The notes under the pieces: generated by a model | Told to the model about the DNA's origin: nothing | Database searches by the model: none | The model's input: only the letters and a program-made list of their open reading frames with translations | Made by a program: the position numbers and the translations under genes | Origin: Ophelia neglecta | Taxonomy: Eukaryota | Reading direction: 5' to 3' | NCBI GenBank assembly: GCA_965285935.1 | Contig: OZ260661.1 | Coordinates: forward strand, 137,392,001 to 137,456,000 | DNA: 64,000 bases | In this document: positions 1-64,000 of the stretch, one piece after another | Layout of the letters: every line of letters begins with the position of its first letter | Numbering within the stretch: position 1 is the first letter of the stretch

Positions 1-1084
1 AAAAGTTTTCTGAGAATTTTCGGTGACTTAAAAGGACCGGTTTTTTTTATTTATTTTTTGGTCGAAAATGGGGTGCGGCTTTTTTTTGGTTTTATCTTAT
101 TCTCAGAACGGAAATAAAAAGGGGGGCGGGATCTCTCAAGGGGTGTGAGCGCTGCCTGAGAATCATTATAATTATTGAGTTTATGTGGCCTAACCAACTG
201 TGGATTCTTTTTCCTAGTCAAGAATTTGGTGTTCTGTACCCTCAGCTGCACACCTGTATGCAAAGTTTTTGAAAAAGATAAAATGCCGTGTTACTTTGCT
301 AAAAAATACAGAAATATTAATAAACAATTTGTTTTCTTTAACTGACAACATAAGGTTCATAACGCACTGGGAAGGCACATTATATAGCGAGTTACTAAAT
401 TCTTGTACAGTTTGGTGTAATGAAAGTGATAAACTGAGGACATCTAATCTAAGTAAGGGAGTATGAATTGAGACAATGGAAAGTACTTTTCAATTAATTC
501 ATCAACTCCAATACTGAGGTTAAAGGAAAGTGTGCTTCAAAAGTGGTTTTCTTACCATGGGAGGTAAGACACAAATAACTCATCTCTCCAAATACTAGAC
601 CTATGATTAACGAGAGTATTTCGTGCCATGGGAGGACAAAACGGATAGCTGTACACATTTCTCTGTTCACAGTAAGATTTTTTTTGGGATTAATTTTCAT
701 ATAGCTGGCAATTACAGTGCTATCCCCCAAAGCAATAATCACTGAGATTCACCGCTCCCAGCTCCCTCATTGTCGTTTACCCATATAAACCTACCAGCAA
801 TCACCAATGATACATGTTCTACCAGAAAACATAGCATGTCAGAGTGGACTGGAGCACCTTCTAGGAGAACCAATTCGGTATTTTTAAATGTTTAGCGAAG
901 TCCAAACTCATCATTATAGATCGTGCCGTTGTTTCTATTACATTATCAGCTGTTTAGGTAAGAATGAATTTGTTTAGTAGGATTTATTTGGAATGAAGCA
1001 TTGGAGCAAAGATCTTGTTGGAGTGCCCGTGTTTGGTTAAAGATTCTGTATTTTCTGTTAGGTCTCAACCCAATTTACTTCTGG

Positions 1085-2838
1085 TTTGTGAGAATCATAT
1101 CAGACAAAAGCTGGAAGATATTACGCACAGAACCAAGAATATGAAGTTGCCATCTCACACCTCGGAGGCTCACATTGCAAACGGTTTTGCTGACTTTTTG
1201 AAGGCCAAAGTCAGAAAGATTCGTGCTGATTTGCGCACAGTTTGTGGAAATTTAAACTTTCATATTCCCTTACCTGCCTCGATACTGTGCCCAGCCTCAG
1301 GTGATGAAATCCGCAGGGTCATAGCTGATTCTCCTAACAAAAGATGCTCCATAGACCCTTTTCCCACATGGATCCTGAAGAAGTCTGGATGTGCATTGGT
1401 TCCACTCATTACATATATCGTCTATAGATCAATGTCATCAGGTATTGGCCCTGAGTCCATGAAGTCGGCAGATGTTACTCCCCTCCTGAAAAAGCCATCC
1501 CTGAATGCAGAGGATTCTAAAGCTACCGCCCAGTGTCATTTTTGTCCAAGATTCTGAAGCGTGTTGTGGCTGCAATCTCGACAAACATAGCATTTCTGTA
1601 CTTGTATTGCTCGATCTCAGCGCTGCCTTTGATACCATTGACCATGCTATTCTCCTGGAGCGGCTGGAATGTCCTCTCGGTGTCAAGGGCACTGTGCTCA
1701 CGTGGTTTATTTCTTACCTAGCTGGTCGTACACGGGTAAAGGTCAAAGACGACCGCTCCGAGGCTAAGCGTCTTCCTTATTGTGTTCCACAAGGATCAGT
1801 ATTAGGGCCAATCCTCTTCTTGGTCTATGTGCTGCCTCTGTATCATCTGTTCATGTCTCATGGCGTACATATGCATGGATATGCAAATGACACGCAGGTG
1901 TATCTATAGATTCTGCACCCTGATGATAGTAGTGTCAGCCAACATGCTCAAACTTAACAGTGACAACACGGACATCATTGTTCTTGGTACTGCCTCGGCT
2001 TTGACGCGTGTTGATGTCAGGGCATTTTCTGTTGCTGGCTGTCAGGTTGCTGTCTCGGACCCGCTTATAAATAAGCGTCTTCGACAAACTTCTCAAGATG
2101 CGTGACCACGTATCCAAAGCGGTCAAGGCCGCAAGTTTCCATCTAAGAAATATTGGCCGCGTTCGTAGCCATCTTACACTTAACACTAAAAGGAACTGAT
2201 CCAGTCTCTTGTGATATCAAGACTGGACTATTGCATTTCTCTTCTGTGTGGTGCTCCGGACAATCTCCTATGTAGACTGAGATCAGTGAATCATCGCGCC
2301 GCGCGTCTCGGTGTTCGGGCAAGGCGCGAGGTCCATATCACGCCTATGTTGAAGGAACTGCACTGGTTGGCCATTGAGGCCAGAATTAACTTAAACGTAT
2401 GCCTACTTGTTTTAAGACATTGAATTGCATGGGTCCCTCTTACTTGCGTACGATCCTCGAACCCTACGTATCACCCCGACCTCCGCGCTCGGGAGATTTG
2501 CACCAGTTGGTTCAGCCACGGGCCAACATCAAGACTTTCGACGACAGGTATTTTGCGGTGACTGGAATGATTTGCCATTGTCCATTCGCTGTACTAGTTT
2601 CAAGACTACTTTGAAAACGTAATGTTTCAGAGCTTCTTTTAATGTGTAATATGTGCTTAGTTCTAGGTAATTCACTGCTTTTTAATTTTAATTTTATCTT
2701 TTATTATTTTCACGTTTTATGTGTTACCTTAGCTGTCTTAGCTGTAATCTATTCATGCTTTATAATTGTGAAGCGCTTTTTAGCATATGTTTTATGGAAA
2801 ATGCGCTATATGTAAAAGCCAATAAATAATAATAAAAA
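1085..2838 (+). mobile_element. Decayed, 5'-truncated non-LTR retrotransposon (L2/CR1-group LINE), reverse transcriptase ORF2 remnant with 3' tail
   Basis: Overlapping frameshifted ORFs 1015-2622 carry RT motifs: 'VTPLLKKPSL', 'VLLDLSAAFDTIDHAILLERL', 'VPQGSVLGPILF', 'YAND' (degenerate YADD), 'LKLNSDNT', 'SRLDYC', 'HITPMLKELHWL'. The 3' end has the AAGCGC..GCGCT stem and an AATAAATAATAATAA tail at 2821-2838. Multiple stops and frameshifts. Confidence 0.93.
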
Positions 2839-5008
2839 ATTTAGCAGATAACCCCTTCTGTATTGATCTCAGTTTGTTGTAATTGTTACCTTTGGAAATA
2901 CCATTTTCAAGGTGTACTATTTGTTTGAAAATTATCCGCACTTTTTTTTCTAATTGTCCAGTGAGGAAACTGGGTCAGGGTCTTTGCCAGTCCCCACTTG
3001 TTTCCCTGGGAGGGACATTGGGTAGCGAAGTAGGTATGTAGAGTGCGAGTGTTGGGGGAGGGGGGGGGGGGGGGCTGTGTTAACCGTCCCGTGAAAGTAG
3101 TAAATCTACAGTGGATATGGAAAGGGCGGGGGGGGGGGTCTATTTAGTTTTTCTCTTTCTTTTCCTTTATATATATTATTTTCTATTTTCCACAGTACCT
3201 GGAAAGTCTAGAGTAATGATTTCAGTACGTTTGTTCTGTTGATTTTGGTTATTATTTGTTTAAATAAATCATCTGTTGAAAATATTCGTATTTTTTACAT
3301 TATGTTTGTAAGATCTGCTATAATTGGAGGAATAAGGATCAAAATAATAATGTATGTCGTCTGTTTTGAATCCAGAGCGGTTACTTCTTTTACGAAAAGG
3401 GGGAAATACCCTGCTCTGCACCGCAGGCAGAGAATGGTTATCTCCACCCCCCCCCCCCCTGCCCCCTGCCACCCCCCCCCCCCCCGATCTCTCCATACCC
3501 ACTGAAAACTGACAACTTGGATGGGATTCAGAGGGTTACTACTCTTACGAGTAGGGGGTAATACCCTGCTCTGCATTGCAGGAAGATTGTTGCATGCACA
3601 AGTAATTTGTCATACCAGTTAATGTACTTTATACCTCGATATAGCTATATTTCATTTGGAATTTCCTGGTTTGGTTGATACTTTTTATCAGAACCCGTTT
3701 TGACTAATATTTCTTTAAGCCATATTAAAATCAAATTCCCTCATATTGCGGCAAAGATGAAGCTGAAATATAATTTGAATATCAAACTTGTTCAAAAAAC
3801 GCCGCTCACTATTCCAGGAGTGATAACGATATACTGGTTTAAAATGGAACACATTTATTTAGGTTCATAAAGTATCGCATATGTACAATTTATTCTTGAC
3901 TATATTGTTATTGCATATATATGGGTATATTATATATGTTTTACATATATTATATGGTTAATAGTATATACAGAGCTTATAAATCTATAGATCTTATACA
4001 CGGCTCTTTTCACTTCTGGTTATAATTTATACTATGTATTAATGGATTAAATATATCAAAAAGCTAGTACATAATGTTCTTGTGAGTTCTTAAGCAGACG
4101 TAACCTAGTAAATAGGGTGTCTGAGGTAAAATGTTAAGCATGTCAATCAATAATTACAAATAAGGCAATGTACAACATCAAGTTAAGCATAAATTATGAA
4201 AGGCAAAAATGGATCTTGACAATTAGCCGAACTGAGGTAAAAAACAAATGTTTACACACTTGTCATTTGATTCAGTTGAATATAGAATTGAGTTAGACTA
4301 TTTAAGCAAAGAGGTGTTCAAGGCACATTACAATTGACAATAGGACCTGATTGAAAGAACGGAATTCTAAAGCTACTAGGAATAGTGTATAGTTATAACA
4401 CCTTCAGAAAACGCCGGCCAGGTGAAATGCTTCCTATAAGAACTTTTGATTAGTTTGTAACATATCTAAGGCTGTCCAATTGATTACCCTATCAGCGTAT
4501 TATGAATGTTTGGTGTTAAATAAGTTTAATACTAAAACTTATCATGACCGTGGGAGTGGTGGGAACTCGTAATGCAAAGGAACATATTAATTGCTTAATA
4601 ACACAGCTGACATTAACAGCATCATACAAAGACAGATGTGTACATTTTGTACATAAAAAGTGTATCCCATTCAGTCTTAAGATGGAGGCAGGATGGTGGC
4701 GAGGTGTAAAATGGATGCATACCATGCATATAATTTACCTACTTATGGGATAATCCTTATTTTAGTATTCAATTTTTTAAAACAACCTCAGAATAAGCTA
4801 ACAAAAAAGTAATGCCATCTACCTTATGAATAAAAAATAAGAAACTGGCTAACAGTTTCCCTTCCAAATGAAATTTGTTTATTAATGTTAATGTTTTTCG
4901 TTCATTTAGGACTTAAATGAACAACCAATATTTAACCCATTGCTTTGCTGGCGAATTCAGTTTTAGTAATATACAACCACATTTTTGCATATAACTTCCC
5001 TTTTGCCT

Positions 5009-6141
5009 TTACTTGGAACAGTCTGACCAGTGCGTTCGCAATGAATAGATTCCGTTACCCTTGGTTCCACTGAAGTACTGCAGGGTGGAAGCTTGCATAC
5101 TGAACCACGTCCCACCTGTGAGAGGCATTCCGCCGTAGGGAGGAACAACTCGGAAGTTGGTCGTCAACTGTCACGACAAAGTACAGTGGTTTTCACATAG
5201 GGGTTATGTATATAAATACATATTGTACTGAGGCTCAAATGTAAAGACGAGTTACCGTTGCAGTAGAAAATTCTTATTTTGGAAGTGCATTTATCATATG
5301 CTATTGATGAATGTCTACCTCAGGCATACTTACCGAAATCTGTGTAACCATGGATGTGTTAAGTCTAGTGGCATCCCAGCCCGTGTATCCACTAATGCTG
5401 GTGATATGTTCCCCAGGCTGAAGGACGAGACCGTAGGTAGACCAACCAACACCGCCAGTGGAAGCAACCCCGACCAGAGGCGCCCAGTAAGCTCCGTACT
5501 TCACCGCCATGCTGGAACAAAATATCATACCCCTACGATGACATATAACGATATTTAATGTGCCCTGTGCAGAAACCACAATGTAATTAAATGCCAAACC
5601 AACTTGGATTAAGTTTGTTTTTATGTTTCAATTATATAGAACACCAGGGCAAATGTTGGGTCATATTCAGAAACACGTTACATCACTGTAAAGAACGTGT
5701 GAGCGCAATTACTTTCGCCTTGGTCGGTTTTTTTTATATATAAACGCCAAAGTCTAGCTGCACTCTTTTGAACTTTAAAGCTCCTTCTTCTAAGTGGCAT
5801 TTTATACGATTTCCAAAGTTGCAGTACTATTTTTTTTCGAATGACATGTACGTAATCATTGTTAAAGAAAAGCGTTGTTACCTATGCCCCATTAATTACT
5901 AACGTACGTCAGAGGCAGTATAGCACCAAAACAAATTACCCCTGTTAGTCAAAAGCCCAGATCTTAGTTTACATTTGGCCTGGTCATAGAGATCGTACAT
6001 ACCCAGTTAAACTGGTAGCGTTGTTGGACATGTATACATGGAAGACAATCTCGGTGATAGGACCATAGCTGCTATACGACATGCCCTGATTGAAAGTCGC
6101 CCCGATGCCTAATGCTCCATACGGTCCTCTTGTGCACTCAA
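5009..6141 (-). CDS. Gene A jacalin-like (beta-prism I / ZG16-like) domain, three exons
   Basis: 6003-6141 '[28 protein letters not shown]'; 5334-5511 '[36 protein letters not shown]'; 5009-5167 '[36 protein letters not shown]'. These match jacalin hallmarks (L.PGE.IT.I.G, TTN..GPYG, FSG, terminal HW). Confidence 0.87.
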
Positions 6142-9100
6142 CTGTCATGGAAAATGCAAGCACATGAAAATAAGACAAGGCATACGCTTAGTGTTAGAGA
6201 CTGACAACGTAAAGAGCCTTCCGAGTGTCAGTCAGATTACATGCTCTTTAAAACATAATGTTTCTTTCCTAATAAAACTAATTTGTTTAAGCTAATGAAT
6301 TTGCCCCCCTTTTGTTATTTGTGCATTGTCTTTGTTAAGCATGTATCTACATATTAAAACGGGAGATAAATATAAACGACTCGGGTATTTTTGATACTGG
6401 AGAATTACTGCAAGCATTTCCTGGATGAAATTTCTCTGAATTTTTTTTTTTTTTTGTATTTTTGTTTGTTTGTCTAGGAATAAACGTCTTATGTGTAGGC
6501 AACGCAGTGTTATATTTCAAAGGTAGATTAGCGTGTCTCCACTTTCGAAAATGTTTTGGATTAAAATATATGTATATAATCTTACTTCCGCCGAGATCCA
6601 GTTCACAAAAGTCTCCCGTGTACCCACTGTAGCAGTTACAAATGTAGCCAGTCGGCGATTTATTGGTGATCTGACAGTAGCCCCGTCCTGGTTCACAGGC
6701 TGTCGCGGAGCATACTCCGGTCATGGTGTCTGGAAAAAACAAGATATATCTTCATTATATGGTTGATATGAATCACAACTGAGTGATTCTAGGCATTGTT
6801 CGCTACATATTGTTCTATATGTTTCTGTTTGATATTTATTTACAGCTTTAAAATTCATGAAAGCTCACGCGCCTATCCCGTATCTTACTTTGATCACAGT
6901 ACTGCCCATAGTAGCCAGGGGAACACAGACAGCTAAATCCCCACTGGTTCGACTGACAGGTGCCGTAGACGCAGGGGCTGTTCTCGCAGCTCGAAAATAC
7001 TATCAATGTATAGAAAAAACGTTAGTTCATACCCGACATACAATACCGCTCAGGTGTTGTGTTAGCATTAGCAACAGGTTGAGACAGGCTCTACGCAAAA
7101 CAATGTTGATTTAAAAGCTTGCTTATTCTAGTTACTGATATTTGTTACTGAGTTTTAGCAATACAGGTGTTTTTACCATAACTTTTGAAGTAGCTATTCT
7201 TACATAACACAATTTGGTTGTTTTTTTTCGGCACAATAATAAAAGAGCCATATAAGCGTTATTTCGATACCGTCGGTGCACGCAAAAGGCCTTAACTTAC
7301 TCTGGTCACAATAGTCCCCACAGTAACCAGGGTTACAGACGCACGAGTAGCCTGAACCTTGAGGGCGACACGCACCATTCACACATGTAGCGGAGTCGCA
7401 AACATTGGTAGCTAGAATCGGAGGATACAGAGTTTAATCATATAAATCTAGTAAACAGGAACATTGTTATAATTTGAATAGTTATAATAATCTAGTTGAT
7501 AAGAATTATTGCTAGAATTTGAATAGTTATAGTACATCATTATTTACACAAAGGTGCCAAAACGCTTCATTGTCAAAATTATGTGTCTGAATAATAATTT
7601 CTGATTGAGAGTATAGAATAAAAGCTAATTCCATTAACGTTTTTTAAACAACTTGAAAGGTTAAAAGTTCATTAATAGACAACAACTAAAATTAGCAGAA
7701 GGAGGTATTTTCTATATCAAAATTCTTATGAAAGGCCTAGATTTACAACTTTATAATGCGTAAGGCGTTAGGATTGAATAAAAGTGAAATTGGTCCTGTA
7801 TGATTGCAAGTGTGGGGAGTATTAAGGCGGGTAGAAACCGAGTGACTAGAAAAAGTAGTGACCACTCCACAGTGTTGTACCAGAGTGGAAGTAATGCTAG
7901 TCCCTCAACAACCCCACCCCCACACTTCTTATCCCAATTGCAACCCGAAAGTCACCCTGTCTTGAAACACTAGAATTTAAGCCCGCAGGTATAGAAATAC
8001 TATATTATTAAGGATCCGGTCTTTATTAAGGATGATTATGTACCCCAGTCTAAAAGAATACCAGTATATTTCGTTCCATTGATTTATTGTCCAAGGGTTT
8101 TAACTCTGCGGGACTCTTTGAATAATGTGGACCAAATAATGTTATACTCCAGGTGACAAGAAAAAATGGTTTCAGGAGCAGAACAACAGTGAATCTGACA
8201 TGTTAGAAGATTATCATTCCAGTACTAAATGCAACAAGAAACCAGCAATCCTTACGTATATCGCAACGGGAGCCGGTGAAGCCAGTGTAACATTGGCATG
8301 TGTATTGGGTCCATAGTCCGTTTAGGTCATATCCCGGTGCGCACCATCCATTCTGACAATAGTAGCTGTCACATTGCCGATAAGCTGGAACAAATAAAGT
8401 CTCGGATTAAATTTATGGGTTCAGGCATTGCTGCACTTTTGGAATATCTTCATGGGATTCGAGGATGCAAAGATATTGTGTGTTGTCAAAAAGAGCCAGT
8501 TAGCGTTTAGTGAGTTAATTCTAACCAACCAATGCTACTTGGATGGCATTTCAATTCTGCTAGCATCTAGGTATTTGCTTATTTTATTTTTCAATGTTGA
8601 ATAAATGTGTCATTATTTGAAATCTAGGCAGCCGATACAGTCATGTGTTATTAATACATATCTGTTCGACTGAAATAGAATCAAATCACAAATACTTCGG
8701 CCATATTCATTTTTTTCTTGAATCAAGCCACTACCACACAAGTGGTGTATAGTTGTACTCACTTTCCATACAAGAAGGGCCGGAATAGCCGTCCGAGCAT
8801 TCACAATAGAAGGCATTCACACGGTCAACACACCTGCCATTAGAGCCACATGGGTTGCTCGCACACTCATCAATTTCTGTTGGAATACCACTCTCTTAGT
8901 TAGTTACAGGTCATTATGGATGCTTCGAAACATAAACACTCTTCTTATCAAAAAAATATTTTGTCAAAACTTTAAATGTGTTCATTTTCCTTAGTCTTAC
9001 CTGTACATCACGAAAGTGGTATGTCGAGTTGCTGGCTCTGATTTGACTTGACATGAATCATTACCGAAAATAATGGTCATCGGGGAAATCACCCCTCAGA

Positions 9101-12100
9101 CTATATTTATCTAGTTATGTACATTATACATAGTTGACTTATTACTAATCTACGTACAGCACAGAATCTACAAACGAGTTCTCAAATTCCTATTTGTTTG
9201 GTTTATAAAAAATGCATTTCATTTCATTTCGTTATTTAATGTTATTCTGGTACTTTAATCCTAGTTTTCACGGACATTTTTTAAATCTCTGTAATTCGTT
9301 GACCAATAACTCTTTTGTTTTGTGTTCTGATACAAATCATGGAACACTAGTGACTACATCTCTTTGCAAGTAGTATATATAGCAAGTTTTGTTTATACTT
9401 AGTGTTATTTGCATTATAAGTTTATTTCATTTTGTGCGCTGGAGATTGATATATTGATGTGTGTGTGAGACTGTGGATTCTAGTACCTGTTGATTACAGA
9501 TCTATTAATGGAGTGTTCTAGAATAATGATTTGGCTTTGTCTGGCGGATATCAACTCTTGTTGTTTCAACCCTGTTTGTATAAAGAAAACATATCCAGTA
9601 GCGAACGATTACACTTGATGAAAATGTATTAAATCGTTAAACGTGATTGAAGGAATCACTAACCGTAGTTACAGTCAGTTCCTGTATAACCCGGGAAGCA
9701 CACGCATCGGTAGGTTCCAGTGGAACAGTAGCCGTTCTTACACTGCAAACAGGAGGCCGGAGCAGTTCCTGGCAAGAAACAGACTAAATGTTATGGTCTT
9801 GAACTTTTCTTACTGATAATAAAGAAATTATTTGATGCCTTAGGCCATATTTTCCGAGTAGCGTCTTCTTGACTAGTTCCAGAGTATCGGATACAGCCAG
9901 ACTTTTCACCGCAGATATCAAGTGTAAATTGTTGAGCTTATAGCTTTTTTGACACATTTGATGAAAAATTAAAGATTGAATTGTGGTAACAAGTTCAAGT
10001 CTGTGATCTATTGAGTGGTTTATTATATCAATGTTTTGATACGGTACGTTTAATATAACTTACCAATCGGTATATTACACAATTGGCCGGTATATCCCTG
10101 ACAGCTATTACAAATGTAACTGTTAGAATAGCTCTGGCAGCCACCGCCGTTCATGCAAGGACTGGCAAGGTCGCAGCCAGCAGCTGAAAGCACAGGAAAG
10201 TAAAACCAAATAAAACCAAAATAGAAATATTACAGGTGCAGATTATCCCACACGTCATTTCGTCACTTTTCAGGTTTGGGCGTTCTCTCCGACCTAAAAG
10301 AGCTTACTAACCAATATCGCAAGAGGATTTATAGTACAACTGGGCAATAAGAATGTGATTCCCAGAAAGGTGGGCAGCTATAAACATACAACAATTGACA
10401 ATGAGGACTATAAAGATTGGTACAGAAATAAATTTGCAAAAATTAGAACTAGATTTGATTTTGAATCTGAATCATTAGGATTGGCTTAAAATCGGATAAT
10501 GAAAAGCAGGCACACATACGGCCTTAAGTGGTGATAGCAGCGCGTTAATGAACAATAATAAATTGAAGGAGATGCGAATTTGTACCTATCTCGCAGTTGG
10601 TTCCGGAGAAACCTGGGGGACAAGTACAGGTGTAATAACCATCGCAGTTCAAACAGGTTCCGCCATTACGACATGGGTAACTCATGCATTCGTCAATATC
10701 TAGAAAATATTAAGGTACAAAGACTAATTTCAATGTGCCAAAAGAAAATGCTAAAAAAAACGAAATATAACTCGCACATTGAGGTATTGGTGTCGGCATG
10801 AGGCCTACACAATTTTTGCATATACTTATATTGTTGAGACAAAAATTGGCTAAGCATATGTAAACAGTGAAGGAAAGTGCTCAGACTCCGGTGTAAAACC
10901 CTTTAACCTTGACCACTAGGAGTTTATTCATAACTACTACTGCGACTAATAACATTGTACAGTGAAACCTGCCTTAAAGACCACCTCTATATTCAGACCA
11001 CCTTCGAATTCAGACCGCCAATAGAAGACCATACCACTCTGTCAATGTTAAATAACCTTTGTAAACAGACCACCTATGTAATTAGACCAGTATGTGCCAG
11101 TCCCTTGGGTGGTCTTAATTCACAGGTAACACTGTACAGTGTAAAGACCGCCTCTATATTCAGACCACCTGGAAATTACGATCACTTATTTGAAAACCCT
11201 ACTGCGTACATTAAATGTAAAATAACCTGTCTTAACAGACCACCCCCATAATCCGACCAGTATGTGCCAGTCTTAATTCACAGGTTTCACTGTATTATGC
11301 AATTCTTTTACCTTAGGCAGTAGTATCTTGATGTCGCAATGTGTTTACTTCCAACACATGCCGACTACAGTCTCAACCTATCCACGTACATGCCGACTGC
11401 ATTGGTTACTTACCAACACACATGCCGACGGCAGTGTAGCACACGGTTCCAGGTCGGCATTCACATCGGTAGCCTCCTGCAGATGGAACGCACACACGTC
11501 CCTGAGATGCATCACACACGCCCACCTGACCCGGGTAACAGACGCTTGTCCCTCCGCCAACTATAAAGATAGTAATAAATTATTGTCAAATGTCACCACT
11601 ATTATAAATATAATATACTTAAATAGTCATCTTGAATTTAGGGCAATTATGTGAACGTATGAGTATAATCGTTTGCCCTCCTCGGTCTGTAAACTTAACG
11701 TTTGGTAAATCACCATAACTCACCATAGGGAGAACACCCCCACACATATCTTATTGATTAATGCATAATTTACCACACATATCTTATTGATTGGTATAGA
11801 ACTTACCAAAGGGAGTACACCCCCACACATATCTTATTGATTGATTCAGAACTTACCATAGGGAGTACACACCCCATACATGTCTTGGAGTCCGTCTCGA
11901 CATTTACATTCCCAGCCGGCCCCATGGGCTGTTGGCGTGCATACACTTCCTGGCTTGTATGCGCATGTGCCAGGGTTGGCACAGGCATCAGCGGCAGTTC
12001 CTGCAAATATAAGTTATTAGTACGTACGAAAGAATGGAGGATACTGTGATTGGTCTACTGCTCACAGCAAGGAAGACGTTTTTATTTACTGAAGTAGTAT

Positions 12101-15100
12101 GGCATGTCCCAAATTTGCGACTTGCAGTTTAGATTACATCTGTCCGAGATGGATATATTAAGGGTTTTATACAAAAAAATAACACTAGACGTAATACTAA
12201 AATACGGACTTGCTTTCGAAAAGTATGAGCTTGGTTGGCCTTCAGCAAATGAATTAATACTACTCGCTTCAGGTTAATACAATTCCATAGTGCTTCCTCA
12301 ACAAGCCAATATGTGCATTATACACTGTAGCTTGGCTGACCAGCTTCCGAAGGAAAACAAATACCGCATTGAATGCTCATTTAATATGTGTTGATCTTAG
12401 CAATTAGTTGTTTTCAATAGGTGTGTATTCAATAATGCAATCCCAAGACGAGGGTGGGCTGACTTACCGATGCAGACGCCGTGAATATCTTGCATGCCAG
12501 GTCGACATTGGCACGTGTAGCTCATATCGCCGACAGTGGGCACGCAGTCAGACCCCGGCTTGTCGCTACAGATGAGCGGATCGCTGCAAACGATCGGCCC
12601 AGAGCCTAGAAGGAAGATTTAAACAAGGTTTCAACAATCAATTGTATTCATCGTATATGTTTTATGTGACTTAAGGCATAATATATGGAAATAACATTCC
12701 TTCTCTGCTCTGTATTTGAGTCCAATAATAAGCCGAGCATTTAACTCCCTTTTGCAAACTGATAAATATATTCCTATGCAAAACGAATAATTTTTTTTGT
12801 CGATTATTCGATTACTCCTGCGGAGCCTGGAGTCCCCAATCTCGGTAATTACTGGGACCGGTTCCTGGAAGCGGTATTAATTCTAACATTAGGCTTAATG
12901 TGCTTGATCAGTCTTAACTTACTAAGGGGGGTCTCTGGATGCTGGATTTGGTCTTAAACCTGGCCAGTTTTGTCTTAAACTTAATCCTAGTCAATGGATT
13001 TAAGTTTCAGAAACATGAATTTACGCCGGTCTCACCTAATATGCATATATATTCCCGAAACTTAAGACCAATTCCAGAAATCGGACCTACGATTTTTCTT
13101 TTTTGTGATAACGTACTTGGAGTATACGGTTTTCCCGACCAGGTACTTTAAAAGTAATATATAATGTTATTTTAGATAAGGCAGTCGTGAAAATGGTTTT
13201 TTTTATAGAACTTCCCTACCAAGTTCTGCTTTTTGTTTGATTGCCCTACCCAAGGGTATATTTGCGCCAGAATCCCTACCCATTGATATTTATTTTGCCC
13301 TAGCCAAAGGTGTGGTTTTGATACCTCCAGCTGCACACCCGTATGCAAATTGTTTGAAAGAGCCCCCCCCCCCCCCCCCCGGGTGTACATGCAATGGACG
13401 CTAGTTACTAGAGACTTACCGTATTCACATTGTATTCCTGCGAAGCCGGGCAGACATTTACATTCGTACGTGTACTCGCCGTTGACACATGTGGCACCAT
13501 TCTGACACGGACTATTTACACAGTCGTCGGAACCTGACACGAACGAATTTTGTACACATGTAAATTATACTATATATCAGGGGTAAAGGGTCTGATGATC
13601 TTTGTACACAGTGCAACTGTGAATTAAATAGTGAAAATTTCAGTTTTAAATCTAAATACAATGCCGTTGATGATAACAGCTCTACACTACCTCGTGCTTT
13701 GTTGTCAAAACGTTAGTGACTAGAAAATAGGCCATTGAGACCGTATTTTATAAACCAAATCTTGTGCTTAGCACGGAGGATGACGGGCATTTGATTTTCC
13801 TGTGTACTAATCACCCAACCGCACAATTTTAACTATTTCCTTTCAAACTTAGGATTCAGACATCAGCTAAAGCTGTTAATTAATTGTTTTAACGTTATTA
13901 AGGCAATGTTTTACCTTTACATATTCCATTGTAATCGGAGAATCCAGTATTACACTGGCAGGATTTCACGCCTCCACCGGGTGAGGAGACACAAGTGGAC
14001 ATGGGTTTGTGCTTACAGTCACTGGAATCCCAACATTGGTCACCTTGGAACGATAAATACACAAGGGATTGGAAAGTATAAGAGCAAGAATCTTCAGCTG
14101 GATACTGCAAATGTCGGCATCCATATTATTAGGTGCTGATCATTGATGGATTTCGGGGGAGGGGAGCTCCGCACCCTACGGGGTGCGGCCTCGTCGCGGG
14201 TGGGGGGGGGGGGCACTCATCAGGAAGAACGCAACCACCTAAACATCAGTTAACATAAACTACTTATTACAGAAAGGACCCATATTGTACATATCGCATT
14301 GCGTTGCCGCGAAATAAAACTATAGGCCCTTTTTTTCTCGCAAATAGCGGTTTAACCCTTATCCAATTGTTTTGAGATGAAATGGCGGAGAGAATTATTT
14401 CTGTTTTGTCACATAATAATTGCTTGCAATATGCGCCATGTTTAATTCATATGTTTTCCTGAAACAGGAAGTGCTTGCATTTACTACACTGGTTATATAA
14501 GGTACAAAAAGGCACTACGTTACTTTTGAATAAACTATCCCATCGATATAATAATAAATATATTAACTATATGTCTGGATTGCGGCCACTATAGATAGAA
14601 GGTGGGTGAACTTACGGACTTTTTCGACACATCTTCTGTCAGGCCGGGAGTAGACCTGCCCGGCTGGGCAGGGAACGCAGGCATACGAGCCCACGAGGTT
14701 CTCACACATCTCCTCGCCACATATGTCAGGAGTCTGTACGCACTCGTTTAAGTCTGCAAAATAGATAGGATTCGCCTGAGGTCTACGTGAAACACGTGTT
14801 TAGTATGGAGGTCAATTGTGAGGTATTAATAACCAACATAAAAATACAGTGAAACCTGTGAATTGAGAACACCCATGCGACTGTAAAATGTTGGTCTTAT
14901 TATGGAGGTGGTCTGTTTAGACAGGTTATTTTATATTGAAAATGTACAGTAGAGTCTTCATATTAGTGGTCTGAATTGCCAGGTGGTCTGATTATAGAGT
15001 TGATCTTTAAGACAGGTTTCACTGTAACTGTGATTAAACTGAGACAGGTAAATTTAACTGCGTAAAGGTGCCAGATAGAATTCACTGTGTAAACAGTGAC

Positions 15101-17419
15101 AGATAGACGTACTCGTGTAAACTGTAACAGTTAGACTTACCTTTGTAAACAGAGACAAATAGACTTACCTGCGTAGACAGTGACAATAAGACTAACCCTC
15201 GTTAACGGAAACAGGTGGACTTACATGTGTAAAAGGTGACTGATAGACTTACCTGTGTATACAGCGACAATTAGACTTACCCTTGTAAATAGTGACATAT
15301 AGACTTACCCGTGTAAACGATGACTGTTAGACTTACCTTTTTAAACAGAGACAAATAGACTAAAACGTGATAACGGAAACATGTAAACTTACATGTGTAA
15401 TAGGTGACTGATAGACTTACCTTTCTTAATAGTGACAATTAGACTTACCCGTGTAAATAGTGACAGATAGACTTACCCGTTTGTCGGTTGTCGGATCCCG
15501 ATGACTCGTCTGTAAAATACAAAATACGCTTTTGGTTCCGTATGTGAGTCATTGTTATATTAGTAATACTAATTGAAACATTCTTATATGAACCCACCAT
15601 TTTCCAAATATGGAAAACGCTAGATAGTAAATTGTTCCAAACTCGAGATACGTAACTTACATTTTTTCGAATTGAAAAGTCCTAATCCAAATACTACTCC
15701 AAGTATCACAGCAAGGATCACTAACAGAAGGCAGCAAGTCAGAGCCCAGCAACATGGTCTTTAATAAACATTGACAATTAAATAGTAATGGTATTCACTA
15801 CCAAATAAACCAAGGCTTTAACGTAATTTTAGTAATGTTGTACACGCGTTCACTCTTTTATTATTTGATTTTATAATGCACACTGTTTTGTTTCAATCTA
15901 ATTTAATTTTCTTTCCATTAGATTTTACCTTACCTTTGCGTATGTACGTATAACTTGATTGATTTTTTAGGGCAAGTCCAATAACTCTTTTTCGTTTGGC
16001 AGTTAATGTTAAAAATACAACAAATTAACCTTAATAAAAGCATGCTAATATAAGTATTAATGAAAATTATTGAATGAAAGGGCCATTTGTAAGTCTCACC
16101 TTGCCCAGCATGGTCTTGGGCCCGGTCTTGGTCGTCTCTCCACCGACACTCCGATAGCTCTGAGAAAAGGGTAATATATGCATAAAACAACGAACGCAGC
16201 GTAATCATACGTTACGCTACACTACTCACAGTTTGTTGTTGATACAGTAACGTGATTTTTATAACATCAACATTGCATAATGTTCAATCTTAATACTTGT
16301 AGACATATAAGGCGATTTATAATCCACCAAATTGTTTCATTTTGCGATAAATAAACACTGTTGAAATTTATGTAAGCAATTCTAAGACAATTTGTGAGAT
16401 CAGGGACTGGAAAATATACTGCTATCTCTTGCAAACCTAGTTTTACCATTTTTCGTCTGTGCAGCACAAACTTCTGTCGTAAATACCTCTTTCTTGATGT
16501 TGTTTCCCTACCGTTCTCTTTGGGTTGACTGCAAAGCTTGGGTCGTTCCACAATGATGTTAGGATCATGCACACATTATTCCTTATGTTTTACGTGTAAT
16601 TATCATTTGTATTAAGACCCTCTGCATATGAACAAACTGCTTTCGATTACATAGGGAAGAGGCAAGCATATTTGACCTAATTTGCAGGTTTCCCTTCCCT
16701 CACACATTATTCAAACGACCGATACATGCCTAAGATCCCAGGTTGCATTTTCTGATAAATATGAATCAAATAATTTGTTTTCAATAGTTACCTTGGCTTT
16801 CTGTCAATCACCCTGGAAGACAAATCAAATATGTACAATGTTTAATGGAATATAAATGGAAAAATAGAGACGCCCGGACACACTAATTGTGGTTGCAGTG
16901 CATAACAAATGCCCCCCCCCCCCCCTCCTTTCCGCCCTTTAATTGTACTTTGATGGAATCAGAATAAAATATGGAAGAGCATCAAAACATTAATCTCAAA
17001 CTTGAATGGAATAAACGTGCCTACCCCTTTTCACCCATGATATGTAGTTTTTTTTAACGTGAGCCTGTCAGTTGTAAGAAGTTCTACTTTCGAGTAAAAA
17101 AGCGATACAAAAGTTATATGCCCAATAAAAACTCAGTCAGATGCTCCGAAAGATGCTCCGAAAGTCATGGAGCGAATATTTTAAAAACCGTAATATATTT
17201 TCTTGACCATATTGCCACAGATTGTCGTGATTTAATGTTTAATTGGTAAACGGGTATATACATTTCCTATAACAGGTATTATAAGTACACATTTCAAAAT
17301 TAAGCCTATATCCTAATTCACGAAATGGAACCCCAAATAAATGTTTTAACTCCCAATGTTACCGACATAGGACGAAATACTTACTCGGAGCGCCCTACTG
17401 GCCTGCCATTTTGCCTCAT
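5009..17419 (-). CDS. Gene A: type II transmembrane protein with 14 EGF/EB-like modules and a C-terminal jacalin-like lectin domain (~840 aa, 23 coding exons)
   Basis: Exons in transcript order, all GT-AG with an open frame: 17385-17419, 16792-16812, 16487-16528, 16100-16159, 15661-15758 (TM), 15477-15509, 14616-14753, 13915-14043, 13420-13533, 12468-12605, 11857-12000, 11414-11560, 10586-10699, 10064-10183, 9664-9768, 8763-8876, 8256-8384, 7301-7411, 6889-6999, 6586-6729, 6003-6141, 5334-5511, 5009-5167 (TAA). A possible further first exon ends ATGCG|GTAAG at 18258-18262. The two smallest N-terminal microexons are the least certain. Confidence 0.88.
6586..14753 (-). CDS. Gene A EGF-like repeat region: 14 phase-1 symmetric exons, including calcium-binding-type EGF and EB-like modules
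   Basis: Calcium-binding-type examples: 14616-14753 [26 protein letters not shown], 10586-10699 [37 protein letters not shown], 8763-8876 [29 protein letters not shown]-like C..KP.S.C modules lie at 13915-14043, 12468-12605 and 11857-12000. Confidence 0.92.
10958..11294. mobile_element. Two abutting copies of a Tc1/mariner-pogo-type MITE (family 1)
   Basis: TA-CAGTGAAACCTG...CAGGT(A/T)(A/T)CACTG-TA at 10958-11136, plus a second, left-truncated copy at 11135-11294. Internal AGACCACC repeats. Confidence 0.85.
11714..11886 (-). repeat. ~50-bp tandem copies of an exon 3' end plus donor site
   Basis: AACTTACCA(T/A)AGGGAGTACACCCCCACACATATCTT-like units at ~11717, ~11767 (partial), ~11800 and the real exon end at ~11850. 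Confidence 0.88.
12854..13087. mobile_element. Family 2 MITE (~230 bp, GGGCCCGGTTTC-type TIR, PIF/Harbinger-like)
   Basis: GGGACCGGTTCCTGGAA...TTCCAGAAATCGGACC; internal CTGGATTTGGTCTTAA is shared with the copies at 39095 and 40868. Confidence 0.7.
13190..13383. repeat. Dispersed repeat ending in poly-C/CCCGGG, related to the sequence at ~205-280
   Basis: CAGCTGCACACC(C/T)GTATGCAAA..TTTGAAA occurs at both ~13328 and ~243. Confidence 0.5.
14845..15026. mobile_element. Family 1 MITE
   Basis: TACAGTGAAACCTGT...ACAGGTTTCACTGTA, TA flanks, ~180 bp. Confidence 0.88.
15027..15485 (-). repeat. 28-bp minisatellite (~16 units), each unit carrying a copy of the GTAAGT splice donor
   Basis: ACTTAC recurs in a 28-bp register at 15135, 15163, 15219, 15247, 15275, 15303, 15331, 15387, 15415, 15443 and 15471 (the real donor). 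Confidence 0.92.
15661..15758 (-). CDS. Gene A transmembrane (signal-anchor) exon
   Basis: 98-nt exon, phase 2 to 1, encoding [32 protein letters not shown]. It is preceded by basic [13 protein letters not shown] and has AG/GTAAGT boundaries. Confidence 0.88.
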
Positions 17420-20400
17420 TTTTCTGCAAGAAAAAATAAAACCATTTGATGCCAAAAATGAAACATCTTTGCAAATACAGCGCAACCGCCGAAGTTATTA
17501 ACATATATTTGCCCCGTTACTCTTAGATTCTCACGTCTGGTGTGTAATGAGCAATTAAAAGACATAAATACAGGTGTAATTTGAAATGAAGATTTTCGAT
17601 CGACAGAAAAGCACGTTTTTGTAACACAGGAATCGATTACTCTTGGCCATAATAATTAGAACTGATTCATTAACCTAAATGTAAGCCATTATTCTCATGA
17701 GTGCCCTCCATAACATTCAATGATAGTGGGGTGGATGTAATTTACGAAGACGACAAATTAAATAACAAGTCCGTCAATACAGGCACAAAATAAAGACTAC
17801 TTTTAGCTTTTAACTCATCGAACTCTCATCCGTCGTGCCTTCTGAAATCGGAGTCGAATACAAAAGTATCCCTAATCATGCAAAAACATTTAACCAACGA
17901 GTAAAACCATATAATGCGTCCATTACTAGCTTAGTAGGGTTCAAACTATAATTTTCGTTGGCTTCTGTTTATGGTTAAACATTGTATTTTAAAATGAACT
18001 AGCGTTAAACACACTTTTTATTTATATTTCAACTGTCCATGGTGGTAACCACTTATTATAATCTCCTTTAATAGCTCCTGTAAAAGCTTCAAACTATAAT
18101 AGATATATTAGTCATGGCATTTACGTATAAAATGTTCACGACATGTAGACTTCACCAACAGATAGTTATTTGTTCTACATCTCGTATGAATCTAAGACAT
18201 TCTAGCTTTGCTTGTGCTGCGCGCCCAAATAATACTTGATTTTTTCTGCCTTCTTACCGCATCGTGCAGTACTTGAATAGAAAGCCCACTGATTGTTATT
18301 TATTTTGTTTAAGAATCACTCGGCCATGTCCCTACCAACTTTAGAGGAGGAAAGGTGTGATCCAAGCATGACGGAAAACACATCTATGCCTTCACCCAGA
18401 GTATAACATGAAAGTGCAGGCTGCTAGAATATCATAGGGAGATGGACCCTAGTTCATTTATATTTAACCAGGATCCGCCCTTGCCAGACGTACTATGGTT
18501 TATATAGAGGATGGGTGGAGCATAACTACTATCGGTTGAGCAGGCACGTTCTTGGGCCTGTCAACAAACGAAAAGAATTGTAAGTATTCGCAATTGTGCA
18601 CAACCACAACCAAGCATACAATTCTGCGTTTCTGGGCCTGGATTCATTCAAGATTGGACAGATGCGGCCACCCCACATGTTAAGCAGAAACCATTTTTGC
18701 TGTCATTGAAATCAATGCGCGCGCTCGCTTCAATAAACTTCTTCATTAAACAACGTGGAACGACACAGATTTAAAGGAAATAGATATATACTAAACTGCA
18801 GTTGAATTTGCTTAGTCACCGCGGAGATGATATGATCCAGACAAGAAGGGAAACTAATACATTACAGAATTGTTTGTTCAAGCATGCGCCATATTATACT
18901 AACAAGAGTATCCGATGACCGCGGGCTCGTTAAGGAAACACCGTTGTTCAAGCAACAAGCGACTGAAATAATTTCAATTCATAGCATTTCATAACAGTAA
19001 CACAAAAAAGACAAAATAAACTGAAATGACAAGTTGATCATAAACGGTATTTTAAATATTATTTGCACCATATGTCAATAACTCTTTGAAAACTACAGCC
19101 CTCTGCAGAGGGCAGATACACCTTTAGTTACTGATATTTAAAGTTGAAAGGGTTAAGTTAGAGTTTGTGACACCTTAGCCCTTGTACGTGTATACTACTA
19201 CGTGGATTCTTGACATATGTCACCAGGGAGCGCTGATACATAGAGCACTGGCGTTAAATTCCCAATAAGAAAGAATGTGGCCACCAAACTGTGATCATAG
19301 GTTTCTTATAGAATCATACGTGTTCCTCCTGCGCCCAAGAGATATTAAACATAACAACTGGTCGCTCTCTTAAAGGTCAGTCGGGTGGCCCCCTGTTCAG
19401 TTTGTTAATAACCGTGACCGTACACACCCTGAATAACAAATCGTGTTTTGCAAAGAAAGTGTGATAATAAATGCCAAAATACTAGGCCTATAAAGGCCCA
19501 TAAAGCTTAGAAGGGCGTTTGACTCGCTTGAATCACCTAAGGCGTAAGGATAATTTAATATGCCAGTAATGCTCAGAAAGCATTTTATTAAGATACCAGA
19601 CAAGAAAACGTGATTTTGAAATAATACAAACACATTTTGATGCCGAGTTCAACATAAATTTTATCCTTATATTTACAATAAATAAATATAACTATTCTGT
19701 ACGAGTTATGCTGCTTGAATTGTAAGACCTTATTGTATCCAAATTACATATTACTGTCTTTCAAACAGTCTAAACTCGAAATTTCATGTATCTTTTTTTA
19801 TTGCCTAATATAACAACCCGCCTCCCGTTTAATTAGCCTACCTATCCTCTCTTAGCCTCCCAATTCCAGCAAGTTGTCACATAACAATTGTTCAACCACA
19901 GATCTAAGTATTCTAGGACACGCATAACTGAGAGACAATAATTCGCCATACTGATATTTCGAAAAATAAGCTGCTATAGGAAAAGTGTATTTAACCAAAC
20001 TACGGATTGCGAAGCAGTGACATTAGACAGATGATGATATATGTATCATTTATAACAGCACCGTCTCTGAAGCGAGCTGTCAAGGTTTGATTAATACACA
20101 TTTATAGATACAGTGCATATGAGAATAAGACTTATAATATATGACAGTAAAACGCAGTCGTCTATTTATTGATATGAGCGTGACACAGAAAGTAATACGA
20201 GTCATATATGTTTTTGAATTTTCCCTAGCTTGTATGACCTTTACAAAGTCAGAACCTGTCCAAATATCTCTGTTTAAAATTGAAAAGAATCAAGCCAATC
20301 TCATCCCACAGCCACAGATGCCCGTATTCTTTAAGAGGCAGTGCCGTTTATCGACAGTCATAACTAAAAGAAACAGCATGGGTTTTTACGATTCATCCCC

Positions 20401-23400
20401 CTTTTAATTTCATCAACCGCACATAGTCCGCAACATACACGTATAGCAAATGTATTTTGAATGATATATAAATCTCATTTTGTTTGTGTGAATGACCTGA
20501 TATTGATATGAAGCCAAATACCACATTCGTGTAAGCTTTAACCTGACGTATGCAGTTTCAATAAAACATCTTATCGTATCTGATATTATCTTAAATATTC
20601 CATAGCAACATGATAACATATCCTTTTGAAGTTTTCAATAGTAATCATTATGATTGATTCTGAACACACCAACCACCTCTTTTACACAATGCATTACTTT
20701 TGGTACTAAATTATAAAATGTTTGGGTATGTTACGATAGAACCCTTACCATGTGTTTAACACAATTCTATATACGAGAAGCCATAAGACTAAGCCAAAAC
20801 TTACTTCTAGTGGAGAACCTCAGAGTATCCTAGAAAATATGTTGCTACTATCCCTTGAAACAGTCAGACTAATACTTGCATCCCTGCCTCTAGCACATTA
20901 CTGTTTTAAGGTCATTTTGGGTTGGACAACTTTGCTACGCCTTTTTTCTCTGGGTGGAGCAGGGGGTATACTGCATACACAATATAAAGGTTCCCTTAAG
21001 TAATCTAAGCGCTTGATTTATCTTGTACTTCAGAACTTGAGAAATGCATGATATACATTTCGAGTAAAATAAATGATAAACAAAATAGTTTTTATCAGAT
21101 ATATGGTTAAATATACGAATAAGTCAATGCATATTAAATAATGACATGTGTTACTTTAATAAGTATAGCCCCCTGTTGCCAAGGACTATGGTCCTTATGC
21201 CCAACATGGGCTCTTGGTTAACAGTCATGAAAGGACAGACTAGGGCCGACTTATGGCTGAAACCTCGCTCTGACTGAACGGCTTGTGAACATCTTGTAAG
21301 GAAGATACAAAGATGAGAACTGTTGATGAAAAAACACAGTGTCGTATATGGATCCTGTAAAATATGCTGAATTTCACATGACTGCAGCAAAATTCGACAT
21401 CTATACATGTTTCTAGTCATTCTACGTCGTTAGTTACAGGGCTTTAGTACGCTTAACGTCCCCAACATACCATGGTGAGAAGCTGAATAAGACAAGCTGC
21501 CGAAAACAAATTTCAAAACATACCATATAAGAAATATAAAACTAATTAGAAAAGTCATTAGACCTAGTATATGAAAATAATCCCCACTAGCAGTTGCATT
21601 GTGTCCAATTTTTGGATCCCACAAGTGTCCCCAGGTAGTGTTGTAAGGTGGTAGGGTTGGCGACCCCTGTAATAGGATGACTGGACGCTGGGCTATGAAA
21701 CCATCGCTGAACAAGCATGCTCATCCCTTAAACTGTCACACTTGTCATAAATCGGATATCTGTACAATTGCTCATGAAGTTGTTTGTATGTGTTTCCATA
21801 TTCATTATCTAGCTGATAAAAAGGACCGTGTCAGAGAAATAATATGGTTCCTGTTGACTGAGCATATACATACATTTCGATATATAAGCGGACAGGTCAT
21901 TTAAATGAAGTTATTAATTTAACATTTTATAACATGTTTGCTGTTAAATACTGCCCATGCCTGGAAGAATGCACGAAGCTAATCCTCGGGCATCATTGTA
22001 TTCCATGTTCTGTTCGACATGTCCAAGTCCCTTTGTTTGAAGATTTCCCGATACCAACCATTGAATCAATCGACAAAAGTTTGTTCTTTAACACAACTCA
22101 AAATCCAACCTTTTGTTGGAAAATTGAACTAACTAAACGTTTATGTATAGCAACAACAAAACGAGCGTTGCCTCGCTGGTCATGAAGAGTGAGCAGAGCG
22201 TGGCTCGTAAGCAGTAAAATACCCGTTTCCATGCTTTTTCTTCAATTGTGCTCCTTAGCTGGGGAAACTAGTGCGCGTAGCATGGTTTTCATTATCACCC
22301 CCCCCCCCCCCCCCCACCTTACCCACCCTGGCAACACATGATACAGCCCTAAAGACAGATGTATGTACAAAATAGACACCGTAGCCAGTGATAATATGTA
22401 ACCATTAAACTAACATCGTTGAGTTTCTACCTTGAGTTACAACTGACCTCTGACAATTGTTTTCTTATACAGATCACTTTCTTTAAAACTGTGTTATAAT
22501 CTGATTGCTAATGTTATGCTCTTGCCAATTCTTTCTGCCTTAAATATCTTGTCGTCAAGAATTGATCAACTTGCATTTTATGTATACGTGTTAAAGGTAG
22601 TTCCTTACTCGACACAAACTAGAATTGATTCAGTAATATTTTGATCTGATATATTGTGTACATTTCAAGGATATGTACCGCCCCCCCCCCCCAAGACTTC
22701 CTTTCATTTGATTGGCTATACTGGCGTATTCCTAGTATGTTGGAATTCGTCGCTCTTAGAAAGATATTACCTGTAATAGTGTTCCCGAAAACAATTGTAC
22801 AAATGTGCTTAATAATAGGATTAAAATTTTATCTTCTGGAGTCATTTGAGTGGATTAATTTCTTATCCCTTTTTACATCCATGCATGCACATGTATATGA
22901 TATCCATCCTGTTTTGGACACCTACTAACCCAATCCTATCCAAAATCTCGAGCCATTACCCCTCAGTGTCATCACCATTATCATTACTGTAAAATATAAA
23001 TGAGTTTTGTTGGTGCTAAATTGTAAATACTTTAAACAATTAAAATGAAATGATATACAATGTTATTGTACCTAAGTTCAACAATCATGAACAAAGCCTA
23101 ACTTGTCAATCTTAAATTCAACACATATAAGCTATTCTTAGCTTCAGTCTCCCTTGTGTCAATACACTTATATACGAAACAATAATAACTTGTACAATGT
23201 TTTACAGACAATAAACTCATTATCACATGAATTGGCCGCTCGGTAACCGTTCATGGTATCCGCTATTGGACATAATATGATATTTTACGATGTCATGCAT
23301 CAGCACATGACATCATATCACATCAAGGTTTGCAGTCCATTAAGTAGGTATGCACATGTGCATAAGGCAGATCACAATCAACGACACCCTTGAATTGAAG

Positions 23401-24187
23401 ACTGGGTCTAAATCATAGATAGCTGTATGTTAGCAGTCTCGCTATTAAGCAGTCTACTGTGCAATTTTCTATGTGGTACTGCTAATATTATACCTGACCT
23501 GCCTAAATATATTATTAACCCTGTCCAACTTGCTTGAACTGCGAGTTTAGTGAACATCTGTCAGGGGATTGTTGAATTTCATTGCATGTTAGTAGCAAAC
23601 CTGGTGTAGCATAAATGACCTATACTGTATTGCCAAAGCAAATTTTAGTGATGAGTGCGATTCCTATTATGAAACATTTGATTAAATGAATGGGCCTGCG
23701 GATGTAGACTCGAATTTGCGCAATAAGGTAATGTGAAATTTCGAAATACAAATTGTATCGGAACCATTTTAAAATCACTACATGGGTCACCATACACCTA
23801 ATAATATTTGATTATTTGATTCAATCCTTCCAAATAATTACGTTAATCGAACAGCTTTCGATCACTTGCTCTTGTTTTGCATGGGCTCACTATAAATGAA
23901 CTTCCTAAGCCTCTTATTATCAAAATATAATTAATAAGGGCAAGGTTTCGTTTTAAGGTGTCCCTCATTTTTTAGGGTATGGCGGTGGTTTTGCAGAATA
24001 ACAATGGCCAATCGATGGGAGGCAGCTTTTCAAATGCGTCTTGGCACAGCTAGTCATGTGTGTGCCCCGACATTTTTATTGACTTGCTGATAAACTACAA
24101 GGGAATAATTTATCTCCCATCTATATATAACCACAAATTATTTGACTTTAAATTGAGAGATTGTCTATGGTGGATGATCAACCAATA

Positions 24188-24424
24188 GGACCCGCTTTCC
24201 GGAGCTGTTGTTAACTAGGACTAAAATCAGTATTAAAATACCTTAATGGGTAGTAACTTGGTATTCGACGTTTCTAGAACCTATAGTTGGTCCTTAACCA
24301 AGCATCATTTTGGAGTTAGACGCATTCGTGGTTAATAGGTAAGGTTCCAGAAACACTGATGGACAGCTAATTTTAATAAAGTAATATAATGCCGAAACTT
24401 AAGACTGCTTTCAGAAACCGGACC
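24188..24424. mobile_element. Family 2 MITE, diverged
   Basis: GGACCCGCTTTCCGGA...CTTAAGACTGCTTTCAGAAACCGGACC. Confidence 0.6.
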
Positions 24425-25400
24425 TAGATCTGTAATATAACAGTACGCATTCAAGTTTTTTTTTTATTGTTGAAGAAGCATTCACCTTTGTATCTTGCTA
24501 GTGTAGTTATATCCATTTTGTGCGCATGAGTATTACGGTCCGGCCGATTCGGCCGAGTCTTGGGCTTTTTGGGCATGTGTTCCAGAAGCAAGCTAATTTA
24601 TTTGATAGATTCAACAAATAAGAAGGGGTTTTACACATTTCAATGACAATTTATTTTGAAGTAAACACAATAATAAGGGTTGTTCAGTACATCAGTAATA
24701 TAATGTAGGACTAACGATGCCTGGTTGCTAGGCCATTTGTGATGGTCGTGTATAATACATGTCCAACATTTCAAACCAAGTAGTTACAATATAAATATCA
24801 TGAAAGAACGACCAACTAATTACACATTTATAAAGCTATTTTGTAGTTAGCTTTCCACTTTAGTCATGGTAACGATTAAGTTGCGCAGATTAGCTTTTAC
24901 ACATTAGTATAAGCGATAATTACCAAACCAGGTCACGCCCAACTTCCAGCCAGCAATATTAACAAATGTATGTGACAGATTCGTCCAGTTATAAACAAGC
25001 GCTACCATGTCCTAGTTCAAAAAATGTCATTGATTACGGTAAAATATACCGAAAATGATTTTCGCTCCAATGATCATGGTAACATTTGTTTCATGCTCCA
25101 TATAACACAGGACCGGATTAGCATATAGAAAGGAGTTTCATCATTGCCGTAGAATCGTATTTATCTTTCAGTGGGACAGATGAATTCCCACGTGACCATA
25201 TAGAACTAATCACAAGACAGGGTAAGACACATGTGGGCGCCATTTACAGCGTTTGTGACATCACTACTTGTGCGGAAAGTCCTAGTATTTACATGCAATA
25301 CTGCAGTAATAAGTCTTCCAATCAATGTTTGGAGCAATTATGTCCTTAAGTAATATGACTGGAATTAATTATCAGTTCACTCCCAAACATCGTGATACAT

Positions 25401-25624
25401 GGTCCCGGTCTCTGCAATCGGTCTTAATTCTCATCTCGCATTAAAAGCAGAATTGATAGCTTTATTTGCTATTGTGGTTTCTGGAAGCCGGAATTAGTTT
25501 TAAAACCTAGCCAGTTGAGTCTTAAACTTACTCCAGACTAACAGAATAACGAAAAAAGAGGTCCCAGTTAATCGACAATAGGTTAATTTAATTCAAAACT
25601 GAAGACCGCTTTCAAGAAACTGGT
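25401..25624. mobile_element. Family 2 MITE, diverged
   Basis: GGTCCCGGTCTCTGCAATCGGTCTTAA...AAGACCGCTTTCAAGAAACTGG. Confidence 0.55.
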
Positions 25625-26530
25625 TAGTTCTTCCTCTGCTAAACCTAATAATTTATTTCGAACTTGGGTTAAACTTTTAAGGGGTTATATGTATATCATT
25701 GCCAATAACTCACAAGTTTCCTTAATTTGGGGGCATACCACTGTTATTAAAATTTACAATACGAATTATTCATTCAGCGTCAGATGGCACCACATAAGCT
25801 GTGTTAACATTGAAGTAAATGGTAGACTGAAGTCTCAATGTTCAGGCCTTTAGTCACCCATACACTACATCTAGAGCATGAAAAACATGTGTAGAGCGAC
25901 AGATAGCTAGGTAAGCAATTCATAGAGATTGATAACTACATCATTACTAATAGGATGACAATATATTTATCAAGTGTATCTGGCACGAGAACTGTTTAGA
26001 TATATTCATAATCTGATGATAACATTGTTACGCCTTAAATGATTAGATATTGCGCATACTTTTTGTATTCTTTTAATTCACAGGCAAAATGTCCAGTGTA
26101 AAAATGCTGGGGTTATTGAGATAGTGGTTTGGAAAGTTCACAATTCCAAGATGATTTACTCATTAATATAAACATAAGGTATTCCTCTTCCCACTTATTT
26201 TAGTTCAACAATGAACAATAGCGTTAATTTATTGATGTTGTGATATATTGGTCAGTCTACACGGGTCGGTATGAATAATGCCCAGATAAGTGTCTAATGT
26301 AAATTCATTTAAAACATAACTATAAGTAGAATATATAGGTGTTTAATGTTCATCCGTAAACCATTTCTTTCAAGCTGATCACATAAAGTCCTCTTCAATT
26401 CCAGCTTATCCATGTTGGATTATAATAATAATAAAATGAGAAAAGCGCACTGATGCCAGTTGCGACCATGCCTTTTATGGCAGTGTCAAACGGTGAGCTT
26501 AGATCCAATTGGTTAACGTACACATCATGA

Positions 26531-26596
26531 CAGTGGCGGATTCAGGGGGGGGGGGGGGGGGCAGGGGTCCCGCCTGCAATCCTGGATACGCCACTG
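26531..26596. mobile_element. Family 3 poly-G MITE (CAGTGGCGGAT TIR), minimal copy with 5-bp TSD
   Basis: CATGA|CAGTGGCGGATTCAGG(G)n...CCTGGATACGCCACTG|CATGA. Confidence 0.8.
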
Positions 26597-27105
26597 CATG
26601 ATAATAATTGCTGAGCCTATAGTTTAGTCTATCTGTTTTTTTTACAGTTGCAAGTTTGGCCCAGAAACCAATTATTCTGGTATATTTTACATTATTAGAA
26701 AGTTTCTCAATTTACCTTTAATACCGTATCACAGCAGGTATATTTAGTCAGTTTTATGGTGTATTTACAAAGATGGAGGTTCTAACGAGTGGTATATTGC
26801 CGTGGGGAAGTAGGGACGGGGCCCAGGGTCTCATGAGTGGTGAGCGGCAGGGGGGAAGGAGGTTGCTCATGCTCTCATGATTGGTGTACAGCAGGGGATG
26901 ATAGGGAAGCGGGCTCCCCAGGGGGTGTAAGGGGTGGGGGGGGGGGGGGGGGCGGGTGGGGAGAGGGTATAGGTGGAGGCGGATCAAGAAAACTCACTAG
27001 GGTAATTGAAAAGCGTCAGTACTTTCCCTAATATCCTAAATGATACCACCCACGACTGACCGGATAGGCCTGCTTTAATGGGTCCCCAACGACTAACATG
27101 TCAAA

Positions 27106-27290
27106 TACAGTGAAACCTGTCTAATCAGGTCAGTCAAGGGACAGGTAAATATACTGGCCACATTATGCAGGTGACCTTAATAGGCAGGCCAGTCAACACA
27201 GGCGTAAATGAAGATGGGGCGGTTATTTAGTGACCTTAGTGGGCAGTTGACCTTATTACAAAGGTGACCACAAACACAGGTTTCACTGTA
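27106..27290. mobile_element. Family 1-type MITE (different internal subfamily)
   Basis: Same TACAGTGAAACCTGT TIRs, but with internal GTGACC repeats rather than GTGGTC. Confidence 0.85.
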
Positions 27291-28115
27291 TATCTTAAAG
27301 TATAAGACACTTTAAGGTAAAATATCTATTTATTTGTTCTGTTGAAGCTAAAAGCTTCGTAAAAGCATATATATCTGTTTTTATTTTACAGCCCGCTGGC
27401 AGGTCGAACCGTGGCCTGCCGCATATTCCGTTGGGTTTTTTTTTTATAATGATATGACATGATATTTACTTAAATTCGTCGAATTGCAATAAAGAGGTCC
27501 TTAGTATAGTCTACTGTGTCAAACTACATGCCGTTCTTTCAAAATCTACATTAACCTTGGGTTGCTTATAAAAATATAATCGGAATTTTTTTTTATAACG
27601 CAAGTCGTGTTCTCCTCCAATCGTTACGGCTATACATGCTTGCAATCTGCATTAAGTAGTGTTGCTCAATTGTCTTCATCAAGCACGTGTCCGTTTTTGA
27701 AAAAGTAATAGGCCTACATTATTTCCGCCGCCCTTCTCGTCCTTTGTGGGTATTGGCTATAATATGATAGGAAATTATTATCATACTACCGTCGAAGCGG
27801 CATATTCGAGCCTAGATTTCAAAATAATGAAGAAATGATGATTTCTATAGAGTAGCTGCCGTACTGTATTAAGTATATCAAATGAATATTTGGGTAAAAA
27901 TGCACAAAAGACGAGGAACATATTGAACGACAGAATTGTATGTACACCCCATTTATAAAACTGCCAGGTCAAAGGAACACGACGTCTGCTATTACGTTTC
28001 AGTGCTGACACATAGCGAGTGTGTTATTAACAACTATTAAACACTACTGTTAAACAGACACGTCAAGTTATAACTAAATAGATATAACTCCTTTCTGATC
28101 GTACTCGGCTCTGAC

Positions 28116-28625
28116 CAGGGGTGGATCAAGGGGGGGGGGGGGGGGGGCTACAGATTTTTTAAAAATCTCCGAACAAGCCAAAACATAGGCAACTAGACGT
28201 GGGCCTATGTATGTGATTTCTGTGGCCCTCCCCCCGCGTTTCAATTCCTCCACATGGAGTGTTCCTGTGCCACGTTTCGGATGTCTATGGAGTTTGCATA
28301 CGGATTCGTCTCAAGAATCAACACAACACTAGGGCAAGGACATGTGTAAAACCCATTGTTATTTACGGACTTAAAAGTCCCCAACCTTCCAGAACTCAAT
28401 CCCTGGTTTAATACGTCCGCCGGTCCCAAAATACTGGTATATTTCGTCGCCAGGCAGGGGCGGATCCTGAAATTTCCAGGGAGGGGGGGGGGGGTGGCAC
28501 TCCATGTGGAGGAATTGAAAGTGGGGGGAGGGGGGGGGTGCCAACAGAAGTTACATACATAATTCTAGTTTCCTATGTTGTGGGCGCCTGTTGGGGTAGG
28601 GGGAGGGGAGGGGCAGGCCCCCTTA
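28116..28625. mobile_element. Two family 3 poly-G MITE copies in inverted orientation
   Basis: 28116-28261 contains TCAATTCCTCCACATGGAGTG. 28455-28625 contains its reverse complement CACTCCATGTGGAGGAATTGA. Both match the element at 36092. Confidence 0.7.
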
Positions 28626-28749
28626 AAAATATTGTTTACTCTACCAATGTATATTCCTTGTCTGTATATTTTCTAGTTTTATAAACCAATTTCATCTTTA
28701 TTATAAAACATCTACATAGCCAGTTCTTCATAGAGGACGATCGTATTTC

Positions 28750-28784
28750 CTTTAGTTTAGTTTAGTTTAGTTTAGTTAAGTTTA
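28750..28784 (+). repeat. (TTTAG)n microsatellite
   Basis: tttagtttagtttagtttagtttagttaagttta. Confidence 0.85.
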
Positions 28785-29105
28785 TTCACTGTAAACAACA
28801 AAAATACAAGTATACTATAAAATGATATTGCACATATATATGCATGACTAAATACTTGGCTGTCGTGCGCGTGTCAAACAGCGCCACAGGTGTTCCATCT
28901 GAACGCAACGGCACACGCCTAAAAAATAACGATGAGTCAAGTAGTGCATAATGCTCCCATAGTATTACGTACTAATGAATGATAAATTATATACATTGAA
29001 TGTGACATTTTCCTCAAACAGCTTAGTCACCGTTGGTGCTGTATATAGGCCTATCCTAAGCCTAACGGTGGCAATAGACACAATAATGTCAACATTAAAA
29101 GTATG

Positions 29106-29299
29106 TACAGTGAAACCCGACTTAAAGACCACCTCTATAATCAGACCACCTGTCAATTAAGACCACTTATATGAGGACCATGCTGTATACTTTCAACGTT
29201 AAATAACCTGTAACAGAATACAAAATAACAGACCACCTCCAAAATCAGACCAGTATTTTCCAGTCCCTTGGGTGGTCTTAATTCACAGGTTTCACTGTA
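29106..29299. mobile_element. Family 1 MITE
   Basis: TACAGTGAAACC...CAGGTTTCACTGTA; internal sequence matches the 10958 copy. Confidence 0.88.
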
Positions 29300-32200
29300 T
29301 GTTTACATTGATCTAAGAGGAGCAAACAATGGCCGACTAATTAACCAAAAACAAAATATTTGGCATCCAACAAGGTTGGGATTCTGTTCTACATGAAAGC
29401 TATGAATTGACTTCATTTGTCAAAACTAAAATAGCATTATGATCGGGCAATAGCCAGAACAAGTCATTTTAGCTATCATAGGTTCCCGTGTTATAATTAG
29501 TTATACTATTAACGTTAACCCAGCGAACAATGTGTTCATTGAATGTGCTTTAGCGCGAACCAACCCACGGTAAGAAAGCTGCGGCGGGAAAAGAAGACAC
29601 CACAGCTTACACATTTATAGTGCCTCATCCGAATTCATGTATTTGCTTGAAGTTAACTTCTAAGATTAACTTTAAAGACGAATCAAAACATAGAAATAAA
29701 CTGCTTTATTTCTTAAATTGGACCCTGGAAGAAGCATAGCACTCCGTCGACACTGGTTCCTCTGTCTGAGGGCTCCATTTTCCATTTTAAAGTAGCAATA
29801 GTATTAGACAAACTCCGCTCTTCTCTGATATTGATGAGTATTCCTAGGGGCTTGTGGAAAAAAAAACCAGCCCAAACTGAAATAATCACTAATATTCCGA
29901 TAATTAATGACCTTCCGCCTGAAGATAGTTAATGCTCTTATGTTGTTCAATTTTCGAGCGAAGGCTTTTTGATATAGCATCTATACTGATACAGCATGTG
30001 GTGTGAAAATTCAGATAACACATTCTTTAGAAAAAGAACAATTAAGTTGTGAAAACTTTTTTGGTAAAGTACCTTCATGTTTTTTTGGCAATTTTATTAT
30101 GAATTTTAAAGCAACAGTACTAGTATTTATAAGTATAAAGACGGCCTGATAGAAGACGTAAAACGTGTAAAACGGCGAAATAACAAACATGTGACCTAAT
30201 GTAGTGAATTTTGTCAGTTAAATGATTTTATTAGAAAATCTTTATAAAATAACATAAATAGGCGGTATTTGTTAGAGACATAACGAACGAAACAAACGAC
30301 TTTACAAGTCGACCGTTATCACGGCCGTACAGTATGGGCCAAGCTAGGCGGACATTATTTCAGCCACAATTTAACTTGATAAATATCTTTTGAAACGCTG
30401 TTTCTTAATTGTCACTTCCCAGGACAAAACGAGCATACTCTCTAATTTTTCAGCAGTTATTTCGCGGAGTAAGACAGTGACAAAGGAGCGTGGCTGCAGG
30501 ATAAAATGGCGGCCGGGCTTTCTTGCCTACCAAATTGCCCCAGCATGCAGCGCGGTCTTTCGTTTCTCGTCAGATGGCGCTAACATCAATGCGCTATAGA
30601 AAAAGGACTATGCACACAAACGAAGTGCCACGTTTTGTTGGTAGGGTAAAATCGCGCATCGTTTTATCACGCGCAAATACAGGCTAATACCGCGCAAGAT
30701 ATATAGGCTTATCCTGCGCGCAGTATATAAAGGCACGCCGTTTCGTACAGCAAGTAGCCTTATTTCCCCGTAATTAAATACTGGCCACCGATGTCAAAGA
30801 CCATCTTTGATAAGCTCGACGAGTGTTTCACAGTCAAATTGGTATACTTATCATTAGCTACACGCGCGAATTTACCTGCTATTTTGCCATGTTATTCACC
30901 AAGACGCTGACATGGCTTCAAGTGTTATTTGTAAATATCCGTCAAGTGTATAGGCAAAAATCTATATGCACTAGAAATGTATATAATGTGTTATTGAAGA
31001 AGATACCAATGAGCATTAAAACCTCATTATCATGTTTGTTTTTATGGTACCAGCATATAAAAATTCCAAGCATATATTTTGTATTCATGAATCAATAACA
31101 CAATGTTGTCAGTCATGAATTTAGCTATATATGGACTGCGTGACCTAAGATTCGGGGCCATGTCCCCACCCAAATCGTTCATGAAGGGGTAAGGGTTGGG
31201 CGAAATAAAATAGGTTAAGGTGAACCGGGCGGATACTTTCCAACTTGAAAAACAGATATTTTTGATATCAGCTGTTAGTTAAATGATGTTGCATATTTAT
31301 TAGTTCCAATAGGAAGCAGGACGTTATATATAATTTGCGAAATAATTGTGACCGAGTGATTTATAATAATCAAAGCATATCCAGGATTTGGCACCGGAAT
31401 TATGGTAGCCATTTTAGTCCAATAGGAGTTCGCAGACGTATGACCGACAATCACTATTTCTACTTGTGTCACCATAGATCTTTAAAGTCCCTGCCACCTA
31501 CCGGATATTGATAGACAACGAAAAATCTTTCCGAAAACCAACGCTCTTCGGCCACATATTAGCGGGCATTCTGTATCAGTAGTGTGCACAAGGGTAAGTG
31601 TCATCGTTTTGTATCTTATTTTATATTTTGTTGTTCAATGTGAAATCCCTTCGAAATTTTTGATTTTTTTTGCGAGAAAACACAACTGATGGACATGCAG
31701 AATTCAGAGGGCGCTGATATTCAATTATAAGGTGAAGATTTGATTCTGCAAACTGCATTAGTGATTATCAAAGTCACTATCTGATAGTAGACACCGACAC
31801 TAACACTCAAGGCTGTGTCGCTGCTTAAAAATAGTTCATCTAGATTCCCATGAAAATGCCCTCTCACTTCCATTCCAAAAAAGCCACCGAATGTCGCGAA
31901 TCTATATCTTTCCTTGGGCTCCCATTTTTAGCCCTTTGGCTTGCCGCTACTCAATGAAATAAGGTATAACTTTATAACTTTCAAAAATACTTACTACATG
32001 TTCAAGATTTGAGTTTTAAGAGTTACAACTCTGGAAAGTGAATAGTTTGATTGTAAGAAAAGAAAGAAGTTTTCGCCAAAATTAAACTATTGTTATTATA
32101 TGGGATCTCCATTTGGCATAGGTGCATGTGAGTGCCCGGTGTTATCGCTCAGTTAAATGTATGAACGTTTAATGTCATTGCGGAAAAAGTTAGTCATGTG

Positions 32201-33439
32201 CTAATGCTGGGACATAGTAATCTAGATTCTTATATCTCAGGCTCTCGGTACGATATTAATCTTCTGAATATTCAACGCAAATTGGATAAGGGTGAACTTG
32301 TAACTTTATCTATTTTCATTTATCATTACATGTACAACCCTAAATTTGACTGCTCATTAAAAACATTGATATCTAGGTAGACAGGTATAGTAAGAAAACA
32401 AGAAGTTGCCTACGTCTATTATACCACATGACGATTTCATATTAGCATGCGATTTTGATAATTCCTCCAGTGGTTTGACAGTGGTTTTCAAACACCGATA
32501 TTCAATCTTCTGATATACAATATAATATAAAAACAATTTAAATTGGTAGATCTTTAATTGCTCTCTGTACAGAGCTTTTATAACTGGTTGATAGTTTTTG
32601 CTCACTAAACTTTTGTTTGATTCTTAATGCTCCGTTTTTTTATGATTAAATCGCCAATGCAATGTGCCCATTTTGGGCTTATTTCGCCTCTTTAACCGTA
32701 TAAAACACATCGTTCAAAAGAAGTAAGCTAAACCAAATTAAATTTATTAATTTAATACTGAGGTTATTTTTAACCGTTCGCGTTTTTATTGAGCGCATTA
32801 AATTATCATAACAGTCAAAACCATTTTGAGGTAAAAGTGCTACTATACGTTTAAATTCGCTCTCTAAAAATGATGAACAACTGGAAGGCAGATTAACACT
32901 GATCGATAAGCACAATTAGTCAACAAACTGGGCGTATTTTGGCAAAAATAGACTACTTTTAAACTTGTTTTATCAGTATTTTATCTTTATCAAGAAGACA
33001 CATACCTTAACATTGACCTCGGTGAGATTACTTAATGCTATGCGACAACCCTAGTTGAAACAAATTAGCCCTTAAGGCCAGTTTTCAAAAACTGGCGAAA
33101 TTTCCCCTTGAACTTATAGATAATCGTTCTCTGCTTGGAGCACCATATGTATTAGGCCTATATGTAGCGACTAACTAAAATAACATTTTGCTTTAATATC
33201 AGGGCCACCCTTACATTACAAAGTCCACAAAGAAGCAATCTTAAAGCCTTACTCGTTGTGGGATTCAACACTGTCGAAAATCACGTGCGACCACGGCACA
33301 CCTGCACCTGTCGTAATTTCACCTAGCGCCTACTAGATCCTTTGGGTTCCCCCCCCCCCCCCACCCCGACCAAGAAAATCATATACATCAGAATTAAACT
33401 TATATCATTATATCATTACGGCCTGGTCAGCGCTATGTA

Positions 33440-33619
33440 TTCAGTGAAACCTGACAATAATGTACAGCCAAGGGACTGGGAAATCTGTCCTCTTTTCTCA
33501 GTTGCCCTTATTTCACAGGTAACTTTACATGTAAAGTATTACAACTGTACTAAAAAGAATTTCCTTCATAGTCAGTGTGTCCCTAATGTCAGGTGTCCTT
33601 TAGGCCAGGTTTTACTGTA
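33440..33619. mobile_element. Family 1-type MITE (diverged subfamily)
   Basis: CAGTGAAACCTG...CAGGTTTTACTGTA; internal CCAAGGGACTGG and GTGTCC repeats. Confidence 0.7.
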
Positions 33620-34338
33620 TACGTAGTAGGGTTAAACCAGCGAACAACAGGTGTATCACTACGCTGAAATGGATAATATACTAAAAATTGATAATATCAT
33701 AAACTAGATAACCATCAGACTATTAAACACATTTCAGAATGCAGCATTTGATTTTTTCGTAGCAATTAAATTTTATTCTGCTCCCAATGACATTTCTTTA
33801 TATATATAATTAAAAATGAACATAACTGTTTTTATGTGTAAGGGTTGTCACATCAATAACACATTAAACGTCTAATGATGCGGGCTTTTTCCTGCCTTTT
33901 AGAAAGAAAAAAAGCGATTGTTGATAGACTAAGTAGTAAAACAAATCGATTTACCCTTAATTAATAAGGCTGACATTGCTCTGGTGATTTATGTGGAGTG
34001 CTAAACAATAACTTGTCTATACCTGATAATATTTAATATACAACCTGATAACACAGCTGCATTGGGGAATCGCAAAAATGATGTTCATGTTTTCTTGGTT
34101 AGGCGTAGAGATAGACTATATTTAGGCTGTACGAATAACCTTAAACCTGGCGCTGACACACCCCAATACCTGTTCTTTTCGTACCAGTGTGTCTCGTTTT
34201 TCCATTGTTCTTCGTATTAGGATTTACAATATGCCTATCAGTGAGTTTTTAAAGCGTTCAGGACATATGCACGGATTGATTTAAATTTTTTCCGATAGTA
34301 CTATTATAAATTAAACGTTGTTTTCCTTTCTAGCTACC

Positions 34339-37300
34339 ATGTCATCAGGGCGAGGATATGCCTTGTCCAGGTATAAACCTCGATACAGTTCAAACTACGC
34401 CCCTGAATACGAGCCAAGATACAACACTGGATTTAAATCCCAGTACGAATCAACGTACGAGCCAACCTACCGCGACATCTATGACCGGGCCCCCGCACTA
34501 CGGCACTCACATAGCCCGCACTATCCAACCTATGATTACAGGTAAGCTTCTTTAAGACGGTTTTATCAAATGAAAAAAACAACTCCGATGTTTTGGGCCT
34601 TTGATTAAATTTTGAGGAGCTGAGACTTGGCGGAGGTACACACCATAAGATAATGACTCAATATTACACTTGTATAACCGTTAACTCTCAGCCTAATTCT
34701 ATGTTTAAAGAACCTCAAACTGAGCCTTAAATAAACCTTTAGAAAATAGGCTTCATGCCCTCCAATACGTGGCCATGGCCTCCGCCGCCGTCTAACCTCC
34801 GCGCCTTCGGGCCTCCGCGCTTATTACACGGTTTGCTATAAAAAATTTAATCAGTACCCCTTGTGCTTGTTAAACAGCCCGGCTATTTCGTATTAAGTTC
34901 CCCCGCCTGTTATGCCGATTTTTTTGGCAAATTCTTATTTTGATACATTGTACAGCTTAACTCATATCAGACAGAGGTAGACTTCAGCGTTTCTTCTGTA
35001 TAAATATAGCTCTATGCGCTGAGAATGAATATTTTCCGACAAGTTAGTTTGTTAACACAATTCATCAGTTTCAGATTTACAGTTAATACGGTGAAGTGCA
35101 CGAACTGAAATGTTAATACCGTAAAATGCCGTGTTTTGACACATGGTCTGCTCGTTTGTGGCCAGTGAAATGTCGGGTAATTTCGGAATGGTTCAATTCC
35201 GCGCAGTAAATAAACTTATGTGCGCGGAGTTACCCTGAATACTGTATACAAGTAAACGATAGGGAAATACAGTGGCGTATTCAGGGGTGGGGGGGGGGGA
35301 GGGGGTGACAGCCGCCCCCCCCCTTTTTTGCTAAAAGGTGGGTCCGGACCAAGACCTATCTCTGGACCCACGCAAGGTGGTTTCAGAGGGTTGGTAGCGG
35401 AGACAATCCAGACGTTTGCCAAATGTAGACACATTTGTTGGAAACAAATCATAGGTCATGACAGCCTCGGAAAATTTTGCCCCCGCTCCCCTTCCTGAAA
35501 TCCTGGATACGCCACTGAAAATGCATGCCTTTTCAATGTGCGGGGAATAAGTCCACTAACAACGCGAAATATGCCTACTTTCTGCGCGGTGTTAGCCGAC
35601 TTCCTGCGTGGAGTTAGACGGCTTTCAGCCGGAATAAACACATGCCCGATGTTACCCGCTTTACGCATATAATGATTAAAATGATTATTACTTAGAAAGT
35701 CCAAAAATAATAGTAATTAAATTATACGGCAATGTTTGATTATTCGTACCACATACCCGTTGGCTGTTGTCTGGCAAACAGTCGATTGCAGGAAAACACG
35801 CAAAACACACTTATTTAGAGTTGCGTCCAATCTGTGATCGATCTTTCCAGTCATGAGCAGCTAATATGTTTTCATAATTCGAATCACAAAGGCAGATATC
35901 TGCCAAACACTTGTTTTGCAGTTACACGAGTCATAAACAAGTCAATGTGCGTCTCATTCATTTTCAGCCGGAATAAACACATCCCCGATGTTACCCGCTT
36001 TACACATATAATGATTAAAATGATTATTACTTAGAAAGTCCAAAAATGATAGTAATTAAATTATACGGCAATGTTTGATTAGCGGTTGTCTCAGGGGCGG
36101 ATCCAGGAATGTCCAGGGGGGGGGGGGGCACTCCATGTGGAGGAATTGAGCGGGGGAGGGGGGTGGCCACAGAAGTTACATACGTACGTCTAGTTGCCTA
36201 TGTTTTGGGCGCCTAGATGGCTTGTTCAGAGTTTGAAACAAATTTGGTAGGGGGGATGGGGGAGGGGGCACCCCCTGGATACGCGCCTGTGTCTGGCAAA
36301 CAGTCGATTGCAGGAAAACACTCAAAACGCAATTATTTAGATTTGCGTACAATCTGTGATCGATCTTTCCTGTCATGAGCAGCTATTATGTTTTCATAAT
36401 TCGAATCACAAAGGCAGATATCTGCCAAACACTTGCTTTGCAGTTACACGAATCATAAACAAGGCAATGTGCATCTCATTGTAAATATAAAATCACCATC
36501 TTTCATATAACTTAACTCTCTTTATTCACAACAGTTCGCCGAGAATAGTTGAAGGTGAACCAATATATCTGCGCGGAGAAGGAGGGCGTGGCCAGTGGTT
36601 TGGAAATTGTGGCCAGTGGTTTGGAAATTGTGGCCGATCGTCAAGGTATATCTTCATCTCTCGCTCACAGAGGGGAAGCATATCTTCCTTCTATTTCCTT
36701 CATTGAATATTTCTTAGTTAAGAAAAAATGACTCCCCCCCAAAAAAAAAGGAACAACTGTGAATCAATTGGACACAGACTAATGTTGTCCTCTATGTTTC
36801 CACGTCTGATCTAATACTATTTATACAAATAAAAAATATATATACACAGTGAAACCTGTGAATTAGCACCACCAAAGGGACTGGAAAATACTGCTCTGAT
36901 TATAGAGGTGGTCTGTTGAGACAGATTAATTACTATTGAAAGTTTACATTTGGTCGTTGTATTAGTGGTCGAAATTGGCAGGTGGTCCGATTATAGAGGC
37001 GGTCTTTAAGGCAAGTTTCACTGTATATATTTATATATAAATATAGGAAATTTATGTTGTGAAACATAGAATTATGTATGATTGATTGATAATCAGTAGG
37101 TATTACGGTAGAAGACTACCCACAAGTGATTATCGTAATATTTCGGATTATATGGAAAATTCTGAAACTTTTAAGGAATAATCATCTTATTTTTTTGGTT
37201 TAAAACTACAATAAAATACGCTGAAAAGTATAGAATTAATTTAAACCCTATCTTTATAAGTACGAGTCAACATTCACAGAGTGTGCTTAATTCATACTAC

Positions 37301-40300
37301 TTTCCCAGAGTGTGCTTAATTCATACTACTTTCCCAGAGTGTGCTTAATTCATACTACTTGCCACTTGCAACATTGAGAAAATCATAGCTGTCTAGAAAG
37401 GCTGGTGACCCCCTAATGTTGTTTGTCTTAATGTTGCCTTTACCTATAGTGGACTAAAATTGGCAAAAGTATAAAAAATATCTTTCTGTTTTGACTTATG
37501 GCCCAGTCACAATGTCGGCGATCTGTCGGGGATTAGTTTTGGCCGGGGGTCGTCGTAGAAAATAAAGAATCCTTGAACAATCCTAGCAATAATCCTAATA
37601 AAAGTGGAGCAGTCACATTGTCTGAGATTTTTTCAAGGATTTTGACCCGGTTTTGTCGAAAAATCGTGGGATTAGCCTCCGATCGCCTCCGATGCAAATC
37701 GGAGGCGATCGGAGACGATATCTGCGAGCGTCTTTTCTTTTAATTTTTCCCCCACTACGGCGATTTACTACGATTCCACCGTACGATTTGTCGGAGACGA
37801 TCACAGAAAGCGTCGCAGGGCGCCTCCGATTCAGTCGGAGGGCGCCGGAGACTAGTCGCAGACATTTAATCTCAACCTAAATTTCCAATCCCACACAGAA
37901 TCTTGCGACTAGTCTCAGATTATTCGGAGGACGCCTCCGATTAATCGGAGGGCATCGCAGGTCATCGGAGATTGTGTCTGGGATACCCAACATGGGTGAA
38001 AAATCGTGCGAGCAATCTTCAAATTTTAAGTTCAAAGTTGGGGACCGCGACGGGTGTGGCGATGCCTAAAAAATCTGCGACAAGCCGCAGGCGTCCGGAG
38101 GGCGCCTCCGACGGGTGCAAAATCGTGAGATCTGTCTCAAGATTTTGTTAAAATTTCCCGGGTTTTACCCATCGCCGACGCATCGCAACTGATTTGTGAC
38201 TGGCCCATTATGAGTAGTTTTCTTGCGGTGTCACAAGCAAATCTGAGTGATTAGGCTTATTATTTCCTTGTATGGGCGACACGGAAGCAGCTGCACATAT
38301 TTTGGCCTTCTTACCCTCACTACTCACACCTTGTATTGATGGTGACCATGACCTTTTGTTGTTGTTGTTTTTTCAGTTGTAGGACGTGGGTACTTTTAAC
38401 AGGTGTCCTGTTGCTTGTACTCATATTAGCCCTTGGTCTTGGGCTCGGTCTGGGCTTAAGGGGCAAGGAAAGAGGTAAATATACCACGTGACCTAAACAA
38501 ACCAATTGATTATGACTGTCTTTTACTCTAATGTCAAATAAAAGTACTAAATGATATATTATATCCAGTGGCGGATTCAGCCCCCCCCCTTTTGTCAAAA
38601 AGTGGGCCTGGACCAGGGCCTATTTATGACCCCGGCAATGTGCATTCAGAGGGTTTGTAAGGGGACAATTGAGACATTTGCCTTGCCAATCTTGGAAAAT
38701 TTGGCCCCCCTTCCTGAAATCCTGGATCCGCCACTGATATGTTATTATATTTATGGTACATGTACATTTAATCATACTATTACAGATATTGATGGGATTG
38801 GAAATAAAGGAACAGGTTTATAAATAAAACTAAAATGTATCTATTTCCGTTTTTCAGCCACAAATACGACTCTTGGTAAGCAACTCTTGGTAAATTTCAA
38901 TAAAGAGAAACCAAATTGCATGATATTTTGTAGCGCAGATAATCATGAAATGCCGATATCGCGTTATGACTAGTTCCATTTCAATATTGTAGCACCTGTC
39001 CAGTGTCCAAACCTCGATTGTTTTTCTGGTAAATGTTTGAGCACGGGAGAAACCTGTGTACCACGTAAGTGAACACTTTATCATTTCGTAATCCGGACCC
39101 AGTTTCAACAAGAGGTATTAAGTTTAGGGATAAGATAAGCTTATTAACGATTAGCTGTTGCCGCGCTAATCGGTGTTTTCATTGGCCAGAATTAAGTTTA
39201 AGACCAAAATGGCTAGGGTTAAGACCAAATCCAGCTTACAAATCTCAGTTTATCAAGTTAAGACTGATTAAGCAGTTTAATCCTGAATTAAGTTCGATTT
39301 TTGACTTAAGACTGCTTCCTGAACGAGCCCTCAACGTCACATGATGCCACATGATGACCCATGCTTTGTTTAACAAATTGGTAAAGCCAGTCTGAGGTAT
39401 ACAGCACATAATTCTACATTATCATTGAACACCTACACTAGTACAGGTGTGAATATCCCCTGTCCTCTTAAAGAACCTACACCTGAGTTTATATCACTGT
39501 ACAGTAAGAAGCTACACATGATTTATAATCTAAAGAATGAGTCATACTGGCCGACTTCGGGCGATCTACGAGTTTAGAAGCCCAGGAGTTGCACCGGAAG
39601 TACTAAAATCCGATGTCACGTGACATGCTAATTGACGACGTTGGTAGCCTGCAGGTAATACTCACGTTGTATGTATGTAAACAAGAAAGCCCCCCCCCCC
39701 CCACCATCACCACCACCAACCCTCCCATTGCGTCACCAAAAACAAACCGAAAATAATATACCCATGTGATGCGGGTAAGCTGCAAATGTACCGCGTAAAC
39801 GTTTATACTAGTAAACCTGCCAAGGTAAGTGATCAGTCTCTTTATATTACTAGTCGAATAACTACTTCTTGTACGTGTGAACGGTTAAACATTCGGTAGA
39901 GGATGAAGTGTTGATTCAGTGCGCATGCCTCAAAATGAATTAGCATAAACTGGAGTAACTACTGCAGTTTTTCCGACGTCGGCCCCTGACGCTTACAATG
40001 TCTTAAGTGTAGCGAAACTCGTTTGTAGATACACTGCCCTAGATATGAAAGATGGATTTGCCCGTCCTGAAAAAACATCGTTTGTCACCAAATTATGATT
40101 TAATTGGACATTTTCCATTATTTTGTCAGTTGAGGGTGATTGCAAGACGGGTCAGGCGTGTGTTAATGGCGGTACATGTCAGTTAACATCTGGCAGCTAC
40201 AAGTGTGTGAATTGTAATCCCGGCTGGACAGGGGACTTCTGTGAAACAGGTATCACATTGAATGGCACACAAAACTGTTTGAAAGGCGACTTTCAGATGA

Positions 40301-43300
40301 ATATGTCTATATTCGATGCTTCAAGTCAGTCGTGTTGCAATATATATTGTCATATTAAGTATTTTGTTTATCGGAAGTGTTTCGCACATAAAATCAGTTA
40401 TTTTTTTTAGTTCAATATTCTTCACGAAAGAATAATGCTTGCGCAGGGAGCTATGCTTTTTTATCCATCCTATCTCCAGAACCAGAGCATAGGATATTGT
40501 CTAGATATCGATTAAAGAAGGCACAAAGAATACAATTAAATACATCTTGCAGGGTACAAGAGTTGCAGTCCTGAGACCTGTATCCAGGGTACTTGTGACG
40601 CCAGTGAGTCAGTCTGTCAGTGCAGCGCCGGCTACAAGGGCTATAGATGTGATGTTTGTACGTATTAATATACTTCCATTCATGCATTTTTTACCGACCA
40701 AACAAAATTAGGATGGCCAGAGACCTCATAGTTTCATATTTGCATAATTTTTAATTTATATTCGTACTTTCATAATTTAGGAGATAATGCACGAATTTTG
40801 TGGTTGATCAGAAGGATACAAAACAAGCCGAAGGCGTGTTTGTATCCCTGTGATTAACCGAGAAACTGGGCCCGGTTTCCAAAAGCGGTATAAGGTTTTT
40901 GGATTAAATTAATTATCGATTAGCTGAGACTGGGTTTATCAGTGTTTCCATTGACCAGGATTAAGTTTAAGAACGAAATGGTTAGGTTTAAGACCAAATC
41001 CAGTGTCTAGAAGCCTCAATTAGCACGCTAAGACCGATTAAGCACTTTAATCCTATGTTAAATCCGATTAAGAGGTAATACAGCTTCTAGAAAATGGGCC
41101 CTGGGCATTAACCCGTTTAAGCTCCTCGCCAACTACCGGTGCTTAAGGTCTATACTTACAGTGAGCAATAGGACCAGTCGGATATGTTTCATATTGCTGA
41201 CCAACAACCACTTTTCTTACCTCCAAAGCTGATTGCAATTAAAAGGCAGTGGTAAGGCTGGGATAAGTGGGGCTACTTTCAGCTGTTCATATGGGAATTT
41301 AACATGGGAATGATGTTTTAAAAGCCCTTACTTACCTTAAACAAAACTTTCAGGGATGATTAACATTTTAGAGGGCTTTCCATTCAGGTAAATTTCACAT
41401 TTGTGTGATAGCTACAGGTTTCGCAATGAACATGGAACCGCTGCAAGTCTGTAGTCTAGCCCCACATTCAAGTGCAGACTATTGGTATGCAGTGCTGTCA
41501 CCTCCTTGCTAGCAGGCTGAAATAGAATTATTACATCACTGACTGACTGCCCGACTGACCCTATTGCATCCATTATTTGAGTAGTACGATATATGGTCAA
41601 ATGCTTGATACTTTATCTATGAAGCATTTCGGGGTAGTGTTTTTTCATAGTGAATGCGCCGCTTTACGTATTTCTGTATGTTTTTGTTTTAGCAAGCGGC
41701 CAAGGCTGCGAGGCAGACCCATGTATGTTTGGTATATGCGTGCCCAGTGGCTCAGACTGGTCCTGCAACTGTTTCACGGGATACAGTGGACTGTACTGCC
41801 AAATACGTGAGTGTTGTTCTCCACAAGAGTGAATACCCTGCTGATGAGCAAATTTATTATTCAAGAATAGTCCATTAAGTTCGTTCCGAATAATTATGAA
41901 CCAGCAGCCACAGGCCCACATACAATACAGGGAAATATACAGTGAAACCTGTGAATTAAGACCACCCAAGGGATTGGAAAATGCTGGTCTGATTTCAGAG
42001 GCGGTGGGTTTAGAAATGTTGTTTAATATTGAAAGTATACAGTATGGTCCTCATATTAGTGGTCTGAATTGACATGTGGTCTGATTATAGAGGTGGTCTT
42101 TAAGGCAGGTTTCACTGTATTATTAAGTCGCAATAAAATTCCTTTTGTGGGTTACTATTTGTAACAACAAAAAGGAGAAATGGTGAAATACACGAGAATA
42201 TATGTACCCGCATAAGTACTACTCAGTATTATTTCGGCGTTAACGGATGAATTGGAACATGTACACATATTAATTTATAGTCTGAAAACTTGTAATAACT
42301 GTGCATAAATACTATCAGTTAGTAAAACAAATGAAGAAGTAAGTACCCGGTAAAAACATCAAGCATTAGTGAATAATAGCAAATCCCCAGGAACCACCTG
42401 CTTGGGAACACATATATCACATCCCAGTTCCCATTGGGAGCGAGAAATATTCTGCAGTTTTCCATGGTGCGAGTCAGAGCACAGAACAAAGGAGTCAGTT
42501 ATCACCGTAGGACAGAGAGGACATAGTGGCTAGGAGTGCCTATTGGTGTAGTCCAGGGGGACATCGATTCCTAGGAAGAAATGAAGCTATCGTTATAAAT
42601 TTCCCGCATCTGTGATAACTATATCTGTCCAAGTATGCATGGCGAGGGACTCGTTGTAGATGTAGTATAATTATCAATGCAATCAAATACTTATCAGTAT
42701 AAAGGAGACATTATTGTTTTGAGAACACTCTATTAGCAATTACAATTATACGGATATAAAATATCAGTATATTAAACCCTAGGAAGCTAGGTGTATGCCG
42801 TTCTTTTGCATCAGATATTTCCTTTGTTCACTTTAGTTATCCTTTATTTGTTTCTGTAGAGTCCATGTTTTATGCACGAAATATGGTATTATATGCGTCT
42901 GTATAAATGATGCGAATAAAACGCTCAATGACTATTTCAATGTTTTCAATGTTTCAAAACATTTTATTTTCAAGCTTCAAGCATCGAGTGCAACACCAAT
43001 CCGTGCCGGTATGGTTACTGCACAGCGGTAGGTACCGGGTACTCGTGTTCCTGCTACGGCGGTTGGACTGGGCTTAATTGCGAAATACGTGAGTTAAGTC
43101 AATATAACTTTCCTCTCCAAATGTGAAATCCTCATTGGGTACTGTAACTCGGTATTTCTTCCTAGTGAGTCGGTATTTTTTCATATATATAATGTTGTGA
43201 ATTTCATGCAGATGGAAAACAACATTTAAACAATATTTTCGGACTCTTTAACTTTCTCTGTGTATTATTTGTGGAAGCTGTTTGAATAGAAACATATTGT

Positions 43301-46300
43301 CTTGCTAAAATACCTTAGAATTGACATCGAGCCTCTATTTATTTTGTGCCTTCAATGGCACTTGAAGGTAAAAGTGATGAAAAATGTCCCTTGAATGTAG
43401 CCATAAAGAACGATGTTGATGACACAAGAAAATATAATTAATTTGTATTCAGGATTTGTGCCACTATATGTTTACCCTGTTTCAGCACACGGTAGCAACT
43501 GTGGATCCAACTATTGTGTGAACGGGGCCTGTGTCGACAAGGACCCAACAGGCTTCGAGTGTGTGTGTGACACGGGATACTCTGGAACCTACTGCGAGCT
43601 CAGTAAGCCAATATGAAATACATAAGCTTTTTTATGAAACCGAGGAAAAAAACATTTTCCCACCAAACAGAGAAAAAGCCTTTTTAATCGTCTGTTTAAT
43701 CTTCCGAATCATGAGGTGAATGGCCAAAAACATCATTTCCCATCTTCGTAGGTGAATTAGCCTGGAACGAATTTAACAATTACCAACCTAAGAATCAATA
43801 TCATTTGCAATGAGAATAAGTCATCAATTCTCCGCAATGAGAGTCTGGGCACAAAACAATCTAATAAGTGGAAAGAATAAAAACTAACCTGCAAATAAAA
43901 ATCATCCTAACGCCATTTTCAGATCACCCATTCGTACCATGCCAATTAGGCCCCCTTGCGCCAAAGGATCGCCTAATATACGCTGCTATTTATTCACAAA
44001 CGACTTTGTTCCGCACCACTGTACCATTTGGCTAATCTAGCCCCAAATCAAATCGGCGGTGGTTAAAAATTATCTCATGCTCGGCAGTCAAAATGATATT
44101 ATAGTTATGAAGCAAGTAATTAGAATTTGTGTTAATAATCTTGGGCACATGCAAAAACATAAAGATAGAATACAGTTAAAACTGGTGATTTTATTTTGTT
44201 TCATGCCGTTGCATTCCGTTTCTTAACTCATCTAAAATAACTTTCAATCTTGCCGAATAAGTCACATCATTATTGTACCTCTTACTCTAAATACGCAACG
44301 TAGAATCATTCCATTGCACATGAATATTATCTATTAGAAAGCAAGAATAAACTATTCGTCTGTCTCTTCTCTCTTGTACAAGTCTTATAAAAAGTCGAAA
44401 AACGAAAACACTGTGCACCGCTAATCTTCTGCTTACTGCAATTTATTCATATTACGTTTAATAAAGAAACTAATTATATTCTTCGACACAAATAGCCACG
44501 ACCGATGGATGCGAAGGAAACCTCTGTCAGCAGGGTACATGCGTACCTAGCACGGATGGTTTCACTTGCGAATGTGAGCCAGGATTTGAAGGCAACTTTT
44601 GTGAAACACGTAAATATATACTTTCAATTGGGTTCTTATGTGAATCTGTTGTGTCTTTGTATTCTGAGTATTGTTGAATGAAGTTTAAGATAAAACTTCT
44701 GTCTTGATAACAAGTTTAGCATATAGTGCCATGTTTAGCTCAATTTTTTAAGGGTCATCGGTTGGACTAGTTTCCAGTAGGCCAATAGAATATATCGTCT
44801 ATTTTTAACAGTTCATGCGAATTAGAGACAGCTGTTTTACGTTCAAACCCTTGGGTATGATGTGTAACTAACTTATTAACAAAGGCTTATATTTGTAATT
44901 TTAGCCATAAACACCGACTGTGACAGCAACCCGTGTGCGTCCGGGACTTGCATGCAGCAGACCTGGGGATACCTGTGTCAATGTCCGGTTGGGTTCCATG
45001 GGCAAAACTGTGAAATTAGTAAGTTACATGCAAAAGGATTTCAGTAGAGATAACTACACAGCTTAGCTCTTTGGAAGACAACATCCAAAATTATTGTACA
45101 TCCATCGTTTGTTATAAATGTTATGTTCAAGGAATGCAAAATCATTTAAGAACATCATAAACTTTGACATTCCAAATGGGGTTTTATTCGGATAATAATA
45201 TTTCTTTTTTTTTTATTCTAGAGACAGACCCATGCGTAGGGAACACGTGTGTTGTAGGTCAGGGAACGTGTGTTGCGGTCGGCACAGCGTACACATGTAA
45301 TTGTTTGGCAGGCTTCAGTGGCACTAACTGTGAAAATAGTGAGTAAAGCCTGTTCCGTTTGACTTCTGTCGGCCTTATGCGCTTAAGCAAGGCTGTATTC
45401 TAAAATGCATGTTAACTTGCGCGTACAAAGGAAACCCTTACAAGATCAAGTGCTTTTCCGGCGATACGGTAGTGAAAGATTAAAAAAGGATGAAAAACAG
45501 CACTTGCCCGTTATGTTGCAAGCTGAACGCCTCCATTAGTTTTATACTTTTACGTTATATATTCCCGAAAAAGGATATATTGCGGGCATGCTTGCAACCT
45601 GATTTGCAGCATTATTGAACAAAAGGAATATATTTAATGCTGACGACAAACAAATTGGTTTCCTTAGTTAATCAGAATAGAATTTTAATTGAGGGCATGT
45701 ACTCGTTCTGTGTGTACCTAAATATATGGCCACCATAAGTAATCATTGGAATAGGAAGAGAATATGTTTACTTGATTAATATATAAGTACGTAAACACTA
45801 TAGTTGGGTATCCTCATTTTTTTTATAGTTGTTGATCCTTGCCTTGGTAATCAATGCACTACCGGCCAAGGGACTTGTACGCCTGCCGGAAGCACATATG
45901 ACTGCACCTGCAGCCCTGGATTCAGTGGGACCTACTGTGAAGTCGGTAAGTTGAATAAGAGGCACCACTTGTGATTAACAGAAACACTGCCTGTTCATGT
46001 GATTTGAGTAATACCACTTGGCAACGCCTGTATTATGCGTTGCATGGCTTACATTTTCTATGCACTTTCAAATTTCGTAGAATAGCGAGAAATGTGAAAC
46101 AAAAACTACAAATCAAGTATACTTTATTATGAATGATGTATCTTACCCCATATTTCATGTTTCCAGTTGACGACCCCTGCATGTTGTCGCAGTGTATTGA
46201 TGGCCAGGGTCTATGCGTTGCATCGGGTATGGCTTACTACTGTTCTTGCAATATAGGATTCACAGGACCATTCTGCGATGTAGTTGGTAGGTTGTGAACA

Positions 46301-48105
46301 TTATTGTATCTAAACAATTCACCTGTAGCTGAGCGATTCAACCACCAACACAGTTATTCCTATTTTTATTGGTTCACATTAACATACTATTAAGGACTAA
46401 TAACTATCTATGTATCAGTTGTTTGGTGAAACAATTAATTAATATTTCAGATTGCTTGATTAAACAAATCGCTTTTCTCAAATTAAATGATTATGAAAAG
46501 CAACTATATTTTGAAAGCGAACTTAGTAAACTTTCTTTTTGGTAACGGTGGATTTAATAACTAGTCCCTATAGGATAGCAACTAAATATATATGATCTAT
46601 TGTACAACGCAAATAAGCGTCTTGGACATTTCTGAAGAGAATGAAGCAAAATAACTACAGAACGGTTAGGATTCGGTTTCAGTTTACCTTTAGGATGAGA
46701 GATTTGGTTAGGCGTGGCCCAGTCTAGCACCCTATTCTTATGAAGTTTTATGTTCATAAATAAGTTTATAACATAAGGTATATAATAGAGTACAAAACAA
46801 AACAATACTATGTATTGCCTCGGTAGCTTTTAATTGAAAAGGCCATATCCACGGCGTTTAAAATTGGGATGCTCGCTGATTATGCAAGGTTTAGTAAAAT
46901 GGGCCCTTGAGAAACCTTCAACCAGGCTGCAAACTTAACCGTTGATCATAGTATCAAATGTTTAACCTATACTTCACCCAAATATACATGTACCAGCGTA
47001 GCCTCTTAGCGCTCTAATCATTTATATGCTTATGTACTTCAAAGCCCCGTGTTCCGGAGTCACATGTTCCAACGCAGGTACATGCAGTGAGGTCACTGGC
47101 TCGTACCAATGTACATGTAACCTGGGCTACAGCGGAGTCGACTGCGAAATAGGTATACAATTATCAAACCACCCAGATATACTATTATTATTATAAACTT
47201 TTCTTCTTCTTTCTTCTCTCTAATCACTACAAGTACCTAAGTTTGAGAATAAGTGTGTTACTCTCTCTGCTTTGTTTTGGTATTTGCACTGCCCATAATT
47301 GTTTTTCTAGTGTGATCTGGAACTTTCTGTTGTCCTGCTCCCTTTGCCATGTTTATTTTATATGTTTGTATTTACTGTATTATATAGTGTACTCGGGTGT
47401 ATTACTATGCCAATAAACACTTTCGAATATACAATAACCGAAAGTATGCGGAAGCATGGAACACGTTTTAAGAGATCATCGCTGTATATTATGAAATAAC
47501 TTTATATGCTGTCTCTTACACACGCATGAATGCATGTAATATTTCACATTTTTGCAGACCCTTGTTCCGGCATTGACTGTTCTAACAAAGGGACTTGTAG
47601 CGTACTTGGCAGTGGCTATATGTGTACCTGTGATTCCGGCTATAGTGGAATAAACTGCCAAATAGGTAAGGACTAGATAATTAAAAATCAACAATTTGTG
47701 CAGTTTTGAAACAAGTGAACAACTAACAAATATACTAAATCCGTCCGATTTCACACAAAAAAACTAAATTGCAGACCCACATTACATGACTCATCAGTGT
47801 CATGCACGTTCATTCGTTTGCTACCAAATATGATAGAATAAACACTTAAATATTTTGCCATCACTTAGCATAAGAAGTGATTTAAACTTTTTTAGTATGT
47901 AAGTCAAATGCACCATTCGTTAGTGTAGGCCAGTTACTGATGTTACGAGAAAACACTTAGAAAAAAAACGCATATTCTTTTTTTCTATTGGAACATTGCT
48001 TTATTATATTCTTTTAAAATTTATACAAAATTTAAAATGGAAAGCAGTGCCAAAGCCTCTCATCGATGTGTATACAATCGCTCTCGTTGTCTTTCAGCAC
48101 CATAA
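34339..48105 (+). CDS. Gene B: type II transmembrane protein with Tyr-rich cytoplasmic tail and 12 EGF-like modules, no lectin domain found (~605 aa)
   Basis: Exons: 34339-34541 (ATG, Tyr-rich), 36535-36645, 38377-38474 ([34 protein letters not shown]), 38786-38815 (weak donor), EGF exons 40130-40249, 40553-40657, 41693-41806, 42975-43088, 43486-43602, 44496-44609, 44905-45018, 45222-45338, 45829-45945, 46167-46286, 47045-47152, 47558-47665, and a putative last exon 48098-48105 (ctttcag|CA CCA TAA). The frame is open throughout; the terminal exon is less certain. Confidence 0.85.
35270..35517. mobile_element. Family 3 poly-G MITE
   Basis: CAGTGGCGTATTCAGG...CCTGGATACGCCACTG; internal sequence is shared with the 38566 copy. 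Confidence 0.82.
35623..36480 (+). repeat. ~335-bp tandem duplication in gene B intron 1; the second copy is interrupted by a MITE
   Basis: TTTCAGCCGGAATAAACACAT...CAATGTGC(G/A)TCTCATT at 35623-35958 and 35962-36480. Confidence 0.92.
36092..36289. mobile_element. Family 3 poly-G MITE with TGTCT target-site duplication
   Basis: TGTCT|CAGGGGCGGATCCAGG...CCTGGATACGCGCCTG|TGTCT; the empty site is present in the duplicated copy at ~35766-35781. Confidence 0.85.
36845..37025. mobile_element. Family 1 MITE
   Basis: CAGTGAAACCTGTG...AAGTTTCACTGTA. Confidence 0.85.
37277..37360 (+). repeat. 29-bp perfect tandem repeat, ~3 copies
   Basis: CAGAGTGTGCTTAATTCATACTACTTTCC repeated. Confidence 0.92.
37500..38206. 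mobile_element. ~700-bp CpG-rich non-autonomous DNA transposon (PIF/Harbinger-like termini)
   Basis: TIR GGCCCAGTCACAA / TTGTGACTGGCCC; many internal CGCCTCCGA / TCGGAG(G)GCG inverted motifs; no transposase. Confidence 0.75.
38377..38474 (+). CDS. Gene B transmembrane (signal-anchor) exon
   Basis: 98-nt phase 2 to 1 exon, the same length and phases as the gene A TM exon. It has a hydrophobic run ending LGLGLGLGL and a strong polypyrimidine acceptor. Confidence 0.87.
38566..38736. mobile_element. Family 3 MITE
   Basis: CAGTGGCGGATTCAG...CTGGATCCGCCACTG, flanks ATATC / ATATG. Confidence 0.82.
39095..39330. mobile_element. Family 2 MITE
   Basis: GGACCCAGTTTC...CTTAAGACTGCTTCCTGAACGAGCCC; internal TTAAGACCAAATCCAG. 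Confidence 0.7.
40868..41101. mobile_element. Family 2 MITE
   Basis: GGGCCCGGTTTCCAAAAGC...GCTTCTAGAAAATGGGCCC; internal TTAAGACCAAATCCAG. Confidence 0.75.
41938..42119. mobile_element. Family 1 MITE
   Basis: TACAGTGAAACCTG...CAGGTTTCACTGTA. Confidence 0.88.
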
Positions 48106-48819
48106 TATACGTCAATTGTAGTGTACTATAATTGAAGCTTCATACATTACCAAATGTATGCTAACGCCAATGGAAGAAAGATAGACAGTTCGCTGGATAA
48201 CATCTTACAATATCAGACAGAGGTGCAGAACGTTTGGGTGCCGAAGAAAATCTCATCGGAGTGCATAAATATATTCAAAGGTGTCTCACCTTTACAGCTT
48301 GTTAATTCATAATCAAACATGTGTCAAAGTCACCCACAACTGAAAAGACTTTAATTGTTTTGTAACGGTATTTTATAATCCCGCATTGTGAACCATGAAA
48401 TGTTTGTTGGCATGATCTGTTTTGTGGATTGAATTTTTACATATATATCTTAAACGTGTAAATCGGTTTTCTGAGTAAGGACAGAGAGCGATTCCTAAAA
48501 AGAAGTCTCACATTAGACATTTTCCGCGGCATAACATTGTACGGCATTTTTTTTTAAATTTATAGCATACATTAAATAATTTCAAGAATAAAGTAGGATT
48601 ATATTGCTACTAATGACTTGTATATAATAAATTTATGATCGTTTGCATATAAATTTTTGTTCAGTTTTGAATTCATAAGCTCCCTTAAAGTAATTATTTT
48701 ATTGTAAAAATGATTGACATATTGATAATCATATTGTGCGTAACAAACACGTTAATTCAAGGTATCAAGTCAGTATTTACCGTGGCACGCTTTATTCCAG
48801 ACTTGACTAGGGCGTTAAC

Positions 48820-49058
48820 CTTTATTGTAGAATGATTTACCCCAGACTGGGGTGTTTTATCGTAGAATACTTTTCTGCAGACTGGAGGGTTTGTCGTTGA
48901 ATTCGTTACTCCGGAACGGGCAGTTTATCGTGAATGGTTTACTGAAGACTGGGGCTGTTGATAGTCGATGCTTAACATTAGATCGAGGGTTTATCGTAGA
49001 ATACTTTACTCCAGACTGGGACGTTTATCTTCGAATGCTTTACTCCAGACTGGGGTGC
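48820..49058 (+). repeat. ~35-bp degenerate minisatellite, ~7 copies
   Basis: Consensus approximately TTTATCGTAGAATACTTTACTCCAGACTGGGGXG. Confidence 0.85.
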
Positions 49059-49496
49059 ATTTGGCAATAGATTTAAAAATCATGTAAAACAATAAAACGC
49101 GAAATTAATGACATCTGCCAAATTCGCTTATAATTCCAGCCCACATATACGATTGGCCTACGTGCCCACATTTTCCATAGGACCCCGGTCCACAATACAG
49201 CTCGTAGACGAAATGATACGTCGAAAAGTAAGGGCTGAAATATGACTCCCGAAATTAAACTTCAGACAAAACTTGCTTGGTTTACAGTATAGGCACGCAT
49301 TACTGGAGCACCAGGGACAACGTTGATGCTACATACTGATGGTGCTCCTGGGTGAAGAAGCCTCATTACATAAATAAATTAGTGAATATATAAATCGAAA
49401 CAAGGAATACTTCAATATCAATAAATATAGAAATAGCGTTATAGTGGCTTATATATGGTATATGTATGTTTAATGAAATGCATGCACCATATCTAT

Positions 49497-49676
49497 TACA
49501 CGGAAACATGTGAATCGAGACCACCCGAGGGACAGGAAATGTTGGTCTGATTTTTGATGTGGTTTGTTTAGAGCGGTCATTTTAAATTAATCTCTACAGT
49601 TTGCTGATCAAATTAGTGGTCTGAATTAACAGGTTGTCTGAATGTAGAGGTGATCTTTAGGTCAGGTTTGACAGTA
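49497..49676. mobile_element. Family 1 MITE, degenerate
   Basis: Internal sequence is homologous to the 41938 copy (GAGACCACCCGAGGGAC..TTAGTGGTCTGAATT..); TIRs are decayed. Confidence 0.75.
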
Positions 49677-51656
49677 ACTTTCTACAGCCCTTCCTCCCCC
49701 CCCATCCCCACCCCAAGTTGCCTTATGTTGCCTCCCTAAGTTTTACTTAACTATTGAGTGTGAAAGACAAATGAAGCGTACTTCTACACGACACACACCA
49801 CAAGTAGTAATACATTCAGCTTTACTATTCCCTGCAATCAGAGTTGTTAAAGCTTTTCACGACCAACAATGATTATTATCTTTCTATCTTTTCCAATTGC
49901 TGCTTAATTTCCAGAAATATGATAAAGACATTTTTTTAATTGTAGGACAAACATAATGCGTTGTAGGGGCTTACTGTAAAACCTGATACACATTAGCAGA
50001 TACGTAGCAATATGTATTAGGCTTTGTCAACAGATAAGTGATTGGATGCCTAGGTTGGGTTGTTAAATAATCCCTACCCGAATACTCTCATAACATTGCC
50101 CTATTTTCTTTCTTATATGTGCATCCGGTATTACTCCCATTGTAGTATACATACTTTTAAAAGAGTGTTTAGTAATAATTGTTGCTTAATAATGTGCCAG
50201 ATATGTAAGTACATGTAATAATTAAAGGTTTAATAAAATATTTTTGATATAATTTTGTTTGTGCAGTGTTTTATTGTGCACAATTGTTAAATGTTCATAA
50301 TAATGTTTTTTTCTATTGTGACAGGAGCATTACGCAATTAAGCTCTAGTCGTCATTTGTGTGACTTTTCTTTTTATTTGATATTCCTTCACGAGCCTATT
50401 TCATTTTATTTATATTTGCGTTATTAGCACATGCAGGTCATGTATTTGCCCATAGAATTATTATTATTTTTGTTGTAACTATTATCACGTGACAATAAAT
50501 TATTATCATTATCTTAGGATTTACGACGTAGCCATTCTATGAAGATATTCCGTAAGTCCTTTTCCCAAACAGTCTAAGGCTTAAAATTGAATTCATCATT
50601 TGCCACCCTTTGAACTTATTTACTATCTTGGAATTATGTCATGCAAATACCTAGCCTACGCCAGGTCGTCTAAAGGAATTGGAAAGCATTGATATAGTAC
50701 GGAAAAATTGTTATAAATCAGTAAATATTTATTTCGTATTACAATAATAATTTCAACAACAAATACGTTTTTATGATATTCATTGCGCCAATGCAAAAAA
50801 GAAACATGCAAAATTATAAAAGAAATAAAAAGGGGGTTTCAAAGTACACCGATCATTTAAAAACTTAAACTACAGATCATCAGGGATCATACGAATTAAT
50901 TCCACTGTGGTCCACTTGCGTTTGTGCAGGTTTTATGCCCTTGTTCAGTAATTCCTGTAGGCACTTCTCTACGTATTTTGGATACACCTTTCTACTAATT
51001 TCCTCTTTACTTATCAGATTTAGCTTTATTTTCACTGGATTGCTGTACCTAAAATATTTAGTATGTTGTTTGAAGGGTTTATATTGATTTACAAATAAAC
51101 ATATGTTTTGTATTATATTCTTACCGCCTTAAATTAAATATATTAACTGATATATAAATTGTTAAGAGTCTTAGGCAATATATTAAAGCGACAACTATCG
51201 TAATGTCGACCGAGAGGTGATATAAAACTGGCTATTAATAGCATTTAAGATTAATGCAATATATTTAAAGAAATACACACATACATACTATCGCAAGATA
51301 ACAGAAATTATTGTTTTTCTACCAATTATACATGGAAATACACGTCAATTTGTTTTACATAATTATAACAATACAATTGCACTATAGAAATATCACATGC
51401 ATGTATTTGTTAAAACGGTACTTGAATAGACTTCAAAGAAAATAAGTTGCTGTTTTCTGGATATTCATAGTGATCCATAGTTAATCTCAACGAAGTCCTT
51501 TAGCCTCGCGACCTAAATGAATCTGATTCTAAATAACATTACCACCTTTTCAATTTGAATGGTGCAAATTACAATGAGTGGCCTCGAAGATGATCGACAA
51601 AGACTATAATGCCTAATTTTAAAATGTTTTTATCTGTTGTTTAGTCCACTGTTCCA

Positions 51657-53159
51657 TTAGCAACCAGCCCATACAGTCTCTAGTGTTGTCATACCATCAT
51701 GTGCGACGCCCTTTATATACAACAGCTGGGAGTCGAACATTGAGAATGGCTGCTCATTAGCTTCTGGGGGTCCTCCGACAGGCCCGTAGGTCTGAAAGTT
51801 GGTATCGATCTGAAGAATGGCGAAGCACGGGAGTTAGACTAAGCAAAATGGTTAACCAAACACAGTCATTTATATAGATGCGAACCGTCAGATATTGTAC
51901 AGGTTTATAGGCATCAATCCCCGGTTCCTTCAATATCCTGAATAATAATAATAGGCCAAGCACACTTTCATTGATAACTGATGTCAACTACTTATCTCAA
52001 GGGATATATAGTGTTATTACTGTTATTATTAATTAAATTATTTTTCAGTCGTAGAACCAAACCTTGCTACGAGTGGGCCTGCAGCAGATAGTTCCTTGGT
52101 CTGGTTTCTGGAAGGGGCCTTAACTTTTAAAGCAGATTAAAATCAGGATTGAGATGCTTTTTTCGTTCTTCACTAGCTAATCAGGGTTTCTCGAAGCATT
52201 TAACATACACAGTTTGCTCTATAACTTAATCAATGGAAACACTCATTAATACGGTATCAACTAATCTGTCACAGACTATTCTAAACCGTAAACTTAAGAC
52301 CTCTTCCAGAAACCGGGCCCAGATGATTTAGGACTGATTTAGGACAAAGCATGCATGTACTATAATTCGTCTTAAAAACATAATTTACTGAAATTCGGGT
52401 CTCTGTATTTGGGGCTGAACAATATGATTCGACGCATGTTCTCTGGCTCTTCACTGGGTGCGGGGAGTCACGTGGGTTAGTGTAGGGTTATTCTTAGTTC
52501 TGTCACCGCGATGCGCCGCACACCGCGGCGAGGAATATGGGTAGCCTTGAAATTGACTGTACTGAGAATCCTACCGTGAGTTGTGTTATTTTGTCGTCGC
52601 CACCCAGGGCTCCGTCCTCGCCCCATAGTCCATCAACTCTAGTAATGAATTCGCCTGGTGCAAGAATTAAAGTCTCATCAGTTCTCTTATTGTCATTTTC
52701 TTTGTAATCACCTGCCCAGTCACTCCATGTGTCACCGTACCGCACACGGAATCTGTGCGTTAACAAGAACATATATCATGACATTTCTTGCTGGTATCAT
52801 TATGGAATATTTGGTCCAAAAAGTAATCTGCTTTTAATTTGGGAACATGTTCAAAGCTTGCCTCTTATTCATATAATGAGGGTCTTGCTTGGCCATGTGT
52901 TTTTAAGTAACAGACACACCATTTCGTCTTTTGGTGGTCTGCGGAATTCATATCTTAAAATACAACTCGCTGTTCATGAATGTCGCATGGCATTGCAGAT
53001 ATACATACGCTGCAATTGATTTGAATCCATTTTCTTCATGAATCTGGAATTCCCAGGCAGTAATATCGCCATTTGCATTGTATAGTGCCTCGTGGTCATA
53101 CGGAGCATCTCTGGTAGTGGCCACATTACCTTCAGGTCCCTTTGGGCAGTTAGCCTCAA
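51657..53159 (-). CDS. Gene C jacalin-like domain, three exons
   Basis: 'ANCPKGPEGNV..GDITAWEFQI', 'FRVRYGDTWSDWAG..LILAPGEFITRVDGLWG..ITQLT' (178 nt, same size as in gene A), 'IDTNFQTYGPVGG..LLYIKGVAHDGMTTLETVWAGC*'. Intron phases 1, 2, 0 are the same as in gene A. Confidence 0.87.
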
Positions 53160-56100
53160 CTGGAAGAATATTGAAGCCACTTTACGCGGTTAATACCCTG
53201 CTCAATCTTTATGTGAGTCAATGGGCATCCACGAGAACACATGTCTTTATTATCTTGTAACCGATCTTTTCTAATAGTGCTATTATCGTTATTTTCTAGT
53301 CATAGTCATAGTCATAGAACCCTCGGCTACGCCTCGGGCGCTATGACCATGGCGGGCTGCTAATAATTTATGTCGGGCCACTGATATAGCGTAACGCCCT
53401 GCAAAATCATGTTTTTGGTATATTAGTTCTTAATGATTTCGGACAGATGTAATGGACAATTCTTGAATAATTATTCGGTATTGTCGACCGGGTATCTATT
53501 CCTTGTTTTTAACAGTTAACTTTGAAGTTAATGTTATTTGTATACATAAGTTTTAGACTAACAAAGCAACACATTGTTTTGTTTTTCGAAACACTAAGTA
53601 ATATCTAGTATTTACGTAGGATATACAATCGTCATACAAGATAATGACTTGGTGAAGGGTTTGGTTTGGTTCGGAATATAATAATGGGATAGTTTAAGGA
53701 ACAAGACTGACTGGTAATTATGCATTATGCTACAGAAGTCTTTATAATAGCAGCTTCTTGAGTAAGCTCCTGATTAATGAGTACTTACTTGGAAATTGGC
53801 AGTCCTGCCCGTTGTATCCAGCGTCACAATTACAGACATAGTCACATCCCGCTGCCTGGCAGGTTCCATGCGTGCTACAAAGTACACTGACACACGGCTG
53901 GCAAACTGTCAATATAGTTACAATATTACCCTGAATGATTTGTTTCACCTAAGGTTTTGGCACATGTAAGGAGTTAATCGTTCCCCATGCACTGCCTAAT
54001 ATATTTCTTCTAAAGATTTACTTCATGCCAGATAAAATTTAAAAATACGAATATAAAATTAAGGCCTGCTCTTCATTTTTACGAGCTTTGTGTAGTCCAA
54101 TCAACGCGAAAAGGAATGAATAATAATTTTATCCACCTTTGGCTTATGTAGGCGCTTTTCACTAATGGTATTGATATACTTCGGTCCATTAATATATACA
54201 TATATACATATATATACATATATATCGATATTCGACCATAATCATTATGCGTTACTATTGTGCAACTATGTGTATAATAAATTAATGATGATATAATTCC
54301 TATGTGTGCATTTTTTGATATTGGCAAAATTATCTGCATGTATTCGAAAAAACCTTTGGACGTGTGTTGAACAGTTATCATCGTCTTGGTACAAAATACT
54401 ATTTGAAATAACAATGAATGTGACGTTTGATGGAATCATGTGTCTGCATGACCACATATACTTAAAACATATCTTACCTGTAAACTGGCAGTCACTCCCG
54501 TAAAAGCCGGCATTACATTTGCAAGTATACTGGCAGTCAACGGGCTCACAAGTGCCCTCGTTATTGCACAGCACACCGTTACACGGTTCGCAGGCTGAAG
54601 CAGAATGACAAATTATGTAATAGCAATCACTAAGCTTTGTCAGTAAGTCTTATGTATGTACCTGGCGTTAAGTGCACGTGATTTTTCTGAGGGCCTCGCT
54701 ATAGAAATGGCTTATGATTTAAATGATTTATTTCGAATATAACAAAAATTCAGTCAATTTAAAATTAACATTGCAACATTAATAATAAATTAGTGTATAT
54801 CAAGTCTATCACTGTGTGATTGTTGGTTGGGTGGTGATGGAGGAGGAAATGGGTGCGCGTGGGCACAATCATTTGTTTAGTTATCACGGTATGTCACACT
54901 GCTAATTCCTGGGTTTTCTCATATAGGTAGCGTATTATACCCAGTCGTACGATTTAATCAACAGTCTCTAATAATTCAGCTTCTTTATGTATATTATGCT
55001 TCTATGGTATCTAAAACACAAACATTCTCTTATTGTGCTAACCATTGCTGCAGATGAAAGATCAGAAAATTGTTGCGTCAGGTTTTAAAATTGTACCTAG
55101 TTGGCAGTCATCTCCTATGTAGCCTATGAAACATGTGCAAACGTAGTTTGTCGGGCCATCGGGAGAGCAGGTACCGTGATTTGAGCAGGTCACGCCTTCA
55201 CAGGGATCTAAACGAGATAGACGATGCAACAATTAATAAACTTTCCTTAAAATGAGACATAGAGTATTCTTGGAACATTTTATGCTATATTTTTATTCTT
55301 CTGCTAATATAAATTTGATACTGGTATGTTGAACAAAAATATAGTTTGAAAGTATAAGTCCCTTATAAAAGACCCACCCACACTTTTTTTTTTAACTAGA
55401 ATAAGACAATTTTTACATCTTTTTGACTGTTGTTGACGCATAAAACCAGCCGTTTGAAATATCCCTAACTAGTTTTGTGTTTCTTTTATAATCATTGTTA
55501 CAAAACCTACTTGGAGGATCAGGAGTTTGGCAGTCTGTGCCTTGAAATCCTTCATTGCATATACACTTGTAGGTTGTCCCGGCAAGCTGACAGGTCCCTT
55601 GACCAGAGCAGGTCACCTCGAAACATTCATCTGGAAATACAAAACAATCTAAATTCAAACCTCAAGAACATGCGGATTAATATCTGTGCTTAAGCTTCTA
55701 AAAAGGAATGCGCACGTCTAGATACACTCAATATTATTTTCATTTAAGCGTGTACATTCACTTAATATGATTTTAATAAAATTTTATTTTATTAATTACA
55801 TTACAAGCCTTTTCACACATTCTGACCCAAAATTGCAAAAAAAGTTTTTTTAACCTTTTTCACAATCATCTCCGGAGAAGGGGACATCGCAGACACACTG
55901 GTATGTCAAACCCATAGCATTACAGACGCCTCTGCTAGAACATAACACACCAAGGCAAGGATCTGGAATATAATTGCACGTCTTAATGTAACTTAAAGTG
56001 TTATTGCGTAACACCCCCCGCCCCACTCACCTCCCATCTCCCATCATCATAACCGCTTTACTATTGACTTCATTAATAGTACATATGTGTGCGAGTATGC

Positions 56101-57889
56101 GCGCAGAAAAAGTTTTCTTTTTCTTTATTGTTCTTCCGATGATCAGGCGCCAAAAACATATTTTACATAACAAATATACAGATATGTATGCATACGGTGA
56201 TCATTCTTAAAGCAAATATATTATACACTACACAACATTGCTATTATCAAAGGAACTCACCGAAATTTTCACAATATCTTCCACTGTAACCTAGATCGCA
56301 AGCACAGAAGTAGGTTTCCCCAGCTGGCACACATGTGCTCTGGCCTTCAACACACTGGTTACCGACACATGTATCTTTTGCTACAAAGAAAGAAATACAC
56401 AAGTTTTTAAACCAGTATACTTACGCATTTTATGTGGATAATCGTGAACATTTTCTGTAATCATTTTTCCGACATAGCTCTTTTTTATAGGATAATCCCT
56501 GTCGAAAATTCTTGAATGACGACATATCATGTCGATTATATATCTTAAAAAGAAATCGTAGAATGTTCCTTCTTGTTAGCATTTGTTGGTTTTAATTCGT
56601 TACAACTAATTCACAAGTGATATTGAACCTTTAAAGGTTTGTAAGCTTATATTATTTAAGCACCTTAAAACTGTGTTGTTATTACCATTTTGGCAGAATT
56701 CGCCTTCATATCCTGGGATACAGGTACATGTGTATGAGGTTCCCACAGGTACACAGGTCCCCTTGTTTATCACACATTGATTCCCGTCACAGGGGTCGGG
56801 GACTGTAGGGCGAATGAGCAAAAGAGCATGCATACTAACAGTTAGAACGATTTTAATATAATCAGATCGGCACAAGTAAGTGAATTTCAACTTTTATCAT
56901 TTTTATTCTGAATTCTAACCAAAACATCATTCATTGTACAAGTTATAGGGTAGGAACATATAGGCTAGAGACATCTTGTATGTGAGTGGGTGGGGGGGGG
57001 GGCAGTCTTTGAAATAATATTATGTACAAGGACGATTTGGTCATTGTGTTAAAATATAAAACAAGAGAAAGCAATATGCTTTTACCCGAGAGCAAAACAC
57101 TATTTTTGTGTTGCCTAAGCGACAATACTATTTTCTTTGGGGGGGGGGGGGGAGTAAAAAATACATAGCCTTCGTTCACCCGTCACTCCCCCCCCCCCCC
57201 CCCCCCGCCTCTTCCCAAATCCCATCACACAACCAAAACAAATGTCTGATTCATTTTAAAGCGTTACACACAGAAACAAAGATTAAACTGACCGACACCA
57301 ATTTATGCCTTTTTATTGGTGGTAAAACATTTTAATTTACTTTCCATTATAAAGCATACATCAATCGACATAACAGCAGGGCAATCTGACATATAAATTA
57401 GCGGTACCTGTTTCACAGTTTGTCCCGGCAAACCCAGGCAAACATTGACAAACGTAACCGGTTGGAGATGCCACACATATCCCTTGGTTCGCTATACACG
57501 TGTTCTCGAAACACGGATCGGAACCTACAAAAAAACAATCAGTTGATCAGTTAATCAATCGAATTTTATTAAAGTTCACTTGACTATATCGCACGCAGAG
57601 TATCCCGACCCCCAGTCAGCCCTTGTGATTGTGGGATGGATGTATAGGCAGAGAGCGTCTGCTGACACAATCTCTCTGATCTCATTAAGATTCTGTATTC
57701 CCACTACAGTAGTATTGAAAAAGTATAGCATATTGTAATAATATAACTTATCTATGTGGTGTCCTGTATTAGGCATATTATACTGATATGACTTGTCACC
57801 TACTCTTGTTAATATTAATTGTTGTATATAGGGACATGCGAGTATGCAGGCGAGAGGGGGATATGTACATTGGAGCGGGTGTGATGTGC

Positions 57890-57920
<31 letters not shown>

Positions 57921-60900
57921 TGAGTGTTAAATATATGTATGTATATGTGTGTATATGTGAGTATATATGTCTATGCATGCCTTGCTCTCCAGAAAGTGGA
58001 GGATAATAAAACAATAATAATGATAAAGTCATTTCTGAATTGAAAAATGTACTATAGTGTCACTTAGATAATCGTAAAGAATTTTGATATATAATTTACT
58101 TAAAACAATCTATACAATTTAGCACCATATTTGGGGTCAATGGGTTGAAATTATACACGGGCACGGATAGCTGAACAAGATTCAATCAGAATCGTCACTA
58201 ACGCAACCAGCCATTTAATGAGTGCCTTTTTGCCAAGTATATTCAAGTATATATAGTCATAGTCAGAGTCATATAAGATATTCAGAATGTGATTTCGTAT
58301 TTTAAATACAAAATCTCCCAGATGTGAATCAAGCAATCCAGAGAAGCGCAACACGTGGAGCTCATCCCTTACACTTTTTATACAACGGTGACAAAGTCTA
58401 CATTCAGGAGGATTGCGTGGGCGAATATAACGGCCAGTCTCAATTTCCAGCTGTCGGCCCCCGAGTCTAAATTGAGCCACAGCGAGCCGATTACTAAACT
58501 TAATATGTAAATGTTTTCAAGATTGAAAGATTTTTTTGTAAAGGTAATAGCTGCGTAACAGAGTTAGAATATTTCGGGAATATTTCGAAATACTCGAGAA
58601 GCTTTAAAGCAAATCCATATTACGGAGATGTTCGGTACGATAATTATCAGCTGGGACATAGGTATTTTTGGAATTTTGCTCTTTAATTTCGCGCAGAAGG
58701 CAATCTTATTTTGGTGCATAAAGTAGGCCTATTACGCGCACACAATCATAAGTAATTTTGTTCATAGTTAAATTCGTTGTAAGGGGTAGCCTTAATTGGC
58801 TCAAGTTGTGTCAGAAAAATGCCAAGTACTCCACGAAATTAAACTATGTGCGAAATTTCGTCTTTTTTGCAAAGAAAATCAATCACTACATATATATTTA
58901 AAGCTGAACGATCGTGACGCAAACATACGCTAAATGGATTCTGAGAAATTGACTTGAAAAGAACTTTTGATTCACCATATAAAAAGTCTTAATTGTCTTA
59001 AGATGGATACCTTATATATAGCCCGGCAGATAAGTGAATATTTTTGGGAGAATCTTTCAAATGATGATACAAGCACCATATTTGGTCCAGATACACATCT
59101 GGGACTACTTTTTCAAAAAAGCCCGTTAGCCACCTGAAAAATCAAAATGGCGGCCATTTTGGATTTTCATTTTTGTTAACAATTTGTCAATTCCACTTCA
59201 ACATGGCTCAAAGTATATATTTTGAAATAAAAAACATACAAATAGGACAATTATACCACATAATATTCAGATAATAGTAATTTTGTTATGAAATTGGCAG
59301 CCATCTTGGAAAATAGCAGCCATTTTGAATTTTTGAGTGGCTAACGGCTTTTTTCATAAAAACAACCTCGAGAGAGTGCACATACCAAATTTGGTGCTCG
59401 TATCACTATTTGAAAGATTATATAGCTTATCTGCCGGGCTAATAGTAGTCAATGTATTGGAAAGAAAATTAGAGGACTTCGATGACTACCCATGTTCTTA
59501 GCGGTGTGTCGGATACCTGAATAGTTTATACCCATCCCAATTCTTAATCGATATTGCCTGATTTGTTCAACCTTAATCAGGTTCGAAGGGATTTTACATT
59601 GCAGTATTTGCCACTGGATCGGCCAAAGGGCCGTTATTGGTGACGTTGTGCCTCAAACACGTTAGAGTATAATCCCATACCAAAAACATGAGTGGATACA
59701 CGGTAGACACAGAAAAACCATTTATCAAGAATGCTCCGATGAATCGGTTCGAAATCAATTTAAGTTTTCAATTATGTTAGTTATATAGGTTTATGCACTG
59801 TTTGGAAGCAGCGGGTGAATTTAATTATGTATGTGGGCCGGAGATTTGTGGTTCCATGGTGAATTCGGGCAAATTTAAAGAACTATTTTGATTGGTGATT
59901 TGACTTGCTTTCAGGGGATCCTCTCCCGTTTTTTTTAACATATTGCCTACTTACTCATCTCACAGTTCTGCCCGTAGTAGTTTGCCGGACATTCACAACG
60001 GTATCCCCAGGTCTTCTCGAAGCAAGTTCCTTTTAAACAGGGGCTGCTTTCGCATGCATTGTTCAAAGCTGAAAATATCAATCAAAATTGTGAATGTAGG
60101 AACTATCAATTATTACATGACACAGTATTGTTGACTATGGTAATTTTCTACATCATTGAATATTGATAGTTTTAGCCAAATACGAAATTGGCACCATGTG
60201 AAATTGTTGTTATAAATAGTGAATGCTTATGTCTAATGATTTTAGGTCAAATAAATAATGTGACTTACGGGTCTCACAGTATGTCCCTTCGAAGCCTATG
60301 TGACAGGTACAGGTAAACCCGTTTGGGGTGTCAGTACAGTCTCCCTGCTGACACAGATTGTCCGCACACGTCAGAATGATTGCTTAAAGCAAATGATATC
60401 ATATTAAATTGGAACCTGTGAATTAAGACCATCCGAAGGTGTGGAAAATATTATTCTGGTCATTAGTTAAGACAGGTCATTCCATTACGTTGAAAGTGTA
60501 CAATATGGTCTTCTTGTTAGTGATCTGAATTCAACTGGTGGTCTAAATCTAGCTATTTTCTTTAAGGGGAAAAATTTAAAAACTGTGAGTAATATTATAT
60601 TCAATCCCTCGTTCGTTTCAAACCTACACACGGAGGCTAGACTTATAAATAACAAATAATAAATAGTGTGAAACAAAATGGCATCAGTGCTTTGTTGCAG
60701 AGTTAAATTCAGTGAAATGAATGTTTAACATATCACAACATATCTGGATAAACTCGCGAAAGTTGTGTGTCTGAACAGTCATGACCAATGTATCACACAT
60801 TGGCTTTCAAAAGCCACAACACACAATAATAATAGCTTACGTAATTCACAGTACGTTCCAGTGAAACCGTCAAAGCAAGAACAGGAGAAGCCTGTACCGG

Positions 60901-63541
60901 CTGTAACACAATTTCCATTCTCACAGGTTGTGGCGGTACAGCCGCTATTATCGGCTGCAATTTACAAAGTGGGGTAAGAAATGTATGTCATCCTATCTTC
61001 CTGTTAGAAACATTTATATTAGACAATTCTTTTAATAATGTGGTACAAATTACTAAGATATCCGAAAGAAACAATTGATGGAGAGTTCATGAAATAGATT
61101 AAAAATGTGTACGCCTCAGCCTTCAGTTATACGCCTTACCATTCGGTTATACGCCTCAAGTTAAGAAATGGGTCTGGTAAACGGTGGTAATTCATCGCAG
61201 TTCTTATATTGTTTACACATTACATCCTATAATACTCGACAGGTTAAAACATTGTTGATTTTTCTTACGTATTTCGCATTGGGAACCTGTCCAATCCGGG
61301 TAGCAGGTACACGAGTGGCCTGTCCCCACTGCTGTGCAGTAGCCGTTCTCACAGGGATTAATACGACAGTCAATATACGGGGCTAGGTGGGAAATCAGCC
61401 ATTACTTGATACTTGAACATTAAAAAGATTGATCTCACCATTGTTCAAAAAAGGCCATTTAGTAATGTACGCCCCAAACCAAATAGTTTGATTATACGTA
61501 GGTTGGCGTCCTTTGTAAAACATGCATTCCAAGAATAGTTAATATTTGCTTCCTTACGTTTTTAATTCAAAGGTTAATATTGGACAGCTGAAAGAAAAGC
61601 AGGAATGTTTGATTTGTTGATTTTCAAAACGTACGTATTTGACAATAAGGCCCGGAATAGGACGGGTAACAGTCACATGTCCAGTCTGCCCCGGTGCCAA
61701 CACATCTCCCGTACTGACAGGCGTCAAGCTGACAGGGTTGGCCGACGGCTACACAACACAAGTGTTTTAATCCATGATCGTTTATATACCAACAATATAA
61801 CAACAATATGCAGTATTTATTAAATATAAATTTTTCAACTGAATGTATAAATACTGTTATTGATAGCAGTGAACAGTGTCCATTTCAATGAAGAGCTTTT
61901 CAATAGGGAACAGCATTTAAATGCCCATACATCGAGCTTATACTGGTATCTACTAGTCTGCAGGTAATTGCCTTTGTCACCTAATGCAGACAGTAGGTGG
62001 ACAAATTGGTGGAGTCTGCTCTTTGAGAATACACGGACAATGTGTAAAATAGCTCTGTTCAGATTGAAAAGGTAGCATATTTGTCTGATATTACATGTAC
62101 AATTTAGGACCTACTAATCATTTCAGAATATATGATAATTTATTGTGAATTTCATGACATCATATGATATGGACAGTGTATACACAACACAATTCTTGAC
62201 CAGCAACGCCAAAAAAGTTCGCCATAGCAATAGTATTTTGTGGTTAGTAAAATATTCTATAGCAGTTCACTGCCAATTAATAATGACTTTAACTGTATGA
62301 TAGTGGTACTAGAAAATACATACGTATGTTACATTTGTATCCTCGATAGCCTGTGTCGCATTGACACATGGACATACTACTGTCACACACCCCGTTGATA
62401 CAATGGTTCTCATCACAACTCTGCCAGCCTATTTAAATAGAATGTACATCAACTTGAATGAAGTGTTGATTATTTAACAAAAACTTAAGGCTCGATAAAG
62501 GCTGGTTGATACGATATTTGTTTAGCTCAAGTACTACATGGGAGTCGTTTTCAGATGAAAACTATCGATATTTGTTTTCATTCGTGGATTACAAGATCAT
62601 TCATTGCAGGTAGATGTGTATTGGGCTGCGACTGGCATTTCTGATAATTTCGGACGGACTATTAACTTCTAGGTTAATTATTTAGCATTGTCCGGCGGGT
62701 ACCTACACCCGTTGTTTGTCCATAGTAGTAGTGATGTTAAAAGGCGATCATTGACTGAATATATCCTACACCCCAAAACTGTATTATAAAAGTATAATCA
62801 TAATCTATGTCTAGAAATAATTAGCAGTAGGGAACTTAATCTATGCCTGAAGTTAGCAATAAAGGACAGTTCTGGGGCCTTTATTTCTTTTCCCGTCATA
62901 GCGAAAAAGTACTTCGTGTCTTATATTTCCGCATTAAGCAGTTCTTTTCGGAAAAATACGAATCTTCCTTCTACACAAACATACTTAGAAAAAGGGCAGA
63001 CTACTTCTGCACCACTTGTTTTTGCAAACCTGGTTGTTTCAACTTAAGACAGGTTAAACTGGATTCACTTTAACAACCGATATATGATATATTATACACT
63101 GTCACCGATCACTAGAAATGGCATCTGCTGAAATTGAGTCATTTAAGAAGTCAATCAATATAATCGAAAGGTTAACGCAACACACAGCTAGATAGGGACA
63201 TTTAAACCACTGGTAATACGCATCACCAGTAACAGTTGCCCCCCCCCCCCCCCCCAGCCCACAAAAGAAAAAGAAATCTAAAAAATGTCATTCCAGTTAT
63301 ACCAAAGACAGTGGGTGTTTAATATGGGACTTATACATTCAGACTTAATACCGATTTATTGGAAACATGTTGTTTTACAGCAAACGTTTTGTGTCTAAGT
63401 CGCCTCTTGTCGAAAGCTTCTTACCTAATTCGCAGAAGTCACCAGTCCAGCCTGGAAAGCAGTCCACACACTTGTACACGCCTGAAACACTCTGGCAATC
63501 GCCGCCATTTAAACATTGTTCACCTGTATTACAAGAGCCGC
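51657..63541 (-). CDS. Gene C (5' part outside window): 15 EGF-like modules followed by a C-terminal jacalin-like domain
   Basis: Exons in transcript order: 63425-63541, 62324-62428, 61635-61748, 61269-61382, 60841-60954, 60269-60382, 59955-60068, 57408-57524, 56686-56802, 56261-56380, 55855-55962, 55511-55630, 55097-55207, 54478-54594, 53789-53905, then lectin exons 53009-53159, 52575-52752, 51657-51809 (TAA). All GT-AG with an open frame. TM exons are presumed to lie beyond 64000 by paralogy. Confidence 0.9.
52098..52320. mobile_element. Family 2 MITE
   Basis: GGTCTGGTTTCTGGAAG...CTTAAGACCTCTTCCAGAAACCGGGCCC. Confidence 0.65.
58020..58562 (-). mobile_element. 3' fragment of a non-LTR retrotransposon ORF2 (C-terminal Cys-His region) inside a gene C intron
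   Basis: 'LRSYYLYK..' then 'AQFRLGGRQLEIETGRYIRPRNPPECRLCHRC..RDELHVL', typical of the LINE ORF2 C-terminus; disrupted by a stop. Confidence 0.8.
59019..59441. mobile_element. Palindromic non-autonomous DNA transposon with TAG..CTA termini and 3-bp TSD (Academ-like)
   Basis: ATA|TAGCCCGGCAGATAAG...CTTATCTGCCGGGCTA|ATA. Long imperfect arms include AGCACCATATTTGG/CCAAATTTGGTGCT, CCGTTAGCCAC/GTGGCTAACGG and AAAATGGC/GCCATTTT. Confidence 0.82.
60411..60550. mobile_element. Family 1 MITE, partial
   Basis: GAACCTGTGAATTAAGACCA...TTAGTGATCTGAATT...GGTGGTCT; right TIR is missing. Confidence 0.7.
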
Positions 63542-64000
63542 CTGCAAGAAAAAATCAGATGTCAATATTTTTCGAAATCACGTTTTTACGGCGCAGTTTT
63601 CCTTAGCAGAAACTCAGTTTCGGGTCTGTTGCTATTCAGGAAATAATAACCATGAATCGTTTTCATAATTAGGAAAACAAATTTACAAGGATTTATATTG
63701 TTGGTCAAAGATTGATGGAACGTTGTTCATAATGAACTTATAATAATGTCCAATTATCGAACGTGTGCAAAATAAAATGAATTCTTGCTGTATTTAACGT
63801 GTTGAGCTCCGGTGACGTCACATATCTAATATACTTACTGGAGTAACACGATTCCCCGGTGCTCCGGCAGTAACCAAAAACGCAGTCGTTATTGGGGCAC
63901 GTGAAACCTGAATGTTGAAAACTAGTAACTAGTACAAAGTGGAAATTAGCATTTGCTAATGCGCCCTTGGTTAATAAATTGGGCTCATAAAGTACACGAA

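Follow-up and report, generated by a model that had tools for sequence, protein, structure and literature searches.

The 64,000-nt stretch of the Ophelia neglecta genome analyzed here (contig OZ260661.1, positions 137,392,001 to 137,456,000; hereafter the window) probably holds three members, genes A, B, and C, of a tandemly expanded invertebrate gene family encoding membrane-anchored EGF rods tipped with a jacalin-like domain. The predicted protein would start with a short cytoplasmic peptide rich in His and Tyr, cross the membrane through a signal-anchor helix of 24 to 27 uncharged residues with Cys pairs on its cytoplasmic side, and continue outside the cell as a rod whose EGF modules, from 7 to more than 18 in number, are each encoded by one phase-1 exon. 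At its tip, it would carry a C-terminal ZG16-like jacalin (β-prism I) domain assembled from three exons, and its architecture suggests a role in surface recognition or adhesion.

The family extends well beyond the three paralogs counted in an earlier note on this DNA. The scan of the flanking genome proposed there yielded the further cluster genes Z, D, E, and F, bringing the number to at least seven within about 150 kb around the window, and at least three EGF-jacalin loci lie in the rest of the genome, for a total of at least 10 loci. Six of the seven genes in the cluster (Z, A, C, D, E, and F) combine transmembrane (TM), EGF, and jacalin parts. A TM exon, an EGF array, and the three head exons (J1, J2, and J3) also occur together at C1:16.79 Mb, 120 Mb away from the cluster, and two C5 loci have an EGF array followed by J exons. 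The order TM-EGFn-jacalin, which recurs at eight loci, is real at the level of gene models. Among paralogs, the stalk ranges from 7 to more than 18 EGF modules and the heads share 24 to 69% identity.

EGF arrays and N-terminal exons

A six-frame scan of the window returned 34 strict six-Cys EGF matches, none of them outside the spans of the three genes or on an unexpected strand, and a looser scan completed the counts at 14 modules in gene A (minus strand), 12 in gene B (plus strand), and 15 in gene C (minus strand), the six-Cys pattern fitting 41 modules across the three genes. Together, the scans confirm these numbers, which had been claimed from the sequence together with an arrangement of one module per phase-1 exon. 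Almost every module is flanked by a phase-1 acceptor, which lies behind a pyrimidine tract immediately 5′ of the first Cys, and by a phase-1 donor, in many cases GTAAGT, immediately 3′ of the last Cys. The other exon-level claims of the earlier note, on the TM and jacalin exons, were likewise borne out. In the suggested Pfam check, 10 sampled EGF exons matched EGF, EGF_CA, or EGF_Teneurin; the majority pass the curated cut-offs, with best scores of 39.5, 35.2, and 29.8 bits, respectively; the Cys pattern and the scores above cut-off both identify the modules as EGF-like domains (PF00008, PF07645).

The 14 EGF exons of gene A span positions 6586 to 14753 on the minus strand, the first seven starting at 14753, 14043, 13533, 12605, 12000, 11560, and 10699 and the remaining seven at 10183, 9768, 8876, 8384, 7411, 6999, and 6729. 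Three of them open with a calcium-binding-type motif (DxNEC, DIDEC, or EIDEC), and two of these three pass the EGF_CA cut-off. The 12 exons of gene B (40130 to 47665, plus strand) are collinear with the 15 exons of gene C (53789 to 63541, minus strand), the last two modules of which are of an eight-Cys CxPC type; the final one matches EGF_Teneurin at 29.8 bits (cut-off 24.3). The EGF exons of B and C share 53% amino acid identity, with a pS of 0.80, at which synonymous sites are saturated, and a pN of 0.31. By this comparison, the EGF exons are under long-term purifying selection. By the same measure, the family is old as well as expanded, the expansion having been proposed earlier.

Genes A and B have in common, as claimed, a 98-nt TM exon running from phase 2 to phase 1 (15661 to 15758, minus strand, in A; 38377 to 38474, plus strand, in B). 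In gene A, this putative signal-anchor exon encodes 27 uncharged residues and juxtamembrane Cys pairs, and it is followed by a 33-nt juxtamembrane stalk exon (15477 to 15509, minus strand, phase 1 to 1) and then by a 28/84-bp minisatellite with GTAAGT copies. The first coding exon of gene B (34339 to 34541, plus strand) begins with the ATG at 34339 and ends in phase 2, which fits the TM exon. It encodes a 67-residue, hydrophilic, Tyr-rich tail that includes HSHSPH and has no Pfam match, which agrees, for gene B, with the description of a hydrophilic N terminus preceding the hydrophobic helix. Motif and splice scans did not find the first coding exon of gene A; they returned two weak candidates, a 60-nt exon near 16100 to 16159 and an ATG at 17419.

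Throughout the family, the TM exon is a separate exon of 89 to 98 nt. The N-terminal exons have ACC ATG directly behind an acceptor and carry a His-rich motif, and in six of the seven cluster genes a His/Tyr-rich peptide with an HSHGHSHG-like motif lies ahead of the hydrophobic segment. The hydrophilic stretch before the segment measures 17 to 70 residues (about 70 in B, about 20 in D and Z), and the segment itself consists of 24 to 27 uncharged residues in all eight genes, with Cys pairs next to the helix on its N-terminal side and GLGLGLGL at its C-terminal end.

Jacalin-like heads and their predicted linkage to the EGF exons

Genes A and C end, as described earlier, in a three-exon jacalin-like domain with a 178-nt middle exon and intron phases of 1, 2, and 0 in both. 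In gene A, these exons, all on the minus strand, are J1 (6003 to 6141, phase 1 to 2), J2 (5334 to 5511, 178 nt, phase 2 to 0), and J3 (5009 to 5167, phase 0), which supplies the C-terminal Cys and the stop codon. Their counterparts in gene C, also on the minus strand, are J1 (53009 to 53159, phase 1 to 2), J2 (52575 to 52752, 178 nt, phase 2 to 0), and J3 (51657 to 51809), again with the C-terminal Cys and a stop codon. In every member, the stop codon comes directly after the conserved terminal Cys of J3 or a few codons past it. Once spliced, the predicted head would run to about 155 residues, close in size to a single ZG16p domain.

Submitted alone, J2 matched Pfam Jacalin (PF01419) weakly, at 20.3 and 18.3 bits for gene A and 17.0 for gene C, over profile positions 22 to 89 and 47 to 89; these single-exon scores lie just below the gathering score of 22 bits for a full domain. 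Neither J1 alone nor J3 alone matched PF01419. A profile built on J2 gave top matches with E values of 1e-13 to 1e-10 among 1.84e9 sequences; the three top matches checked are PF01419 proteins (E down to 1e-223), and the same profile re-finds PF01419 loci of this genome. Against solved structures, J1 matched residues 12 to 33 of PPL3 (E 0.006), J2 residues 46 to 83 of ZG16p (E 1e-6), and J3 residues 87 to 113 of jacalin-type lectins; the three matches to β-prism I lectins are thus in collinear order, and profile retrieval of PF01419 members is reciprocal. An ESM Atlas search with J2 of gene C gave a weak Jacalin hint. J1 has a conserved C-x-x-G-P-x-G at what may be the position of the N-terminal GG loop, GG-x-GG in canonical members. 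Profile evidence supports the assignment of the head as jacalin-like. In the reads of one sample, we also noticed amino acid-changing variants in the head loops of gene C, an anecdotal observation.

The name lectin, used for these heads in the earlier note, describes a fold and not a demonstrated activity. The column that aligns to the Asp of GYYLD/GDYLD in the Parkia lectin, that is, the Asp of the GXXXD motif of mannose-binding jacalin-related lectins, is occupied by Y, T, I, I, V, and Q in A, C, F, D, E, and Z, respectively, and by Asp in none of them. The same column is Asp in six of the eight canonical ZG16-like loci of this genome (GGLLD and similar). In ZG16p, the D151N substitution abolishes mannose binding (PMC4059138). 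With another residue in place of the GXXXD Asp in all cluster members, the predicted heads are unlikely to bind mannose in the canonical way, sugar binding lacks support, and lectin is used here as a fold label only.

Gene B differs at its 3′ end. Its last EGF exon keeps a GTAAGG donor, with a stop three codons into the intron, and tblastn and ORF scans found no jacalin exons between 47.7 and 51.6 kb, the 4 kb before gene C. DNA contigs from three runs of one sample tile 47.4 to 53.2 kb without a break, confirming that the assembly is continuous through the 3′ ends of both genes, B and C. Gene B is an old paralog that still evolves under constraint and, within the DNA available, lacks the head.

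The lack of jacalin exons in gene B, like the presence of at least 36 other jacalin loci in the genome, many of them free-standing, would suit an artifact in which the J exons are separate small ZG16-like genes lying downstream of EGF-only membrane genes. We consider such an artifact very improbable. In both A and C, J1 is entered in phase 1, as the donor of the last EGF exon requires, no signal-peptide exon is seen in the gap of 444 to 629 nt between the last EGF exon and J1, and EGF exons are followed by jacalin exons on one strand at nine loci, some of them on another chromosome. Moreover, the J2/J3 intron is common to the EGF-linked heads and is missing from the free-standing ZG16-like loci. 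The J1 frame of gene C lacks a Met ahead of the conserved Cys, so J1 depends on an upstream exon and cannot start a protein; the closest donor of phase 1 belongs to the last EGF exon, at a distance of 629 nt.

Membrane topology and possible role

Signal-peptide h-regions typically comprise 7 to 15 residues. Of a cleaved signal peptide and a type II signal anchor, the latter is favored for the hydrophobic segment by its span of 24 to 27 residues and by the conserved His/Tyr-rich peptide that precedes it in six of the seven cluster genes. Since the disulfide-rich EGF modules must be extracellular and the span is too long for a cleavable signal, we infer an N-in/C-out (type II) topology. A soluble EGF-jacalin protein of mucus, hemolymph, or shell matrix, in which the segment is a cleaved signal with an unusually long n-region, is an unlikely alternative with some points in its favor: the GLGLGLGL end offers small residues at possible −1/−3 positions for signal peptidase, D and Z have only about 20 residues before the segment, J1 finds its best structural match in PPL3, a secreted pearl-shell lectin, and the known animal jacalins ZG16 and PPL3 are secreted (PMC8878817). 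Against it stand the uncharged run, which has bilayer length in all eight genes, the approximately 70 residues ahead of the segment in B, and the conservation of the preceding peptide, with its HSHGHSHG-like motif and Cys pairs, in six of seven genes, which would be unexpected for a discarded n-region. The same architecture might instead have another role, its ectodomain being shed to take part in biomineralization or in matrix or mucus assembly rather than in recognition. The match of J1 to PPL3, which has been reported to function in shell mineralization (PMC8878817), the EGF-containing shell matrix proteins known in molluscs (PMC9290575), and the loss of the mannose-binding Asp, which speaks against a classical lectin, all point in this direction. 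We nonetheless hold it to be improbable, as no protease site was identified and as tandem multicopy expansion, strongly diverged heads, and a stalk of variable length are more typical of recognition families; the amino acid-changing variants in the gene C head loops, anecdotal and from the reads of one sample, also fit it poorly.

If the predicted type II receptor is correct, the diverged head would bind a ligand other than mannose in the canonical pocket, the number of EGF modules would set its reach, and the Tyr/His tail might couple it to signaling or endocytosis. A bolder proposal, tentative and in our own estimate rather doubtful, is that the family forms a new class of animal surface receptors, each with a jacalin head that has lost the canonical sugar pocket and, diversified and possibly polymorphic, recognizes non-self, gametes, or self from an exon-shuffled EGF rod of variable length coupled to a His/Tyr-rich cytoplasmic tail. 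A membrane-anchored, tandemly expanded jacalin on an EGF stalk would add a receptor architecture to the recognition systems of invertebrates, and would show that the β-prism I fold has been recruited as a receptor head after loss of the classical mannose site. The family also offers a compact example of exon shuffling, with each module on its own symmetric phase-1 exon and stalks of 7 to more than 18 modules.

Comparison with known systems

We found no description of a TM-EGFn-jacalin family in the literature on jacalin or ZG16 with EGF, transmembrane proteins, invertebrates, or molluscs, and, of the 36 matches of the J2 profile among 1.84e9 representative proteins, none of those scanned combined EGF and jacalin, in line with the earlier remark that no named family of this order is recognized. 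Only four of the 36 matches, all short proteins, were single-stretch; the longer ones sampled were multirepeat jacalin proteins or repetitive false positives (SpaA, fn3, Sushi). Two candidate orthologs were discarded: P0033 comes from a 38-kb metagenome contig that has no EGF exons ahead of it, and P0010 amounts to a single J2-like exon on a contig of 1.2 kb. A limpet paper considered as a prior report was set aside because it mentions jacalin solely as a reagent for staining.

Two forms of jacalin-fold protein are familiar from animals: small secreted lectins (ZG16, ZG16B, PPL3) and pore-formers in which the fold is the targeting part. Among solved structures, the middle head exon of the cluster is most like ZG16p, the vertebrate zymogen granule protein 16. 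ZG16 proteins, however, are small, secreted, and single-domain, whereas here a TM anchor and an EGF rod of 7 to more than 18 modules precede the domain; ZG16p moreover has Asp151 in its GXXXD motif, required for mannose binding (PMC4059138), and the cluster position is not Asp. PPL3, the jacalin-related lectin of the pearl oyster Pteria penguin and the best match of the first head exon, is described as the sole representative of the lophotrochozoans among the structural matches in PMC8878817; unlike the cluster genes, it is a secreted protein of about 142 residues without an EGF stalk or membrane anchor. Natterin-like proteins and lamprey LPFP do fuse an animal jacalin domain, to aerolysin (PMC5605768), but they are soluble pore-formers with an N-terminal jacalin. 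In the cluster, the jacalin domain is C-terminal and no aerolysin exon is present, the stop lying at or near the terminal Cys of J3 in every member.

The notion that multi-EGF membrane receptors are all type I does not survive comparison with the teneurins (Ten-m/Odz), which are type II single-pass proteins with EGF repeats directly outside the membrane (PMC6422961). The match of the last EGF exon of gene C to EGF_Teneurin adds to the likeness. The cluster genes differ in being without the teneurin intracellular domain, NHL, YD-repeat, and toxin-like C terminus: the gene B tail matches no Pfam family, and in A and C the frame after the last EGF module enters the J exons and stops. In outline, the predicted family also resembles the type II C-type lectin receptors (DC-SIGN, CD23, langerin, and collectin-12), which combine an N-in anchor, a stalk, and a C-terminal tip of sugar-binding type with Tyr motifs in the tail and clustered genes. 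The neck of those receptors is a coiled coil or collagen and their tip a Ca-dependent C-type domain, in contrast to the EGF rod and β-prism I domain seen here, and the folds are unrelated. If the proposed new receptor class is real, it would match the type II C-type lectin receptor clusters in function while drawing on unrelated components.

EGF arrays and jacalin-like heads

A six-frame scan of the window with a strict six-cysteine EGF pattern gave 34 matches, all confined to the spans 6.6-14.0 kb (minus strand, gene A), 40.5-47.7 kb (plus strand, gene B), and 55.1-62.4 kb (minus strand, gene C). Looser scans brought the full module counts to 14, 12, and 15, respectively. In nearly all modules, a phase-1 acceptor with a pyrimidine tract precedes the first cysteine and the last is closely followed by a phase-1 donor, in many cases an exact GTAAGT, so the pattern scans and splice-site phases agree with the earlier note on these counts and on one EGF module per phase-1 exon. 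Ten sampled EGF exons matched Pfam EGF, EGF_CA, or EGF_Teneurin, the majority above the curated cut-offs. Between genes B and C, the EGF exons are collinear, each module with its counterpart, and 53% identical at the amino-acid level; synonymous sites have reached saturation (pS 0.80), while pN is far smaller (0.31). By these measures, B and C are old duplicates under purifying selection.

Genes A and C end in three head exons, J1, J2, and J3 (5′ to 3′), located on the minus strand at 6141..6003, 5511..5334, and 5167..5009 (including the stop) in gene A and at 53159..53009, 52752..52575, and 51809..51657 in gene C. Exon mapping bore out the three-exon head, its matching intron phases (1, 2, and 0 in both genes), and the 178-nt middle exon described previously; identity between the A and C heads, taken per exon, is 24-38%. 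In gene C, the J1 frame lacks a methionine before the conserved cysteine and therefore cannot start a protein; going upstream, the first phase-1 donor is reached 629 nt away, at the end of the last EGF exon. The gene structures reported earlier were confirmed. For gene B, no jacalin exons were found in the 4 kb before the 3′ end of gene C. The last EGF exon of gene B keeps a good donor, with a stop three codons into the intron. DNA contigs (three runs, one sample) cover 47.4-53.2 kb continuously, so the apparent lack of a head in this stretch is not due to a hole in the assembly.

Jacalin searches were run on separate exons, with the head unjoined. Queried singly, J2 of A and J2 of C each scored 17-20 bits with Pfam Jacalin, whose cut-off of 22 bits is set for whole domains. 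A profile of these two exons recovered the genome's own PF01419 loci, and a profile built on eight of the middle exons in the Ophelia neglecta genome, searched against 1.84 billion proteins, gave best matches at E 1e-13 to 1e-10, including proteins with Pfam Jacalin E values down to 1e-223. Among solved structures, the J1 profile matched PPL3 residues 12-33 (E 0.006), the J2 profile ZG16p residues 46-83 (E 1e-6), and the J3 profile jacalin-type lectins at residues 87-113 (E 0.02-0.05), all collinear and all in jacalin-type beta-prism I lectins. At the level of sequence, we take the head to be established as jacalin-like. [quoted passage not shown]

In contigs from one DNA sample, the gene C jacalin exons (52632-53156) show eight single-base differences, mostly in paralog-variable parts of the head, and six change the amino acid (N>T, E>A, D>N, K>Q, and two within a single Pro codon); the adjacent 2.2 kb of intergenic DNA shows 0-7 differences in the same sample's contigs. 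These could be allelic diversity or reads from a paralog.

A larger family in the genome

The observation of genes A, B, and C is confirmed, but as a count of the cluster three was too low: the family is much larger. Searching the whole genome (762 Mb) with the J2 and J3 profiles and fetching the flanks yielded four further genes, the paralogs that a flanking scan had been proposed to seek: Z in the upstream flank (plus strand) and D, E, and F in the downstream flank (minus strand). Each runs from an 89-95 nt exon for the membrane span (TM exon), in the same phases as those of the window genes, through about 7 to 15 EGF exons to J1-J2-J3 and a stop. The TM exon of gene C lies just outside the window, at 64576-64670 (window numbering carried into the flanks, as for the other flank positions below). 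On the same chromosome, 120 Mb away, a locus at C1:16.79-16.81 Mb combines a TM exon of 95 nt with 18 or more EGF exons and the three J exons. Two loci on chromosome C5 (L014-L016, C5:89.59-89.62 Mb, minus; L017-L019, C5:89.835-89.865 Mb, plus) each carry an array of 18 or more EGF exons, largely tandem copies that are nearly identical, with J exons after it.

The jacalin exons might instead be separate genes neighbouring EGF genes. This is argued against by the J2/J3 intron, which is common to the EGF-linked heads and absent from the genome's free-standing ZG16-like loci, where the whole J2/J3 stretch lies on one exon. The confinement of this intron to EGF-linked heads points to a fused EGF-jacalin architecture that would have arisen once.

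Several further observations concern these loci. In the C5 arrays, at least 17 near-identical EGF exons of the CEGTHDCDDNAACGNTEGS... type, spaced roughly 0.5-1.2 kb apart (mostly about 1.1 kb), close in family-type jacalin exons; the pattern suggests that the stalk exons were amplified very recently or evolve in concert. J2 and J3 of gene F are present twice with identical translation, 2.9 kb apart (114860-115501 and 117753-118393), on either side of an assembly gap (100 N, 115703-115802); either these exons were duplicated very recently or the second copy is an artefact of assembly. Pfam Jacalin matches elsewhere on C1, C2, C5, C7, C9, and C12 number at least 36, several of them in tandem groups. 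With all eight of those sampled ending in a C-terminal cysteine and six keeping the Asp of the GXXXD motif (see below), they suggest an extensive ZG16-like set of loci alongside the membrane family. Upstream of the cluster's gene A, two overlapping plus-strand ORFs (1015-1909), the second matching the reverse transcriptase family RVT_1 (E 7e-11), are a retroelement fragment.

Membrane exon, N-termini, and topology

The 98-nt TM exon ascribed to both A and B was recovered at 15758..15661 (minus) and 38377..38474 (plus), the two being of the same kind. That of gene A encodes 27 uncharged residues, has a phase-2 acceptor and a phase-1 donor, and continues phase-compatibly through a 33-nt exon (15509..15477, minus) into the first EGF exon, of calcium-binding type. 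A minisatellite (15035-15477, period 28/84 bp) adjoins the 33-nt exon and has a GTAAGT-like donor copy in every unit.

The hydrophilic N-terminus said to precede the helix holds for gene B, whose first coding exon (34339-34541, plus) specifies a hydrophilic stretch of 67 residues rich in Tyr and has a phase-2 end; its ATG at 34339 has an acceptor immediately before it and a CTACC context. For gene A, the search upstream of the TM exon did not identify a first coding exon. A 60-nt candidate exon in this region (16100-16159, minus) fits phase 2 at both ends and repeats the first 15-17 nt of the TM exon (AAGACCATGCTGGGC versus AGACCATGTTGCTGGGC); either a duplicated exon start or a pseudo-exon would fit. 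An ATG-started first coding exon with an HSHGHSHG-like motif is present in six of the seven cluster genes, with ACC before the ATG in four of the six. It lies at about -19150 in Z, about 65950 in C, 95118..95069 in D, about 108800 in E, and about 129400 in F. Forms of the motif include HSHGHSHG, HGHSHA...HGHSHG, HSHGGHSH, HHSHSHG...HGHAH, and HSHSPH, with Tyr interspersed; metal binding or signalling is a possible role for it in the predicted cytoplasmic tail.

Were the hydrophobic segment a cleaved signal peptide, its core would usually be 7-15 residues long. Each of the eight genes compared (seven cluster genes and the C1:16.79 Mb locus) instead has a run of 24-27 uncharged residues, closed in most by a GLGLGL-like stretch, and this bilayer length favours an uncleaved anchor. 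Cysteine pairs at the N-terminal edge of the helix are, by analogy, candidate palmitoylation sites, and EGF modules require the oxidising extracellular side. Together, span length, the conserved N-terminal exon, the cysteine pairs, and the extracellular EGF requirement favour a predicted type II signal anchor, and we consider cleavage improbable.

Sugar binding and known systems

Mannose-binding jacalin-related lectins share GXXXD in the binding loop as their sugar-binding motif, and D151N in ZG16p abolishes mannose binding (PMC4059138). Its Asp is kept in six of eight sampled canonical ZG16-like loci of the genome (GGLLD and similar), where the motif aligns with GYYLD/GDYLD of the Parkia lectin. 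In the cluster heads, this column holds Tyr (A), Thr (C), Ile (F and D), Val (E), or Gln (Z); with the Asp replaced in all six, mannose or glucose binding in the classical pocket seems unlikely.

Comparative gene structure, rather than transcripts, makes the TM-EGF-jacalin architecture well supported. With a non-canonical jacalin head carried by an EGF rod of variable length, the proteins may serve in surface recognition or adhesion. No such family was found in the literature searched, and no domain-scanned database match combined EGF with jacalin, a weak negative for a profile of just 59 positions. A lectin survey gives PPL3 as the sole lophotrochozoan among the structural matches it lists for a rotifer jacalin-like lectin (PMC8878817). 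Calling multi-EGF receptors type I, as the earlier note does, has to be qualified, since teneurins are type II proteins with EGF repeats (PMC6422961). One EGF exon in the window prefers the teneurin EGF model; the remainder of a teneurin is absent. We rate the predicted protein as a stalked, type II, lectin-fold receptor made of different modules than known ones.

What the first reader, a model, noticed from the sequence alone, without database searches (positions are those of the whole stretch)
34339..34541. Strict i+4 tyrosine ladder in the cytoplasmic tail of gene B
The first coding exon has 13 Tyr in 67 aa. Aromatic residues fall exactly every fourth position at Y12, Y16, Y20, Y24, Y28, F32, Y36, Y40, Y44 and Y48 ([40 protein letters not shown]), while the intervening residues have diverged. 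This suggests selection on spacing rather than a recent DNA repeat. It is neither a canonical ITAM nor ITIM; YRDI fits a YxxPhi motif. The predicted gene A tail has no Tyr at all. Inference: a multivalent phosphotyrosine/SH2 docking array or a clustering (sticker-spacer) signalling tail.
Basis: partly seen in the sequence, partly recalled or inferred. Interest (0 to 1): 0.78.

Follow-up and report, generated by a model that had tools for sequence, protein, structure and literature searches.

The report
Evenly spaced tyrosine repeat tail
A predicted membrane protein of a marine invertebrate starts with a floppy inner tail carrying an aromatic residue at exactly every fourth position ten times; the pattern is real and looks selected, but it occurs in this one gene only and has no RNA, ortholog or signalling-motif support.

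Summary
Window 34339-34541 (+) reads as 67 codons with 13 Tyr, and aromatics fall at residues 12 to 48 in strict steps of four: nine Tyr and one Phe. Only about 5 in a million composition-preserving shuffles give such a ladder.

It is an old, degenerate 12-nt tandem repeat, roughly Y-E-P-T/R. The Tyr codon is kept while the spacers have drifted almost to random, which argues for selection on a translated sequence.

The exon has a good start context and a strong donor. It joins in frame to a transmembrane exon and then 12 EGF-like exons, which implies a type II protein with this tail in the cytoplasm.

The ladder is not a family feature:
- The closest paralog (gene C) has a homologous first exon of only 26 codons, with no ladder.
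- Gene A and a fourth family member show none either.
- The exon is single copy in the genome.
- Neither protein search found a relative.

No RNA evidence could be obtained. No ladder tyrosine fits an ITAM, ITIM, YxxP, YxN, YxxM, NPxY or PPxY motif, and one fits YxxPhi.

My best reading is a paralog-specific, selected aromatic "sticker" repeat in a disordered tail. SH2 docking is possible but unsupported. Interest is modest.

The parts
34334..34541 (+). First coding exon of gene B: acceptor AG at 34332-34333, start ATG at 34339 in an ACC-ATG context, 67 codons plus 2 nt, donor AG|GTAAGC.
   Evidence: The layout (acceptor, TACC-ATG, phase-2 AG|GT donor) matches the first exon of paralog gene C. 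The exon is single copy in the genome.
34372..34491 (+). The ladder itself: ten 12-nt units coding residues 12-51, with an aromatic first residue in each (TAC x7, TAT x2, TTT x1). Position +1 is often Glu or Lys, and position +2 is Pro, Ser or Thr in 8 of 10 units.
   Evidence: Shuffle P is about 5e-6. Spacer nucleotide identity is 0.33 against 0.287 when shuffled (P=0.03). Lag-12 autocorrelation is 0.47.
34492..34541 (+). His/Pro/Tyr-rich end of the tail exon. An H-S-H-x-P-x-Y piece here is the only part resembling the tail of paralog gene C.
36535..36645 (+). Putative 111-nt phase-symmetric cassette exon (37 codons) holding a perfect 21-nt tandem duplication. It could be skipped without a frame change and is the least certain part of the model.
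   Evidence: Single copy in the genome. No equivalent was found in gene C.
38377..38474 (+). Transmembrane (signal-anchor) exon: a juxtamembrane Cys, a hydrophobic span of about 23 residues ending in a Gly-Leu repeat, then basic residues. It ends in phase 1.
   Evidence: The same Gly-Leu repeat and juxtamembrane Cys occur in gene C, gene A and locus L011.
40123..47662 (+). Twelve EGF-like exons of gene B, one six-Cys module per exon and all open. They define the extracellular side.
37496..38210. Young interspersed repeat inside the intron before the TM exon. It is not part of the gene product, but it is the only part of the region found in public runs of other organisms.

Best explanation
Shown: window 34339-34541 is a single-copy open exon that begins a predicted type II membrane protein. 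The N-terminal tail is followed by one transmembrane helix and then 12 EGF-like modules. The ladder is an old, degenerate in-frame 12-nt tandem repeat, roughly Tyr-Glu-Pro-Thr/Arg. Its aromatic codon has been kept while the other nine nucleotides have drifted almost to random.

Inferred: that contrast, together with the absence of any stop among 13 Tyr codons, each one mutation from a stop, means the stretch is translated and selection keeps an aromatic residue every fourth position. The tail is cytoplasmic, because there is no signal peptide and the disulfide-rich EGF modules must lie outside. It is disordered.

Proposed mechanism: the evenly spaced Tyr/Phe residues, together with seven Arg, act as weak multivalent 'stickers' separated by Pro/Ser/Thr/charged spacers. 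The tails would then self-associate or hold low-affinity partners under the membrane when the ectodomains are brought together, and tyrosine phosphorylation is a plausible switch. The array is a gain specific to this paralog and not a conserved family module.
For: Ladder and its non-randomness.
12-nt periodicity with near-random spacers: the Tyr codon keeps 27 of 30 nt, with TAC and TAT both in use, while spacers are at 0.33 identity against 0.287 shuffled.
Single copy.
Frame: only frame 1 of the exon reads through into the TM exon.
Gene C parallel: gene C's first exon has the same acceptor, TACC-ATG and phase-2 AG|GT layout, which supports the start and the join to the TM exon.
Intact ectodomain: all 12 EGF exons are open with six Cys each.
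Disorder: the single-sequence AlphaFold2 model has mean pLDDT 57.8 and is coil apart from one turn at residues 44-49. Pro sits at position +2 in 4 of the 10 units.
Phe at residue 32 keeps the aromatic character but not a phospho-acceptor.
Literature analogies: uniformly spaced Tyr stickers drive RNA polymerase II CTD phase separation (PMC11502803). Synaptophysin's disordered cytoplasmic tail is built of Tyr-based pentapeptide repeats (PMC7948965).
Against: No RNA evidence was obtained for the exon or for any of its splices. The public runs that matched the region hold only an intronic repeat.
No ortholog was available, so conservation across species is untested.
The paralogs lack the ladder, so it is dispensable for the family's core function.
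Gene B also seems to lack the jacalin-like C-terminal exons that genes A and C carry, so it might be a truncated and possibly decaying copy.
The spacers carry more charge than classical prion-like spacers.
Ten stickers on a 40-residue stretch is low valency for phase separation without clustering.
The mechanism rests on analogy only.
Confidence: 0.45

Rival explanations
1. Phosphotyrosine docking array. The ladder tyrosines are phosphorylated by Src- or Syk-type kinases and recruit SH2 or PTB proteins in multiple copies, as in p130Cas or LAT.
For: There are nine Tyr in a disordered cytoplasmic tail. Glu at +1 in four units also puts an acidic residue at -3 of the next Tyr, which many tyrosine kinases favour (my own knowledge). 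Earlier notes of this scan report Src-type kinases and Tyr-motif receptor tails in this genome (not checked by me).
Against: None of the ten units fits YxN, YxxM, YEEI-type, YxxP, ITAM, ITIM/ITSM or NPxY by inspection. Strict spacing is not needed for SH2 docking, and known docking arrays are irregular. One position is Phe. The array is absent from paralogs, and no homologue was found.
Confidence: 0.2
2. Tolerated by-product of minisatellite expansion. A 12-nt satellite expanded inside a fast-evolving, weakly constrained tail exon and has no function of its own.
For: 12-nt satellites that read Y-x-x-x in one frame are scattered in this genome, in L002 and L005-L008. The neighbouring putative exon carries a perfect 21-nt duplication. 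Gene C's tail is itself a short internal repeat. Tails differ completely between paralogs.
Against: Neutral decay should erase the Tyr codons as fast as the spacers and should create TAA or TAG stops. Instead 27 of 30 aromatic-codon nucleotides are kept while the spacers are near random. The genomic satellites, by contrast, carry stops.
Confidence: 0.15
3. Gene-model artefact. The open frame is not coding, for example a 5' UTR or intergenic remnant, or it is not joined to the TM/EGF exons. Alternatively, gene B is a dead truncated copy.
For: There is no RNA support. No protein in the libraries matches. A second frame is also open across the stretch. Gene B lacks the C-terminal lectin-like exons of its paralogs.
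Against: Only frame 1 continues in frame into the TM exon. Start context and donor are strong. Gene C has the same exon layout. All 12 EGF exons are intact at about 50% divergence from gene C. Retention of Tyr codons without stops argues for translation.
Confidence: 0.15
4. Sorting or ubiquitin-ligase signal array. The tail's six x-P-x-Y elements (four within the ladder, two near the exon end) and the single YxxPhi serve endocytic adaptors or WW-domain ligases.
For: Y-R-D-I at residues 44-47 fits YxxPhi. Six Tyr are preceded by Pro at -2.
Against: None of the six has Pro or Leu at -3 as PPxY/LPxY requires. There is no NPxY. A single YxxPhi is expected often by chance in a Tyr-rich sequence.
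Confidence: 0.05

Closest known systems
Synaptophysin C-terminal cytoplasmic tail (Tyr-based pentapeptide repeats)
   Same: A disordered cytoplasmic tail of a membrane protein built from short tandem repeats, each starting with Tyr. It is discussed as a possible self-associating region and adaptor-binding site (PMC7948965).
   Different: That repeat has period 5 and Gly/Pro/Gln spacers, sits at the C-terminus of a four-pass vesicle protein, and is conserved across vertebrates. Here the period is 4, the spacers are Glu/Pro/Ser/Thr/Arg, the tail is at the N-terminus of a single-pass EGF protein, and only one paralog has it. No sequence homology was found.
RNA polymerase II CTD heptads (Y-S-P-T-S-P-S)
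   Same: Uniformly spaced Tyr stickers separated by Pro/Ser/Thr spacers, with phosphorylation dissolving the assemblies (PMC11502803). Several units here (Y-E-P-T, Y-E-S-T) resemble the first four heptad residues.
   Different: The CTD has period 7, is nuclear and has dozens of copies. No homology is implied.
p130Cas substrate domain / LAT-type multi-tyrosine docking regions
   Same: Many Tyr in a disordered region that could give multivalent phospho-dependent binding.
   Different: Those use defined motifs (YxxP, YxN) at irregular spacing. None of the ladder tyrosines carries such a motif.
Teneurins (type II membrane proteins with EGF repeats)
   Same: The predicted topology: cytoplasmic N-terminus, one TM helix, and extracellular EGF modules directly after it.
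   Different: There is no match to any Pfam family, and so none to the teneurin intracellular domain, in exon 1. The Teneurin-type EGF hit is only sub-threshold (E=0.031). No NHL, YD or toxin-like regions are present. The paralogs instead end in a jacalin-like module.

Membership tests
ITAM | Two YxxL/I elements 6-8 residues apart | tested here: not met
   Only one YxxI is present (residues 44-47), and no second YxxL/I occurs in the 67 residues.
ITIM / ITSM | [S/I/V/L/T]-x-Y-x-x-[I/V/L] | tested here: not met
   The only YxxI has Pro at -2.
YxxPhi endocytic signal | Tyr followed at +3 by a bulky hydrophobic residue, in a cytoplasmic tail | tested here: met
   Y-R-D-I at residues 44-47. This is one short match of low information content, and the cytoplasmic location is inferred.
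PPxY / LPxY (WW-domain ligand) | Pro or Leu at -3 and Pro at -2 of the Tyr | tested here: not met
   Six x-P-x-Y elements are present, but -3 is Lys, Ala, Glu, Glu, Ser or Tyr.
NPxY (PTB ligand) | Asn at -3 and Pro at -2 of the Tyr | tested here: not met
   None is present.
p130Cas-type YxxP array | Repeated Tyr with Pro at +3 | tested here: not met
   No Tyr has Pro at +3. Where Pro is present it sits at +2.
Teneurin | Teneurin N-terminal intracellular domain, then EGF, NHL, YD repeats and a toxin-like end | tested here: not met
   Pfam gives no family for exon 1, and EGF_Teneurin is only sub-threshold at E=0.031. ORF and tblastn screens of the region after the last EGF exon found no further family exon, but no Pfam scan was run there. 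Genes A and C end in a jacalin-like module.
Local type II EGF family (genes A, B, C and L011) | Short N-terminal tail, juxtamembrane Cys, TM helix ending in a Gly-Leu repeat followed by basic residues, then EGF exons | tested here: met
   Gene B's membrane-proximal EGF exon is 49% identical to gene C's.
Local type II EGF family (genes A, B, C and L011) | C-terminal jacalin-like module | tested here: not met
   It is present in gene C (Pfam Jacalin E=0.0056, below cutoff) and in gene A (tblastn 1e-4 and 3e-9). Nothing was found on the + strand between 47.7 and 52.6 kb for gene B.
Sticker-and-spacer disordered region | Evenly patterned aromatic residues in a disordered, low-complexity sequence, with demonstrated self-association | tested here: inconclusive
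   The patterning is met and low model confidence is met. Self-association cannot be tested with these tools.

The most novel reading that the evidence does not exclude
A single-pass EGF-repeat receptor has evolved, from a 12-nt satellite, a selected period-4 Tyr/Arg sticker array on its cytoplasmic N-terminus. The array would drive membrane-proximal clustering switched by phosphorylation. This would be a signalling-tail design distinct from ITAM/ITIM or SH2-motif tails, and an example of de novo birth of a functional tail module in one paralog.
Probability: 0.12. Interest if true: 0.6.

Novelty: new variant of a known kind. Interest (0 to 1): 0.3.

Why it matters
If the tail is expressed and the spacing is selected, it would be a compact natural example of two things. 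One is a membrane receptor gaining a multivalent tyrosine module by expansion of a short DNA repeat. The other is strict aromatic spacing, a rule worked out for nuclear condensate proteins, operating on a receptor tail. As it stands it is one unexpressed-until-shown exon in one species, with no conservation and no recognisable docking motif. It does not open a long-standing question. It is a modest curiosity worth a look when RNA data for this species or its relatives exist.

Tried and rejected
The 21 low-share runs (about 0.06 of words) come from other organisms. Laying four of them showed that they hold only the intronic repeat at 37496-38210 and nothing on the exons. The three runs that hold the stretch well look like the source DNA.

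Homologues of the 67-residue exon:
- phmmer against 1.84 billion representatives gave two hits (E=6e-6 and 9e-5). Both are unrelated internally repetitive proteins matching on Tyr/Pro-rich pieces.
- The word search found nothing.
- Pfam found nothing.
- The ESM Atlas gave no usable hit.
- Even the self protein did not appear, so this species' proteome is probably not in those libraries. That weakens 'no ortholog' to 'none available'.

Own genome: the weak hits L002-L008 are non-coding 12-nt satellites with stops, not paralogous exons.

Full report
**Observation**

Window 34339-34541 on the + strand translates as 67 codons plus two bases. There are 13 Tyr. Aromatic residues occupy positions 12, 16, 20, 24, 28, 32 (Phe), 36, 40, 44 and 48. 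In 200,000 shuffles of the same residues, a ladder of ten at any period from 2 to 7 appeared at a frequency of 5e-6. At every period other than 4, the longest observed ladder is 2 or less.

**Nature of the repeat**

Cut into ten 12-nt units, the first codon is TAC seven times, TAT twice and TTT once. The other nine nucleotides are on average 33% identical between units. Base-shuffled spacers give 28.7% (P=0.03), so little trace of common descent remains. A few unit pairs are still close: units 4 and 8 share 7 of 9 spacer nucleotides, and units 7 and 8 share 6 of 9. Tandem Repeats Finder detects only that remnant, at 34443-34470. Nucleotide autocorrelation peaks only at lags 12 and 24.

This is therefore an old, degenerate in-frame 12-nt tandem repeat, roughly Tyr-Glu-Pro-Thr/Arg. 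Position +2 is Pro, Ser or Thr in 8 of 10 units.

Each of the 13 Tyr codons is one mutation away from a stop, yet none has become one, while the spacers have drifted almost to random. That contrast is hard to explain unless the stretch is translated and aromatic residues are under selection. This step is inference. It assumes that the units share an origin, or else that Tyr was selected repeatedly. Either way it implies selection.

**Gene context**

- Start of the exon. It begins just after a polypyrimidine tract and AG acceptor (34332-34333). Its ATG sits in an ACC-ATG context, and the exon ends at AG|GTAAGC.
- Reading frame. A second frame is open across the stretch, but only frame 1 continues in frame into the next exons.
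- Putative exon 36535-36645. It is 111 nt and phase-symmetric, holds a perfect 21-nt duplication and is single copy. It may be a cassette exon or not an exon at all. Skipping it keeps the frame.
- Transmembrane exon 38377-38474. It codes a juxtamembrane Cys, about 23 hydrophobic residues ending in a Gly-Leu repeat, and then basic residues.
- EGF exons. Twelve exons between 40.1 and 47.7 kb each code one six-Cys EGF-like module, and all are open.
- Topology. There is no N-terminal hydrophobic signal, and the disulfide-rich EGF modules must be extracellular. The protein should therefore be type II with the Tyr tail in the cytoplasm. This is inference, and the charge distribution around the helix is not decisive.

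**Relatives inside the genome**

The window holds two more genes of this type on the minus strand: gene A with EGF exons at 6.6-14 kb, and gene C with EGF exons at 55.1-62.4 kb. Gene C is the closest paralog. Its membrane-proximal EGF exon is 49% identical to gene B's, and the next-best genomic hits are far weaker.

I fetched the 10 kb beyond the window end as L009 and found two gene C exons there:
- The TM exon lies at L009:670-577 on the minus strand.
- The first coding exon lies at L009:1952-1873 on the minus strand.

That first exon has an acceptor, then TTACC-ATG, then 26 codons and a phase-2 AG|GT donor. This is the same layout and phase as gene B. It contains four Tyr and a doubled His-Gly-His-Ser-His piece, but no period-4 ladder. 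Only the His/Pro/Tyr end of gene B's exon resembles it.

Gene A's candidate N-terminal exon and the short candidate tail of a fourth member (L011) show no ladder either. Their exact starts were not settled.

Gene B's tail exon is single copy at both the protein and DNA level. The weak protein-level hits elsewhere in the genome (L002-L008) are non-coding 12-nt satellites with in-frame stops. They show that satellites of this period, some reading Y-K-P-R, are common raw material in this genome.

The ladder is thus a gain specific to this paralog, not a family module.

**Relatives elsewhere**

- Pfam finds nothing in exons 1-3.
- phmmer against 1.84 billion cluster representatives returned only two unrelated repetitive proteins.
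- The word-indexed search returned nothing.
- The ESM Atlas gave no usable hit.

The query's own protein was not found either. These libraries therefore probably lack this species, and 'no ortholog' means 'none available to me'.

**Expression**

The run search returned 21 low-share runs from other organisms and three high-share runs that look like the source DNA. Laying four of the low-share runs showed contigs only on 37496-38210, in the intron, and nothing on any exon. That element is a young interspersed repeat with at least 40 copies at 92-98% identity. No RNA evidence exists for the exon or its splices.

**Structure**

A single-sequence AlphaFold2 model has mean pLDDT 57.8 and pTM 0.12. 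It is coil apart from one helical turn at residues 44-49. Pro in four of the ten units also argues against a continuous helix, so 'i+4' should not be read as one helical face.

**Motifs**

By inspection, one Tyr fits YxxPhi (residues 44-47). None fits ITAM, ITIM/ITSM, YxN, YxxM, YxxP, NPxY or PPxY/LPxY. Six Tyr have Pro at -2, but none has Pro or Leu at -3. Glu at +1 in four units places an acidic residue at -3 of the next Tyr. That is compatible with tyrosine-kinase substrate preferences (my own knowledge), but it is weak evidence.

**Interpretation**

The best-supported statement is that this is a real, selected, paralog-specific aromatic tandem repeat in a disordered cytoplasmic tail.

For mechanism I favour a sticker-and-spacer role:
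- The aromatics are strictly even in spacing.
- One position is Phe, which is aromatic but cannot be phosphorylated.
- There are seven Arg as possible cation-pi partners.
- The spacers are Pro/Ser/Thr-rich.

Two known cases are analogous. In the RNA polymerase II CTD, uniformly spaced tyrosines act as stickers and phosphorylation releases the assemblies (PMC11502803). Synaptophysin has a disordered cytoplasmic tail of Tyr-based pentapeptide repeats (PMC7948965). The Gly-Leu repeat in the TM helix contains GxxxG spacings, which could add helix-helix association (inference).

Phosphotyrosine docking remains possible but has no motif support. A neutral satellite expansion is disfavoured by the codon-retention argument. 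A model artefact or dying gene cannot be excluded without RNA, particularly because gene B seems to lack the jacalin-like C-terminal exons found in genes A and C.

**Verdict**

This is a new variant of a known kind, Tyr-based tandem-repeat disordered tails, and its interest is modest until expression and cross-species conservation are shown.

Noticed in passing
window 37496-38210: A 715-bp interspersed repeat lies in the intron before the TM exon. It has at least 40 genomic copies at 92-98% identity, many of them split into the same two halves (1-260 and about 262-715). Near-identical copies (about 97%) occur in assembled contigs of runs labelled as three other organisms and in a marine metatranscriptome. 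It is either shared by close relatives or a widely spread mobile element.
   Followed up: partly
window 51660-53124 (- strand) and 5012-5627 (- strand): Genes C and A end in exons with weak jacalin-like lectin similarity (Pfam Jacalin E=0.0056, below cutoff; A-to-C tblastn 1e-4 and 3e-9). The family therefore looks like type II TM + EGF repeats + a C-terminal beta-prism lectin. Gene B has no such exon in the 5 kb after its last EGF exon.
   Followed up: partly
window 38378-38474; 15660-15760 (-); L009:577-670 (-); L011:7850-7935: All four family members share a TM exon with one to four Cys at the cytoplasmic edge, which are possible palmitoylation sites. The hydrophobic span ends in a Gly-Leu-Gly-Leu repeat (GxxxG-type spacing) followed by basic residues.
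   Followed up: partly
window 36588-36635: A perfect 21-nt tandem duplication (2.3 copies, 100% match) lies inside the putative 111-nt exon 2 of gene B. It duplicates a seven-residue Gly-Gln-Trp-Phe-Gly-Asn-Cys piece and is a very recent event.
   Followed up: no
L009:1873-1952 (- strand), outside the window: The predicted first exon of gene C is itself an internal repeat (His-Gly-His-Ser-His twice, about 10 residues apart). The tails of this family seem to evolve by short repeat expansion.
   Followed up: partly
window 35700-36480: Two copies of another repeat lie in the first intron of gene B. The same short open frames recur at about 35688-36034 and 36027-36484, on both strands.
   Followed up: no
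L005 and L006 (G000:C9:75.68 Mb), L002, L007, L008: Long non-coding 12-nt satellites whose translation reads Y-K-P-R, Y-R-P-I, Y-S-P-G and similar, with stops. They are possible raw material for in-frame Tyr ladders.
   Followed up: partly

What the first reader, a model, noticed from the sequence alone, without database searches (positions are those of the whole stretch)
40130..63541. Genes B and C are an inverted, exon-by-exon collinear pair; one appears headless, the other carries the lectin
EGF exon sizes run 120,105,114,114,117,114,114,117,117,120,108,108 in B and 117,105,114,114,114,114,114,117,117,120,108,120 (+111,117,117) in C, with module-specific matches. EGF1 [16 protein letters not shown] vs [16 protein letters not shown]; EGF4 GYCTAVGTG in both; EGF6 NLCQQG in both; EGF7 TWGY.C.CP in both. 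I see no obvious intron similarity, so the duplication looks old, yet both frames are intact. B then appears to stop (AP*) with no jacalin exons on the plus strand before 51.6 kb. Inference: a paired arrangement, with a ligand-binding member and a headless Tyr-tailed co-receptor or decoy that could heterodimerise through matched stalks.
Basis: partly seen in the sequence, partly recalled or inferred. Interest (0 to 1): 0.75.

Follow-up and report, generated by a model that had tools for sequence, protein, structure and literature searches.

The report
Lectin-less paralog in EGF-jacalin receptor cluster
Two neighbouring, oppositely oriented genes of a marine invertebrate are old copies of one membrane protein with a long EGF stalk, and one copy has kept the stalk intact but has no sugar-binding head; this looks like ordinary gene-family evolution, and a partner or decoy role is untested.

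Summary
The description is largely right. Gene B (+) and gene C (-) converge tail to tail.

- **Shared order.** Same-rank matching holds for EGF1-8 (50-67% identity) but not for ranks 9-12.
- **Age.** Introns do not align and synonymous sites are saturated, so the duplication is old.
- **B is intact.** It has 72 of 72 cysteines, GT-AG at all 12 EGF exons, and no faster protein change than C.
- **B has no head.** The 4-kb gap to C, the A-B spacer and the wider cluster hold no spare jacalin or neck-EGF exon. Every good acceptor in the gap that lies clear of C's last exon adds at most 15 residues. "AP*" is only one of several equal candidates.

The "pair" reading is weakened because the locus is a seven-gene cluster (L, A, B, C, D, E, F). 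Six genes carry jacalin exons and only B lacks them. Matched stalks follow from common descent. No unpaired stalk cysteine or charged TM residue points to dimerisation.

No RNA run exists, so expression and the true 3' end of B are unknown. My reading: a selectively maintained, lectin-less paralog made by a partial inverted duplication or a 3' loss. The scan had already noted this cluster and B's tyrosine tail.

The parts
34339..34541 (+). Gene B exon with the start codon and the Tyr-rich cytoplasmic tail (68 codons, phase-2 donor)
Evidence: Open frame from the ATG and a GTAAGC donor.
38377..38474 (+). Gene B transmembrane exon (phase 2 in, phase 1 out) with the LGLGLGLGL motif
   Evidence: Similar TM exons were found in A, C, D, E and F.
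40130..47665 (+). Gene B EGF exons 1-12: 40130-40249, 40553-40657, 41693-41806, 42975-43088, 43486-43602, 44496-44609, 44905-45018, 45222-45338, 45829-45945, 46167-46286, 47045-47152, 47558-47665
   Evidence: Splice sites and phases. 6 Cys and G[FYW]xGxxC in 12 of 12 exons. Pfam EGF over cut-off for B1 and B12, and 20.7 bits against a 21.5 cut-off for B8.
47666..51656 (.). Spacer between the last EGF donor of B and the stop codon of C. It holds no lectin or EGF remnant. Candidate short terminal exons of B start at 48098 (AP*), 48298 (AC*) and 48566 (AYIK*). Two dispersed repeats lie at about 49486-49682 and 50138-50512.
   Evidence: (no remnant), (acceptors), (no Pfam family in the 6 longest + strand open frames), (repeats), (contigs tile it colinearly).
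51657..53159 (-). Gene C jacalin-type head in three exons: J1 53159-53009, J2 52752-52575, J3 51809-51657 including the stop
   Evidence: Pfam Jacalin on J2 alone gives 17.0 bits against a 22 cut-off. The J2 profile retrieves Jacalin proteins. D, E and F have 47-69% identical exons.
53789..63541 (-). Gene C EGF exons 1-15: 63541-63425, 62428-62324, 61748-61635, 61382-61269, 60954-60841, 60382-60269, 60068-59955, 57524-57408, 56802-56686, 56380-56261, 55962-55855, 55630-55511, 55207-55097, 54594-54478, 53905-53789. The last two are 8-Cys neck modules. C's TM and tail exons lie outside the window, at L001:1670-1576 and about L001:2953-2873.

Best explanation
B is a lectin-less member of a seven-gene cluster. 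The cluster encodes type II membrane proteins built as a short cytoplasmic tail, a TM helix with an LGLGLGLGL motif, a rod of single-exon EGF modules, two 8-Cys neck modules and a three-exon jacalin-type head.

B and C are sister copies from an old inverted duplication. B either never received, or later lost, the distal stalk, neck and head exons.

Shown: the gene structures, the B-C sister relation for the 5' two thirds, the absence of head exons, the intactness of B, and a rate of protein change equal to C's.

Inferred: B is still a working gene. It would put a 12-EGF rod with no sugar-binding head on the cell surface and end a few residues after EGF12.

Most likely mode of action (weakly supported, about 1 in 4): B joins or competes in complexes of its headed relatives through the family-wide glycine-rich TM motif and membrane-proximal modules. 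It would then modulate them through its expanded Tyr-rich tail or by dilution. A special fit of 'matched stalks' is not needed.
For: - Structure and phases are coherent from the ATG to EGF12.
- B's best non-self match in the cluster lies in C for 8 of 12 modules, and C's lies in B for 9 of 15.
- Nucleotide similarity survives only in 4 exon pairs and introns are not colinear.
- Over 368 pooled codons pS is 0.805 (saturated) and pN is 0.289.
- B keeps 72 of 72 Cys, 12 of 12 G[FYW]xGxxC motifs and GT-AG at all 12 EGF exons.
- With F as outgroup there are 15 B-unique and 23 C-unique changes in 221 sites, chi2 1.68.
- No head or neck remnant exists in the gap, in the A-B spacer or on the + strand of the extended region.
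- C's J exons are 47-69% identical to those of D, E and F, so a B head of that age would be detected.
- A genome-wide J3 search finds only cluster members, 5 of 5 hits.
- Six TM exons share the Gly-Leu motif.
- DNA contigs tile the gap colinearly.
Against: - There is no RNA evidence at all. Expression, the 3' end and the polyadenylation site of B are unknown.
- dS is saturated, so no branch-specific dN/dS can be given. Recent inactivation would leave no trace.
- The relative-rate test rests on six module triplets, and orthology is uncertain for three of them.
- B's last donor (47665) is a good splice site with no verified partner exon.
- No ortholog from another species could be examined. The exon-wise search found no close relative in the protein library.
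- The TM-motif interaction is inferred from recalled knowledge of GxxxG motifs and was not tested.
Confidence: 0.6

Rival explanations
1. One reading: B and C form a dedicated two-gene unit. The headless, Tyr-tailed B would heterodimerise with lectin-bearing C through module-by-module matched EGF stalks, acting as a co-receptor or decoy.
For: - B and C are each other's closest relatives over EGF1-8 and share tail and TM exon structure.
- B has a longer Tyr-rich tail (68 codons) than C (27 codons).
- Both carry the same TM motif.
Against: - There are seven paralogs, not a pair, and B is the only headless one.
- The other convergent couple, L and A, are both headed.
- Matching fades after module 8.
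- Every EGF exon has an even Cys count, so nothing suggests a teneurin-style covalent stalk link.
- The TM helices have no charged residue for adaptor pairing.
- No expression data exist.
Confidence: 0.08
2. B is a dead or dying relic: a truncated duplicate that lost its 3' exons and is no longer expressed or useful. It would look intact only because the inactivation is recent.
For: - B lacks the domain that defines the family, which is present in 6 of 7 members.
- There is no verified terminal exon after a still-good donor.
- No RNA run holds it.
- Earlier notes on other clusters of this genome report many broken copies (unchecked).
Against: - There is no stop or frameshift in 14 exons, all splice sites are canonical, and 72 of 72 Cys are kept, despite divergence so old that synonymous sites are saturated.
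- B has not changed faster than C.
- There is no trace of decayed head exons, so the loss is not recent.
Confidence: 0.2
3. B is not headless. It would have further 3' exons that were missed: a non-homologous domain, very distant exons, or exons absent from this assembly or haplotype.
For: - The donor after EGF12 is strong (GTAAGG) and in the family's usual phase 1.
- The exon-wise searches cannot see a novel fold made of short exons.
Against: - The 6 longest + strand open frames of the gap have no Pfam family.
- The best acceptors clear of C's last exon give at most 15 residues. Two others give 38 (51645, 12 bases from C's stop codon) and 53 (50267).
- There is no + strand jacalin match from 47.7 kb to 143 kb.
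- Contigs from three runs of one sample tile the gap without a break.
Confidence: 0.1

Closest known systems
Animal jacalin-related lectins (ZG16p/ZG16b; PPL3 of the pearl oyster Pteria penguin)
   Same: C and five cluster relatives end in a jacalin-type domain. The J2 exon profile retrieves Pfam Jacalin proteins. Passages of PMC8878817 name these proteins as the known metazoan jacalin-fold lectins.
   Different: Those proteins are small and secreted. Here the domain tops a type II membrane anchor and a 12-15 module EGF rod. None of the 10 retrieved relatives that I tested has EGF. B has no such domain at all.
Teneurins (type II membrane proteins with extracellular EGF-like repeats that form cis dimers)
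   Same: Type II topology with EGF-like modules next to the membrane. Weak Pfam EGF_Teneurin matches appear alongside generic EGF. The architecture comes from the abstract of PMC6428715, and cis-heterodimers from the title of PMC9670113 (search listing).
   Different: No teneurin C-terminal domains are present. As I recall it, teneurin dimerisation uses EGF repeats with an odd cysteine count, whereas all 27 EGF exons here have 6 or 8.
Vertebrate type II lectin-like receptor clusters with truncated members and adaptor chains (NK gene complex, DAP12/FcR-gamma pairing).
   Same: A tandem, birth-and-death cluster of type II lectin-headed membrane proteins in which members differ in tail length and completeness.
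   Different: The lectin fold and the stalk are different. Adaptor pairing there needs a charged TM residue, which is absent here. Paired receptors keep the ligand-binding domain, which B lacks.

Membership tests
EGF-like domain (Pfam PF00008 / PF07974) | Six cysteines in the C-x-C...G-aromatic-x-G-x-x-C pattern, and a profile match over the cut-off | tested here: met
   6 Cys and the motif in 12 of 12 B exons. Pfam EGF gives 24.3 bits (B1) and 30.0 bits (B12) against a 21.5 cut-off. B8 gives 20.7, just under. C14 gives EGF_2 23.5 against 22.1. 4 of 27 exons were scanned.
Jacalin-like lectin domain (PF01419), head of gene C | Profile match over the gathering score | tested here: inconclusive
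   Exon by exon only. C J2 gives 17.0 bits and A J2 gives 19.4 bits against a 22 cut-off, both on profile positions 34-89. J1 and J3 give no match. The three exons were not joined, by rule.
Jacalin-like lectin domain (PF01419), head of gene C | Nearest relatives in sequence space are jacalin-domain proteins | tested here: met
   A J2 profile of 5 cluster exons gave 26 library hits at E<=0.001, best 1.3e-14. 9 of the 10 I scanned are Pfam Jacalin at E 4e-6 to 7e-223.
Jacalin-like lectin domain (PF01419), head of gene C | Beta-prism I fold and sugar-binding loop residues | not tested
   This needs the joined three-exon domain for a fold prediction. That step was left out.
Jacalin-headed family member (gene B) | Jacalin-type exons downstream of the EGF stalk | tested here: not met
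   None in 47666-51656 on either strand (19.6 bits at best, reached by 13 of 30 shuffles). None in 15801-34300. None on the + strand up to +143 kb.
Teneurin-type covalent EGF dimer | EGF module with an odd number of cysteines (recalled criterion) | tested here: not met
   B has 6 in each of 12 exons. C has 6 in 13 exons and 8 in 2. No junction codon is Cys.
Adaptor-coupled receptor pair (DAP12-like) | Charged residue inside the TM helix (recalled criterion) | tested here: not met
   The TM exon peptides of B and C show no D, E, K or R within the hydrophobic span.
Pseudogene | Stops, frameshifts, lost splice sites or an accelerated protein rate | tested here: not met
   None in the tail, TM and 12 EGF exons. 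15 B-unique against 23 C-unique changes. Lack of expression could not be tested.

The most novel reading that the evidence does not exclude
B is the signalling or regulatory subunit of the cluster's lectin receptors. It would be a headless chain whose expanded, evenly spaced tyrosine tail is brought to the short-tailed, jacalin-headed paralogs (C and perhaps D-F) through the shared glycine-zipper-like [11 protein letters not shown] motif. That would be an invertebrate counterpart of adaptor-coupled lectin receptors, born from the receptor gene itself.
Probability: 0.12. Interest if true: 0.6.

Novelty: new variant of a known kind. Interest (0 to 1): 0.3.

Why it matters
If B is expressed, it shows how a lectin-receptor family can produce a ligand-blind member from its own stalk. 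Such a member could be an in-family regulator, decoy or signalling partner. It would also give a handle on an apparently undescribed receptor architecture: a type II anchor, an EGF rod and a jacalin head. If B is silent, it is an ordinary truncated duplicate. In both cases the locus is a seven-gene birth-and-death cluster, which is common in invertebrate genomes, so the general interest is modest until RNA or protein data exist.

Tried and rejected
- **Jacalin over the whole genome.** The Pfam Jacalin search listed 36 other loci but missed the window's own exon-split heads, so it could not test B. I replaced it with local exon-wise tblastn.
- **RNA evidence.** The one run search found only three DNA runs of one sample. 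Read laying could therefore only check the assembly.
- **dN/dS.** Synonymous sites are saturated. I used a relative-rate count instead.
- **Inversion-split scenario.** If an inversion had split B, an orphan head should lie on the far side of B. Nothing above noise was found in 15801-34300.
- **Second family locus on contig C9.** It holds only two EGF exons and no TM or jacalin match. I rejected it as a member.
- **Protein-library search.** The J2 profile gave no close ortholog and no EGF-jacalin architecture among the 10 of 26 hits that I scanned. The other 16 hits were not scanned.
- **Literature.** Two full-text searches listed no paper on an EGF-stalk/jacalin type II protein. I read only passages of PMC8878817 and otherwise saw search listings and abstract starts. 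I asked for no supplements. Lectin repertoire tables in supplements could name such proteins.
- **Not attempted.** Fold prediction, multimer modelling and full-length homology searches all need a joined spliced model.
Full report
**What is there.** The window is G000:C1:137392001-137456000 of a 762-Mb eukaryotic assembly. It has no N.

A six-frame scan for the EGF cysteine pattern shows three blocks: 6.6-14 kb (-), 40.5-47.7 kb (+) and 55.1-62.4 kb (-). Extending each core to the nearest in-phase AG and GT gives phase-1, single-EGF exons. For B their sizes are 120,105,114,114,117,114,114,117,117,120,108,108. For C they are 117,105,114,114,114,114,114,117,117,120,108,120,111,117,117. All 27 exons have AG/GT.

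B also has a start-codon exon with a Tyr-rich tail (34339-34541, phase-2 donor) and a TM exon (38377-38474). The phases run coherently into EGF1. C has the same layout just outside the window: a tail exon at about L001:2953-2873 (27 codons) and a TM exon at L001:1670-1576. Both are therefore type II membrane proteins, and they are transcribed towards each other.

**The head of C.** After two 8-Cys neck modules, C continues with three exons: 53159-53009, 52752-52575 and 51809-51657.

Scanned one exon at a time, only the middle exon touches Pfam Jacalin. It gives 17.0 bits against a cut-off of 22, on profile positions 47-89. Gene A's middle exon gives 19.4 bits.

As a second test I aligned the middle exons of five cluster genes and searched 1.84 billion representative proteins. 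That gave 26 hits at E<=0.001, the best at 1.3e-14. Of the 10 I scanned, 9 are strong Pfam Jacalin proteins and none has EGF. The head is therefore jacalin-like by sequence. Its fold and its sugar binding were not tested.

**Collinearity.**
- In the B x C identity matrix the same-rank module is the best match for B1-B8: 67, 50, 54, 65, 50, 54, 54 and 61%. That is 8 of 8 by identity and 7 of 8 by score.
- None of B9-B12 has its best match at the same rank. B9 matches C10 best. B11 and B12 both match C13 best and are 60% identical to each other.
- By a simple calculation of mine, seven same-rank best matches among 15 choices would arise by chance at roughly 1e-7.
- Against the whole extended cluster, B's best non-self match lies in C for 8 of 12 modules and C's lies in B for 9 of 15. 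The distal CSG-type modules of both genes match gene F at least as well.
- At the DNA level only B1/C1, B4/C4, B7/C7 and B11/C13 align. The four intron matches are not colinear, and three of them fall on a high-copy repeat in C's last intron.
- Over 368 pooled codons pS is 0.805, which is saturated, and pN is 0.289.

**Is B really headless?**
- I ran 21 exon peptides (six jacalin exons of A and C, and 15 EGF exons of C) against both strands of 47666-51656 with very loose settings. The best match is 19.6 bits, and 13 of 30 shuffled gaps reach that.
- The positive control works. The heads of A and C find each other at E 1e-4 to 1e-7. C's head exons find D, E and F at 47-69% identity.
- The six longest + strand open frames of the gap have no Pfam family.
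- No + strand match to C's head exists up to 143 kb on the window scale.
- No orphan head lies between A and B: 20.4 bits at best, against 19.2-22.7 in 10 shuffles.
- The gap holds two short dispersed repeats and is otherwise unique.
- Contigs from three DNA runs of one sample tile 46900-52899 colinearly. This is not independent of the assembly.

**Where B ends is unknown.**
- Read-through of the donor at 47665 gives GKD and then a stop.
The training range is 3.7-14.9 bits.
- 48298 (AC, then stop) and 48566 (AYIK, then stop) score higher.
- The well-scoring sites add 2-15 residues, with two exceptions. One adds 38 and lies next to C's last exon. The other adds 53.

**Is B alive?**
- Each of its 12 EGF exons has six cysteines and the G-aromatic-x-G-x-x-C motif. 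C has that motif in 11 of 15 exons.
- With F as outgroup, over six module triplets and 221 sites, 15 changes are unique to B and 23 to C (chi2 1.68). The orthology of three of these triplets is uncertain.
- A copy that had drifted since a duplication this old would not keep 14 open exons. This is inference.
- No RNA run holds the stretch. Expression is therefore untested, and a recent inactivation cannot be excluded.

**Context changes the reading.**
- A genome-wide search with C's last head exon found five matches, all on this contig within 66 kb to the right of C.
- Fetching the flanks and mapping EGF, TM and head exons shows seven genes:

| Gene | Strand | Jacalin-type exons |
|---|---|---|
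| L | + | yes |
| A | - | yes |
| B | + | none |
| C | - | yes |
| D | - | yes |
| E | - | yes |
| F | - | yes |

- TM exons with a Gly-Leu repeat were found in A, B, C, D, E and F.
- B is the single headless member, and orientation does not go with headlessness, because L is + and headed.
- No EGF exon has an odd cysteine count and no junction codon is Cys. The TM helices carry no charged residue. Two known signatures of stalk or TM pairing are therefore absent. Both criteria are recalled, not read here.
- The shared LGLGLGLGL stretch contains GxxxG spacings. As I recall, such spacings can drive helix association. That is the only feature that could support hetero-oligomers, and it is family-wide, not specific to B and C.

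**Verdict.** B is an old, inverted, partial copy of a C-like gene, or a copy that lost its 3' third. It has been maintained as an intact type II, 12-EGF membrane protein without a lectin. The co-receptor or decoy idea remains possible but unsupported, and 'matched stalks' are what common descent predicts.

**Literature and earlier notes.** Two full-text searches listed no paper on this architecture. Passages of PMC8878817 name ZG16 proteins and oyster PPL3 as the known metazoan jacalin-fold lectins. Earlier notes of this scan had already flagged the cluster (s1-745669) and B's tail (s1-745711).

Noticed in passing
G000:C1:137372001-137535000 (window scale -20 kb to +143 kb; loci L001-L010): The family is a seven-gene cluster. 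L (+) lies left of the window. D, E and F (-) lie right of it, with TM exons at about 91.9, 106.8 and 127.9 kb and jacalin-type exons at about 83.6-85.2, 100.7-101.9 and 117.8-118.6 kb on the window scale. No further EGF modules were seen from -40 to -16 kb or from 127 to 163 kb.
   Followed up: partly
L006:1860-2687 and L006:4753-5648: Gene F has two copies of its head exons about 2.9 kb apart. The J2 and J3 peptides are identical in both copies, and the second J1 match covers only the last 21 residues. The same locus holds a 100-N run. This is either a very recent local duplication or an assembly effect. The N run was left untouched.
   Followed up: no
window 38411-38452; L001:1577-1648; window 15677-15748; window scale 91800-91886, 106705-106788, 127800-127886: All six TM exons found end in a Gly-Leu repeat (LGLGLGLGL, weaker in A) at the outer end of the helix. 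This is a conserved, possibly helix-packing motif.
   Followed up: partly
window 49486-49682 and 50138-50512; also 52100-52499: These are short dispersed repeats. The first has dozens of roughly 80% identical copies among the 40 scored candidates, out of 2605 first-look candidates, and a very high word depth in the DNA runs. Another high-copy element sits in C's last intron.
   Followed up: partly
window 48800-49070: By eye, a run of imperfect repeats of roughly 60 bases (the '...ccagactgg...tttatcgtagaata...' units) lies in the B-C spacer. The tandem-repeat tool was not run.
   Followed up: no
window 52632, 52694, 52703: Run X2's contig differs from the window at three places inside C's middle head exon. 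No difference was listed inside B's last two EGF exons (47045-47152, 47558-47665). All three runs come from one sample, so these are probably allelic.
   Followed up: no
window about 997-2420 (+): Long open frames here look like a reverse-transcriptase-bearing retroelement between gene L and gene A. This is judged by eye from the translation and was not searched.
   Followed up: no
C J1/J3 (window 53148-53150 region and 51660-51662), and the same places in D, E, F: The heads carry one Cys near the start of the first head exon and one as the last or second-last residue. That could be a disulfide tying the two ends of the domain together.
   Followed up: no
L004 about 2118 (window scale 95118, - strand): A short ATG-initiated frame (MIDHYSNPYGHSHGHYR...) resembles C's 27-codon His/Tyr tail. 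It may be gene D's first coding exon. B's 68-codon tail would then be an expanded version of a family-wide short tail.
   Followed up: no
G000:C9:22764045-22765760 (L016/L017): An EGF1-like exon here is 51-55% identical to B1 and C1 and has one more EGF exon beside it. There is no TM or jacalin match within 40 kb. It is a different gene that shares only this module type.
   Followed up: yes
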